Source: Octopus bimaculoides
Taxonomy: Eukaryota
Direction of reading: 5' to 3'
DNA: 64,000 bases
NCBI RefSeq assembly: GCF_001194135.2
Contig: NC_069000.1
Location: 1,028,773 to 1,092,772 of the forward strand
Shown: in pieces, positions 1 to 64,000 of the stretch
How positions within the stretch are numbered: position 1 is the first letter of the stretch
How the letters are laid out: every line of letters begins with the position of its first letter
The notes under the pieces: model-generated
Told to the model about the DNA's origin: nothing
Seen by the model: the letters and a program-made list of their open reading frames with translations, nothing else
Databases searched by the model: none
Position numbers and translations under genes: made by a program

Positions 1-645
1 TTCTATGTGTGCATACTTTTTCTAATACCAACCATTTTCATGTATACCAGCTGCTCATTTTGGGTCACCAACACTTCACATATATGTATATATACATGTA
101 CATACAAGACACACACACACCAATGTGCACATACATGCATGTGTGTATGCTTATCAATGCAGTCTATATTATAACTCGTAAACTTATTTGCATGTCTGTA
201 TGTTGGCATGTTTTTGTCTAAATCTATTTCACAGCACAATGGAGTGTTTGTTGTTGTTGCTGTTGTTGTTGTATAGCATTGGCTCTGTTCTGATCAAGGA
301 AGGACATTTTTATGTGGTTGTCTGGCTTGTAAGAAATTGCAGTCAAATCTTCCTCGAATACTACCCTACCGCTTTCAAAGTCAGTCAGATATACAGGATG
401 AACTAATTTATGCCATTTAGAATGGAGATGAGAAGTCTGTACCAAATCTCCCTTTTATCTGAAGTTTTCAACTAAGCTAAACAAAAACAGGTTTGACTTG
501 TTAAAAATCCCATGAATTTACCTGTGAAAAGAGAGACAACTAAAATATATTTTGACTCATTTTCTTCTGTCTGTCTGTGTCGCCCCTACATTCTCCTTCT
601 GTGTGTGTGTGTGTGTGCATTTGTTTGTGTGTGTGTGCATGTGTT

Positions 646-678
<33 letters not shown>

Positions 679-864
679 TTGCTTCTTTCTTTTATAATGT
701 GACCAAACTACTTTAAAAATTAATTATGACTAAGGCGGCACCGTTTGGTCATTAATATAATGTAGAATGTGCCTCGACTGTGTGTGTTTTGTTTGTTTGT
801 ATCAATCAACCAGTCATCACCATCTTTGTTTCAATGTTCACTTTTCCATACTTACATGAGTCAG

Positions 865-1000
865 ACAGAATTTGTTGAGGCAGATTTTGTACAGGTGGAT
901 GGCCTTGCTGTCACCAACCCTCACCTGTTTCCAAGTAAAGTAATATTTTTCTATGACCAGACATGTTTTCACAGAATACCACAAATGAAGGATCCGCGTT
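865..1000 (+). repeat. Interspersed repeat family 4
   Basis: ggatggcct...ccaaccctcacctgtttccaagtaaagtaatattt; matching copies at about 6960-7135 (-), 27370-27560 (+), 40960-41020 (+). Confidence 0.65.
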
Positions 1001-1394
1001 TACAATTATACAGCAAATGTCCAGGACTCAGTAAGACACACACACATGCGCACGTGTATGTGCATGGCTGCATGGTTACACATACCATGTGTTTAGCCAT
1101 GTCCTTTTATATCAAACCAAGATTTGGGACATTTGCTGAACAGAGATCCCTGAAATATGAAATAGTAGTGGGAGTGATATAAATGATTTTTTAAAAACAC
1201 TTGGAGGGTAATGCTGCAGCATGGCCACAGTTGAGTTCCTGAAAGGATTCTAAAGAAGGTGTTTGAAAGTTGAGGCAAGAATGACTCAAACGACCTTTGG
1301 CCATTTGATATGGCTCGCTCTTCTGCTATGGTGTCAGTATAACATCTGCCAGAGAAAAGCATCAAGGCAATTAATAAGGATAATGATAATTATT

Positions 1395-1604
1395 ATTTCT
1401 ATTCTAGGCACAAGGCCTTGGGGGAAGGAGGCTAGTGGATTATATCGACACCAGTGCGTAACTGGTACTTATTTCATCGACCCCCGTAAGGATGAAAGGT
1501 AAAATCGACCTCGGCGCAATTTGAACTCAGAACATAAAGACAGACGAAATGCTGCTAAGGATTTTGTCCGGCGCAGTAACAATTCTATAGGCTCGCTGCC
1601 TTAA

Positions 1605-1605
<1 letters not shown>
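1395..1605 (-). mobile_element. tRNA-derived CORE-type SINE (family 1), reverse orientation, CpG-rich copy
   Basis: Contains ggcacaaggcc...actggtacttatttcatcgacccc...gatgaaagg...cgacctcggcgcaatttgaactcagaac, flanked by (AAT)n. Probably one of the Octopus OK/OR SINE families; exact assignment needs RepeatMasker. Confidence 0.8.
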
Positions 1606-1635
<30 letters not shown>

Positions 1636-1946
1636 TGCTAGCGGAAAGTTTTGGTTTAATGATCTTTTAGTTTCCAGATAAAACAAACGTCCATTCAGGT
1701 ATGTAATGGGACACAACAAAGGGACATGCATGACAGAATGACGTTTGCGTGAAACACAAAACACATGGTCGATCGTCTTTCTGAATCCTTGCCTTTCATC
1801 TCGTCAATCTGAAACAAGGGGAGTAATTACAGGTCTAAACAAGTGATTAAGGGAGACGACTGTGATAGTCTTCGTCTTTGCCGGTGATGTGATTATCAAT
1901 GTGTTAGACATTAGATTTTTTTCAGACAGTTAAGATTTACAAAGCC

Positions 1947-2083
1947 TTTTTAGAGAGTAGAATGGCATTAACCTTTTGGAAGGAATTTCACAAATTGTGT
2001 GTAGGCTTTGCACACTTATTAAAGCCTACACACAATTTGTGAAATTCCTTCCTAAAGGTTAGTGCCATTCTACTCACTAAAAA
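1947..2083. repeat. Inverted repeat: 63-bp arms, 11-nt loop, 3 mismatches
   Basis: 1947-2009 versus reverse complement of 2021-2083; outer gttaagatt/aatcttaac arms extend it to about 1929-2102. Confidence 0.95.
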
Positions 2084-2329
2084 CTTTTTTCTTAATCTTA
2101 ACTTTTTGAAAAAAATCTTTCTCTAAATATATCATCATCATCGTCGTCGTCGTTTAACGTCCGCTTTCCATGCCGGCATGGGTTGGACGGTTTGACTGAG
2201 GACTGGCAAGCCAGAAGGCTGCACCAGGCTCCAATCTGATCTGGCAACGTTTCTACAGCCCTTCCTGGTTTTGGTTTATTAATTAGAATCCTTTCAGTGG
2301 TTGCATTATTTTGATGATATCCTTCGATC

Positions 2330-2530
2330 CAGATCCGTCAGCTATGCCAGGCAAAATAAAATGTTTTGTGCCATTTCGTTTGTCTTCCCATTCTGAGTTC
2401 AAATTCTACCAAGCTTGACTTTACCTTTCAGGGTCAATAAGTACCAGTTGCACACTGGGGTTGATGTAATCAACTTCTCCCCTCCCCAAACTTGCTGGCC
2501 TTGTGCCAAAATTTGAAACCAATATCATCA
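2330..2530 (+). mobile_element. Family-1 SINE
   Basis: ttctgagttcaaattc...gactttacctttcagggtcaataagtaccagttgcacactgggg...ggccttgtgccaaaatttgaaacc. Confidence 0.75.
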
Positions 2531-3842
2531 CTTCCAGGTTTTGTTGTGTTTGTGTTTTGTATTAGGTGGTTGGGGAGGTGTTTTTTTTATTTCGTTTTGT
2601 TTTAATAACTCCATAATGTGGTTAGTATAAAAAAAAGAGGTAAGTTCTTACTTGACAAGCTGAGACTACAATACGGTTTCAATTCCCAGCCAAGGACAGT
2701 TCAGTCCACTATGTTTATATTGTCCATGGAAAAGAAAAAAATTTCAACATTTCTCTCACACAGCCCTCTTTTTTCAAAACTTAATAACAGACATCTGTCT
2801 GTCTCTGATATTAAAAGAAGTCAGGATTCTAACAATGGCAGCAATAAACAAAAAACAATAAAAAAAAACAATGTATTTTTGACTGTTGCTGTTGTTAAAG
2901 TAACGTTTGATTCCTGTTGGCATTGGTTTAAGATATCTTCTTCCTCTCATGATGTAAATGGTCTTTGTGTTATTTTTCCTTTGGCCCTTTCTAGATTATA
3001 GGATAGGAAAGTTTAGGATGTTAAGGGTTAATACTGCTTCAGTTGCAGATACCAGATAATTTACCATGTTAAGCTACCCTTTCTGTACCCAAATATGTCC
3101 ACTAACATTCTCCAAGCCATATTGACTGGATCCATCCATACATTGGATCTAAAGAGACTTGTATTTCTTCATTAAAATCTTTCAAGTCCAGCTTTCTAAC
3201 CCTTTTGATGCCCTTTGAAAACCCCTGTTTAACTTTTGAACTCCTTCCTATTCCATGTAAATAAATGAAAATGCTTTATCTAGCTTCCTAACCCCTTTTC
3301 TGTGGCTTGACTAACTAAACCTGCTCACTTTCCATTCTTCCATTCAGCTGCTCACATCACAATCATCTGAACACCCAAATCTGGCTGGTTCGGTCAGTGC
3401 AGAGGCTGTAGGTCCAATGGGTTTCTAATGTGAGAAACTCTGAACTAATATTATTAATTTATAAAGAATGAACTAAGAGACAACTTTTGAGTTTCCTCTT
3501 GAAGGAAATGATACTGCTGTTATGTGGATGAAGATCCAAACATTCCAAAGTAAAAACAAACAAGAGAGAAAATCCCACCTGCAACAAAGATACCACCAGG
3601 TGGCAGTAGTATGACTGGACAAGTGTTCTATCATAGCCTTGGGTTGACCAGTGCCTTGTGAGTAGAATTTGGTGACAGAAATTGTGAAAAGCCTTTCACA
3701 TATGCATGTGTTCTATCTTCTGCCAATTTATAAAAACAAAACGTGTAAATGTTGGCAAGAAAATCAATGAACTTGTGCTTTTGAACAAAAATACCTTGTG
3801 ATATTTGTTGAGTTTCACAGTTACTCCCTTGTCACTCTTACC

Positions 3843-3920
3843 ATTGGAAATGGAGTAAACCAATGGCCTCTTGCAAACCTCTGACCAACGATGCTATTGG
3901 CCAACAAATGGGCTATAAAA
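3843..3920 (+). promoter_or_regulatory. Candidate promoter: three CCAAT boxes plus TATAAAA
   Basis: ATTGG 3843, CCAAT 3860, ATTGG 3896, TATAAAA 3914-3920; about 580 bp upstream of the exon A acceptor. Motifs only. Confidence 0.3.
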
Positions 3921-4500
3921 TATAGACTTCAAAATAGTAGATTGCCATAGTAAATCCCATCCCAAAGTAGACCTTGCACGATTAATTTCTCCCTAATCTT
4001 AAAACAGATGAGCTGCAGAAATGCTAGGTCTTACGGTTGAGGTTAATTCATATAAAGAGCTAATAACTTACTTGAAAGAAGCAGAACAAAACCCTTCTCT
4101 CCAAGAACCAGTTCTTGATGTTGTTCCACCTTAGGTTGCATCTGGTGGAGCAGACATATAATTGAAGGTTTTCCACTCATGATCATTCTGCCTTTCCAGA
4201 TATAGTTTATTTTGGACTACATTAATCCAATATAACCCTCACATATTGTTTTTTTTTTAATAATAGTTTGACTTAGAATAAAGAAATAATAGATATATTT
4301 CAAGAAATGTTCCCTTTTACAGCATTTAAAAATTCTCAAAAGCTTTCAGAATGTATCATAAAAAATTCTGTAAAATACAGAATAAAATACGTTTTCGCTT
4401 TTCCGTTTCAGCTCTGAAATCCTTGTCCACCTCTGACCTGTCTAACCCCTATTTAATTTTGCTTCTTCTTTAACCTACTAACCACCTCTTCCCTTTCCAG

Positions 4501-5294
4501 GTATCTACACTACATCCATTCGCAATGTTTCTAATGTCTACGCTACAGGATTCTCGCCTGCAAACTGGACTTTCAATCTTTGGTATGCCGTTTACATGTG
4601 GACGGCTGCTTGGCTTCTCTTCTGTGTATCTACAATCTGTACTGTGAGCGGCAATAGTTACCTCTACCTCGAACCCGATGTGTTTCCCTCTAAGTTCTAT
4701 CTGATCTTTGCCGTTACCCTCTGCCTCAACATCAGCTGGTTCATCCTTTATGACCGATCCTTCTTCATTGCTAGCTTCTTTGTCGCACTTACCATGACTG
4801 TCTTCTCTTTCACCACCCTCGGCATATCGATCTACTATCTCTATCTATATGCGAACACACTCATTAAAAACAGCTTTGGCACTCAGGCCTGTCTCATCCA
4901 GCTGCTCGTCCATAATGGTATTGCCTTCTTTGGCACCTGGGTCACCTTGTTGATGCACATGAATCTGGACATAGCCCTACACTACAGATGGGAGGTGAGC
5001 CGTTACATCAGCGACCTGGTTCCGCTTTGCATCCTGGTTGTTCTCATAGTCACCTGGTTCACCTTGGACATAGCCATCTTCGACACCTTCACCCGATATC
5101 TGCTCAGCCCTTACGTCATGTTGGTGATTGTCTTCTCTGGGGTCGTTCATAAACAAGTCGATGTAAACAGCATCGACAGAATTGGGATTGTTGTTCTGGT
5201 GATGCTAATTCTTAGTTCTGTGACTTTAGTGACCAAATTCCTCTTCATGATCTGGAGGCATTTCAATGGCCCACAGACTAGTCTCTCTGTGTAA
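4501..5294 (+). CDS. Paralog A: large terminal coding exon of a TSPO/TspO-like multi-pass membrane protein (TM2-TM8); upstream TM1 exon not found
   Basis: Polypyrimidine tract and AG at 4499-4500. Phase-1 start gives (G)IYTTSIRNVSNVYATGFSPANWTFNLWYAVYMWTAAW..., open to TAA at 5292-5294 (794 nt). Colinear with B, C and D (NISW..LYDR, LVHNGIAFFGTW, MIWRHF). The ORF track start at 4596 is an internal Met. Confidence 0.9.
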
Positions 5295-5447
5295 AATCTC
5301 ATGACTACTGAAACATGGAAAATAAGATTTGTTTTTCTCAATTTTAATTTTAAAATAACTGAAAAAGGACAATCATTCAATTATTAAGGTTTCAACAAAA
5401 TTTGTGAAATTCTATCTATATTTTTACTGAATTCCATTAATTTTTCC

Positions 5448-5496
<49 letters not shown>

Positions 5497-5498
<2 letters not shown>

Positions 5499-5695
5499 GG
5501 TGGTGAGCTGGCAGAATCATTAGCACGCTGGACGAAATGCTTAGCGGTATTTTGCCCATTGCTATATTCTGAGTTCAAATTCCAGCAAGGTCGACTTGGC
5601 CTTTCATCCTTTTGGAGTCGATAAAATAAGTACCAATTGAGTACTGGGGGCGATGTAAATGACTTACCCCACCTTCCCCAAGCAAAAATTTGAAA

Positions 5696-5733
<38 letters not shown>

Positions 5734-5950
5734 GCTGGCAGAATTGTTAGCATATCAGACCAAAAATGCTTAACAACATTTCTTCCAGCTCTTTACATTC
5801 CAAATTCAAATTCCACCAAAGTCGACTTTGCCTTTTTTTTTTGCCTTTTGGGGTCAATAAAATCTGTACCAGTTTTCTACTGGGATTGAATGTAATTGAT
5901 TTACCCCATCTCCCCTAATATTGCTGTACTTCTACCAAGATTTGAAACAA
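5497..5950 (+). mobile_element. Two tandem family-1 SINEs separated by (ATT)n, just downstream of exon A
   Basis: Heads ggtggtgagctggcagaatc (5499) and aagctggcagaattg (5733), each with B-box gagttcaaattcc and the core gcctttcatcc...ataaaataagtacca. Confidence 0.85.
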
Positions 5951-8020
5951 TTATTGTTATTATTATTATGATTATTATTATTATTAATGCTGTTTTATTT
6001 TTTTTTTAGTAAATAAATATAAAATAAACCTCCCAAATCTTGAACTTGTGTATTTTTGTGACAAATTAGTTTGTTATTATTGAAGTGGCTGCTTTTAATA
6101 TTGTTGCAGTTGTTTTGGTTGTCTGCTATAAATTAAGGTTTTTTTTTGCTATGCAGACAATAAGATTCTGTGTGTGTGTGTGTGTGTGTGTGTACACATA
6201 ATGTTACTGGTTACTGATATTGGTTACATGTTATTGTTGTTGTTGTGCATGTTGGACTGCTGTTTTCTTATCTGCTTCTGTAGTATTGATATTGTTTTAT
6301 GCATGTTTGTTCAGTAGTTGTGTCATATACATGCATGTATGCATGCACACATATTCATGTGTGGACTTTCTTTTTCTAATTTACTCTGCAAACTACACTT
6401 TGGATTGTTCAACAGTTTGATTTGTGAAGTTAGGGCAGCCTTGATGAAAGGCATTTAACATTGAGGAGCTGTGTTACCTCTTGATAGTAGAGGTAGCTTT
6501 GAGGAATATGTCAGCTGAAATATAGGAACATTTTGAGGAGCAAAAATGGCTAGTAAATTTATATCAAAAAAGGAGAAAATGCTTTGAGAATTTTATGAAT
6601 AAAAAGAAAATATTTTTACAATTTCATCTAAATATGCTACCGGTTTCAATTCTTTTAAACCAATTTAGTCATGCTGTAAGAAGAAATTACTATTTCATAT
6701 ATTTGGGAAGTCCACTTGTTTTTCTTACAAAATTCTCATGGTATTGGTTGTTGTTTCCTTCTGATGGCTGCTGGATTGTGAGATATATATATAAAGCTAT
6801 AAAGTGACTCAAATTCTGAGAGTGTCATGCATGGCATTTATGATCAGTGTAATGTATGAAACCCTCAGCCCAGTCAGTTAACCCCAGGCCAATCTAAGCT
6901 ACGTAATTTGCTAGATGGAAAGTGAAAGGAAGCCATTGAATGTGGGTGTGTCTACTTGTCTTGATATCATGCGATAACTGTAAATGAGCATCACCATCAT
7001 ACACGTCAGGTTGTTCGTTTGAATTCTTCCATGGAAACTTGTTCAGCGATGGAGAAATATTACCATGCTTGGAAACAGGTGAGAGTTGGCAACAGGAAGG
7101 ACATTTTGCCACAGAAAATCTGCTTCAACAAATTCCTTTCACCCACCCGATGCACACTTAGAAAAGTGGACATTAAAATCATAAGATCCAGGTATCTAGG
7201 TGTAGGAAGTTAGTAAGCTTCGAGCAGTCCGTAGAAGGTATAAAAAAAAACAACTTTCAGAAATAATAATAGTTTATTGAGATTGAAGGTTGTAGGTTTT
7301 TCTCATATCAAAGTTCAATAAGCTAAAAAAAGTTTCTTTATTGTTCACAGTTAGCAAGTAGGATTGCCATGAATGCAAATAAAAATCCAAAATTGAGGGA
7401 ATGAAGCAGGTAAAATCCTGACTACATAGGTTTCCTTGCTAGCAGATCCTCAAAAGTAATAATTAATCAATAAGAGGTGCTCTACTAATTACTTTTAAAT
7501 TATATCTCTGGCGAGTTAACTTGGGATTCTTTAATGACAATGTATGTAACCTCCGTTTAACTAAGGTATCTTCAGCCTGATGAGTAGTTAGTGGAGGAAC
7601 CCCTCATTGAGTAATCATTACTTCCAAGGGTCTGCTAGCTGGGAAAACATATGTGGCCTAAGCACCCACTACACTCTTGGAGTGGTTGGCTTTAGGAAGG
7701 GCATCCAGTTGTAGAAATTATCAGATGAGAGAGTTCGAGAAGTTAATGTTGTTAGTTGAAGATAAGGAGGACAGACTAAAACTGATCTGGGGGTGAGATG
7801 GTTAGGTCAGCGTTAGGACCAAATAACTCAGAATCATACAGAAGGCAGGAAATAGTTTAGGAAGCAAGGAGAGAATGCAGTTGGATAAGGTATGAGGCAA
7901 TTGAGACGTCGTCCCACAATGTCAAACTAATAATAGGTAAGAATGATTGCGGCTGAATGTTTTCCTATGGAAACCATTCCACTGCAAAGACAGCAACAAA
8001 TATTGAACTAATGGTGATGC

Positions 8021-8298
8021 TAATGGGGGTTAATAATGGTAATTAATAATTAATAATGGGGGTTAATAATGGTAATTAATAATGGTAATTAATAATGGTA
8101 ATTAATAATGGTAATTAATAATGGTAATTAATAATGGTAATTAATAATGGTAATTAATAATGGTAATTAATAATGGNNNNNNNNNNAATAATGGTAATTA
8201 ATAATGGTAATTAATAATGGTAATTAATAATTAATAATGGTAATTAATAATGGTAATTAATAATGGTAATTAATAATGGTAATTAATAATGGTAATTA
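8021..8298. repeat. 13-bp minisatellite (GGTAATTAATAAT)n with a 10-N gap
   Basis: Near-perfect tandem units visible on both sides of the gap at 8177-8186. Confidence 0.95.
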
Positions 8299-8304
8299 AA
8301 GTAA

Positions 8305-8500
8305 TGTGGCAAGCTGGCAGGATTGGTGGCGTGCCAAAATGCTTGGAGGCATTTCATCTAAGTTCAAATTCTGCTAAGGTCAACTTTGACTTTCATCCAT
8401 TTTGGGGTCAATAAAATAAGACCCAGTTGAGCATTAGGGCTCAATATAACTGACTTACCACCCTCCCCCGAAATTACTGGCCTTGTGCCAAAAATGGAAA
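8305..8500 (+). mobile_element. Family-1 SINE
   Basis: gcaagctggcaggatt...gttcaaattctgctaaggtcaactttgactttcatcc...gtcaataaaataagacccagttgagc. Confidence 0.75.
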
Positions 8501-8654
8501 CCAAAATGGAAATTAAAGTAAGTAGAGGACAGAATGAGAGGACAGAGGTCAGCTGCTTGGCTGTTGATGATTTGGTTTCGCAGACTGGACACTCGACCGG
8601 TTCTTGTGACACTTACACACACACACACACATGCATGTACAGAAATATGTACAT

Positions 8655-8990
8655 AGGTGCAAGCATGGTTCAATCCTACTGCATGGTACCTTGGGCAAGT
8701 GTCTTCTACCATAGCCTTGGGCCAACCTAAGCGTTGTGAGTGAATTTGATAAACGGAAACTGAAAGAAGCCCATCATATATGTGTGCAGGTGTGAGTGTG
8801 TCCCATCACAGCTTGACAACCAGTGTTGATGTGTTTATGTCCCCATAGCTTAGCAGTTCAGCAAAAGAGACTGATAGAATAAGCACCAGGCTTTAAAAAA
8901 AAAGAAAAGAAGTAGTGAGGTTGATTCATTTGACCAAGGCATTGCCCCAGCATGGCCACAACCTAATGACTGAAACAAGTAAAAGATGAA
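8655..8990 (+). mobile_element. SINE family 2
   Basis: ggtaccttgggcaagtgtcttctaccatagcc...ggaaactgaaagaagccc...(TG)n...gcttgacaaccagtgttg...ccccagcatggcc...tgactgaaacaagtaaaaga. Other copies at about 47985-48320 (+), 29045-29450 (-), 35330-35660 (-), 47761-47945 (-), 27590-27720 (-), 3620-3710 (+). Confidence 0.8.
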
Positions 8991-9100
8991 AAGTGTACAG
9001 GTAGAGAGGAACATTAGGTGTGTCAGCACAACTGGATGCTCACACATAAGCAGAGAGGGAAGGAGGGAGAGGGAGGGAAGGAGGGGGAGAGGGAGGGAAG

Positions 9101-9437
9101 NNNNNNNNNNNNNNNNNNNNNNNNNNNNNNNNNNNNNNNNNNNNNNNNNNNNNNNNNNNNNNNNNNNNNNNNNNNNNNNNNNNNNNNNNNNNNNNNNNNN
9201 NNNNNNNNNNNNNNNNNNNNNNNNNNNNNNNNNNNNNNNNNNNNNNNNNNNNNNNNNNNNNNNNNNNNNNNNNNNNNNNNNNNNNNNNNNNNNNNNNNNN
9301 NNNNNNNNNNNNNNNNNNNNNNNNNNNNNNNNNNNNNNNNNNNNNNNNNNNNNNNNNNNNNNNNNNNNNNNNNNNNNNNNNNNNNNNNNNNNNNNNNNNN
9401 NNNNNNNNNNNNNNNNNNNNNNNNNNNNNNNNNNNNN
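9101..9437. other. Assembly gap between exons A and B
   Basis: N run. Other gaps: 8177-8186, 22413-22432, 40224-40490, 41730-42231, 43563-43849, 47478-47760, 49018-49116, 52796-52969, 53621-53930, 55684-56520. Confidence 1.
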
Positions 9438-9640
9438 GATAAGCTGGTAATTCATTAAGCAGTGTTGACCAATAGAGGCCTTCTTGAGTTTCTCTCAAAA
9501 CCCATTACTCTTCTCTTGATATCTAATAAGATGGGTTTGTTCTATGAACCCACAAAACTTTAAGTCACATGGAGCTAAATCAAACTATTATTAAATAATT
9601 TGATAGGGAACACCTATCAAATGTGTTGAGTGCCACTTTC

Positions 9641-9676
<36 letters not shown>

Positions 9677-9919
9677 TCATCATCGTTGTCATCGTTTAAC
9701 GTCCTCTTTCCATGCTGGTATGGGTTGGACAGTTTGACTGAGGACTGGTGAACTAGCAGGCAGTACTGGCATCGACCATGTTTGAATGGTGCTTTTTACA
9801 TGCCACTGGCATGGGAGCCAGTGAGGTGGCAAAAACAAAGACAGGTGTATAAACAATAAGCAGGTGTATTAGTTTGATGCTCGGGAAGGTGAGAAAATCT
9901 TTTGTTTAGAGCCTATGCT

Positions 9920-10578
9920 CTTCAACAGAAAGGAACACAAGGAAATAAGGGTCTGTATATAACCATCTGTTATTTCTTCTGTTAACTTTTTGTTCTTGGT
10001 TGAAGTTTTCCTCGTTTAAGAAAAACCAAATCAAATCTTCTTTTGCTGGATTTTTCAGTTTGTTTAAGAGCCTTTTAGATCTGATGTAGTGATTTTCTTT
10101 TGCTTTTTGGGGACAAATTGACTTTTCCTCATCATACAAGACTTGTATCTGATGTCTTCATGGACAACATTTATCGCTATTCCTTCTGACACATGGTGAT
10201 CTTTTGCAAATGACCTCATGGACTTTCTGGGATTGTAATCAAATGGTCTGTTGAATTTGCTGGATAAATTCAGGTCATCTGATGATTTCAGAGCATTTAG
10301 AATGCTTTCTATGCTTTGATACTGGTGATATGTTTCCATCTTTAATCTCCAACTCCTTACAAACTTTGTAGATGAAAGATCTGGTAACTTTTTAAAAATC
10401 GAGATATTTCTAAATCGTTATGCTCAGCTTTTATAACCACAATAACAGAATGCCTCTTCATTTCTTGAATAAGCTGAGGGTCTGCCATTTATTATTTTCT
10501 GAAGCAAAGATTATACAGCGTTAGCAAAAAATGCAGCAATGACCCAAAAAAGAAATGTCCTCAATACCTTATGCACCC
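9920..10578 (-). mobile_element. Degenerate Tc1/mariner (maT/DD37D-like) transposon, 5' end and N-terminal to middle transposase
   Basis: Terminus TA-GGGTGCATAAGG, ATG at 10488 (MADPQLIQEMKRHSVIVVIKAEHNDLEISRFLK). Frameshifted pieces read ELEIKDGNISPVSKHRKHS..PEFIQQIQQ, PRKSMRSFAKD..VVHEDIRYKS and LLNKLKNP..WFFLNEENFNQEQKVNRRNNRWL, matching my recollection of maT-type transposases. Confidence 0.8.
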
Positions 10579-10579
10579 T

Positions 10580-10614
<35 letters not shown>

Positions 10615-10615
<1 letters not shown>

Positions 10616-10900
10616 GGGTGTGTTCATTGACCTCTCTCTCAACAATGCTCCAGATGTAATAGTGCAATGTGTGGGTGTGTGGTATGTTGGTATGAAGTAA
10701 CATCATATATGTCATAGAAAATATGGTTCTTGGTTCACTACTCCTAGGAAGAGAGAATGCCTTTGATAATAGGGGTCTTCTTGAAATGAGTGTAACTCTT
10801 ACCCAGCCTTGTATTAACCACTCTATCCAGTCCTTATTCTTCAGAATGTTATCCCTCTGGAACTCCCTCCTCATTGCACTTTAAGAACATCATCAACCAT
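10615..10900 (-). mobile_element. C-terminal fragment of a maT/Tc1-mariner transposase
   Basis: Reads ...LHYYIWSIVEREVNEH, resembling the (SPDLNP)LDYYVWSIVEREVN motif after the third catalytic Asp; upstream part is degenerate. Confidence 0.6.
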
Positions 10901-11248
10901 ATTGGTGTCACTGACCTTGTGAAGGCCTTGGCAAAGCCCCCTTTTCAAGATCAAACCAATTAATAAATCAAAAGTCCTTATCTCTATTTAGTTTTTAATT
11001 GTTGTTCAATGTTGTTTTCTTCCAAAAGTTTCTCAGCACAATTAATATCCTAACATCTGTTTCGAATGCATCATGATATGGCTTCTACTCTTTAAAAAGA
11101 CACTGGGTTTTATTTCTGCATGTGTTTGTGGTTTTGCTCAAGCATGGCCATTTTTCACCATGTAAAAAATAAAAACAATATTTTCCTCATTAGTTGATTA
11201 CTTTGTCTTTCCTGATATTTGTGTTTCTTCTTTTTTAAATCTTTCTAG

Positions 11249-12033
11249 GTATCTACACGTCCACCATGTCAAATGTATCTAATGAGTTTATGACTGGAGT
11301 CACTCCAGCTCGATGGACCTTTGGTATCTGGGGAGTAATCTACTTCTGGATGGCTGCCTGGATCATCTACTGCCATGCTGCTATCTTCATTAAATGGGAC
11401 GGTGATTACTTGTATAAAAACGATGTATTTGCACCTGGCATCTTTTTTGTCCTTTATAGCATCAACCTGATTCTCAACTTCACTTGGCTCATTCTCTTCG
11501 ACAGAAAGCTCATTGTTGCTTCTTTCTTTGTTCTCCTTGCATTGGCAATCACTGCCGTTGCATGCTTATGCATAGCCATGTACGCGTTTAAGAAGGGAAT
11601 GCAAAACATTGCCCAATCTGAATTCAAGCTCCACTTCTGGCTCATCCAGATCCTAATGTTCAACGGCATTGCCTGTTACGCTACATGGCTGACCATAGCC
11701 ACTAACCTAAACCTCAACATTGCTCTGACATATGCATGGAATTTTAATGGAGACACAGTGATTCTTATCGTCCTGCTTTTTATTGGTGCAACAATTATTT
11801 CAGCAGACATGATTATCTTTGAGAAACATACTCTTTACATTATCACACCTTATTTGGTTCTGGTGGTTGCCCTCTATGGCGTTGTTGATGAACATGTTGA
11901 TATAGAGGACTTGTCTCGTATTGGTATATTCATGATAGTTGTACTGGCCCTCTTCTGTGGTGGTCTTCTCTATAAAATTGTTGCAACTATTTGGAGACAC
12001 TTCCGATGTCAACGGCCTGCAGCACTAATCTAG
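11249..12033 (+). CDS. Paralog B: large terminal coding exon of the same TSPO-like multi-pass membrane family
   Basis: Acceptor ctttctAG at 11247-11248. Phase-1 start gives (G)IYTSTMSNVSNEFMTGVTPARWTFGIWGVIYFW...YATWLTIATNLNL...IWRHF, stop TAG at 12031-12033 (785 nt). Length differs from A and C by multiples of 3. Confidence 0.92.
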
Positions 12034-12260
12034 AACAGCTTCCTCCAAGTCTTTGTCTCTCACCCATTTCTTTGCTTGCACTATTTTTCAATCCTATAAA
12101 AACTCCTGATAACCAAGATGGTATTTTATTTGGGCTTTCTCCTCCATTCTTAGCTTCTTCTGTCTTGCTCAGTTGTTTCATTTTCCATCAGTAAAGCTTT
12201 GTCATTTTAATCTCATCAAAAATATACAAAAAAAAAATTAATTTTTCTAATTAGTAATTA

Positions 12261-12446
12261 CTTTATTTAGTGGCATATAAGACACTTACTTCCCCTCAAA
12301 ATTGTCTCAGAATATCCTCCAGGGTCCTATATGTAATGTTGGGCCTACATGCTTTAATACACTAAATGTTTTTTCTCTCACTATGTGCTGTCGAAATTGG
12401 GGATGCATTTAAGATGGCCAAGTGTCTTTTATGCCAACAAATACGG
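12261..12446. mobile_element. MITE with about 25-bp terminal inverted repeats and TA flanks (Tc1/mariner-pogo-like)
   Basis: Left TA-CTTTATTTAGTGGCATATAAGACAC; right end reverse-complemented TA-CCGTATTTGTTGGCATAAAAGACAC (20/25 match). Confidence 0.7.
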
Positions 12447-12785
12447 TACCTTATTATTCCATTTATTTCGGAGTTTTGGGAGTATTTTTCGGTTTTTCTG
12501 CTTCAAAGACAAGTTGCTTCATTTCTTCCATTATGGAATATTAAGTGCAAATTGTTAAAATTTATAGATTTGCACTTTGTATTTTCTGAAACCTTGCAAC
12601 TTTCACGTCTTTCTTCGTTTGTCGCTTCAATCAATTTCACAATCTTGTTAATTAATTGTCCTTCACCTTGACATAATAATGGCTTTGCTCTCGTTAACTC
12701 TTGTCTCAATTCTGACACAAATTACACACACTAAATTACTGAAATGTCTTTAACTCAAGTTAAAAGTGTGTGTGTCTGTGTGTGT

Positions 12786-13075
12786 GAAGGCATGTGGCCT
12801 AGTAGTTAGGGAGTTGCACTCACGATAGCTAGATTGTGGTTTCAATTCCTGGACTAGGTGGTACATTGTGTTTTTGAATGAGCAATTCATCTCATATTTC
12901 TCTGGTTCACTCAGGCGTAAATGAGTTACCCTGCAAAGGGCCAGCCTCCCAATCAGGCGGAATGTTGGCCTCTTCACCTAGCTTGTGGGGTAGCAGCATC
13001 TGAAAGCTAAAACAATGCAAAGTGCACTGTGACCAGCGATGTGGAACAACATCTGATAGTCTGGTTGATCACCAT
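12786..13075 (+). mobile_element. SINE with tRNA-like head (A and B boxes)
   Basis: A-box-like tggcctagtagttagg (12795) and B-box-like ggtttcaattcc (12838), followed by non-tRNA body; similar copy at 48845-49017. Not a functional tRNA. Confidence 0.7.
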
Positions 13076-13087
13076 GATATATGTATA

Positions 13088-13119
<32 letters not shown>

Positions 13120-14084
13120 ATGTTTGTTTTTATGTCAAGAGATATATAAAAACCATTTAAGATTAAACTGAAGAATTGTTTAATACTTTATAGTTGAGTA
13201 AATGTTTATTAAATTTTTACAAAGGAAAGGATTCACCTCTATCAGACTGTCTGACAAAGGTGAGGAAACCAAAACTTCAAAGTTACTGTTAACCTTTCCC
13301 TGGTAAAAGTTACACACACACACACACATAAATATTGTGTCATTGTCGACCAATTGATTTTATGTTGTATTGTTATTGCATAGTGCCAGATGCACAATTT
13401 GAAAAATAAAAAACTGGATGGTCACAGTTGGAACCGCTTTCATTGTAGGTATGTTTAATCAGGGTTGACTTGGTGCTATATACAACTTTTTTATCTCATC
13501 CATCATCTCCCGTCTTTACAGCATCTTTACAGCATCTCCCTCATCATAACGTCCATTTAAAGCCAGTGAAAGAGGCAACCACCATTCTGCAAATGGTTCT
13601 GGTTTTATTTGAAATTATTTTAATTCTTAACATTGTTATCATTGGGCTTGTGGTGTTCAAATCTTACCATGGTTGATTTTGTTTTTCAACTTTCCAGGGT
13701 CAATAAAATAAACACCTGTCTGTCATGTACTGATTTCAGTTTAGCCAACCATGCCCTTCCCTTACAAATTTGTATCATTGTATTCCTACAATTATTATCA
13801 GCAACTTTTATTTTTTTAAAGTCAGTTTTTTCTCATAACTTTTCCTTTCGCTCAAAGTCATCTATTTTCATGTATTGATCTATTGATCTTTTCAAAATTA
13901 CTCAAGCTGAAGGGAGTTCCTTTTAATCCTTTCCAATATGATTCTCAAACAATAAAGATGGAACATGTAACTAGAAATCAGGAAATTCTTTAACCCATTC
14001 CTAAAAAAAGACACCGTCCAATTTGTTTTTGAGCTAATTTTGAAAGCAATAAAGTATTTGGAAGGAATTGATCAAACAAAATTA

Positions 14085-14650
14085 CGATATTCGCTGGTGT
14101 ATAAGACACACTCTCATGTAAGATGCATTTCTGTTTTACAAATATATTTTGTGGAGAAAAACAAATGTTTCATCGCACACTTATTTGAAGACATTTTAGG
14201 CTGGGGGGGGGGGCAATGCATGTTTCTGTGCAAGTAGATACAATACTGTGACAGTATACAGCAATAAAGTTTGAAACTATAAATAAACTGTTACATATAA
14301 GTATTGTATTTCAAATTTATCTTGCTTTAGTTCAAAACTGATTGTGATGTTTTGTGTTACAACAATCTGCCACCAGGGTGCTGAACCACTGCTATGATTT
14401 TGGTGTCATCCACTCATTGCAAAATCCTGACAGGCATATGAAAGGTTAACGAAACATTCCTTTCATCTTTCTTGGGGAATTTTCACTTAAATAATAACAA
14501 AAAGAAACTTTCTTAAATGTAATGCAGTCCTTAAATAAGACATATATCAGGTGTGGGTTATGTATGAGTTGATGTAACCAGTTGACAGGGGCAGTTTTTT
14601 AATAAATTTAGAAATAAAAAGAAACATGTCTTATACACTGGCAAATACCA
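14085..14650. mobile_element. MITE with related TIRs and TA flanks (pogo-like), 566 bp
   Basis: Left TA-CGATATTCGCTGGTGTATAAGACAC; right end reverse-complemented TA-TGGTATTTGCCAGTGTATAAGACAT; most mismatches are CpG-type transitions. Confidence 0.75.
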
Positions 14651-15119
14651 TAACATTTGTTTATCAAGCTGGTTTTTGGAACATAACGTAATGGGGTAAA
14701 GTTCTGATGTAAAACTGTTAGAATATAAATATTTAAATTAAAGGGTCTCGAATTACAGAACAATTAATTTAAACTCATCAGAACTAGTAACATTCTTTCA
14801 AAAACCTGAAGGTCGTGTCAGACAGGATGGACTCCATTTATTTCGTTATAGAAATCTTGGCTATTTTGTTCTGTTATCCTCTCTTGTTTTTTTCATATCT
14901 TTTTATATTCTTTTAAAGTTGTAACTTTAAATATATTTTTATATTTTCTTTGTATTTTATAAATTCTCATGTTGATTGTTCTGTAACTACATGTGTACGT
15001 GAACCTGCACTAGTTTACATACCTACTATCTACTTATATATATATCTATCTATATATTACATTACATTTATGTATATGTGTATATTAATTTATCACATTT
15101 TCTTCTGTGTACCTGACTC

Positions 15120-15157
<38 letters not shown>

Positions 15158-15755
15158 TTTATATATGGATGTTTCTTAATATCCATTACACAATAATGTA
15201 AGATTAAGATGTATGCTTTATTAATTCAGTTTTATTTCATCACCAAAATATCCATGTTGCCTTAAACCAATCTAAATGGACATATAAAATTCATAAGGTC
15301 TATTTCTTCTTGTGGCTGCTATCAATACAATTATTTATTTTTAATTATTAACCATGACATAACTGAAATCTCTCACATTTCCAGCACATGCATCCCTTTC
15401 TTGTACATCACACCACCTTTACATATTTTGTACAACATATAAAAATAACCTCCACTTTTTCTTTTTTCTTCCTTTATTTGGCTTTTTGTGCCTTGGGTTT
15501 TGTCTTACTAAATTCTTTGTATCTGCTCCCCGCTTTTTTTTTCTACTTGGTAACACTATGCCTTCTGCAATCAGGCATCAAATACCACAACATTAAAACT
15601 TCTCTATTTTGTCAGAAGAATAACTAAGACAATTTGCAATCTCATCTCAAACATGAGAGACTGGAATATAAAAGGCTTGAAAAGTATTCGACTTTGCATT
15701 TGTAAACTCTATTTGTGCATTTGTATGTATGCACATACATATCTACATGTGTATG

Positions 15756-15792
<37 letters not shown>

Positions 15793-16383
15793 TGGCTCAT
15801 TGGATCCTGTTAAACTGTCCAACCCATGCCAGCATAGAAAATGGGTATTAATTGATGACACACACACACAACCACAGAACAGACTGCATATTTGATTATC
15901 TTTATTCTTAGGGGTTTTTTTCTTGAAAATAATATTGAATATGTTATTATTCTCAAAAGAAAGAAAAATTTACTTTCTACGACAGCTTTTGATAGAGACT
16001 TTGTGCTAATACAATAAAACGTCTCTGATCTTTTATTCCAGACAAACAACCATCAACTTAGGTCTATACAGTTTAACATCTCTGTCATCTCAAGCATTGC
16101 TGTCAGGTATAAAGGGAGGGAAAGACACCACAAGGCATTTTGCTCAATCTTCTAACATGGAAGACAGATAGAGTTGCCATGTAAATGACATGAAATATTT
16201 GCAGCACAGTTGCAAAGTGTTGTAAAAACTAAATTTAAATTGATTGTTTTTCTTTCTCATAAACGTAGTCAATTATGTCTCCCATGCTGTGAGATGTCTG
16301 TGTGTGTATGTGCACACACATATATATACATACATATTTTTACATACATACCATCTAAAAACAGGCGTTAAAGGATGATGATG

Positions 16384-16425
<42 letters not shown>

Positions 16426-16657
16426 GTGTGTGTATGTATAAATATATACACACACACACATTATCCAGTTTACCTTCTCCATTTTCTTTTCCCATTTCTT
16501 TCTCTTCTTGTCTATCCTTCCTTCTTTTCAGAAGAAGAGTGAATACTCGAAACATAAAAGACATGCTCTTCTTTTTTTGCCAGTTCTTTATTGTCAACCT
16601 AATACACTCTTTTTTTTTGCCCCCTTTTTTTTTTTAACTCTATTGTATTTTTTGCAC

Positions 16658-16722
<65 letters not shown>

Positions 16723-16864
16723 GCTTTTTGTAAAACTACAAATCTATATTTGTATTTCTACTTTGGTTTGGCAATAAATATTCTGATGCACAGACGATGA
16801 TATTGTAGTTGTGTTTTCACTTTGATACCCCTGTGGCAAATAAAAGAAAATTATATTAATTACT

Positions 16865-17023
16865 TTTACTCATTCATTCCATTTTTACATTCTGAATTCA
16901 AATGCTACCAAGGTTGACTTTGCCTTTCATCCTTTCAGGGTCAATAAAATAAGTACCAGTTATGCACTGGGGGTTGATGCAGTCAACTAACCACTCCCCC
17001 TAAACTTGCTGGCCTTTGAAACA

Positions 17024-17065
<42 letters not shown>

Positions 17066-17315
17066 ATTATTATTATTATTATTATTAATATTATTATTAT
17101 TATTAATATTATTATTATTATTATTATTATCAACATGGTGAGGTAGCAGAATCGTTAGCACACCAGGCCAAATGCTTAGCAGTATTTTGTCCATTTTTAC
17201 ATTCTAAGGTCAAATTTCGTCAAAGTTGACTTTGCCTTTCATCCTTTTGATGTCAACGGAATCAACTTACCTCCTCTCTCAAAATTTCAGGCCTTGTGCC
17301 TATAGTAGAAAAGAT
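16865..17315 (+). mobile_element. Two to three family-1 SINE copies/fragments around a long (ATT)n run
   Basis: Core motifs at about 16890-16970 and 17135-17260; (ATT)n with periodic AAT at about 17025-17130. Confidence 0.8.
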
Positions 17316-17699
17316 TATTATTATTGCTATTATTCGTGATCTGAGTAATACATGAAGAGAGTTTTTCTTGAACCAGGGACTTAGGTATATCTTGGAGCAC
17401 AAATGTGCAGAGAAGAGTTCAAGGTTAACAAAGGAGTTCATGAGTAAAGAAATGTCTAAGGTTAACACAGCATGTCCAACATTAACAAATATTCTGTGTT
17501 CTAATGCCCTAACAATGTTTACAGATCTTCGTACTGCTATTTTCAGGAACACGCCTATGTCCACCTTAGAGGGAATTTATCAATGCCCTTACAGAAATAG
17601 TTATGTATCACTCCCATTTAACTAATTACCTATATGCTCATTAGACACAAATTAACAGCTAGGTTGGTGTCATTGAGTTTCTTTCAACTTCCGTCACAT

Positions 17700-18330
17700 T
17701 ATAATCACTTTTATATTTCCCTTTGTCAAAAATTGATAGACTTACAGCCTATGGTGAGGAGTTTTGGAACCATGTGCAATGTTATTGAGAGGTGCCAGAA
17801 TCTTTGAGCAGGAAGGACATCTTCTAAGGATGATTCTATGTGTGGATGGCTTTCTACATTAACAAATGATGATGACATTGTGAAAGTGTTTGTGGGGAAC
17901 CATGAAAATCATGACTTATTATCCATGAAGTTTCCCAAGAAGCAGGCATTTGTACAAGTCCATGGCACATAAGTTTAAAAGAAATATTGCAGATGCCTTA
18001 TGTCACTGCTAAGTCTGTGCTGTGTCCGATGACAAACGAAAAAGAGAACTGAGTCACATTTGAGTGCTGAGGAAAATTTTCTGTTGAATTTCTTAAATAA
18101 GTAATTAAACATGGCTGCATGGAAGTGTGGCAATAATGACGGAATGGTGAGGCAGCCATTATAGCAAACTGGATCATCATCACTGTAATCAAAGAAGAAT
18201 AAAGCATACCAAAGTCGCTCAAGTGTGAAGGTGATGTTGGTCTTTTAATTAATAGAAAGTCATTGTTCATCATGTGTTTGCTCCATGGAATCAGGGAATC
18301 AATAAAGCAAGGTGCAAGGAATTTCTTTAT
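17700..18330 (+). mobile_element. Degenerate mariner (DD34D-type) transposase remnant
   Basis: Frameshifted pieces read AYGEEFWNHVQCY, GRTSSKDDSMCGWLSTLTNDDDIVKV, LKEILQMPYVTAKSV and QSRSSVKVMLVF, in the order of mariner HTH, linker and catalytic-domain motifs. Confidence 0.75.
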
Positions 18331-18394
18331 TCCACAGGTTTTTGACAGCAAAGAATGACATGGAGTGCCAGCACTAGCATCACCTCACTCAAGA

Positions 18395-18432
18395 GGTCAG
18401 GGTCAGGGTCAAGGTCAGGGTTAGGGTCAGGG
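18395..18432 (+). repeat. Short telomere-like hexamer array (TCAGGG)n with one TTAGGG
   Basis: ggtcagggtcagggtcaaggtcagggttagggtcaggg. Confidence 0.7.
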
Positions 18433-18617
18433 CACAACATAGACACACACACACACTTCTGTACATATTGGAGGCAGACTGGGGATTCACTAGTCTGAAC
18501 ATTCTGTTGCTTTAAAGTACCTTTTTATCATTAATAGGGTTATGATAATGAGCAGAGATGTTGAATTCCATGTGAGCCTGTTGTCTTCACAATTTCTTCA
18601 AGGATATACACATGCCC

Positions 18618-18684
<67 letters not shown>

Positions 18685-18925
18685 GTAAATCCAAAAAAGA
18701 ACAAACACAAAAAAAAACAACAGCATGAGGACATGGTACATGTAAAGTATTAGCAGACGCTCAGGGAAGGAAAAAAAGATGGTTTAACATTTCAAGCAAA
18801 CGCTCTTCTTCGGAAACAGAGGAAAGTCCAATAAAAAGGAAAACAGAGGAAGAAAATCAACAACGATTCACATGTGGTTACATATGCTTTTATAGGTGTA
18901 TATATTGTATGTATATATATACATA

Positions 18926-19820
18926 TACTAGCTGACGTACTCGGTAATTCCCAGGAAAGCAGAGCTTATCCCTTGGTTCAGTTCTCATAATTGTTTCACT
19001 AATCCAGTAACAACAATACAAAGCATGTAGCCCTTAAACAGTTTTTGTGCATTTACAGAGAATACCGAACTGTCTTATACAGGATCTTGTTTTTAGGGAT
19101 TCGCAATAAGTTATGAAAACCCAAATTGTGAAGTCAGTTATGTAATAACATGAAATTAGTTACCTGATAGTAAGAATTCAAATAAAGTAGCCCTGAAAAG
19201 TGCTTTGATGCATTCCCAGAGTATATAGAACATAGGAGGAAATACTAAGGTATGCTAAAATTGTGAAGCATGTTACGTAATAACAGGATAATCAGATATG
19301 AGTTAATAATTCAAAGTAAATAACCCAGAAAAGGACTTTTGTGCGTTCCCAGAGAATATTATCCTCAGGGGCGCTAGTGTTGGTATATTCGTGAATAAGT
19401 CACTAACTGAAATAAGGGATCTATTGTTTAGAAAAATACTATTTATTTGTTTAAGGATTGTACTGAATAAATTGTGAAAATAGTATTAGTCCAAATACTA
19501 AGAAATGAGCATACTCATTTACCAAATAATTTAGGAAAATTGAGTTATTTCCATTGGCTATATATAAGGATCCCTACTAGGGGCGAATGGGTTATTTCTC
19601 TTGGCTTTAAAAATAAACATATTAGATATATATATAAGGATCCCTTCCAGGGGCCCTATTATCGATGTTTTTAAACAATCTGAGTATGCCACGTAGTTTC
19701 CAGACATGAATTCTAGTCATGTGTCAAGTTTCATCAAAATCGATAAAACGATGTAGGAGGAGTTAGCTAACAACTCCACAAACACCCCCACAGACAGAAT
19801 TTCCCACATATGGAGTAGAT
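18926..19820 (+). mobile_element. Non-autonomous Helitron/Helentron-like element with an internal ~137-bp duplication
   Basis: Starts TACTAGCTGACG and ends ...tgtcaagtttcatcaaaatcg...acagacagaatttcccacatatggagtagat, like Lep1/DINE-type elements. Diverged repeats begin near 19122 and 19258 (aaattgtgaag...gttaygtaataaca...ttcccagag). Confidence 0.6.
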
Positions 19821-20426
19821 ATATACAGATACACACAAATTTCACTCAAAGGTATTGATCAATGTACAGCTGTAGTAGAAGACACCAGCAACACTCTGAA
19901 ACGTAAAGTATAATTCCCAAATTAACTTCTTAACCACCAAGATATGCCTATACCTTTATTTCACATACAGGTGTGTGTGTGTGTGGAGAGAGTGGCTGAT
20001 ATGAGGAAGGGCATCCAACCATAGAAATAAAAAAACATAATGAAACCTAATTAAGATGTCGTCCTCAACCCAACTAGGAGGGCAGTAATTCTGAATAGAA
20101 ATGAGATGGACATAACAACCTAGCCAACCCATTTGACGATAATATACAGATATTGTGGATGTGTACATACAATATATATAAACATATATGCATGTGTGTG
20201 TGTGTGTGTGTGATTTATTTATTCATTTAAGAGTTCGCACTACGCTTATTTAGGAACCAGGTTGTCTTAAGTAACTGAGGAGGGCAGAGGGTCGAAATGA
20301 TTGTAGTGTAAACCATTTGGATAAAAAAAAAGAAAAGGAACTAGTGTACACTTGCTTTTTTGTATTGAGTACTACATATGAACGTAATCAACTTCAATTG
20401 AACCAATTTCAGTGAAGTAAGACATG

Positions 20427-20473
<47 letters not shown>

Positions 20474-21946
20474 CTATTTGATAATATCGTATACTTTCTG
20501 TTGTCAGATAACTCTAACATACATCATCACTGAGTGTATATATATAACTACAACTTATAAATAAGTCCTGGCTGTGTAGAATAATAGGAGCTGCTGCTGC
20601 TGTCATTAAAGTGGTTATTGTTAAACACAGCGACATAAGTTACATAACAGCTTGTGAATAATACTCGTTATGTAAACGTTTAACTTTGATCTTACATAAC
20701 AAACTGTTTCACTCGAATGTTCTGTAACCATTTAAAGGGGTGGAGAGTCAGACAAAACCACCCTGTGGTATTTACTTTCACCTATCTCTGTCCCAAAGTT
20801 CAAATCCTGCCGAAGTCAACTATGCCTTTTCAGCTCTATTTACTTAAGCCCTTCGTGCTCCCTATGGGGGCACACACAGAGAGGCCATCGACTTTTTCCA
20901 ACCGCTCTCAATTCTGGGTCGTCTTTTCAATCCCTGTTTTTTCGCTCTACTTCTGTATTATCCTACCGCCAGTTATTTTTAGGATTTCCTCTCTTCATCA
21001 CCCTTGCAGATTCTTGACCGGGGCCTGACGTGTAAATAATGGTTCCTTGATGGAAGCCCTTCCCATCTTTCACAAATCTTGTTAGTTTTCAGTTATCCAT
21101 TTACAGTGACTAGGGACCACTTTCGGAATAGCTGCCCCTATAAATTGCAATTTCTCCAGTTTGGCCAGGATTTTTCCAGATGAAATTTTTTTAATACACA
21201 TTTTAAAATTAAAACAAAACAAAAAAAATATTATTTGGCAATCCTTCGGTATTGGTCTATAGAGTATCAGTATGAGGAGACATTATTCACCGTCCTTTTC
21301 AGCCTCGCCTCTGTGATTCGGAAAAGGTTGAGGACGAATGACGTCTACCATTACCGAAGGATTACACATATTTTCGTTTGAAGCATCACATTTTTGCCTT
21401 TTCACAATATCTTTCATCATTTTATTGTTGCATTCCACATTCTCAAATATTTGCAATTCGAATTAAAATGAAATTTTTAAAATTCCTACCTCTTCCTACT
21501 CTGATCATACATTTCGTAATTAAAATGAATTTTTTTTTTCGTTAATTTTGTTTTCTTTTTCTTTTTTTTATACTTTTGCCATTCCCTCCACAAGTGACCC
21601 TCCACATCGATCTTATTTAGGTCAAACTAAAGCGTTTGACTCATAAACAATATAGAAAGACCTTGGTGGGTGCATACAGACATACAGTTTTCATTTTGTT
21701 TCATTTTGTAGGTATTCGTGTAAGCGCCCACCAGTTTCTTTTTACATTAAATTACTTCTATAATCGTAATCTTCTCTACCAGGAAAGTAATTGTGAAAAT
21801 CTCATTAAAAAACATTCATTTTTCAGAAAGTTACGAGGAAGGAAAATCGGTGGAGAAGGTCACTTGTGTTGGAAGGCCAAGCTTTTTCTCAATACGGCAT
21901 AAAAACTGAATTGAGAGAATTAAAAGAAGAATATAATAACACTTAC

Positions 21947-22314
21947 CTTATTTAGTTGACATAATTCTCATCAAATTTCATTTCATAAATCGTTTTTTCA
22001 TCTTTCACAAAAGACAACAGTTTTTATAGTCAAGAGATATTTTAGGGGTCTCATTATGCTTTTCTTCAATTAAAAAAATATTCTTTTCTACATTTAAAAT
22101 GACTGAAATTTTTGATACTTCTTTCAAAATATTATTTTGTTTCGTTTTCTTTTTTTTGGCGATAAAAGTCCTTCTTTTGTAATTCAGGAAAGATACAATG
22201 GCGCGGGGGGAGGGGCGGTGTAAATATTTAACTTACTTTTTGTTTTGTTTTGTCTTTCTAAGTAATTCGAATTCCAAAAGTTTCAGAATGTAGAATAAAT
22301 ATAATAAAATGGCG
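21947..22314 (-). promoter_or_regulatory. Candidate promoter and short first exon in a CpG-rich patch
   Basis: Minus-strand TATAAAA (22028-22022) followed about 75 nt later by a perfect donor AAG|GTAAGT (exon end 21947); GC box 22212-22218; YY1-like AAAATGGCG 22306-22314. Confidence 0.3.
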
Positions 22315-23396
22315 AGAAATAAATTAAAATGTATTTTTAAAAAAACAAACTATAATAATGATTGTTGTTCTGAAGGGTTACGATAAGGTGGTGGTGGTGG
22401 TTGGGGGGGGGGNNNNNNNNNNNNNNNNNNNNTATGGATTAATTTTTTTCTTTCTTTTAAGTTGTTTCCCTCCTATTGTTTTGAAATATGTATTAAAAAG
22501 ATATTTGGATAACTTCCAACTAAACAGAAAGATTCTATCGTATGTAGGACAGCTATTCCAAAAGTCAACCCAAGTCAGAGACTGGGGTCGATATTAACTA
22601 TAATCCTTCACCGAGTTTGGGAAAGTTTTTTGGTTGATATTTGAATAGGATTGATAATGAAACCCAAACAATATGGGGAAAATATAAGAAATACACTTGC
22701 GTAATCGGAGTAATACTTAAAAGTCACTGATTAAATGCCATTATTACTAATTTTCTAAAATCTATTGTACAAACATCGTAACAAAAAGAATACACTTCTT
22801 ATAAATATATTTGAAAGTAATTGCAAATTGGAAACTTATTTAAACACACATGCAGACGTATTTACTACATATGTAGACAGATGGTGAGAGAGAGAGAGAC
22901 ATATATGCACACACTTTTTGTCTGACAAACAAGAGAAAGAGTTCTACATAGGCGTTTGTGAGTATAGTGTTTGACATATGGTGATTTACTCCAATGCTTT
23001 TCAAATTTTCTTGGTGGGATCTTTTAGAAGACAACAATAACGATAGTCCATTTTTGTTATTTATAATTATAAGCAGACTTTTGTGATGAGAACAACCATT
23101 GTCCAAATTACTAATTCTGGTTAAAAACAACAACAAACGATAATGGGAACAACTGTGAAATTTTAATAATGTAAATTAATTGAATATAAAATACAGTCGG
23201 AGAATAAGTCTGACATCTAACAGGCTAAGTTTCAATGTTATTGGACCTCATCAGCTAAGCATGGTCTAACTATTACTGCGGAACTCAAACGATTAGAGCA
23301 GTAAATCATATGTTTGTGAATGAACCCATCCTTCACCCACTTTACTATCAAGTTTTCATGCAGCAGAAACCCTACATATTCCCCCCAGTCATTTCA

Positions 23397-23455
<59 letters not shown>

Positions 23456-23465
23456 TATATATATA

Positions 23466-23734
23466 ATCATCATCATCATCCGTTTTCCATACTGGCATGG
23501 GTTGGACGGTTTGATTGGGGTCTGGGAAGTCAGGAGGCTGCACCAGGCTCCAGTCTAATCTGGCAGAGTTTCTACAGCTGGATGCCCTTCCTAACACCAA
23601 CCACTCCAAGAGTGTAGTGGGTGCTTTTTACGTGCCACCGGCATGGGAGCCAGTCAGGCGGCACTGGTAACGACCCATGCATGAATGGTGCTTATTGCAT
23701 ACCACTAGCCAATGCCGCCTGGCACATAAAAAGT
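23466..23734 (-). mobile_element. SINE family 3 with (GAT)n tail
   Basis: (CAT)n...ttttccatactggcatgggttggacggtttg...ggctgcaccaggctcc...ttctacagctggatgcccttcc. Other copies at about 2131-2259 (-), 9673-9830 (-), 40790-40940 (+), 49140-49290 (-), 51860-51975 (-). Confidence 0.8.
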
Positions 23735-23766
23735 ACCATTCAACAATAAAGTATATATGCTATTTA

Positions 23767-23816
<50 letters not shown>

Positions 23817-23848
23817 TAAATAGCATATATACTTCATTGTTGAATGGT
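23735..23848. repeat. 114-bp palindrome centred on (AT)19 with one mismatch
   Basis: Positions pair as i + j = 47583; the only mismatch is A23748/C23835. Confidence 0.95.
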
Positions 23849-24401
23849 TGCTGCTATCAGAAATGGGTTTGTAATTATAAAGTATTGTATTCTAAATGCT
23901 TAAATGTGTCTATAAGAATGCCTGATGTTGTTTTAGCCCTAGGTCAGCCTAGATTGAGTAGACCTAATATCAAAGGCATGCTGGCCTCACCATCCTCATC
24001 TATTTGTAATTCTTGGATTTCCTTTTCCAATGTGTCCTTCTTGTTTTAAGGCTACAGAATGTGATTTGTGGAAATTTCATTGTTATTACAAACCAATCAA
24101 ATAACAACATAAAATCTCCCCCGTTGGCAATGGTATAACAGACGTTCCAGGAATCTTGTTGCATTGTCTGTTAGCCACACAAATTAGGTGCCTAGGAAGG
24201 TTCCAACAGGTGTTTCTACTACAGAAATAGTTGCAGCATCCCACACTCCATACAAGAATGGTAAAAGGTAATGGTGTAATTATGTTTTGATTAGATTTTC
24301 TTTGGCATTTTTCTTATTGTTGTTTTCTATTTTCTCTATTGATGTCTTTTCCCTTCCTTCCTTTCTCCATACTTACCTGCTTCATTTTGATATAATTTCA
24401 G

Positions 24402-25192
24402 GTATTTACACGACTGAAACAGGAAATGTGTCAGATTTTTACCCAACCCGACTTACACCAGCTAGCTGGACCTTTGGCATTTGGGGTTTTATCTATTTCT
24501 GGATGATTCTCTGGCTCGTATACAGTACAGTAGCCATCTTTTTGAAAGTCGGCAACGAATATCTTTACACCAGTGTCATCTTCATGCCATGCCTTTTCTT
24601 CTTCATCTATTCTGTCAACTTGCTCCTCAATATCTCTTGGCTCATTCTTTTTGACCGGAAGCTGTTCATAGTCAGCCTTTTCGTGCTGCTGTTCATGTTT
24701 ATCAGTGCGGTCACCTGTGTCTGCATTTCATGCTACGTTCTCACCAACAACTTTGACCTCATCAACGAAACAAAGCTGTCTGTTCATGTCTGGCTGATTC
24801 GTTTTTTCGTGCAGAATGGCATCGCATTTTATGCGGCATGGCTGTTAGTTGCCACTCACTTGAACTTAGACATTGCACTGCGTTACTCCTGGGAAATCGA
24901 CAGCGATACCTGTGACCTCACTGCAGTCATTATGCTTCTTGTCATCATCTGCACCTGGTTCCTTCTTGATGTCATTGCCCTTGACAACTACACTCGTTAC
25001 CTGTTCAGCGAGTACATTGTGTTCATTGTTGCCTTCTGTGGTGTGGTCTACAAGCAGTTGAATACAGATGTCTACGACCGGATAGACATCTTGATTCTGA
25101 TCTGTTTGTCTGCCAGTGGCGCTTTCTTTGTTTTCAAGATGGCCATTCTCCTCTGGAGACACTTCAGGAAGTCTTCTTATATAACATATTAA
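24402..25192 (+). CDS. Paralog C: large terminal coding exon of the same TSPO-like multi-pass membrane family
   Basis: Acceptor aatttcAG at 24400-24401. Phase-1 start gives (G)IYTTETGNVSDFYPTRLTPASWTFGIWGFIYFW...FYAAWLLVATHLNL...LWRHF, stop TAA at 25190-25192 (791 nt). About 55% identical to B over the first 112 aa by hand count. Confidence 0.92.
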
Positions 25193-25513
25193 CTTCAACC
25201 ACACAGGTTTCCATTACTTTCAGCTCTGACATTCCAGTGTAAAAGTTTGAAAAAAAAATACATGAGTTAAAAATGTAAATATTAAACATGAGGTAATAAT
25301 ATAAATTTTAAATATAAAAAATATGAAAATACATAACATGAAAATCTAAAAATCTAATGCGAAGAGCAGTTTAAAAAAAAAAAAATTTAAATTCAACTAA
25401 ATTTTTAAAGAAAATTATAGCCTTTTCTATAAAACAATTCACATCAAAGCTAAACCCAGGTCTGACTGAATATACATTTTGTAATACTCGATATATATAT
25501 CTATGCCTATCTT

Positions 25514-25552
<39 letters not shown>

Positions 25553-26779
25553 CATACAATACATCAATCTGTCCACCTCTGCCATATTCTGTGGTTACTT
25601 TGGATGTTTTTTGTCACATACTCAATGAGAAGAGTTTGTTTGCACTTCGACCTGCAATGTCTTGGAGGAAGGGAGCACTGCATGAGATCACCCCCACCCA
25701 CACATGACTCTTTTACAGCCAATTCTGGGAGAGATAAGAAGAAGAGCCAACCCAGTACTTTACTGGTATTTTATCAACCCCAGAAGTATACAAAGCAAAG
25801 TCAATTTTAGCAGGTTTTGAACTCAGAATGCAATAAACCAAACTCAACTGATTCCACCAGTTGACTGCCATCTGTCCCCACCGCCATCCTGTATGTGCAT
25901 TCATAGAATGTTGTTGTTTTTATAGTTTCATCGACTCCCCTGCAATACAGGTTTATATAAGTGTGGGTGTATTGCTCTTAATGCAGAAATATATAAACAC
26001 TGGTTCATTGGGTCACTGTATCTAAAGCTGATCAGCAAACCCTGTACGAGTTACTTCTGAATTTCCCAATCAATGTTCTTTGAATATCAATTAAGAAGAC
26101 TATTCTTGCATTATTCCAAGTCAATGCAGACTCAATAGTAGAGTGCCAAGCCAAAGAAGGAGCCCCTACATGCTCATTCAACTAGCTAGAGATGGCAGCC
26201 AAACCCCCACTCAACTTACATGCTTTTGTCATACAAAAAAGAAGAGAGGCATTGGATGTAATATAGACCAAAATATGGTATGTCACATATATGTGTGTGT
26301 GTGTGTGTGTAAAAAAAAAAAGGTTTGATGGCCTCAGCTGTAATCATACGATTACTCAATCATTGCTGACATAAAGCTAAATGAAATAATGGCCTGTTCC
26401 TAACAGCTCATCTACCTCTTTCTACTGCTTTTAAATTGTTTATTTTTCTAATAACCAGTAAATTTAAATTTTTTCCTAATTATAAAAGAAAAGAAAGAAA
26501 CAACGAATCAAGAAACTGTTGAAAAACTCTCTAAAGTTCCTGTAGAAGGCATGACCGTCTAATCTTGCGGAATCCCCACCAATTCCAAACATCTTAATTC
26601 ATAACCTACCAAAATTGGATAATCAACTTGCTCAATATATCAGTCCATCTTCTCTCAACAGACATTTTACTATTTAAGTCTTGACTTTTTGCTAATCCTA
26701 TTTGTATATCCTTCTCCCCCATCAGTCTCTCTGTCATATTCTACTGTATTATATCATATATTATATTCTAGTATATCAG

Positions 26780-26889
26780 ATATTATATTATATTATGTGG
26801 CTATGTATTGGTCAAATATTATATTATATTATGTGGCCATGTGTTGGTCAAATATTATATTATATTATGTGACCATATATTGGTCAAAT
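26780..26889. repeat. 36-bp tandem repeat, 3 copies
   Basis: Unit tatattatattatgtg(g/a)c(t/c)at(g/a)t(a/g)ttggtcaaatat. Confidence 0.9.
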
Positions 26890-29800
26890 GTTTCCTTGGA
26901 ATCCCAGCATCATTTGGCCAGCCACTGCAGAGGACACAACTAAATCTCAAGGTTTTAGCTCTCTTTGACACAATCCTGCTTGAGACAAATTCTGGTTCTA
27001 TAAAAAAAAAAGAAAGAAAGAGAAAATACCTTTCATTTTAAAGTGTTCATATTTTAATTTAAAACTTTTAAATCAGTCATCATAATTTTACAAAAAAACA
27101 AAAACCTTATGTTAAAGACACCAGTCTAATAATGACAATGTTAATTATTTTACTAAATCCCTCCAAATTCTTGATTGTCTTCCAATGGACCTGCAACATA
27201 CAGGCAATGTATTTTGTTACAAATCTGACCGTGAAAAGGGTTTTTATGGAGAATTAATTTGTGATGATAAAGAAACAACAAAAAAGCCTGTGATGTGGTG
27301 TACTCAACCCCAAAGTCATGAGCTGTATTCCTCATTTTAATATCCATTTTTTTAATGCTTGCATGGGTCAGATGGAATTTGTTGAGACAGGTTTTCAATG
27401 GCTGGATGCCCTTCCTGCTACCAACTTTCACCTGTTTGAAAGCAAAGTATTATTTCCTCATCGCCAGACATGTTTTCATGGAAGACTGGGAATGAATGAC
27501 CCTGTTTGCATGATGCTGACACCCAATGACAACAATCACGTAATGTCAAGACAAGGAGACACAAAGGCATTCACACTTGGACAAGTTCCTTTGTTTTCAA
27601 CTGCCAAATACCTTCACAAGGCTTTGGTCAAAGCAGGGCTATAGTAGAGGACACTTGTCCAAAGTGTCACACAGTGGGACTGAAACTGAAACCAATGTGG
27701 TTGGAAAGCAAACTCCTTCAAACAGCCACACCAAATTCTCTTCTTAAAATTCTTGTGAAATACCTTCTCTCAACAAAACAGTTCTTCCATACTCCATAAC
27801 TTTTTTCTATTAAGTAATTAACAGAGGTTTTAATTAAAGGTAATAAATTATTATTTCATAGAGTTAAGGATTTAATCCTTGATTTCCTGAGATTTTATTC
27901 TGCTCACTAATTAAACCCTTCCAGCTTTAAGTTAATTAATGCAAGAGAGTGCAGCACTGCATTTTTAATTAGTACCATGTTTGGCACCAGTGTTCTTTAG
28001 AGTTGGTTCTGTGTATTGAATGTTCTTGACTGGTCGAGACTGGCAAGATTCATGCATTCACAATTAATTTCCATGCTTTGTCGATTGCAAAATAATTCTC
28101 TGTAACAGTACACAGCCTCCCTTCTCTCTTTCCCCTTCAAACCCTGCCCTACTTTCACTACACAATAAATAAACTGTTTGACCCCTTAGAAAGCCCTCTG
28201 TTCTGATGCATGCACTACAGTCACTTTAATGGACAATAACATCCAGATTCCAAGTAGACGGCTGCCCATAATTCAACTTCTACTACTAAACACTTACAAT
28301 AAACAGGATGTTAATAAAAATCTGTTGGAAATACTATAAATAACTTGAAACTAATATCTCATTCATCTAATTTATGTATCATTTATGTGTCATTAGGCTA
28401 CCATTAAAAAAATCTCTACTCGTGTGCATGTGTCCACACATTGGAGACAAGAAATATAAATATTATTTTAAAATACTGATGACCATTTTCGATTCTCTCC
28501 TCATTTCAAATCTAGTTATATTTTTTAAGCAAGCCTTAAATTTTTTTTGTATTTTTTTAATCCAAGAGCCCTTTAGAATTTTTAATACTCAGAGCGTCTG
28601 TAAATATCCTGTTCTCTGAATAAAATTTTATATGCTACAATTTGCATGTCAATTTGTCTTGTTTATTTTAAAGTTCACTTTGCCATGGGTCAAAGGAAAT
28701 TGTGGAGGTAGATGTTTCTATGGCCGGATGCTCTTCCTGTCACTAAACTTCACAGATAATGTTTCACAGACTTTTTATACAACCGCATACACACACACAT
28801 GCTAAGGATGGGGCTTTTACATGTTTATTTTATCTGCTAGAAATAGCCCCCCAATCCCAACTGATCATCTAATCCTTTTGATATCTACCTGTCTGAGACT
28901 GCCACCTGGTTCTATTCTACAAATTTCCTGTTTTAAAGGGATCAAAATTAAAACCTTTCATCAAATTTCTTAATTTACATCCCAAACATCAGCAGTGATT
29001 TTCAACAGAAATATCGTAACAAAGGGAAGGATTCCAGTATTTTTTATCTTTTACTTGTTTCAGGCATTTGACTGCGGTCATGCTGGGGCACCACCTTGAA
29101 GAATTTTAGTTGAATGAATCAACCCCAGTACTTATTTTTTTAAAGCCTGGTACTTACTCTATCGATCTCTTTTGCTGAACCACAGGGACATAAACACACC
29201 AACACCAGTTGTCAAGTGGTGGTGGCGAATAAACATGGACACAAAAACACACACATAGTTATATATATGTACGTATGTATATATATATGGCAGGCTTCTT
29301 TCAGTTTCTGCCTACCAAATCTACTCACAGGGCCTTGGTCAACCTATGGCTGTAGTAGAAGACACATACCCAAGATGCCACACAGTGGAACTGAACCCAG
29401 AACCAATGATATTAGGAAAGAAGCCTCTTACCATGCAGCCACACTTGTTCACAATTTATGTTATTGACCCCAGAAAGAAGAAAGGCTAAGTTTCCACAGA
29501 CATTATTTGAACTCAGGACAATCATTGGATAATGTAGTCATAAATAGTCAATGCCTAAAGACAAAAAAAAATGGTATGATCACAAAAGAAATGTCTTTGA
29601 GCAATAGATCTTTCTAATTACAACTGACCTAGAGTAGAACACCTACACATGTGTTCTCTTCTACAATTGTCACACTTAGAACATTCTAGATTATCACAAT
29701 GTAAAAATATTTATTAGCTCATAATTATTTCTAGCTGTGCAAAATTGAGTCTCTTTTATGTTAACTTAAACATGGTTACATAAAAAGTTGAAGCTCTATT

Positions 29801-30118
29801 AATTTCTTGAAGTTATTTTTGATTCCGTTTATATAATCTTGTCTGACAAAACATTATCTTCACCCCATATCAGATAATATGAAATCGTGTCTGACTGTTG
29901 TCACATGATGTCACCTTCTTTGTTCATTTTATGAAGACATTTTAAAACTAAAAATAAATAAGTGACACACCTCTTGCTTGTATATAACAGCAACACAAAA
30001 GTTTCTATTAAAACACTTGACGAAATATCCAAAGTTTTTCAGCAAACTCAACACAGTCATGACAACACAAGAAAATTAATATGAATCATACTGGAGCACT
30101 GTATATGATAACCTCAAG

Positions 30119-30390
30119 ATTATTACCTCCACCTTAACAAAGGCAGAGGTATTGACTTCACTCATGTTTGTTTGTCTGTCTGTGGACAAGATATCTCAAG
30201 AACTGCTGGATGGATTCGGATGAAACTTTCATGGATGTTTGGCCTTATGACTAGTACGAACTGATTAGATTTTGGGATCGATCTGATACTGGACAAGGAT
30301 TCGAGATTATTTTTCCTGTTATTTTACTTAATTTTTGAGAGCAGTCGGGTTCATCTTTAGAATTCTCGTTTGTGAGAGCAGACGAGTTAT
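30119..30390 (+). mobile_element. Helentron-associated (HINE/DINE-1-like) element
   Basis: Begins TTATTACCTCC..., then (GTTT/GTCT)n microsatellite, gatatctcaagaactgctggatggattcggatgaaacttt and ttagattttgggatcgatc, the typical HINE layout. Confidence 0.65.
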
Positions 30391-31756
30391 TATTATTATT
30401 ACTGAGGCAGCAAGCTGGCAGAATTTTAAGGGGAGGGGGACAAGTTAATTACATTGACTCCAGTATTTTATCAATCTCAATTTGTTCACCCTTGTCTCAT
30501 CACAACAGCAAGGTCCTACATTCTTTAGCTTCGTTATGTCATCCCTAATATTCTTTGATCTACCTGAAACTCTTGTGCTTTCCATGACAATTTTAATTCA
30601 CTTCTTCCTCTCTTGTCCATTCCCATTATTGTCCAGATATTGGCATCAAGTCAGCTCTGTAACAATGTTTTAGATATCTTGTTCTTTCTTCAGTTCAGTT
30701 CTATCTGCTTAAAATCCTTTTATTACTATATTCCAATTTAAACACACCATTTACACAATTCTAATCAATTTTTAAAATAATCAAGAATTTGAAAAGATTG
30801 AGTGAAAAAAAACCAAAAAACATTTTCGTTATTAAGCCGATGTTTGGAATATAATTTACTTAAAAGGTTTTTGATAAAATCTGAAATATCTAAATTAAAT
30901 TTTGAACATTTCAAAAGTGCATCTTGCACTAATAAATTATTAAAAAGCACAGAAAACATTTTAAAATAATAAGAAAAAACAAGTTTGTAAGTTTTTCATC
31001 ATTTTATTTACTTTTATGGAAAAATATAACTTTTTATATACCAAAAGAAGCAGGTTTCTTTTTTTACAAAAAATATTACCTCACCACTCTTCACATCTTA
31101 AATCATATTTTTTCAATTAAGAAATTATTGTTTCATCTGTATTCATTTAGTCTGGCTGTTTAAAACACAAGCTAGTTTATTATTTATTTGTTTATGTTTA
31201 AATTGTAAAATTTATCAAAGACTATCTTTGTAAAATATAAACGACCAAGTTTGAGATGTCTGAAGAAGGCTCTTCATTCATTCAACCAAACAACTATTTA
31301 AAGAAATATTACTGGAGTAAAGAAGTCACTAACAGTGCACGTGTGTCTTTGAATGGTGAAAGAAAGGGGTTGGGGAGACTATCAAGAAGCACCAATATCG
31401 GTTTTAACAGATTCTCAGAAATCTTACCAAAGAAACAAACCTTAAAAAAAAAAAAATCCACAAATACCAAAATCAATAAAGCTTTTTTCCTGCAATGAAG
31501 ACATTGCTTTTAGTGCCAATAGAATTGGTCCTGAATGAATGTGCGTGTAATCTTGTACGCTGTTGAAGAGGAAGACAGAGGTGTGTATGGTAGACGGTCT
31601 GAGAATGGTCATGGATATAAACCAATTATTATTTGAATTTTGTTTTACTAAAACTGGAATAGAAATTTTAACAATTCAACTCAAAAGAAATAAAAAAAAA
31701 AAAAGATTGAAGGAAAATTTTGGTATTCATTTCAGAATTTAGATACTGATGTCTTT

Positions 31757-31788
<32 letters not shown>

Positions 31789-32859
31789 TTGTTTGTAAAG
31801 GAAAAACCTTACCATAAGCACACTCAGAGATAACCAAACTACGGCACTATGATCTGGTACCAAAGACAGAAATATAGCTTCTCCATTGTTTCTAACAATC
31901 TGACAAGCAAACAGATTTTGTTCAAGGATTAGAGAAAGAGAAGCAACCTAGCTTTTGTTCTTGTAGCCAGAGCAGACTGACAAGCAAGCCGAAACATGTC
32001 TGGAGAACTGACGCTGTACTGACCAAAGATCAGATTAAATTAATATTAGTCTTTCTGCTAATGATATTTCCCCCTTAATCGTATGCATAATTCGCATTTT
32101 AATCAAGATTTTGGAGGCTTTGTTGCTTGTCATGTTCTGCTTATATTTGATCTTACTTGGAGTCTTCTCTGTCTAGACCAGATTTAAGTATTGAGTTCAT
32201 GTCTCACCCCCACCCTTCACTGCAGGGAAGGGAGAAGTCCCAAACAAAATGTTGCTTACCACAATGAAGTTTCTTAGTATCAACTAAAAGCTTAGAGGTT
32301 TAGCCAAATCTGAATTTGGTACAAAGTTAAAACTATCTTCAATCTTTTGCTCTGAGAAATGTTTTCAAGGAATGCAAGATGTTGAAAGTTGGACATGTGC
32401 ACTGAAACATCCACTCATGCATGCACCACTACAGCACGATTCTTAAAAATTCATCATCAAAAAGCAATGTTGAAACTTAATTCCGTACAGGGAATGTTGT
32501 AATAATAATAATAATAATATCATATTTAACACTCATTTTCAGTCACGTTTGTTGACATGGTGATTTAATCAAGAAAGCATTGTTGAGTCATTAATATAAT
32601 TTACACTGTTACATCAGGCTGGCTGCATTATGCTAACACAGATTAGCTTAGTTGTGAGGTCAAGCTAACCATGACCGACCAGAGAGGTTTTATGCAAACA
32701 AAAGTCAGCCACAAATTCAACAAACCCAGTAAAACACTTTCAAAAACAAAACGTTCCGCACAAATCGTTTGTTTTCACTCAACAATAAACATTTCTACAG
32801 AGAGGAAAGTGAGAGTTAATAGAACCAGCTCTCCCCAGTATGCAACTGGTACTTATAAA

Positions 32860-33125
32860 GAGATTCACCATGTAACACATTGTAACAAGATTCACTCTAA
32901 TATAGAAAAGAATTGCCTTGAAATACATTGGAACCAGATTCACCCTGTGAAAGATACAGATATTCACCATGTAACACACATCGTAACAAAACTCACCTTG
33001 AAACAGATTGTAACAAGACTCACCCTATAATACATTGTAACAAACCTTAAAAACATTCATTTTGTAACAGACTGTAACAAAATTCCCTTTGTATCACACT
33101 GTAACAAGATTCACTTTGTAACAAA
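32860..33125. repeat. Diverged minisatellite of about 22-27 bp
   Basis: Recurring attgtaacaagattcacc(c/a)tgtaaca motif, about 9-10 degenerate units. Confidence 0.75.
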
Positions 33126-33808
33126 TATATGTAAATTGTATCTAGAAGTATATGAGCCATTGAATAGATTCCTCAAAGTAGCAGCCAAACCTCCCTCAAA
33201 TTATACCAAAACCATCCTACAAAAACAACAAAGAAACAAAAATAGTCCAAGACATTTAATGCTAGATAAAAAGTAAAGGATGGCCATGGTTGGAATGACT
33301 GATCATGTGTCTGTTCAGTTAGATCTGGCCTGGGGTTAAATGACAATAGATACAACAAAAATATTCATTACCACCTCCACCGGTACAGAACAATTCTAGT
33401 CACAAGCCAATGATGGAGCCTCTATGTGGTCACTTGACCAGCTAGAAATAGAAGTTAAAATCTATCAAAATCAGATTCATAGAAAAATATCAGTAATAAA
33501 GCTAAGTGCAATTAAACTTAAATGCCTTGCCAACACACACACACACACACACACACACGCAAAGGGTGGAATAAAATCCAAAATATAATTGTCCAAATAT
33601 AGAAAAATTACGAAATTTCTTTTTCTTTGAAAGTTAATCTAGGATTAGAAACACGCAACTAGATACAGTGAAGATTAACGTTGCTTCCGTCAACTTTGCA
33701 ATAAGCCCAACATCCCACTTCACACACCCACAAAAGAATTTGCCTCACCAGGTTCAAATAGAAAGCACAACACAAACAAGGCTTCATCTACCACCACAAT
33801 TATACAAA

Positions 33809-33887
<79 letters not shown>

Positions 33888-33985
33888 AAAATCAGAGGCT
33901 GAACTTGTTTAACAAAATTTCGAAAGCAAATTTACAAACCATAAAACAAAGTTTATTCCAAAAGCCAAGATGACTCAAATATGTA

Positions 33986-34033
<48 letters not shown>

Positions 34034-34392
34034 TAATGCAAAAACGAGAGAAGAAATACACAATACGTGTATGAGAGTTTATTCCTATGAAGCAGATAAT
34101 TCACATTGTTGGTATTCAGAGTTTCTTGTGCTGTGTGAAACGAATAGCAACAAAGTGAGATATCATTATATATGTATATGTATATATATATTTATATATA
34201 TGGGAGAGAAAGAAAGAGACAGGGAGAAGAATATAGGCAAGATAATTTGTCAATAAATGGTTAGAAGGATGACATCAACAAGAATATTAACAACAATATT
34301 TACATACCTTAAACTCACCCATAACAAAAATAAACTTGTGTACATGTGTGTGCATGTATATATGTATGTATGTATGTGTGTGTGTGTGTGTG

Positions 34393-34444
<52 letters not shown>

Positions 34445-34512
34445 AAGCTAATTGAGTAAGTACCACAAATTTGTCAAAATTGTTTGTCTTTTTCCGGCTG
34501 CTTCAGAGATTA

Positions 34513-34966
34513 TCAATTCATGTCATGAGTTGTCGGCAGGGCATATATCGGTGCTTTTATGATAATGGGTTGGTGCGAGTGTAGCCATGTGACTGTGAAA
34601 AACTTACAGAGAAGCATCAGAGCCGACAGGACAAGCAGAACACAGGTCAAGATGGAATTCCTTGGATGGAGAGACAAGTCAAAGTGCTGCACCATTATTC
34701 CTGTGAAGGCTACGATCAGCACAACGTACGGTGTGAATGTATAGCGGACATATTTGTCAAGAATTATGCAATCAAGCATGAACCACAGAAGCATGAGGAG
34801 AGCCGCAATTCCAAGTGAAATTGTGCCGGCCATATTTTTATTGATGCCACCACTGTTAGAGAGTACAATGGCAAAGTTGAGCAGTGTAGCAAAAGTACTC
34901 CAAGTTGCATAGAAAGACAATCCATTCTGGACCAGGATACGCATCAACCAGACATCAGTGCCAAGA
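34513..34966 (-). CDS. Paralog D coding exon 3 (TM5-TM8 and stop); full gene 933 nt, 310 aa
   Basis: Acceptor ctatttttccAG (34968-34967). The first T completes GA-T (Asp), then LGTDVWLMRILVQNGLSFYATWSTFATLLNF...THDMN, TGA at 34515-34513. The three exons sum to 933 nt with consistent phases. Confidence 0.9.
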
Positions 34967-36117
34967 CTGGAAAAATAGAGAAGGAAAAAAAAAAAAGAGA
35001 GAAAAAGAAAAGATTAAAACAATTGGAAAAAAAGAAAACTGATTAATAATAATTAAAAAAAAAAGATTTTTAAATGCAGTTTCTTTCATTTTCACACAAG
35101 ACACCATTTGTGAAAAGGATTTAGTTGACCAAAATTGAAAGACTCCAACAGATTAGAATTTTGCTGAGAGGGATTTGGTTGCTATATCTAGCAGATTTTG
35201 GAATCCTGGCCACCTTTGTTGGCTTCAATGTAGGCAAGTGAGGACTCCTGTGAATATAGAGTTTGAAGAATGTGGAATCCTTCTGGTAATTCAACCAAAC
35301 TCACAGAACTACTTTTAACATTTTATTCGTTTCAGTCATTGAACTGCAGCCATGCTGGAGCACTACCTTCAAGGGTTTAACTGAACTTTTTTGCCTAGAG
35401 TTTGGTATTCTATCAGTCTGTTTTGCTGAGCTGCTGGATCATGGAGGTGTAAACAAACCAACACTGGATTGTCAAGTGATGTAGAAACAAAGACAGCCAT
35501 ACACATACACATAGATAGGCTTCCACACAATTTCCATCTACCAAATCCATTCATAAAGAGGCATTAACCAACCTGAGGATAGGAGGAGACACTGGGCCAA
35601 GATGCCATGCTGTGCAATTGAACCTCAAACCAAATGGTTGTGAAACAAACCTCTTAACCTCACGGCCAATGTCTGTATTGCCTCTGATGAAATCCAGGAC
35701 ATTTCTTACAGGACGTAATAATAAATCTCAATTTACAAAGACAAAGGAAAAACAAAAAGGACTCCCCCCCCCTCCTCTACATAACCCACACATACCAGAG
35801 GTCAAATGCTAGCAAGGTGGTCTTTACAATGGTTATTTGACCTGTTAAAGATAGCAGCTAAATCTCCCCCAAAAGTACAAATCACTCTCAGACAGGGAAA
35901 ATACGACAAGGTGGTCACAACTGGAATGCCTTTGGTTCTTTGGTCATAAGATATGTTGTTGCATTGCTTATGATGATGATGGACAAAGATTTATGTAGGC
36001 GAGAGGAAATGAAAATGCAAACAAACAAAAAAAACATGAAAAAGGAAAAATATTTATGTTGCCTTATTTTAAGCTAAATATAAATCAGTACCACACCTCT
36101 TTCTCAGAAGCAGTAGC

Positions 36118-36157
<40 letters not shown>

Positions 36158-36877
36158 AGGAAATGGACTGTATCTGTCTATCATCTATCTATGAAAACAC
36201 CTGATCAAACAACCACATTTTGCCAAAATCTACACAACCACATAAACACAGAAAAATGAATGAAAAAATAGTTTTCTTCTTTTGTTTTGTTTTATTTTCT
36301 TCTTAAAAGTCTGAAGACTTTTGCATTACTGAATATAACAAACAAAATGGAATATACTTCATAAAATCATTTTCCAGTCTATTAACCTCATTCCTAGAAA
36401 TAAAACATTATCTATGCTCGAGCTACTATTTCTAAACTAAAAAATGTCCTTATCCTCTGGGCCAGTAAATACCAAACTCAATTTTGCTAGGGAACCATCA
36501 AGCAGATTGGCAAGTCTCTTCTAAAATGGGAATAGGTACAGAGCCCCTCTACAGCAAGAAACCCGTTCTGTTCAGGTCCAGTCTTTCATACTCTAACCCT
36601 CGTCTCCAAGCATAAAGTTACCCCCACCACCTCAAGATCTGTAGTCTTAGTGGCACTTTGGGTGCCATTAGTGTTGCAAGCCTCCAGTGTATTGGCCACT
36701 GGCTTCCGAATTCCTTTATCCTTCCTTCCCTCTTGTCAGTTTTGAAGGATTAGGATTGCCAGTTTGGATGTTGACAGGTTGAAGATAAAACAGGGAGACT
36801 GTTTGGGCCGAGTTTGGCCAGTTTCAACGCTAAAGGATTAAACAAATAGAATCTGTAACATAAAAAGATATACTCAC

Positions 36878-37250
36878 TCTTCTTTGTAAAGTAAGTTGAG
36901 GAACTTGTAAAGGTTTTTAAAGGAACAATAAAGGGAGAGATAGAGGGAGATGACTGAAGCGGCAAGCATGGCAAGGGCCACTTGTAACATCTCATGAATC
37001 CAAACAAAAGTCCAGGCAATTGTGAATATGTTGTTGACAGCGAAAGCAATGTAGAAGGTTGTTGATAAGATTGGTGGGAAGACATAAAGGTAGTGGTTAG
37101 AACGACTTCGACAGATCAAAGACATTCCGTAGAGCAGCCATACCACTTGCCACAGGTAAATTATGGACCAAATGAAGAAAGTCTGAGAGGCAGGCGTAAT
37201 GCTGGAGGAGTATTTTCTTGAGACATCTGCAATTGTTTGGTTAAAAAGTC
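36878..37250 (-). CDS. Paralog D coding exon 2 (TM2-TM4)
   Basis: Acceptor tgtttcAG (37252-37251). Reads (G)LFNQTIADVSRKYSSSITPASQTFFIWSIIYLWQVVW...KFLNLLYKE. 373 nt = 2+369+2, ending at phase-2 donor GA|GTGAGT. Confidence 0.9.
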
Positions 37251-37459
37251 CTGAAACATAAAAATAATAATAATAATAATAACAGCATCAGTGGCTGAAA
37301 AAGACAGAAATAAAAACGAAAACAGTAAACAATATTACTTAACAGCACAAGGAATCTTTGGAAAATTCTCAAGATTTGAACAGAACAAACCATCTTAGTT
37401 GACAGGAAGTGAACAGCTGTAGAGCAATGGCACCTCCAGAAACCAGCTGAGTATACCAG

Positions 37460-38050
37460 AGGTTATAGTTTCCAATTTTGGTACAAGACCAGCAATTTTG
37501 AAAGGACGGGGGTTAGTCAATTACATCGACCCCAGAGTTTTACTCGTCCTTATTTTGTCAATCCTGAAAGGATGAAAGGCAAAGTTGACCTTGGTGGAAT
37601 TTGAACTCAAAATGTAAAGGACCAGAAGAAATGCTGTCAAGCATTTTGTCCCACGCACCGATTCTGCCAGCTCGCTGCCTTCCTTTAATAATCCTTTCTA
37701 TAGGCAAGAAAGCCTTAAATTTTTTGGGGAGGGGGAGTCAATTGCACTGACCCCAGGGCTCAACTGATATGTGTTTTATCAAAACCATTCTGCCAGTCCA
37801 ATGCATTCCTTTACTAATAATAATGGTTTCAGATTTTGGTACAAGACTTGCAAATTTGGCAGGAAGTGGTGGTGGTGGGGACTAGTCCATGACATTGATA
37901 CCAGTGCTCAACTGGTACTTATTTTACTGACTCTGAAAGAATGAAAGGCAAAGTCAACCTCAACGGAATTTGAACTCAGAATGTAAAAACGATGAAATGC
38001 CACATTTTGCCCAGCATGTTAATGGTTCTGCTAGCTTGCTACCTTCTTTT
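37460..38050 (-). mobile_element. Three tandem family-1 SINE copies in intron 1 of paralog D
   Basis: Repeated tttggtacaagac...gaaaggcaaagt(t/c)(g/a)acct...ggaatttgaactc...ttctgc(c/t)agct at about 37460, 37690 and 37820. Confidence 0.8.
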
Positions 38051-38810
38051 AATGATAATTCCTTTTATTTGCCAGAGGGGTATCAACTAAGGAGACATTA
38101 CAAACACAGTTTACAATTTGTGTGGTAGGATTTAAAGGAAGGAAAAAGGGAGATGAAATAAAAAGGATACATTGTGCACAAAATAAACTCTTTTTTAAAA
38201 ATACAGCTGTTAGTTTTCTTAACAAAAAGTTAATTTATAAATACTTGATAGGATCTTTGTGCAGACAGCAGCAGGAGCAAGTAGGAACTGCTTTTCTTAA
38301 GGCATCAAAACCAGGAAATGAGAGAATTAGCAGAGGACTTAAGAGAAATGACAAGGGAATCAAGAAGGAAATGGTTCTCAGTTGCTAAAGAAGAGAGAAA
38401 GACGGTGGGGATGTTATGACAGTTGAAAGAGCCAATTGGGTGAGATACTTGGCCACAACGGCTATACTTCACTGCTGAGGAAAAGCCAAATTTAGTAAGA
38501 TTTGAAATCCAAATTGATGAAGCTCTGAACTAAAGAACATTAAAAAAATTCCGTCCAAAACCATCATCTTCATATTCCCACATATTTTGTTTTTTTTATG
38601 ATAAAATGAACCCCCCCCCCCCTCCGTGCCTCATGTCAAAATATTTTCTTTTGTTAATGTTTCATTCATGTCCTGGAAAATGAATTCATGTGTTCAAATT
38701 CCACTACAGTTATAACACTGTACCAAACACTAATTGACAACCAACCGTTCATTATAGTTGGTTAGTCAGTATAAAGTGGAGACCCAAACAACCACAAAAG
38801 GACTATTTAA

Positions 38811-39023
38811 CCCTTTACTATTCGAACCAGCCATATCTGGCCCAAACATTCTGTGTTTTGTTCAAACTGACCACACCTGGCTTCTCACCCAACATTATTA
38901 TTCCAAAAGTAAACAATCACATCATTGAAATCTCACAGCTATGAGATAAAACCATGACTAATTCAAAACAATATGAATAAATAAGGATTGTGTGTTTCAC
39001 AGAGTAATCTGAGTGTTAAAGGG
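38811..39023. mobile_element. piggyBac-like MITE (TTAA-CCCTT...AAAGGG) in intron 1 of paralog D
   Basis: Left TTAA|CCCTTTACTATT, right GTGTTAAAGGG. Related CCCTT/CCTTT-ended fragments at about 28860-29000, 36740-36841, 44430-44540 and 50730-50830. Confidence 0.6.
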
Positions 39024-40589
39024 TGAGATGTTGAGCCAACTTGAAAGAATCTCCATCGTGTTGCAACATCAGAACCAATTTTCACCTTAATTTAATAAAA
39101 CTTGCAGAAAGGACAACGACCAGGGTCAAGCCTGGTCAAGCATTCCATGACCAGACAATATGTTCAGGAAAACTACATTGTTCAATGAGTTCTTCATATT
39201 TTAAGATGGTAAAATATGGTTTGAAAGTGAATTGTGCTGCTATATCTAGCAGGCAGAGTAACCATGTAGAACAATTTGGAAGGAATTTGTTGAGTTGGCT
39301 GCAAAATTGGCACCGAAACCATATTTTGAGCCGAGTAATTCATATCTATCCATCCATCCATTCATTTCTTCCACCCACTTTTCCTGAGAGAATCATTGGA
39401 GGTAAGGCGGGGGGGGGGGGTCCTCAGACACCACCTCCATAGGCTCTTACCAGAAGCAATCATTATGCTTATTGGCTGGATTCCCAGCTTGACCAACTGA
39501 GTCTTGCTCTAGCCCTTGGTCTCCTGCCAGTTGGCTCAGCTTGAAGAATCCATTTTTTCCTGCAGTAAAAATTTTTTTTAATGTATTTTACTAGTGTCAC
39601 GATCTTCCAACTCCAGAGCCACTGGGGACCAAAGCTTCATCATTCACCTCTCCAGGGTCACTAAAGTAATTACCAGTTACACAATAAGGACAATTCCAAA
39701 GACATTAATTTTTTTCTCTCTCTCTCTGCCCCACCTCATCTTCAAAAGGAATTTCACATGTTAAAAAACCCCAATTCCAGTCAGTCACCTTCTATTTGTA
39801 TGTTTACATTTGTTGCAAATATATTTGGATGTGAAGAAGAGAACTTGTGTTGATTTAAGGACAAAAATAAGAAAATTCTTCCAGAAATTTCCATTAAAAA
39901 TAGAACGGAGGAGAGGGAGTTCATCAAACACAATTATAAAAGCATTAGAGAGAGAGAAGGGGGGAGACAGAGAAAGGGGCGTGAGAAGAGGGTGTGATAA
40001 AGTTGGGTCAGAGAAGGGATGTTTGAGGTCCATTTCCCTACCAGTTAGTCACACACACACACAGACATACAGAAAGAGAAAAATTATAAGAGATGTGTGT
40101 ATTCGATGATAATGATACACACACACACACAACCTCCAACCCATTTATATATAAATAGTTTTTGCATTTCTTAAAAATTCAATCTGAAAACAAAACAAAA
40201 ATATATAAAAAAAAAAAGCTTCCNNNNNNNNNNNNNNNNNNNNNNNNNNNNNNNNNNNNNNNNNNNNNNNNNNNNNNNNNNNNNNNNNNNNNNNNNNNNN
40301 NNNNNNNNNNNNNNNNNNNNNNNNNNNNNNNNNNNNNNNNNNNNNNNNNNNNNNNNNNNNNNNNNNNNNNNNNNNNNNNNNNNNNNNNNNNNNNNNNNNN
40401 NNNNNNNNNNNNNNNNNNNNNNNNNNNNNNNNNNNNNNNNNNNNNNNNNNNNNNNNNNNNNNNNNNNNNNNNNNNNNNNNNNNNNNNNNNTGAAACTCAA
40501 TTAATTAATTAATAACATATTTAGTGAAAAGGTCATCCTCTTCGGTGTGGTTGCTGCCACTGCAATTACTTCAATTATAATTCTTTCTA

Positions 40590-40750
40590 ATTTTGGCACA
40601 AGGCCAGTGATTTTGAGGGGAGGGGAAAGTCCACTACAGCAACTCCCAGTACTCAACCGGTTTTCTCATCCTTGAAAGGACGAAGCCCAAACCTCGGCAG
40701 GAATTGAACTGAGAATGGAAAGTGCTGGAAGAAAGGCCGCAGACCATATT
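40590..40750 (-). mobile_element. Family-1 SINE
   Basis: ttttggcacaaggccag...cccagtactcaac...cctcggcaggaattgaactgagaat. Confidence 0.7.
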
Positions 40751-41127
40751 GTATATTTGGATATTTATTAGGGGCCAGGTTCTACATAAAATGCACCCAG
40801 TACACTCTGTAAAGTAGTTGGCATAAGGAAGGGCATGCCAAAAGAGACAATGGAACCTGGTATGGCACTTGGTCTTGTCAGCTTCTGTCACACTGTCCAA
40901 CCCATGCCAGCCATGGAAAATGGACATTAAATGATAACAGCACACAGATGAGCAAGTTTTTTTTCTACAGCCAAATGCTCTTTCTGTGGCCAGCCCTCAC
41001 CTGTTCCCAAGCAAGCCAAAATCAAAAACTGCCTCATCAATCCTGAGCTGAGTGGTTGGGAAAGAGTTTTAGAAGAATCTCATTTCCATAGAGAGGAGGT
41101 TGGAGCAATCAAAATGTTTTTACTTAC

Positions 41128-41233
41128 CGCAATGAATCTTTGGATTCCCAGCTAATGTTGCGATGATTACTGAGAGAATGAACATCAATGTCGCAAACAC
41201 AATGGCAAAAAGACGAAAGTAGTTTTGCTTCAT
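41128..41233 (-). CDS. Paralog D coding exon 1 (TM1): MKQNYFRLFAIVFATLMFILSVIIATLAGNPKIHC-G
   Basis: Not in the ORF track. On the minus strand: acceptor tatttttccAG (41240-41239), 5 nt of UTR (GCAAG), ATG at 41233 with A at -3, 35 mostly hydrophobic codons, then phase-1 donor G|GTAAGT. The phase matches the exon at 37250. Confidence 0.85.
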
Positions 41234-42499
41234 CTTGCCTGGAAAAATACAAGAATAAAATTATAAATATTATGGTTTACTAATAGCAAACATTCATCTA
41301 ATAAGGCTACCAATGGTCTCATGCAAAGAGATTCTTTACAGTTGTTTAAGCATCCGTCTCCAAAATGGAGACGAGTACCAACAGTCCCGTGTAGTATGCT
41401 TGAACAATTGGTAAAGAGTCTCTTTACAGGAAACCATTGGTAGCTTTGTTAATCCACAAACAAAGAATATTTATCCACCAATGCGATGTTGAGTGCTCAT
41501 TCTCACTGTTCGATATTAGAGTACACACACACACACACAAAGTACTCTGAAAAAGCATTCAGTACACTGAAGTAATTGTCATTAGGAAAAGTATCTGGCT
41601 GTACAAAAAATACAGCAAGTCCCCAGCCATCCTATGCTAGTATGGAATAAACTTGCAGATACACACACAAATAGCCAGCAATAGTCCACAGCCAAAGAGA
41701 AACAGGCTGATTCTCACAAATAAATATGTNNNNNNNNNNNNNNNNNNNNNNNNNNNNNNNNNNNNNNNNNNNNNNNNNNNNNNNNNNNNNNNNNNNNNNN
41801 NNNNNNNNNNNNNNNNNNNNNNNNNNNNNNNNNNNNNNNNNNNNNNNNNNNNNNNNNNNNNNNNNNNNNNNNNNNNNNNNNNNNNNNNNNNNNNNNNNNN
41901 NNNNNNNNNNNNNNNNNNNNNNNNNNNNNNNNNNNNNNNNNNNNNNNNNNNNNNNNNNNNNNNNNNNNNNNNNNNNNNNNNNNNNNNNNNNNNNNNNNNN
42001 NNNNNNNNNNNNNNNNNNNNNNNNNNNNNNNNNNNNNNNNNNNNNNNNNNNNNNNNNNNNNNNNNNNNNNNNNNNNNNNNNNNNNNNNNNNNNNNNNNNN
42101 NNNNNNNNNNNNNNNNNNNNNNNNNNNNNNNNNNNNNNNNNNNNNNNNNNNNNNNNNNNNNNNNNNNNNNNNNNNNNNNNNNNNNNNNNNNNNNNNNNNN
42201 NNNNNNNNNNNNNNNNNNNNNNNNNNNNNNNGAAACTGGTCCCACAGGAGGAACCTGCTTGTGGTCAATAGAAACAGACCCACTAGAAATAGGTGCAATC
42301 CCATGGTCAGTCATGACCGAAGGGGGTCTCAGTAGAGAGAGAGAGAGAGATAGAGAGAAACAGAGAGAGTGCTATATCTCACGAGTTCATTTTGCGTCTG
42401 TTTTCTATGCTGGTATGGGTTGGTTGGCTTGATAGGATATGGCAAGCCATAGGGCTGCATGAAGCACCAGTGTCAGTTTAGGGGTGGGTGTATGCACAC

Positions 42500-42543
<44 letters not shown>

Positions 42544-42959
42544 GAATGTGTTTAAAAACCTCGTATTTGTGTGTAACATTTATGAAATTGTGAAATGAGA
42601 GCATGTAAACAAAGAAGGTGAAGCATCTGTCGGCTGAATTGGATGAAAGAGAAATGGCTGACATTCAGCTAAAATCGGTGGCAGAAGATTATTAGAAGGA
42701 TTTGGGGGAGAAAGGGAGAGTCTTTTGGGTTAACATTTTGTTACCTATTGACCACAGACAGTAAACAGCTGCCTTTAAAACTAACACACACAGACACACA
42801 GACAGACATAAACACCACACAGGGATACACTAATAACCATAACAGACTTACACCCACATACATTCTCATACACACACACACACACACACACAGACACATC
42901 TAGCACCATAGTAACATACATACACACGAAAGCTAAGGAGGAAGGATGTGATGAGGGTG

Positions 42960-43150
42960 GGGATTCAATGCAGATACTCGACCTGCCAAAAATAGCAGCC
43001 AAGTCTTCCTTGAATTACATTCCACAGTAGTTTCAAAAAAAGGGTGACATTGGATTATGCAGTCCTAGATATACTGTGTCTGAATAAAAGACAGGAAGGT
43101 CACAGTTGGAGTGTCTTACCATAGGTTTCCTTGATCAGGTTTGGCCTGGA
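42960..43150 (+). repeat. Interspersed repeat family 5
   Basis: ctcgacctgc.aaaaatagcagccaa...cattggattatgcagtcctagat...gtcacagttgga...gatcaggtttggcctgg; related pieces at about 13350, 33170-33480, 35160, 35810, 39100-39290, 44300, 61920 and 63150. Confidence 0.6.
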
Positions 43151-43383
43151 AGTAGACAACGGATGCACCACCAACATGCATGCGTATATAAGTGGAGACA
43201 TACATTATGTAGAGAAGGTCTGTTGAAAAAAGGTCCGACATGGAGTTTAGTGGAGACTGCTTTGACAGATACACACATGCAGACATAAAGCATAAACACA
43301 CACACACAACATACAAAATGTGAAATGACACACACACACACACACACTGTAAGCAGGCACAGCCTAAACCCAATTACAATTTG

Positions 43384-43418
<35 letters not shown>

Positions 43419-43958
43419 CATACACACAATTTCACACACACTAACACAAATTACAGTGACCCCCTCCTCCCCTAAAGGAAGGACAGTCATTACCTAGGTG
43501 GGGAGGGGTGAGGAGGGATGTTGTCAGCGGGGAGGGTGTGGGGGGTATTCTACTCAACTGCANNNNNNNNNNNNNNNNNNNNNNNNNNNNNNNNNNNNNN
43601 NNNNNNNNNNNNNNNNNNNNNNNNNNNNNNNNNNNNNNNNNNNNNNNNNNNNNNNNNNNNNNNNNNNNNNNNNNNNNNNNNNNNNNNNNNNNNNNNNNNN
43701 NNNNNNNNNNNNNNNNNNNNNNNNNNNNNNNNNNNNNNNNNNNNNNNNNNNNNNNNNNNNNNNNNNNNNNNNNNNNNNNNNNNNNNNNNNNNNNNNNNNN
43801 NNNNNNNNNNNNNNNNNNNNNNNNNNNNNNNNNNNNNNNNNNNNNNNNNAAGTAAGCAGAGATGTAATATATGGGATGGAGAAAGACAGCGAGGAACGTG
43901 GGGGTGGGCGGGTTTTGAGAGTATGGGTTTATTACACACACACACATATATATCAGTT

Positions 43959-43993
<35 letters not shown>

Positions 43994-44959
43994 GCAGAGT
44001 AAAATAAAAGAAAAACTGCTAAAAATAGAATTAAATTAGGCAGATATTTGGTGGTGAGTGGCATGGATGAGGAGGGGGGAAGAAGAAATAATAAATCTTG
44101 TTTTTATATCATCGTTATTGGGGACGGTGGAGAGGGGGGATGTCTTATTGAACAATGATAGGGATGTCGATGATGATGATGATGATGATGATGATGTTGA
44201 CCGACATACATAGACTTGGAAAATAAATGCCCCAGGGTAGAAGATGTTAATTGGACCAGGGTATCAAGCTGAAAGGATTTTGAGTTCAAAACTAGTTGAG
44301 GAATTCCCAGTGCAACATTTGGGCAGTGAATTCAAAATGCCTATCATCACTGTCGTTATTTAACCCTAGGTTAAACCCAGCCAAGCAAAAGCCTTCCAGT
44401 CATGACAACCCTGTTTGAATGCATGCTTCTTTCTTTAAATCCTTTTGTTACCATATTTATGGTTGAAATACTCTGCCATTCTTTCAACTAATTTTGAAAA
44501 TAACGAAGAATTTAGTAAAATAATTATCATTTTAAGATAATTAGGCAGAATCATTAACATGTCAGACAAAATGCTGTGGCATTTCTTCCTGTTTTACGTT
44601 CAAGAATTCAAGTCCCGAATTTGCGTTTCATCCTTCTCTTTTAGAGTCAAAGTTAGCACCAGTTGAACACTGAGACTGACGTATTCCACTAGGGGGGGGG
44701 GAGTTTGGTGTCTCTTGCTTAAGCTGAGGATTCTGATAGAATGCACCGTTTAAATCAACTACATCCCTCTGATAAATAATTTAAAAAATAGAAAATTGGC
44801 AGAGCTTAAAAGAAATCAATATTTAAACAAAAAAAGTTAATTCAAAAAGATTTATAGCAAAAATCGAAAATCCAGGAATAATTTATAATGAGATAAAAAC
44901 AATGAAAATCAAAATTAAAGTATTTTCTTAATCCTCTCATGCTTTCTTCCAATAATAAA

Positions 44960-45018
<59 letters not shown>

Positions 45019-47949
45019 TACACATCAACCCATCCTTGTAGCACCTCATCTAGCAAAAAGTGTTATATATGCAGGGCATTTAATCCTGATGTCCACCTAT
45101 CAACTTTGCTGGCTTATTTTTAATTAATGCAAATGAACTGGATTAAATGTTGAACAGGAGATAAAGTTATTAGTAATCTGCTCTTCCCAAACGGATTTAA
45201 ATCTTTGTTTGTTTAAATTTTTAGTCAGACGAAAAGGAGAACAGGACATGCCCTGTTTCTAAGCATTCCTACATGAAGTAATGAAGAAGAAGGAATTTGG
45301 TAAAAAAAATTTATTATTGGTAGATTGGTACCAAAAGGGTGAAAGATGGAAAATCTTTGAATAGTTCCACCTGTCCTCACTTACATTTGATTTGATCTCT
45401 GATCATTAACAGGTGACTTATTCCTGGACATGTACATTGTGTCAGGCTGAATTTGAACTAGAAACCTTTATTTCTAAACTAGAGGGAATACCATTCTTAT
45501 TCTCAAGGCCACTAATGAATATATGCACACATCTATATATCTAATTATATCTGTAACAAATCGAGGAATAAAAAAACCCGAAGGTGAAAATGAAAGTGAT
45601 GAGCTGTCATCATCAGCCACACTGGCAACAGGTGGATGTGCTGGTGTGGGCTGGGTGTAAATATTAGAAAAAGTGTCATCTCTACAAATATGGTTAATGA
45701 TTTGAAAAATTACAATCATATTACCAACAATTCATCTCATTTAGACAGGATTTGAGAGATTTCCAAGTAAAATTACAGAATTAGAAAAATGGCGAAGGCC
45801 ACAGTTATTTGAAGAGAAGCTTTGCTGCTGAACAGAAGATTCTTAGAAATGTCTTGCACGTTTAGAATCCCATTCAGCTTTCTAAGGCAACTTGAATGCT
45901 TCTTATAATAGCATGCCTTTTAAATATCTTAACGATATCTTTTTAGTTTACCTGTGTCAGTCAGGTATTGAATTTGTTAACGTACCATGGTAATAAGAAA
46001 GAGAAGGAGGGAGAGAGAGAAAGAGGGAGAAATATAGATGGTAAATGCAACAAGAAAAACCATAATGATGATGACAACAGCGACGATGGTAAATCTAGAA
46101 TCCTCTTAGAACCACAGCACTTAATAAATCCTCTAATTAGCAAAACATTCTTCAGATTTCTATAAAACATATTTCATGCAGCTTGCTGCTTTCATCTCAA
46201 ATCTCCACTTGTGTTTACCTGTTTACTACTGAACAATACCACCACCACCAGTCTACCTGCCATTCACCTGTTCTACAGAACAAGAGAAGTCTCAAACCTC
46301 ATCCTAACACTGAGAATTTCTTAATCTGCTAAAGATGAGAAGAAATAACAGGAAAGGAGGAAGAATCTGTTAAAAGCGTTGTTGCTTAACAACTCTGTAG
46401 ATGTTGCAACTGTCGTCTGTCACTAAATTACACTTTAATTGGCAGAGCAAACAGGTAGAGACATGGCCCTGTGAGTGAAGACGTCTGCTTCACTGTCAGA
46501 TGGTTTGGGGTTCAATACCAACTGTTTGACTTCTGCATAACCTTGGTGGTGATCCAAGTCCTAGGAATGAAACCTAGAAGGAAACTGTGCAGAAGCCTAG
46601 CAGATGGACTATGACTGTCCCTGCTGTTGGCTGGTCAACTTAACAAACATGGCCACCACCACAGTCTTATTCCACCAACTGGCACCTGGGTGCCTTTAAC
46701 AGAATCCAAATATTTCAAGCATTTGCACCCAGGCAGTTGAAAGTCTTACCCAGGACATTCTGACTCAGTCATGAAATAAAGAAAAAAAGGGGGGGGGTCT
46801 CACTGCACATGCTGAAGGGACTGAATCAGATGTAATGTACATATTTTTAAAGATTTGACTGAATTGCAGGAAAACAGAGCTAATTTATCAACAGGAAGAG
46901 ATTCTGATAACCTACATATAGACAGAGATACAAGTAGAAAACCTCCACTTCTACTACTACAAACCAAAGAGGGAGTCGTTTATATGATTGATCAAACTGC
47001 TAAGAATAGCAGTGAAATGTCTTTCAAACGGTATACCCTATTGCCTTTAAAAACAAAAGAAATGACAGACACACTGGCAAATGTAGTGTCAGATACAAGA
47101 TGGAATGGACTTGGTCTGAAATACCAGTGACCATGGCTTTAGTCAATCGAAGACTGGTCTTGGGTTAAACAATAAAACAACAACTATTATCAGCAGAGTT
47201 TAATCTCTTGCTAAGAGAGGTCAACTGAAGCAAACAAGCCGTGACCCGGATATCTTTGAAATGTTTAAGCAGCTTCAAGATAGCCAGGTGAGTGAATGAC
47301 TGCACTTTACTAAAATGAAGCTCCCCACCACCACCACCACCACCACCACCACCAGACTACTTTTAACAGCTGAACCTGGGAAGATGTTTCAATAAATATC
47401 ACTGACGTCTTATCTATAAAGTGTAGAGTTGCAGAGACAAATACTTCCTTTGTGTGTGTGTGTTTGAGAGAGTGTGTNNNNNNNNNNNNNNNNNNNNNNN
47501 NNNNNNNNNNNNNNNNNNNNNNNNNNNNNNNNNNNNNNNNNNNNNNNNNNNNNNNNNNNNNNNNNNNNNNNNNNNNNNNNNNNNNNNNNNNNNNNNNNNN
47601 NNNNNNNNNNNNNNNNNNNNNNNNNNNNNNNNNNNNNNNNNNNNNNNNNNNNNNNNNNNNNNNNNNNNNNNNNNNNNNNNNNNNNNNNNNNNNNNNNNNN
47701 NNNNNNNNNNNNNNNNNNNNNNNNNNNNNNNNNNNNNNNNNNNNNNNNNNNNNNNNNNNNCAAGACGTCCCAGACAACCAACACACACACACACACACAC
47801 ACACGTTTCTTTCAGTTTCATTATACCAATTCCACTCAGAACTTTGGTTGGCCTTGGGCTATTATGGAAGACAATTGCCCAAAGGTTCCACACAGCAGGA
47901 TCGAACCCAAAACCATATGGTTGGAAAGCAAACTTCTTAACTACACAGG

Positions 47950-47980
<31 letters not shown>

Positions 47981-50900
47981 GGTACAGGTAAAGCTGTGTG
48001 ACAAGAAGTTTCCTTCTCAACCACATGGTCCTGTGTAGCACCTTGGTTAAGTGCCTTCTATCAGCCTTGGGTTAATCAATACCTTGTGAGCAGATTTGGA
48101 AGACGGAAACTGAAAGAAGCCTGTTATGTGTGTGTGTGTGTCCCACTACAGGTTGACAAAGGTATTGGTTTGTTTACATCCCCATAACTTAGCGGTTCAG
48201 CAGAAGAGAATGACAGGATAAGTACAAGGCTTAAAAAAAGTACTGAGGTAGATTCATTTGACTAAAAGATTCTTCAGGGTGGTGCCCCAGCATGGCCACT
48301 GACTAAAGACTGAAGTAGACATTAAAACTAATGATGGTGATGGTGATGATGATGATATTTAGCCCCAATTGAATATTCTGCAGGACAGTGAACTTTTAAA
48401 TTCTCATCATGGCAATTATCGTTATCATTGTTGCTATTTATTTATTAATCAATAAATTACGATATATTCCATAATGCATATTCATGCAGCGTATCTCAAG
48501 CAAATCAGTTTAACAGGCACCATTCTTCTACAAGAGAAACGGTCAATAGTTTATGGATCTCATAAATTCCTAATTCTGAAATATTGATTATGGCCATCGA
48601 ACCTATGAAAGAATCAATTGTTTATGGTGGTGGTTGTTGTTTGGCCCTAGGACAGCCTTGGTTGATCAGACCTATCATGATAAACCTTCCAACCATGAAC
48701 ATCCCATCTATTTTAAACAGTCTAAGAACCGGTTATTCAGTGTCCAACCACATTTTAATTTTCAAAAAGATCTGCCACCTATTTCTTGCTGCACAATTCC
48801 CTAGCAAACCTTTTACTGTTTTGTTCCTACATTTCTATTGAAACGGTGTGTGGCCCAGTGGTTAGGGTATTGCACTCATGACTGCTAGTTCATGGGTTCA
48901 ATTCCTGAACAGGGTGGGGTATTCATTTCAAGTTCTTTCAGTCCACTCAGCCGCAAATGGATAACAGCTTTGCAACAAACTGGACTTCTGATCAGGGCGA
49001 ACATTTTGACCTACTCANNNNNNNNNNNNNNNNNNNNNNNNNNNNNNNNNNNNNNNNNNNNNNNNNNNNNNNNNNNNNNNNNNNNNNNNNNNNNNNNNNN
49101 NNNNNNNNNNNNNNNNGGGGGGGCATCATTCAAAAGCTAAAACCTCATGAAGCTCACTGTGACCATGCTGGCCTGGCTTGGACGGTTTGGCAAGAGCTGG
49201 CAAGCTCAAATGGCTTTTACAGCTGGATGCCTTTCCCCAATGCTCACCATTTCACAAAGTGTACTGGGTGCCTTTCACATCCCATCAACACCAGTGAAGC
49301 TGCCAAATAACTTGGAAGACAGGAAAAGAAAAAGCCCCACCTTGTTTCAAATTTCTGCATAATCTCCATCTACCAAATTCCACTCACACAGTGATAGGTG
49401 TACTGAAGTCTAAAGCAGCAGACATTTGCCCAAGGTGTCAACCATACCAGTTGGTGCGTGCATAAACACATACATATATCCATATAGCCACACATGCCAT
49501 CATATAACAACAAAAATAAACATACACACCTTCACACTCAACCACAGAAGACTGACAACAGACCTCAATGACATGATATTCAGGTCACAAAATATTTTAA
49601 ATAACCACAGAAAACAGAACCACTCATACTCTAACACACATACAAACAAAAGACAAAACAAAACCCATCTCCCCTGCCTCTTTTTAAACTCTTTAAATAC
49701 CATAACAAGCTTTTGGTTCATTTAATATATTCACTGAAAACAACCCATCATTGCAATAAAAATCAAGATACAAGAAAAAAATGTCTTCCTTTACTCTCTG
49801 CCACCACCTCATCACATGATGGCACTAATTTCACTAGAATTAGACTTTGCTACCCAAATACTCAACCGAACACCTGCTGTGGATCTAAACACGAAAACTA
49901 TCAGCTGGAAATAAAATTTATTAATCCATTTAGCCATTTCTTTACTGAACCAAATGTAGGTCAGTTGAGTTTGTAGAAACAGGGGGGCACGAGATTAAAT
50001 ACAGTTAATTTAGGAGGCCATCACAATTAAGATAGGAAAATAATTTAAATATCTTAATACTAGAAAGCTTTAGCTGAAATAACGAACTGCATAAAAATGT
50101 AAACATTCCTTCTGTATTTTTGATTCGTGGGAGAAAAAATGAGGTGGGGCAATTCTCTGGATAGACTTTTCACAATATGCTTATTTCTCCTCACTGAAGA
50201 TGTATCTACCACCAGTTAACAGCATTCAGCTAATATATAAAGCAGTCAGCAATGAAGCTGTTACTGTAGTGGATATCTTAATTTGCATATTCATGCTTTA
50301 GAAAGCTTGCTGTTAACTAATATATATTTCATGTAGAACACAGTGTAAATGTGAAATATTGAAATCAACTTATTTCAAAGCCTTGCTATGATAATGAGCC
50401 ATATCTCACTAATCTAATTAATAATTCTTACAAGGAAGAAAAAAATCAGTAAAATGAATATTCTAATCTAATTTTGGCACATAAGGGCAACAACTCTGAA
50501 CATTTCAGCCTTATTATACCTCTTCAGTGGAATAGACTTCTCTACTTGTCAGATTCACGAGAGAGAATTATTTAGATGCATGATAACATATGCAGGCCTC
50601 AAAAATTATCAGACACTCCATTCACACAAAAAGTCAAAGCCATTACACATAATGTAGTGGGGGGGGGGAGGTCTAATTAATAATCTTATGTGTGGCGGGG
50701 GGAGAAGGAAACATTGCTCAGTGACTAATACTTTAATTCTTTTGATACCAACCCATGTCTACGATACAAATTTCCTGTCATAAAGTCATGTAAATTAAAA
50801 CCCATCAAAATTTCATTCTAATTTGAGTTAGTTTAACCATCAACTCAATAATCAATTCTGCTAAGCAGAGACCAATTTGTTCAATATATTTCAACCAGAT

Positions 50901-53092
50901 CTCCAGTCTGTGAAGGACTCCATGTTTTGACATGGAGCTTTCTACTTACATCTATTGTTGTGCAATGACCGTTTGATGGCAAAGGTAGAAGTGACTCTCT
51001 TACAGAGCTTTGCCATTTATAACCAGAGGGCGAGGCATGCTGTCCCCATAAATAGCATTCTGACAGCTTCACTCTCTTCCAACTGGACCAATTTTTTGGT
51101 TTGAAGAATTGGTTAGCATTAATCCCAAGAGTCTTAATGTCTTCTTCCTTTTTCTTCCAACCAGTCTCAAAAGCTCACCATTGTTGCCCTCCCTCCAATT
51201 GGCAAGATCAGCAGGAATCTGTGTAGTATGTCTTTTTATCAGAGATCAGTACATTTTCTTTATTTTACTCTAAAATGGAGGTGAACTTAATACCTAAAAT
51301 TCCAGCAAGACTATCGAGGAAGCAGAAAATAATGAACCACACTTAAAGGTTACACACGATGTGTAAGGGGGGGGGGAGTGTGGTGTATCCTTGCAAAGAA
51401 TAAAAATACAAAAAAGAAAAAAAAAAGGTAAGGATTTATTTAGTTACCAGAGCAAAATATCAAGAGTCAGTGAGAACGGGATAAATTTACCTTGACATTC
51501 TGTTCATGTTGGTTGGAGGGGGCAGGGGGTAGGTGAGGAACCATCTTCTATGTTTCATATTACACAAATAGTATTTAGTTCCATGTGAATCGGGGAAATT
51601 ATTCCTCCACACCTTGCATCAGGTTGGTGACGACACACACAAAACACGTGTTGTTGGGTCAAAGGGCAACACCACCACCACCACCACCACAATAATCATC
51701 ATCATCACCTGATAAACAACAGTTGCATATTTACATTTAAACTGACTGACAGCAGTATAAAATTTCAAAAAAATAAAGGAAAATGACAAAAAATATCCTC
51801 ATTAAAGAAAGACCACCTTCTATGGCTTCAAGACATAAAAACTTTGTGCTTTTCTGTTCATCATCTTTGAAACGTCCATCTTCCATGCTGGCATAAGTTG
51901 GAGGTTGGACAGGATCGAACAGGTCGAAAGACTGCACTCTGCTCCAAGGTCTGCTTTGGTGTAGTTTCTATAATTTCATGCCTTCCTTCTTTTACGCCAA
52001 CCATTTTACAGAATGTACGAAATGTTTTGTTGGCACCAGCTGTTTCTGTTCAAGTGAAAATCTTCCATCACCCATAATAGATAAGATCCTTAAAGTTGTT
52101 CCAAACACCAAGTTAATAAAGGGCGAAATTGATTTTACCAAATCCCTCCAAATTCTTATTTTCAGAATTATAATTAAAAAGCAAAATGGAATACCATTAG
52201 AGATATGGTCCTGAAAGGCTTAAATCCACCAAACGCCATCCGCTTCTAACAAAGTACTCCAAGTGAACCCAACAAAGGACACTGACAGCCGTAATAAGGC
52301 CGAAACGGCCATTAAGGGACATGAAGGGATGCCAGCCGACCAAACGGATAATTGACGAGATGCTAAAAATAGCCAGTAAGATAGGTCAAGCACTCATTTC
52401 TTGCATAGACAGTCAGGAAGGGGTCATTCCTAATAACAGGGATAGTAACATTATTTCATCAACTGATAGAAGGTTAAATATACGAAAGCCTTCTAAAAAA
52501 GCAATTCACTCCACCATTTCCTTCCTGCCATGTTTTATTATCTACGGCGAATGTTTTTATTTCTCGCTCAGCTGTGAATGTCCTGACGACCTTCTTTTAA
52601 ACGCTTATCTAAGAGTTTCATTTTATTTTCCTCTCTGATCTCTTATTCTTAATGCCGAACAAGCTCATTTACTAGTAATACTTCGTCCTACCTGTTTCAT
52701 ATTAATTATATATATATATATATATATAATTATGTGTATTTCTTCTATCTTAATGAATAACATGCGTTTTCTCCAATCCTTAAATTCTTATATATNNNNN
52801 NNNNNNNNNNNNNNNNNNNNNNNNNNNNNNNNNNNNNNNNNNNNNNNNNNNNNNNNNNNNNNNNNNNNNNNNNNNNNNNNNNNNNNNNNNNNNNNNNNNN
52901 NNNNNNNNNNNNNNNNNNNNNNNNNNNNNNNNNNNNNNNNNNNNNNNNNNNNNNNNNNNNNNNNNNNNNAAAACTGGCAGGAAATAGAGGAGTGAATTCG
53001 TTTGTAATAAAGATTTCATACATTAGTTGACATAATCAGAAAATTTGTAGACGGAAATTAACGAAGAGAGAGAGAGAGAGAGAGAGGGGGGG

Positions 53093-53154
<62 letters not shown>

Positions 53155-53457
53155 AAAAGAAAGAGAGAGAGAGAGTTTAACAGCAAGTAAAAGATAAATG
53201 CTTGACAAAATTAGCTTTCACTTTTGATTGAGGGACATCGGAAATAAAAAGACCCCTGTCCACAGATACAGAGAGGAAAATATAGAACACAAAATAACAG
53301 CCAGACAGATATATAAACACACACTAACACACACGTGTGTGTATGCAATTATGATTAATATTTCTTTATCTACAAAAAGTTTCTGATGTAATTTTGACAG
53401 ATTTGGAACAGGTCGCCGCACATTGTTAAAAATACTTTTGTCATCGCCTCCCCCCAC

Positions 53458-53507
<50 letters not shown>

Positions 53508-54124
53508 TCCAGCTGAAAACTTGTTTCTCTCCTCAAACTGCTCGCACCCCCCCCCCACTCCTCATACCTCAACACCGACATTCAGAAACCATTGAAAACA
53601 AAACAAACAGCTGAACATGTNNNNNNNNNNNNNNNNNNNNNNNNNNNNNNNNNNNNNNNNNNNNNNNNNNNNNNNNNNNNNNNNNNNNNNNNNNNNNNNN
53701 NNNNNNNNNNNNNNNNNNNNNNNNNNNNNNNNNNNNNNNNNNNNNNNNNNNNNNNNNNNNNNNNNNNNNNNNNNNNNNNNNNNNNNNNNNNNNNNNNNNN
53801 NNNNNNNNNNNNNNNNNNNNNNNNNNNNNNNNNNNNNNNNNNNNNNNNNNNNNNNNNNNNNNNNNNNNNNNNNNNNNNNNNNNNNNNNNNNNNNNNNNNN
53901 NNNNNNNNNNNNNNNNNNNNNNNNNNNNNNTTATCGACCCGATCAAGGAAGAAAGGTAGAGGCGTTAACTCTCGGCGCGATTTCAGCTCATAATCTAATA
54001 CCGCAAAGCATTCTATCCGGAATTAAACCATTCTCTCAGTGCTGACCAACCACTCCCTTCTGAATTTCAGGTATTACACAAACGTTTCAAATTACAACTT
54101 TGGTCTACCAATAATATTCTTTTC

Positions 54125-54790
54125 TACTCTAGGCACAAGCCCCGGAATTTTGGGGGAGGGGGCAGTCGATTAGATCTACCCCAGTACGCAACTGGTACTT
54201 AATTTATCGACCCCAAAAGGATGAAAAGCAAAGTCGATCTCGGCGGAATTTGAACTCAGATTTAGAGAGAAAGGGGGCAAGTCGATTATATCAACCTCAG
54301 TACATGACTGGTATTTCATTGACTCCCAAAACAACGAAAGGCAAAGCTGACCTCGGTGAGATTTCAATTAGTAATGCCAAAAAGAGCCAGAGGAAATTCT
54401 GTAAACAATTTTGCAGACGTTCCAACGATTCCACGAGCTGACCGCCCAGAAATGGTTATTTCTGATTAAAGCACAAGTCCAATTTCGAGGGGAGATGGGC
54501 TCAGCTGGTTATATTGACCAATACATTATTTTATCGACCTCGAAGGGATGAAAGGTAGATCTTGGTAGGGTTTACACCCTGAAAATAAAGAGCCGAGAAA
54601 TATTGGTTTCAAATGTTGGCACAAGGCCAGCAATTTCGAGGGACGGGGTAAATCGATTACATCGACCCCAGTGTTCAACTGGTACTTATTTTATCGACTC
54701 CGAAAGGAGGAAGGGCAAAGTCGACTTCGGCGGCATTTGAACTCAGAACGTGAAGACGGACGAAATGCTGCGAAGCATTTTGCCCTTTTT
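54125..54790 (-). mobile_element. Four head-to-tail family-1 SINE cores with CpGs largely intact
   Basis: Units at about 54130, 54262, 54470 and 54615, each with g(t/g)cgatta...tcgacccc...gaaagg..gaaag.caaag..gac.tcgg. Confidence 0.85.
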
Positions 54791-55251
54791 TTTTTTGTAC
54801 TACGGCCCGGATAATGTTAATAAATGGACGATGGGTTAAGCAGATGTCACAAATAATTGAAATATGGTAATTATCTATTCAATATAACATCGGGTTATAT
54901 TTTATTAAATTACACATGTATAGTAGTATATCATTGTTGCTTAGCGAAAAATGATTTTCTAGTACATAATATATTAAATTGGGTGGTCCTATTTCCTGGG
55001 TCTCGGGAACAAAACGGAACCGCGAGTCAGTGTACTTGGAATAAGAGAGAGAAAAATTCATTCGCGAGCCAGATATGCATTATGTCCCGAAGTTTGCTCA
55101 AGGACCCGACAAAAAGCCCTCAATGAACAATCGGTTTGGCCATCCCTGATTTAGTCATTCAGTGATATTAAACATCGCTGTTTTTAAATCGAAAGACAGT
55201 CGAAATAATAAAGAAAGAAAGAAAAAAAATTAATGCTTTAAATAAACTCAC

Positions 55252-55460
55252 CAACAAATAAATGTCAGAGACAAGCTAGCCGAACTGTCTGTCCACTGTG
55301 AACAAGAAATAATCATTAAAACGTTGGTTGAGAGAAAGTTACCAGATATTGGGAACGATGCAAATAAGTCAGACAATGTTTCGCTGATAAAAATATCGGA
55401 TTTTGTCGAGCTGTCCTGTGGTGAGGATGAGAGAAATAGCGGAGGCGGGGAGGAGAAACT
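55252..55460 (-). promoter_or_regulatory. Candidate non-coding first exon/promoter of paralog D
   Basis: Minus-strand donor TTG|GTGAGT (exon end 55252), GGCGGG at about 55444, CpG-rich context. D coding exon 1 has an upstream acceptor, so a 5'-UTR exon must exist. Confidence 0.35.
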
Positions 55461-56748
55461 GTTATTAAAAGAGAACAATCAGAGGAAACTTGTGATCGCC
55501 AGAGTCGGAAAATAGTAACAGCAGAAAAAAAAAATGTTGAAACAATGGAATAAAGTTTTATGTTGTCATGCACAAAAAGAAGCCTAACGTTTCGAGCGGC
55601 AGAAACATCCATTGAAAGATGAAACTACGAAGAATTATGACAATGAAGTGAAGGATAAGGTATTATGGGGGGGGGGGCAATGGNNNNNNNNNNNNNNNNN
55701 NNNNNNNNNNNNNNNNNNNNNNNNNNNNNNNNNNNNNNNNNNNNNNNNNNNNNNNNNNNNNNNNNNNNNNNNNNNNNNNNNNNNNNNNNNNNNNNNNNNN
55801 NNNNNNNNNNNNNNNNNNNNNNNNNNNNNNNNNNNNNNNNNNNNNNNNNNNNNNNNNNNNNNNNNNNNNNNNNNNNNNNNNNNNNNNNNNNNNNNNNNNN
55901 NNNNNNNNNNNNNNNNNNNNNNNNNNNNNNNNNNNNNNNNNNNNNNNNNNNNNNNNNNNNNNNNNNNNNNNNNNNNNNNNNNNNNNNNNNNNNNNNNNNN
56001 NNNNNNNNNNNNNNNNNNNNNNNNNNNNNNNNNNNNNNNNNNNNNNNNNNNNNNNNNNNNNNNNNNNNNNNNNNNNNNNNNNNNNNNNNNNNNNNNNNNN
56101 NNNNNNNNNNNNNNNNNNNNNNNNNNNNNNNNNNNNNNNNNNNNNNNNNNNNNNNNNNNNNNNNNNNNNNNNNNNNNNNNNNNNNNNNNNNNNNNNNNNN
56201 NNNNNNNNNNNNNNNNNNNNNNNNNNNNNNNNNNNNNNNNNNNNNNNNNNNNNNNNNNNNNNNNNNNNNNNNNNNNNNNNNNNNNNNNNNNNNNNNNNNN
56301 NNNNNNNNNNNNNNNNNNNNNNNNNNNNNNNNNNNNNNNNNNNNNNNNNNNNNNNNNNNNNNNNNNNNNNNNNNNNNNNNNNNNNNNNNNNNNNNNNNNN
56401 NNNNNNNNNNNNNNNNNNNNNNNNNNNNNNNNNNNNNNNNNNNNNNNNNNNNNNNNNNNNNNNNNNNNNNNNNNNNNNNNNNNNNNNNNNNNNNNNNNNN
56501 NNNNNNNNNNNNNNNNNNNNGTGCGTGTGTGTGTGAAACTAGAGATTCGTTTTAGTAACAAGTAAAGAAAAACAAACAAAAAGCTTGATAGGATGTCACT
56601 GAAGATTTGACGCCGCTAAAATATATTTTAAACATAAACTAATTAATTGTCGGCGTTGGTGAAGGGAGTTAGTTACAAGGAACAAATAAATCGTTTCATA
56701 CAAAGAAACTCTAAATAACTAAATGATTGTCAAACAAAATGAAACCGA

Positions 56749-56880
56749 CCGGAAGTGATGGATCTTAGGAACGGCTTTTCTTTTACACTTTCTTTTTTCC
56801 TATGTCGTTAATCAGATTTTCTCATTTAATATACAAAGAAAAGAGAGAGGAAAACAGACACAAACGTGATGGCGGGGAAG
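56749..56880 (+). promoter_or_regulatory. Promoter-like motif cluster (ETS CCGGAAGTG, ATGGCGGGG)
   Basis: CCGGAAGTG 56749-56757 and ATGGCGG 56869-56875 in CpG-rich sequence beside the largest gap. Confidence 0.3.
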
Positions 56881-57364
56881 CAATTAAATTAATAGTTTTG
56901 TTTTGCCTATAGTAACAACCTAAATGGTTGGCTTTATATCTTAATTAAAGTTTACCGTCAAGCTCAAACTGGCTTTCTAAAAAGAGAGCTGGTGGAATGA
57001 CATTGATTGTTCAGTTAAAATAGTTTGATTAACGGGGAACCAAAGAAGATGAAGTGCCACCTGAATGATCAATAGGCCGTCACAAAAGAAAGGAGGAGAA
57101 AAAAAGACGGAATGGTAAACAGTAACAGAAAATGTAAATGGGTTTGTCATTAAAAGGAGTTTGGACAGTTTGCTAAATTATACTGAAGTAACCACAAAGA
57201 GAGACGGTAGAGATGACCGGATAGAACAGTATAATGATTGAATGAGCTGATATCTGACCATTAGGCAGAAATATCTACAGATGGAAAAAGTTAGAGAAAT
57301 ACAAGCAAAATAGAAATAGGTGGTGTGTGGGGGAGGGGGAGGTGATCGATTTAATTTTATTTTT

Positions 57365-57740
57365 CTAATTTATTTCTTCAGGACGCTGAAACAGACAAAA
57401 TGCTTAGCGGCAGTTCATCCAGCTCTTTACGTTTTGAGCTCAAATCCCGGCGAGGTCAACTCTACCCTTCATCTTCCAAGGTTTGATAAAATAAAGTGCC
57501 AATCAAGTACTGGATCGATGTAACCAACAACTGCCCTCTCCTTGTGCAAAAAACTAGAATTATTATACGATTGGTAGAATGGTGTGAGCAACAGATAAGA
57601 AAAATGCTTTGCTTCCGATCTTTACGTTCCGAGTCGACTTTGCCTTTCATTATTGACCCAATAAAACTACTTGACTGTAGCCAGGTACTGGAGTTGATTT
57701 AATCGACTAACATCTCTTCCATCATTTCAGGTCATGTGCT
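57365..57740 (+). mobile_element. Two tandem family-1 SINEs
   Basis: aaatgcttagcggc...aaatcccggcgaggtcaact...gataaaataaagtgcc and gttccgagtcgactttgcctttc. Confidence 0.75.
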
Positions 57741-59404
57741 TATAACGCTACATCTGAAAATAAGATGGGGTTGTCAAGGCCCGAGTGCCATGGATCGTAG
57801 GTCAGCTTGATCGAGGGCAACATCAACAACTTTCTTCGACTTAACGGTCCCCAGTTACCCAGAATCCCAGGTTTTCTACTAGTTAAAACAAAACGCTGCA
57901 ACTTCCCAATTTTTTCTTCTCCCAAACCCTATCACGTCTAAATTATCAATATGCAATAAGGGGGGAGAACATTTCTTTATCTTTTTCAGCCTATTTACAA
58001 ATAAGAGGTTACGTTTGATGCCAAATATTAAATGTCCTTACATCTCATCTTTCACTGGTTTCTGTCATGGCCAGGTTAAAGGACCACCTTCAAAGGGTTA
58101 AAGTCGATCGTATCGAATCCAATATTTAGTTCAGTCTGGTATTATATTTATTGAGCAATTAAGTTACCTTATTGTATCAAAAACAAAAACATGCACACGA
58201 GTCGGGTTTCTGCAAACCAAATCCCACTCACAAAACTATTGATTAAACCCAGAATCGCAGAGTTGAAAAGCGAGCTTCCTAACCGCACAGCCATGCTTTG
58301 CGCCTGTTTGTGAGTGAGTGTGTCTATAAATTATTCAAATTTCAATAATTCTACAACAATTGCCAGTTAGAAAATTGCATGCCTGGAATAATAACGTTGT
58401 TGAAACCGTCGGGTTTGTTAATCTTTCTCATTCCCTTCTAATTAAGTGTTGTTATTTGAAACGTCAACAATTATTAACAAATGCCGTTCTAGGGTTAAAT
58501 CAAATGAACACATCTGCTCACGGGTAAAAACCATTCTATTGATGAATTCTCGTACGGCGGGGGTGGGGAAGTGATGAATAAATGTTTACCATTTTCAATA
58601 ACTAAATATAATGGTTTCTTACATTGTTTGATTCCAAACTTTTTGTAGGACATCAGGGAAAACGAGAGGAGGATAGAGAGGAATGAAAGAATTGTCGATA
58701 AGAAATTCCGTCCGTTCAGACGATCGTTTCTAATGCGTTGGATTCGGTAAATAAAGTACCAGTCAAGTATTGGAGTCAATTTCTTCTTCTCTCTCTCTCT
58801 CTCAACTACTTTACGATGTTTTGAATGCAATTTTCGTGGCACCAGCACCAATGAAGTTGCCTTGTAACTTGCAAGACTGAAGAAACTTTCGGTGATTGAG
58901 AGAGAGAGGATAGAAAATTCGATGAAGGTTTTGAGCAGACGAGAAGGGGGTGGGGGCAAGAGCGGGACACTATTTGTGGAGGAAACTTAGTATTTTACAT
59001 GAGTGAATGGGAGAGACTGGAGAAGGGCTCAAACAGGGGAAGTAAAAACGGTGATGATGAAGTGCCAGTACGTCCCGCTCATAGTTCAAGAGAGGAAAAG
59101 GTGAGAGTGAGATACAGAAGAAAGAAGGAGGAGAGGGGGGAGATTAGAAAGCAAAGGTAAACTATATAGAGGGTTTGTTATAGAAAAAGCCCAATATAAA
59201 TGACAATTATCAGGCTTCAACAGCAGTGAATGGATGGCGAAAGATAAGATCTGGTCCCGTTGCCAAACAGATTCCGCCACTGAACTGACTATTGGTGCCT
59301 AAAGCAAAAAATGCTTCCAACTTACAAACTTATGGAATGGGAGTTTATGTGGATCTTTTTAGACGGTTTAGGCTGACTGCATCAATGTCCAGTAAGAAAT
59401 GTTA

Positions 59405-59545
59405 ACTCGAATTCTTGTTCGGAAGCGGGAATTTGAGGATTTCAATGTGGAAATGGGCGTCAGGTGTGGCAGTGCGGTTGACCATGCGTTGTTTAATATT
59501 TTCATCTGTGCGACGGAAATTCTGTCCGTGTATTTATATTAGTTA
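59405..59545 (+). mobile_element. LINE reverse-transcriptase remnant
   Basis: Reads TRILVRKREFEDFNVEMGVRCGSAVDHALFNIFI, resembling the non-LTR RT motif F.V..GVRQG..LSP.LFNIF. Confidence 0.55.
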
Positions 59546-60627
59546 TTCAGCTTTTAAAGTTAGATAAGTGACTCGAGAATCGACAACTTCGTGTATTGTA
59601 TTTATCAAAATCTGTGTGTGTGTGTGTGTGTGTGTGTGTTGTGCGTTCGTGCGCGAATGTATCAAAGAATTAGTGTCAAAACAGGGGCGGCTTCGCTTTA
59701 TACTTTCCATTCAATCTCTGCTAGAACCAGACATTGACTAGAGTCGACCAAATAATATAGTAACCACCCTCTTCAAATATGTAGCGAAAACGTCCACGAA
59801 AATGTGAAAATAATGAAAAAGAAAGCCGGCCATGCCGGCCTATAATTAAACTGCGATCCAGTAATAACTACCAACAGTTTTGTTACCAGTTAAATTTGGC
59901 GAATGTTTTTGTTTTTAATTCTCTCGACAAAGTTCGATCGATAAAATATGCTTCTTCATCTGTCGTTCTGAATAAACCTACAAACTTGCCGTGGTATGAT
60001 GATTATTATTGGAATGTGTGTGTGTGTGTGTTTCCATAAACAAAAAGCCAGTTTCCTCTCCGTTTACAAAAGAAACCTTTAAAAGCTAAAACATTATAGA
60101 AGTGACTCATCGAAATAGTAACGGTTTTAAATAAAATTCCTGGAATCAGCGGGGAGGGGGTTACTGATTTAAAAGTGGCGGGGGCGGAGAATTTTAAACT
60201 AATACAATGAGAGAGAGAAAGACAGACAGACAGACAGGAAGGGAGAGAGAGACAGACAGACAGGGAAGGAGGGAGGGAGAGAATAAAATTGCAATGATTA
60301 AACTTGGTAACCTTCGGTTTTAAAACACTGAAAGAATATCGTTGTTCCAAGGTGACACCAAATCGTTATTCTAAAAGACCACGCTTCTCTATTGATTGGA
60401 TTCTGAAAAGGTTTTGGAATTTTGGAACATTCCTCGAAAAGTGTAAAGTTCCATGTTCCGTGTCTAGTCATACGTCGTCTCAAATGATTTCATATCCTGG
60501 AGTCTAACGATTCGAAATTCAATACCCAAACTATATACATATACATACATACATACATATAGATATATATCCCGGATTCACCGGTATTGATAAACGTAAA
60601 CCAGCGAGTTGTTTCTTTTTGCTATGT

Positions 60628-60660
<33 letters not shown>

Positions 60661-62109
60661 CAAAATAAAACTTAGAAGTCGCTGGAATCGAATTATGTCT
60701 GTGTCTACGATGCCAAGGATTGTCTTCAGGGAGAAAACAGAATGGTGATGACGTTATCATGTGTGATTCTTGTCGAATCTTCATGCTATGAGGTGCAGCA
60801 AATGGATTTGTTTCGGTGCAAATGTTAATCTGATTTTATCAAGTGAGTAGTAAATCAATTCTTTAAACGTCTAGCATCTTTAAACATGACCGTTGGACCA
60901 TCTTTGAGGTCGATAATACAAGTACCAGTTTTGCACTGGGATCGATGTAATCCCCTTTCCACATGGCAGAAATTATAATTATTTTATTCAAAAACATATC
61001 CAGAGTTAAACTTTAAAAATAATGAAATATTTCAAATAAAGAAAACGTACGAATTCTTGTCTTTGTCATGGCTGATTGTTAACAAATATTTGATAATTTT
61101 CTTCTCTGTACAAAAATCGAAATATTACTGCAAGTGCAACAAGAAAAATGCAAATTTTAACCCGTTTTGTAGGACCCTGCTTCAATTGCACTATTTACAT
61201 TATGTATGGCAAATTCAACACTTGAAGGGCGAGGGGAGACATAATCTATTTCTTTTGTTGCCTTAAGTACATGGGTTTGACGGTAAAACATCTAAAATTC
61301 CAATAATACATCCGAGACGTGGATGGAATTGTAATATAAGACAAGATAACTTCCTTCCAGATAGCGGCGAATAACCGGTGCTCTTTGATCAAAAATCCGC
61401 CGAGTTTAGGCATTCCATGTCAAAAATGTAATGAACCAGCAGTTGACTTATCGAGACCTATAACCAACGACCCTGCTGTTCAGAAATTATAATATAAAAT
61501 GAATAAATTACTTGACTATTTTTCCTGTGTACAATAGAAAGGGAGACATAAACGAATTATTAGAGAGTGGGGAGCGGAGAGGCTGGCTTTAGGATAGAAA
61601 TGAGCAAGTGGAAAGGTCAGCGAATGTGAAAGATGCAGAAAGAAAAGTCGAGATAGAAGCGAAAGAGTATACGGTGACATTATAAACTCGAATTCATGAT
61701 GGATATGACGTCAGACGGAGTTCATCTCATAAAATTTGACCACATACTGCCGAAATAAACGTTCAATACAAACATGGATTAAATGAATATCATTAGCTCG
61801 TTGGAATTCGACGAATATTCATTCTCTGGTTTGGAGTTTCCTTAGTGGTTGCAGCAGTAGCGGATTTCTTACAAATGCATCAGATTTATGGCTACTCTCA
61901 TAACTCATTTGGTCACCAATCCAACGAGGGAGCCTCTACATGGTTTTTTCATAATAACCGCTAGAAATAGCAACCAAATTTCCCTCAAGTTATATCCTAC
62001 CGTTTTCAATAATAAAGGCGTGATATATATGAAAACCAAATGGTCATAGCTGGAGTACATTTGAGCACGGATCAGTCCGATTAGGGCTTGATAATTTTTT
62101 AGCTCATAC

Positions 62110-62340
62110 AAATCGACTCGAAATGGCAGAATTGTTAAAGTGTAGAAACAAAATGGCTGGCAGTATTTGTTTCATTTCTTTTCACTCTGAATTCAAATCC
62201 CACCAGGATCAACTCAGTCTTTCTCTTTTTTTTTTTAATCATCCAGGATCAACAAAATCGGCCCAAGATGGTTGATTGGTGAATTGCTAAAGCGTTGCAC
62301 GAAATGTCTGGCGGTATTTTATTCCATCTCTATGCATTTT
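62110..62340 (+). mobile_element. Degenerate family-1 SINE heads (two)
   Basis: ggcagaattgttaaag...ctgaattcaaatcccaccaggatcaact and cgaaatgtctggcggtatttt. Confidence 0.55.
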
Positions 62341-63008
62341 GAGGTATAACACCACCACCACCACCACCCGGTCCCTGAATGCGAAGCTCAGCCTCCGGTT
62401 CGAGGACATTCTCTCAGCGTCTTATCACTTCCGGAAGCTGCTCTACCCTCCATGACTAATCTCGAAACAGATAATAAATAAATCAGACTGGCGGAGTCAA
62501 GGCTGGCTTCCCGTTTTAAGAGGCAAAATAAAAATGCGTGCGATGTATGTATGTACGTGTTATATATATACATATATATATATACATACTTACATACACT
62601 AGTCTATATGATAACATCGGATACTATCGAGACTACATATAAAGTCAGAAGATGTTATAAATAGTTATATCACCATTGTATATATACAAATAAATGCTAG
62701 TATCAGAGGATAACAGGCAGATGGCATATATCAATAAATGTGATGAATAATAATGTCACGTCCCTAATTGCAGTAGGATCAATCCAGTATTCGTATCCCA
62801 CATATACAGAGATCAAATCCCTCCGAGGTCAACGTAAATCTTCCTCCTTTAGGGAAAGGGTTGGTGTGAGATGATCGATTGAATACTTACCCGTTATACG
62901 CCAGGGATCTATTCAGTCGACAATACTCTCGCCTACTGATTTGTGGTTTTGTGCCAGTGAAAGAAGAAATCGTCATCATGGCCGACGACGATTTCTAAGT
63001 CAGTCACG

Positions 63009-63068
63009 GGCAAACCTGAAGGCATCGTCGAAAATAGAAATGCAAAGATCCTGTGGGATTTTATGTAA
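63009..63068 (+). mobile_element. Short non-LTR retrotransposon (R4/Dong-like) C-terminal fragment
   Basis: Reads GKPEGIVENRNAKILWDFM, resembling the (H)KPE.V.EN...KILWDF motif that precedes the restriction-like endonuclease domain. Confidence 0.55.
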
Positions 63069-63096
63069 ACGATTCTGCCAGCTCACCGCCTTTGGT

Positions 63097-63135
<39 letters not shown>

Positions 63136-63379
63136 TTGATGATAATAAACGGAAGCCTCTTCTATGCGGTCGTCTGACTCTTCGCTCGTGCTCTTGTGAG
63201 CGATTGAAAGAGCCTCCGTGCGTTCAATCGATCTGCTTGAAAATGATATCAGCCAAATCTCCCTCAAATGCCAGCATCTTTAAAAGGGTATATCTTAGGA
63301 GATACTGGATGCTTCTGATCATAGATCTTGTTTTACCGAAGCTGACTTTGGGCTAAGCAACAACTCTTACAGTTGCTTT

Positions 63380-63417
<38 letters not shown>

Positions 63418-63614
63418 ATATGTATGTGTGTGCGTGTGCACACAGACACACACACACATATATATGTGTATATATATATATGTGTGTGTGTGTGTGACAG
63501 TCGTTTAAGAATCTGTAAGTCAGGAAAAAATACGTACTCGTATATTTGTCAACAGAGTAGCTATATTAATATTGAAGCAATCCAGTATTATTGATCTATA
63601 TTTCAACCAATCGT

Positions 63615-63776
63615 ATCAATCGGTTTCGCACTGGGCATTAAATAACCGGATATTAGATAACATTAGGGTTACGTAATACCATGTGCTCTGCAATCTCTAA
63701 AGAGCACGTAGTATTACTTAACCGTGCTGTTTTTTTAATATCCGGTTAATCAATATCCAGTGCGAAACCCATTGAT
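63615..63776. mobile_element. Palindromic (fold-back) MITE-like element
   Basis: atcaatcggtttcgcactgg...taaccggatatta...gtaataccatgtgctct versus its reverse complement at 63700-63776; roughly 80% identical by eye. Confidence 0.75.
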
Positions 63777-63918
63777 GATCGAAAGAAATGGATACAGTAT
63801 CCCAACAAGTGACAATTAAGGGTTGTTTTAGGTTCCTCTGAGCTCAATACTAAGCACCCAGCCATTCCTGGCATCCTACATGTTGTTATGCCCTAGATTC
63901 TATCGAATTTTGTAACTG

Positions 63919-64000
<82 letters not shown>

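What the first reader, a model, noticed from the sequence alone, without database searches (positions are those of the whole stretch)
4501..41238. Four-member cluster of TSPO-fold-like 8-TM proteins in a probable octopus genome
Seen: all four share TPAxW/QTFxIWxxIY, NxxWxxLF, NGxxFYxxWxxxATxLN and a terminal WRH/WLH. Established: TSPO/TspO has PPxWxFxxVWxxLY in TM2, LNxxWxxxF in TM3 and YxxWxxFAxxLN in TM5, and binds porphyrins and sterols. Inference: TM1-TM5 form a TSPO-like module with three added helices. From memory, this resembles an uncharacterised family (PANTHER si:ch211-161h7.5-related; bacterial tryptophan-rich sensory proteins), which I have not verified. A local expansion with intact, diverged frames suggests a repertoire of small-molecule binders, sensors or transporters.
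Basis: partly seen in the sequence, partly recalled or inferred. Interest (0 to 1): 0.72.

Follow-up and report, generated by a model that had tools for sequence, protein, structure and literature searches.

The report
Octopus TSPO-like eight-helix membrane protein locus
This stretch of the Octopus bimaculoides genome holds four related coding units for an unstudied eight-helix membrane protein distantly related to the porphyrin/sterol-binding protein TSPO, but three of the four are alternative last exons of one gene, not separate genes.

Summary
The four paralogous units are real and no assembly gap interrupts them. The window is Octopus bimaculoides chromosome CM046620.1, an exact match. The cluster holds two genes, not four.

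**Gene 1** (LOC106877552, + strand) has one start-codon/TM1 exon, 600-708 bp before the window. It splices in the same phase to one of three alternative terminal exons: A 4501-5294, B 11249-12033, C 24402-25192. Each encodes TM2-TM8. They are 37-44% identical to each other, and dN/dS between octopus species, computed for A and B, is about 0.16.

**Gene 2** (LOC106877549, - strand) has three coding exons in the window.

The proteins belong to the uncharacterised family named si:ch211-161h7.5 / si:dkey-29d8.3 in fish. Bacterial members of 240-290 aa are called 'tryptophan-rich sensory protein'.

- AlphaFold gives a confident 8-helix bundle (pLDDT 91.5).
- Sequence profiles link TM2-TM5 to TSPO in register: Pfam 24.8 bits against a cut-off of 24 for B, hhalign E 2e-5, and a bacterial bridge protein.
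- Foldseek did not retrieve any solved TSPO structure. It did retrieve predicted viral TspO proteins.
- Unexpectedly, Foldseek also matched herpesvirus glycoprotein M and a fish-herpesvirus ORF.

Function is untested. A TSPO-like ligand pocket diversified by exon choice is the best guess.

The parts
4501..5294 (+). Alternative terminal exon A of LOC106877552 (isoform X1). It encodes the TM1-TM2 loop plus TM2-TM8 and the stop codon. The acceptor AG is at 4499-4500, phase 1.
   Evidence: The translation is identical to P0005 / XP_014781969 from residue 37 on. Acceptor sequence. HMM E 3.5e-91. dN/dS 0.155 against O. sinensis.
11249..12033 (+). Alternative terminal exon B of LOC106877552 (isoform X3, 297 aa). 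The acceptor AG is at 11247-11248, phase 1.
   Evidence: The 297-aa isoform X3 product (P0214) ends at this exon's stop, and its printed first 75 residues match the exon translation. It is 92% identical to O. sinensis isoform X3, P0001. Pfam TspO_MBR 24.8 bits. dN/dS 0.177.
24402..25192 (+). Alternative terminal exon C of LOC106877552 (isoform X2). The acceptor AG is at 24400-24401, phase 1.
   Evidence: The translation is identical to P0004 / XP_014781971 from residue 37 on. HMM E 7.8e-97. It is 92.6% identical to O. sinensis isoform X2. This is the isoform modelled with AF2.
41128..41238 (-). LOC106877549 (gene D) exon carrying TM1. It has an in-frame ATG at 41233-41231, the start of isoform X2 (310 aa). 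The acceptor AG is at 41240-41239 and the donor GT at 41127-41126, phase 1.
   Evidence: Sequence read. It matches P0006 residues 27-68 and the start of P0222. HMM E 2.3e-5.
36878..37250 (-). Gene D exon encoding the TM1-TM2 loop and TM2-TM4. The donor is phase 2 (KE|D), an intron absent from A, B and C.
   Evidence: Splice sites. 99% match to P0006 residues 68-192. HMM E 1.4e-44.
34513..34966 (-). Gene D terminal coding exon, encoding TM5-TM8, the WLH motif and the stop codon.
   Evidence: 100% match to P0006 residues 194-342. The CDS end agrees with L007 position 45222. HMM E 8e-57.
5295..11248 (+). Region downstream of exon A that is intron for isoforms B and C. It holds assembly gaps 8177-8186 and 9101-9437 and no family exon.
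   Evidence: HMM and tblastn scans find no TM1-like or body exon here, nor in the gap-free O. sinensis equivalent.
12034..24401 (+). Region downstream of exon B that is intron for isoform C. It holds gap 22413-22432 and no family exon.

Best explanation
The region holds two convergently oriented genes. Both belong to an ancient, uncharacterised 8-TM branch of the TspO/MBR (TSPO) superfamily.

**Gene 1** (LOC106877552, + strand) has a single coding exon with the ATG and TM1. It lies 600-708 bp upstream of the window start. It is spliced in phase 1 (G|GT) to one of three mutually exclusive terminal exons, A, B or C. Each supplies the TM1-TM2 loop, TM2-TM8 and its own stop codon. One promoter and one TM1 therefore yield three proteins whose bodies are only 37-44% identical.

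**Gene 2** (LOC106877549, - strand) is a conventional paralogue with its own TM1 exon and one extra intron.

The ancestral molluscan gene had two coding exons, TM1 and body. The octopus array arose by triplication of the body exon in the cephalopod lineage.

**Inferred mechanism.** TM1-TM5 form a TSPO-like bundle around a Trp-rich pocket for a hydrophobic ligand such as a tetrapyrrole, sterol or lipid. TM6-TM8 are a family-specific extension. Exon choice swaps the whole pocket and so diversifies ligand specificity.

**Shown:** exon anatomy, gene models, conservation, the 8-TM fold, and the sequence-profile link to TSPO.
**Inferred:** mutually exclusive use in vivo (RefSeq models only), and any ligand binding.
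For: **Locus identity.** The window is an exact match to O. bimaculoides CM046620.1.

**One gene with three terminal exons**
- The annotated gene has three products of 300, 297 and 299 aa. They share one start and end at the A, B and C stops.
- They are named isoforms X1, X3 and X2.
- O. sinensis has the same arrangement and the same A-to-B order. C lies beyond the fetched O. sinensis locus.
- The shared exon MLEHRPAKIAVIVVTLIIFIVTAVLNAYASQPDSSS(G) was read at L007 10001-10109 with a GTAAGA donor.
- No other TM1-like exon lies between A, B and C, in the window or in gap-free O. sinensis. The same HMM does detect D's divergent TM1 exon, which serves as a positive control.
- All three acceptors have the same phase.

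**The units are functional**
- dN/dS is 0.155 for A and 0.177 for B.
- All four units are 92-96% identical between the two octopus species.

**Transcript evidence from relatives**
- A spliced transcript from another cephalopod joins TM1 to a body exon (L006).
- A 1.4-kb contig encodes a whole D orthologue.

**Origin of the array**
- The Ruditapes gene has two coding exons, split just after TM1. The first Danio intron is at the same place.
- The ABC clade and the D clade each have 100% bootstrap support and are cephalopod-only.

**Fold and TSPO link**
- AF2 gives pLDDT 91.5 and pTM 0.90 with 8 TM helices.
- Pfam PF03073 hits B at 24.8 bits against a gathering score of 24.
- Pfam PF03073 hits 14 of 148 family representatives.
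- hhalign of the animal-only profile against TSPO gives E 2e-5, 112 columns, with motifs in register.
- Bacterial P0046 scores 63 bits on the animal-only HMM across eight helices, and 42 bits (E 9e-11) on TspO_MBR.
- Foldseek matches predicted viral TspO/MBR proteins.
Against: - Foldseek against 350,542 PDB chains found no significant match with the full model or the TM1-TM5 model (best E 0.42 and 2.7). That library includes TSPO entries 2MGY, 4UC1 and 4RYI.
- The family HMM does not hit TSPO sequences in the PDB.
- hhalign probabilities are only 77% and 56%.
- A, C and D alone do not reach any Pfam threshold.
- Use of the three terminal exons rests on RefSeq predicted models. I saw no octopus transcript spanning a TM1-A, TM1-B or TM1-C junction.
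- B has an in-frame ATG at 11266, so a TM1-less product cannot be excluded.
- Poly(A) hexamers downstream of each exon are expected by chance in 63% A+T DNA.
- No functional data exist for any family member.
Confidence: 0.72

Rival explanations
1. There are four independent tandem genes. Each has its own promoter and first exon, and the first exons for A, B and C are unannotated or hidden in assembly gaps.
For: - Gaps of 337, 10 and 20 N lie upstream of B and C.
- B has an in-frame ATG at 11266.
- The RefSeq models are predictions.
Against: - No TM1-like exon lies upstream of B or C in the window. None lies in the gap-free O. sinensis A-B interval either. The method does find D's TM1 exon at only 22% identity.
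- All homologues from bacteria to fish begin with TM1.
- All three acceptors share the phase of the single upstream donor.
- Two species' annotations agree.
Confidence: 0.07
2. The family is not homologous to TSPO. The Trp-rich motifs are convergent features of an unrelated 8-TM fold whose real relatives are proteins such as herpesvirus glycoprotein M.
For: - Foldseek retrieves no solved TSPO.
- It retrieves glycoprotein M of alpha-, beta- and gammaherpesviruses at TM 0.71-0.80 over the whole length.
- Pfam PF01528 is hit by 5 of 148 members.
- hhalign probability is below 80%.
Against: - Three motifs align in the same order and register over four helices.
- Independent members hit PF03073 and no other family recurrently.
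- The bridge protein P0046 is strong on both sides.
- Foldseek also matches predicted TspO/MBR proteins of giant viruses (E 1.4e-5 and 2.8e-3).
- The two relationships are not exclusive.
Confidence: 0.12
3. The proteins are TSPO-related in origin but do not work as small-molecule binders. They work as membrane scaffolds or trafficking partners of small single-pass proteins, as glycoprotein M does with gN. Exon choice would then change the partner, not the ligand.
For: - The whole-length fold matches glycoprotein M.
- The conserved family-specific TM6-TM8 and the cytosolic WRH tail have no TSPO counterpart.
Against: - The most conserved residues are the TSPO-pocket equivalents: P56, W64, W116, N175, G176, W183, A187 and N191.
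- Bacterial members have no obvious gN-like partner, though I did not examine this.
Confidence: 0.12
4. One or more of A, B and C are decaying duplicate exons that are no longer used.
For: A departs most from the family motifs. No octopus transcript was seen here.
Against: - All frames are intact in two or three species.
- dN/dS is about 0.16.
- Amino-acid identity between species is 92-94%.
- Acceptor sites are intact.
Confidence: 0.05

Closest known systems
TSPO / TspO (TspO_MBR, Pfam PF03073; structures 2MGY, 4UC1, 4RYI)
   Same: TM2-TM5 align in register with TSPO TM2-TM5:
- (T)PAxWTFxIWGxIY with PPRWxLxPIWGTLY
- LNxxWLxLW with LNWAWPPIFF
- YATWxxxATxLN with YLAWLAFATVLN

There is also a short helix in the TM1-TM2 loop. 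The conserved Trp, Asn and Ala positions match pocket positions W53, W95 (within one residue), W143, A147 and N151 of mouse TSPO.
   Different: - About 300 aa and 8 TM helices, against about 160 aa and 5 TM.
- Three extra conserved helices and a cytosolic WRH tail.
- Only borderline Pfam scores.
- No solved TSPO retrieved by Foldseek.
- Predicted N-in/C-in topology, with a frequent N-x-S sequon in loop 1. This hints at the secretory pathway, not the mitochondrial outer membrane (inference).
- No ligand data.
si:ch211-161h7.5 / si:dkey-29d8.3 family of fish and invertebrates, and bacterial 240-290-aa 'tryptophan-rich sensory protein' homologues
   Same: Full-length homology (E 1e-59 to 1e-74 to fish and coelacanth). 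Bacterial members align across all eight helices. The intron after TM1 is shared with a bivalve and with zebrafish.
   Different: The bivalve (Ruditapes) and zebrafish genes examined are single genes with one body. The octopus gene has three alternative bodies. No member has a known function, and only one paper in the library even mentions a member.
Genes with one constant 5' part and an array of alternative 3' terminal exons (Drosophila lola and mod(mdg4); the mirror image of protocadherin and UGT1A variable-first-exon clusters); comparison from general knowledge
   Same: One promoter and a common 5' coding exon are joined to one of several tandem, paralogous terminal exons. Each terminal exon has its own stop codon.
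   Different: There are only three variable exons. The constant part is a single TM helix, and the variable part is nearly the whole protein. Regulation of the choice is unknown.
Herpesvirus envelope glycoprotein M (UL10 family, Pfam PF01528) and Cyprinid herpesvirus 2 membrane ORF114
   Same: - Predicted structures superimpose over the whole 8-TM bundle. ORF114 gives E 3.6e-10, TM 0.82/0.86, rmsd 2.8 Å and 21% identity.
- Glycoprotein M of alpha-, beta- and gammaherpesviruses gives E 8.5e-5 to 5e-3 and TM 0.71-0.80.
- Five of 148 family members hit PF01528.
   Different: - Sequence identity to glycoprotein M is 10-14%.
- The octopus proteins do not hit PF01528.
- Glycoprotein M is larger and works with gN in virion envelopment.
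- Whether glycoprotein M keeps the Trp-rich motifs was not examined.

Membership tests
TspO/MBR (Pfam PF03073) | Score at or above the Pfam gathering threshold (24 bits) | tested here: inconclusive
   B scores 24.8 bits (E 2.1e-5), covering residues 18-159 against profile positions 32-144 of 145. A, C and D have no hit even at E <= 10. 5 of 45 and 14 of 148 family members hit.
TspO/MBR (Pfam PF03073) | Conserved TM2, TM3 and TM5 motifs in the same order and register | tested here: met
   hhalign of the animal-only profile against mouse, human and R. sphaeroides TSPO gives E 2e-5 and 77% probability. Family residues 53-194 align with TSPO 41-154. The 148-sequence profile gives the same register.
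TspO/MBR (Pfam PF03073) | Five-TM protein of about 150-180 aa | tested here: not met
   AF2 shows eight TM helices in 299 aa. Bacterial relatives also span all eight.
TspO/MBR (Pfam PF03073) | Three-dimensional superposition on a solved TSPO structure | tested here: inconclusive
   Foldseek against the PDB found no TSPO with the full or the TM1-TM5 model. Predicted viral TspO/MBR proteins did match (E 1.4e-5 with TM 0.62/0.77; E 2.8e-3 with TM 0.75 on the target). No forced pairwise superposition was possible with these tools.
TspO/MBR (Pfam PF03073) | Binding of tetrapyrroles, cholesterol or PK11195; outer mitochondrial or bacterial membrane location | not testable with these tools
   Needs biochemistry and imaging.
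8-TM si:ch211-161h7.5-related family | Full-length sequence homology to named members | tested here: met
   E values of 1e-59 to 1e-74 to fish, coelacanth, chimaera and bivalve proteins over 87-97% of the length. There are 2240 representatives at E <= 1e-3.
8-TM si:ch211-161h7.5-related family | Eight TM helices; TM1 on its own exon followed by a phase-1 intron | tested here: met
   AF2 model. Exon structure in octopus, Ruditapes and Danio.
Alternative 3'-terminal-exon array | A single shared 5' coding exon, and no private first exons | tested here: met
   O. sinensis is the same.
Alternative 3'-terminal-exon array | Every variable exon has a compatible acceptor and its own stop, and is under purifying selection | tested here: met
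   Phase-1 acceptors. dN/dS 0.155 and 0.177. 92-94% identity between species.
Alternative 3'-terminal-exon array | Transcripts that join the constant exon to each variable exon | not testable with these tools
   Only RefSeq predicted isoforms were available. One spliced transcript came from a different cephalopod.
Herpesvirus glycoprotein M (PF01528) | Match to the family profile | tested here: not met
   The octopus proteins have no PF01528 hit at E <= 10. The resemblance is in fold only.

The most novel reading that the evidence does not exclude
Coleoid cephalopods use a lola-like array of alternative terminal exons to swap the entire ligand pocket of a TSPO-related 8-TM protein. This gives a small repertoire of receptors or binders for different hydrophobic small molecules from one promoter. 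The same 8-TM TSPO-derived family would also be the cellular relative from which herpesvirus glycoprotein M and the cyprinid-herpesvirus ORF114 descend.
Probability: 0.12. Interest if true: 0.8.

Novelty: new variant of a known kind. Interest (0 to 1): 0.55.

Why it matters
TSPO is a heavily studied drug and imaging target whose core function is still disputed. A second, larger branch of the same superfamily has no characterised member. It is present from bacteria to fish and invertebrates, and no tetrapod appears among the named hits. It offers an independent way to ask what the Trp-rich bundle does.

The octopus locus adds a natural experiment. Three versions of the pocket-forming body sit behind one TM1 and one promoter, and each is kept by selection.

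The whole-length fold match to herpesvirus glycoprotein M, if confirmed, would give that universally conserved but poorly understood virion protein a cellular relative.

Tried and rejected
- phmmer of B and hmmsearch of the family profile against PDB sequences found no TSPO.
- Foldseek of the full model and of a separately predicted TM1-TM5 model against the PDB gave only insignificant helical-repeat and membrane-protein hits.
- NCBIfam has no model for the octopus or bacterial members.
- I searched for private TM1 exons upstream of A, B and C by tblastn with three TM1 queries and by HMM. Only low-complexity Ile runs turned up.
- A weak tblastn hit at 52378-52106 was not confirmed by the HMM scan, so there is no fifth copy.
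- The 5'-most coding exon of D isoform X1 (MRLFNATKAN...) is not in the window in any frame.
- Logan contigs for P0002 turned out to be genomic DNA of another octopus, not transcripts.
- L008, from another cephalopod, holds one A-like exon and no neighbour within 10 kb, so it says nothing about the array.
- Literature searches for the family names, TSPO in cephalopods, and a glycoprotein M-TSPO link found nothing relevant.

Full report
**1. What is in the sequence**

The window has 36.6% G+C and eleven runs of N. Between 4000 and 42000, three ORFs of 150 aa or more contain no unread letters, all on the + strand. They are 4596-5294, 11266-12033 and 24287-25192.

tblastn with these three ORFs finds each other. 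It also finds a fourth copy on the - strand, split in two pieces at about 37250-36880 and 34960-34570.

In every copy the similarity starts a few codons upstream of any ATG, at a consensus G-I/L-Y/F-T/N. This point lies directly behind a polypyrimidine tract and an AG. Exact boundaries:

| Unit | Strand | Coding exon(s) in the window |
|---|---|---|
| A | + | 4501-5294 |
| B | + | 11249-12033 |
| C | + | 24402-25192 |
| D | - | 41238-41128, 37250-36878, 34966-34513 |

The finding's start and end coordinates are exon boundaries.

A profile HMM of the family, run against all six reading frames, finds these six pieces and nothing else.

None of the four assembly gaps named in the finding touches a coding exon. 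They lie in the A-B interval, the B-C interval and the first D intron seen in the window.

**2. The motifs**

The four motifs as written occur literally in 3, 2, 2 and 4 of the four units. Relaxed forms occur in all four at identical positions.

**3. Which organism, and how many genes**

The window is identical to O. bimaculoides assembly GCA_001194135.2, chromosome CM046620.1, with 0 mismatches in 35,192 bases.

- The A and C exon translations are identical to the bodies of RefSeq isoforms X1 and X2 of LOC106877552.
- The 297-aa isoform X3 ends at the B stop, and its printed first 75 residues match the B exon.
- D is LOC106877549.

The three isoforms share one start and end at the three stop codons. 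I read the shared exon directly. It runs ATG...TCG G|GTAAGA at L007 10001-10109, which is 708 to 600 bp before window position 1. It encodes MLEHRPAKIAVIVVTLIIFIVTAVLNAYASQPDSSS plus the first base of a Gly codon. Its phase fits all three acceptors, which begin with GT.

O. sinensis has the same arrangement. One TM1 exon sits 12.8 kb upstream of A, followed by A and then B. A third product of the same gene (isoform X2, the C body) runs past the end of the fetched locus.

Searches with three different TM1 peptides and with the HMM find no second TM1 exon between A, B and C. This holds in the window and in the gap-free O. sinensis sequence. The same HMM does pick up the divergent TM1 exon of D, so the test has power.

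Every homologue from bacteria to fish starts with TM1. A, B and C are all maintained by selection: dN/dS is 0.155 and 0.177 for A and B, and all four units are 92-96% identical between the two species. The only consistent reading is one gene with three mutually exclusive terminal exons, plus a second, convergent paralogue.

I did not see octopus transcripts across the junctions. What I have is:

- RefSeq models from two species;
- a spliced transcript from a cuttlefish-like cephalopod joining TM1 to a C-like body (L006);
- a 1.4-kb contig encoding a complete D orthologue.

**4. Origin of the arrangement**

The bivalve Ruditapes has a two-coding-exon gene: residues 1-33 (TM1) and residues 34-305 (the rest). 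The zebrafish gene has its first intron at the same place. The ancestral unit was therefore TM1 exon plus body exon, and the octopus array is a triplicated body exon.

In a bootstrapped NJ tree:

- A+B+C form a cephalopod-only clade (100%).
- D forms another (100%) that includes Argonauta and Sepia.
- A cuttlefish-type sequence groups with C (88%).
- A sequence from another cephalopod groups with A (100%).

The exon duplication therefore predates the species compared here. No bivalve or gastropod sequence is a one-to-one orthologue of any unit. In Sepia pharaonis, a D-like and an ABC-like protein carry consecutive accession numbers, which suggests the adjacency is old.

**5. What the protein is**

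Homologues found with the family profile carry these names:

- si:ch211-161h7.5 and si:dkey-29d8.3 in fish;
- 'uncharacterized' in coelacanth, chimaera, a tunicate, a crinoid, a bivalve and a bryozoan;
- 'tryptophan-rich sensory protein' or 'benzodiazapine receptor' (the source's spelling) for bacterial proteins of 240-290 aa.

Further representatives were identified as limpet, freshwater mussels, a nemertean and an acorn worm.

An exhaustive HMMER search counts 2240 cluster representatives at E <= 1e-3 and 277 at E <= 1e-30.

AlphaFold2 on a 45-sequence alignment gives pLDDT 91.5 and pTM 0.90. It shows eight long helices (5-30, 58-81, 100-121, 125-152, 163-199, 204-229, 239-255, 263-291) and a short helix (43-49) in the first loop. 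Bacterial members align over all eight helices.

**6. Relation to TSPO**

For:

- B alone passes the Pfam TspO_MBR threshold (24.8 against 24 bits), covering profile positions 32-144.
- PF03073 is the only Pfam family hit recurrently by members, 5 of 45 and 14 of 148.
- An animal-only profile aligns to a small TSPO profile with E 2e-5. Family residues 53-194 align with TSPO 41-154, placing all three motifs opposite their TSPO counterparts. I checked the mouse TSPO sequence against 2MGY.
- The bacterial protein P0046 scores 63 bits on the animal-only HMM over nearly its whole length, and 42 bits (E 9e-11) on TspO_MBR.

Against:

- The family HMM finds no TSPO among PDB sequences.
- Foldseek against the PDB finds nothing significant with the full model or a separately predicted TM1-TM5 model.

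Foldseek against predicted viral structures does return two giant-virus TspO-type proteins. One gives E 1.4e-5 and TM 0.62/0.77. The other gives E 2.8e-3 and TM 0.75 on the target.

I conclude that the family is a distant, extended branch of the TspO/MBR superfamily. It is not a TSPO in the strict 5-TM sense.

**7. Likely mechanism**

This section is inference.

The invariant or near-invariant family residues are P56, W64, W116, N175, G176, W183, A187 and N191. All lie in TM2, TM3 and TM5. Most map onto TSPO positions: P44, W53, W95 (within one residue), W143, A147 and N151. From the published TSPO structures, as general knowledge, these line the ligand cavity.

The best guess is therefore a membrane-embedded pocket for a flat or hydrophobic small molecule. 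TM6-TM8 and the basic WRH tail would be a family-specific addition. Each alternative exon encodes everything except TM1, so exon choice replaces the whole pocket.

The positive-inside pattern and a frequent N-x-S sequon in loop 1 suggest an N-in/C-in protein of the secretory pathway. This is weak evidence.

**8. Unexpected result**

The same Foldseek search matched two further groups:

- Cyprinid herpesvirus 2 membrane ORF114 over its whole length: E 3.6e-10, TM 0.82/0.86, rmsd 2.8 Å.
- Glycoprotein M of alpha-, beta- and gammaherpesviruses: eight hits, E 8.5e-5 to 5e-3, TM 0.71-0.80.

Five of 148 family members also hit the glycoprotein M Pfam family. I found no paper noting this. One 2026 survey lists glycoprotein M as 'not detected' in a salmonid herpesvirus and 'not reported' in other alloherpesviruses. 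I record it as a lead, not a result.

**9. Verdict**

- The feature is real.
- The family assignment is right.
- The TSPO relationship is supported by sequence, but only partly by structure.
- The 'four-member cluster' is corrected to two genes, one with a three-exon alternative array.
- The locus is already annotated, as 'uncharacterized', in RefSeq.
- The protein family has no known function and no dedicated Pfam or NCBIfam model.

Noticed in passing
AF2 model of isoform C (window 24402-25192 plus the shared exon); Foldseek: The whole-length fold matches herpesvirus glycoprotein M of alpha-, beta- and gammaherpesviruses (TM 0.71-0.80). It matches Cyprinid herpesvirus 2 membrane ORF114 even more closely (E 3.6e-10, TM 0.82/0.86, 21% identity). 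ORF114 may be a captured fish homologue. Pfam PF01528 is hit by 5 of 148 family members.
   Followed up: partly
just outside the window: 708-600 bp before position 1 (L007 10001-10109): The only start-codon/TM1 exon for units A, B and C lies just outside the window.
   Followed up: yes
window 41260-64000, minus strand: The 5'-most coding exon of D isoform X1 (31 residues, MRLFNATKAN...) is not present in any frame of the window. It must lie beyond position 64000 or elsewhere. Isoform X2 starts at the ATG at 41233.
   Followed up: partly
named hits: Named homologues come from ray-finned fish, coelacanth, chimaera, a tunicate, echinoderm, hemichordate, molluscs, a nemertean, a bryozoan and bacteria. 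No tetrapod appears. The family may have been lost in land vertebrates, which would explain why it is unstudied.
   Followed up: no
Sepia pharaonis proteins CAE1283132.1 and CAE1283133.1: A D-like protein and an ABC-like protein have consecutive accession numbers. This suggests the two genes were already neighbours before octopods and cuttlefish diverged.
   Followed up: no
window 5419-5520, 5693-5764, 5953-5997, 17005-17151, 23800-23830, 34400-34440: A+T-rich microsatellites read as long Ile or Tyr-Ile runs. They produce spurious 'transmembrane-like' tblastn hits between the exons.
   Followed up: yes
window 4844-4473 (-) and 25213-24869 (-): Antisense ORFs of 124 and 115 codons overlap exons A and C. 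They are most likely by-products of the codon bias of the sense strand, not genes.
   Followed up: no
L008 898-1248: A reverse-transcriptase fragment (RVT_1, weak) lies 9 kb upstream of the A-like exon in another cephalopod's contig.
   Followed up: no
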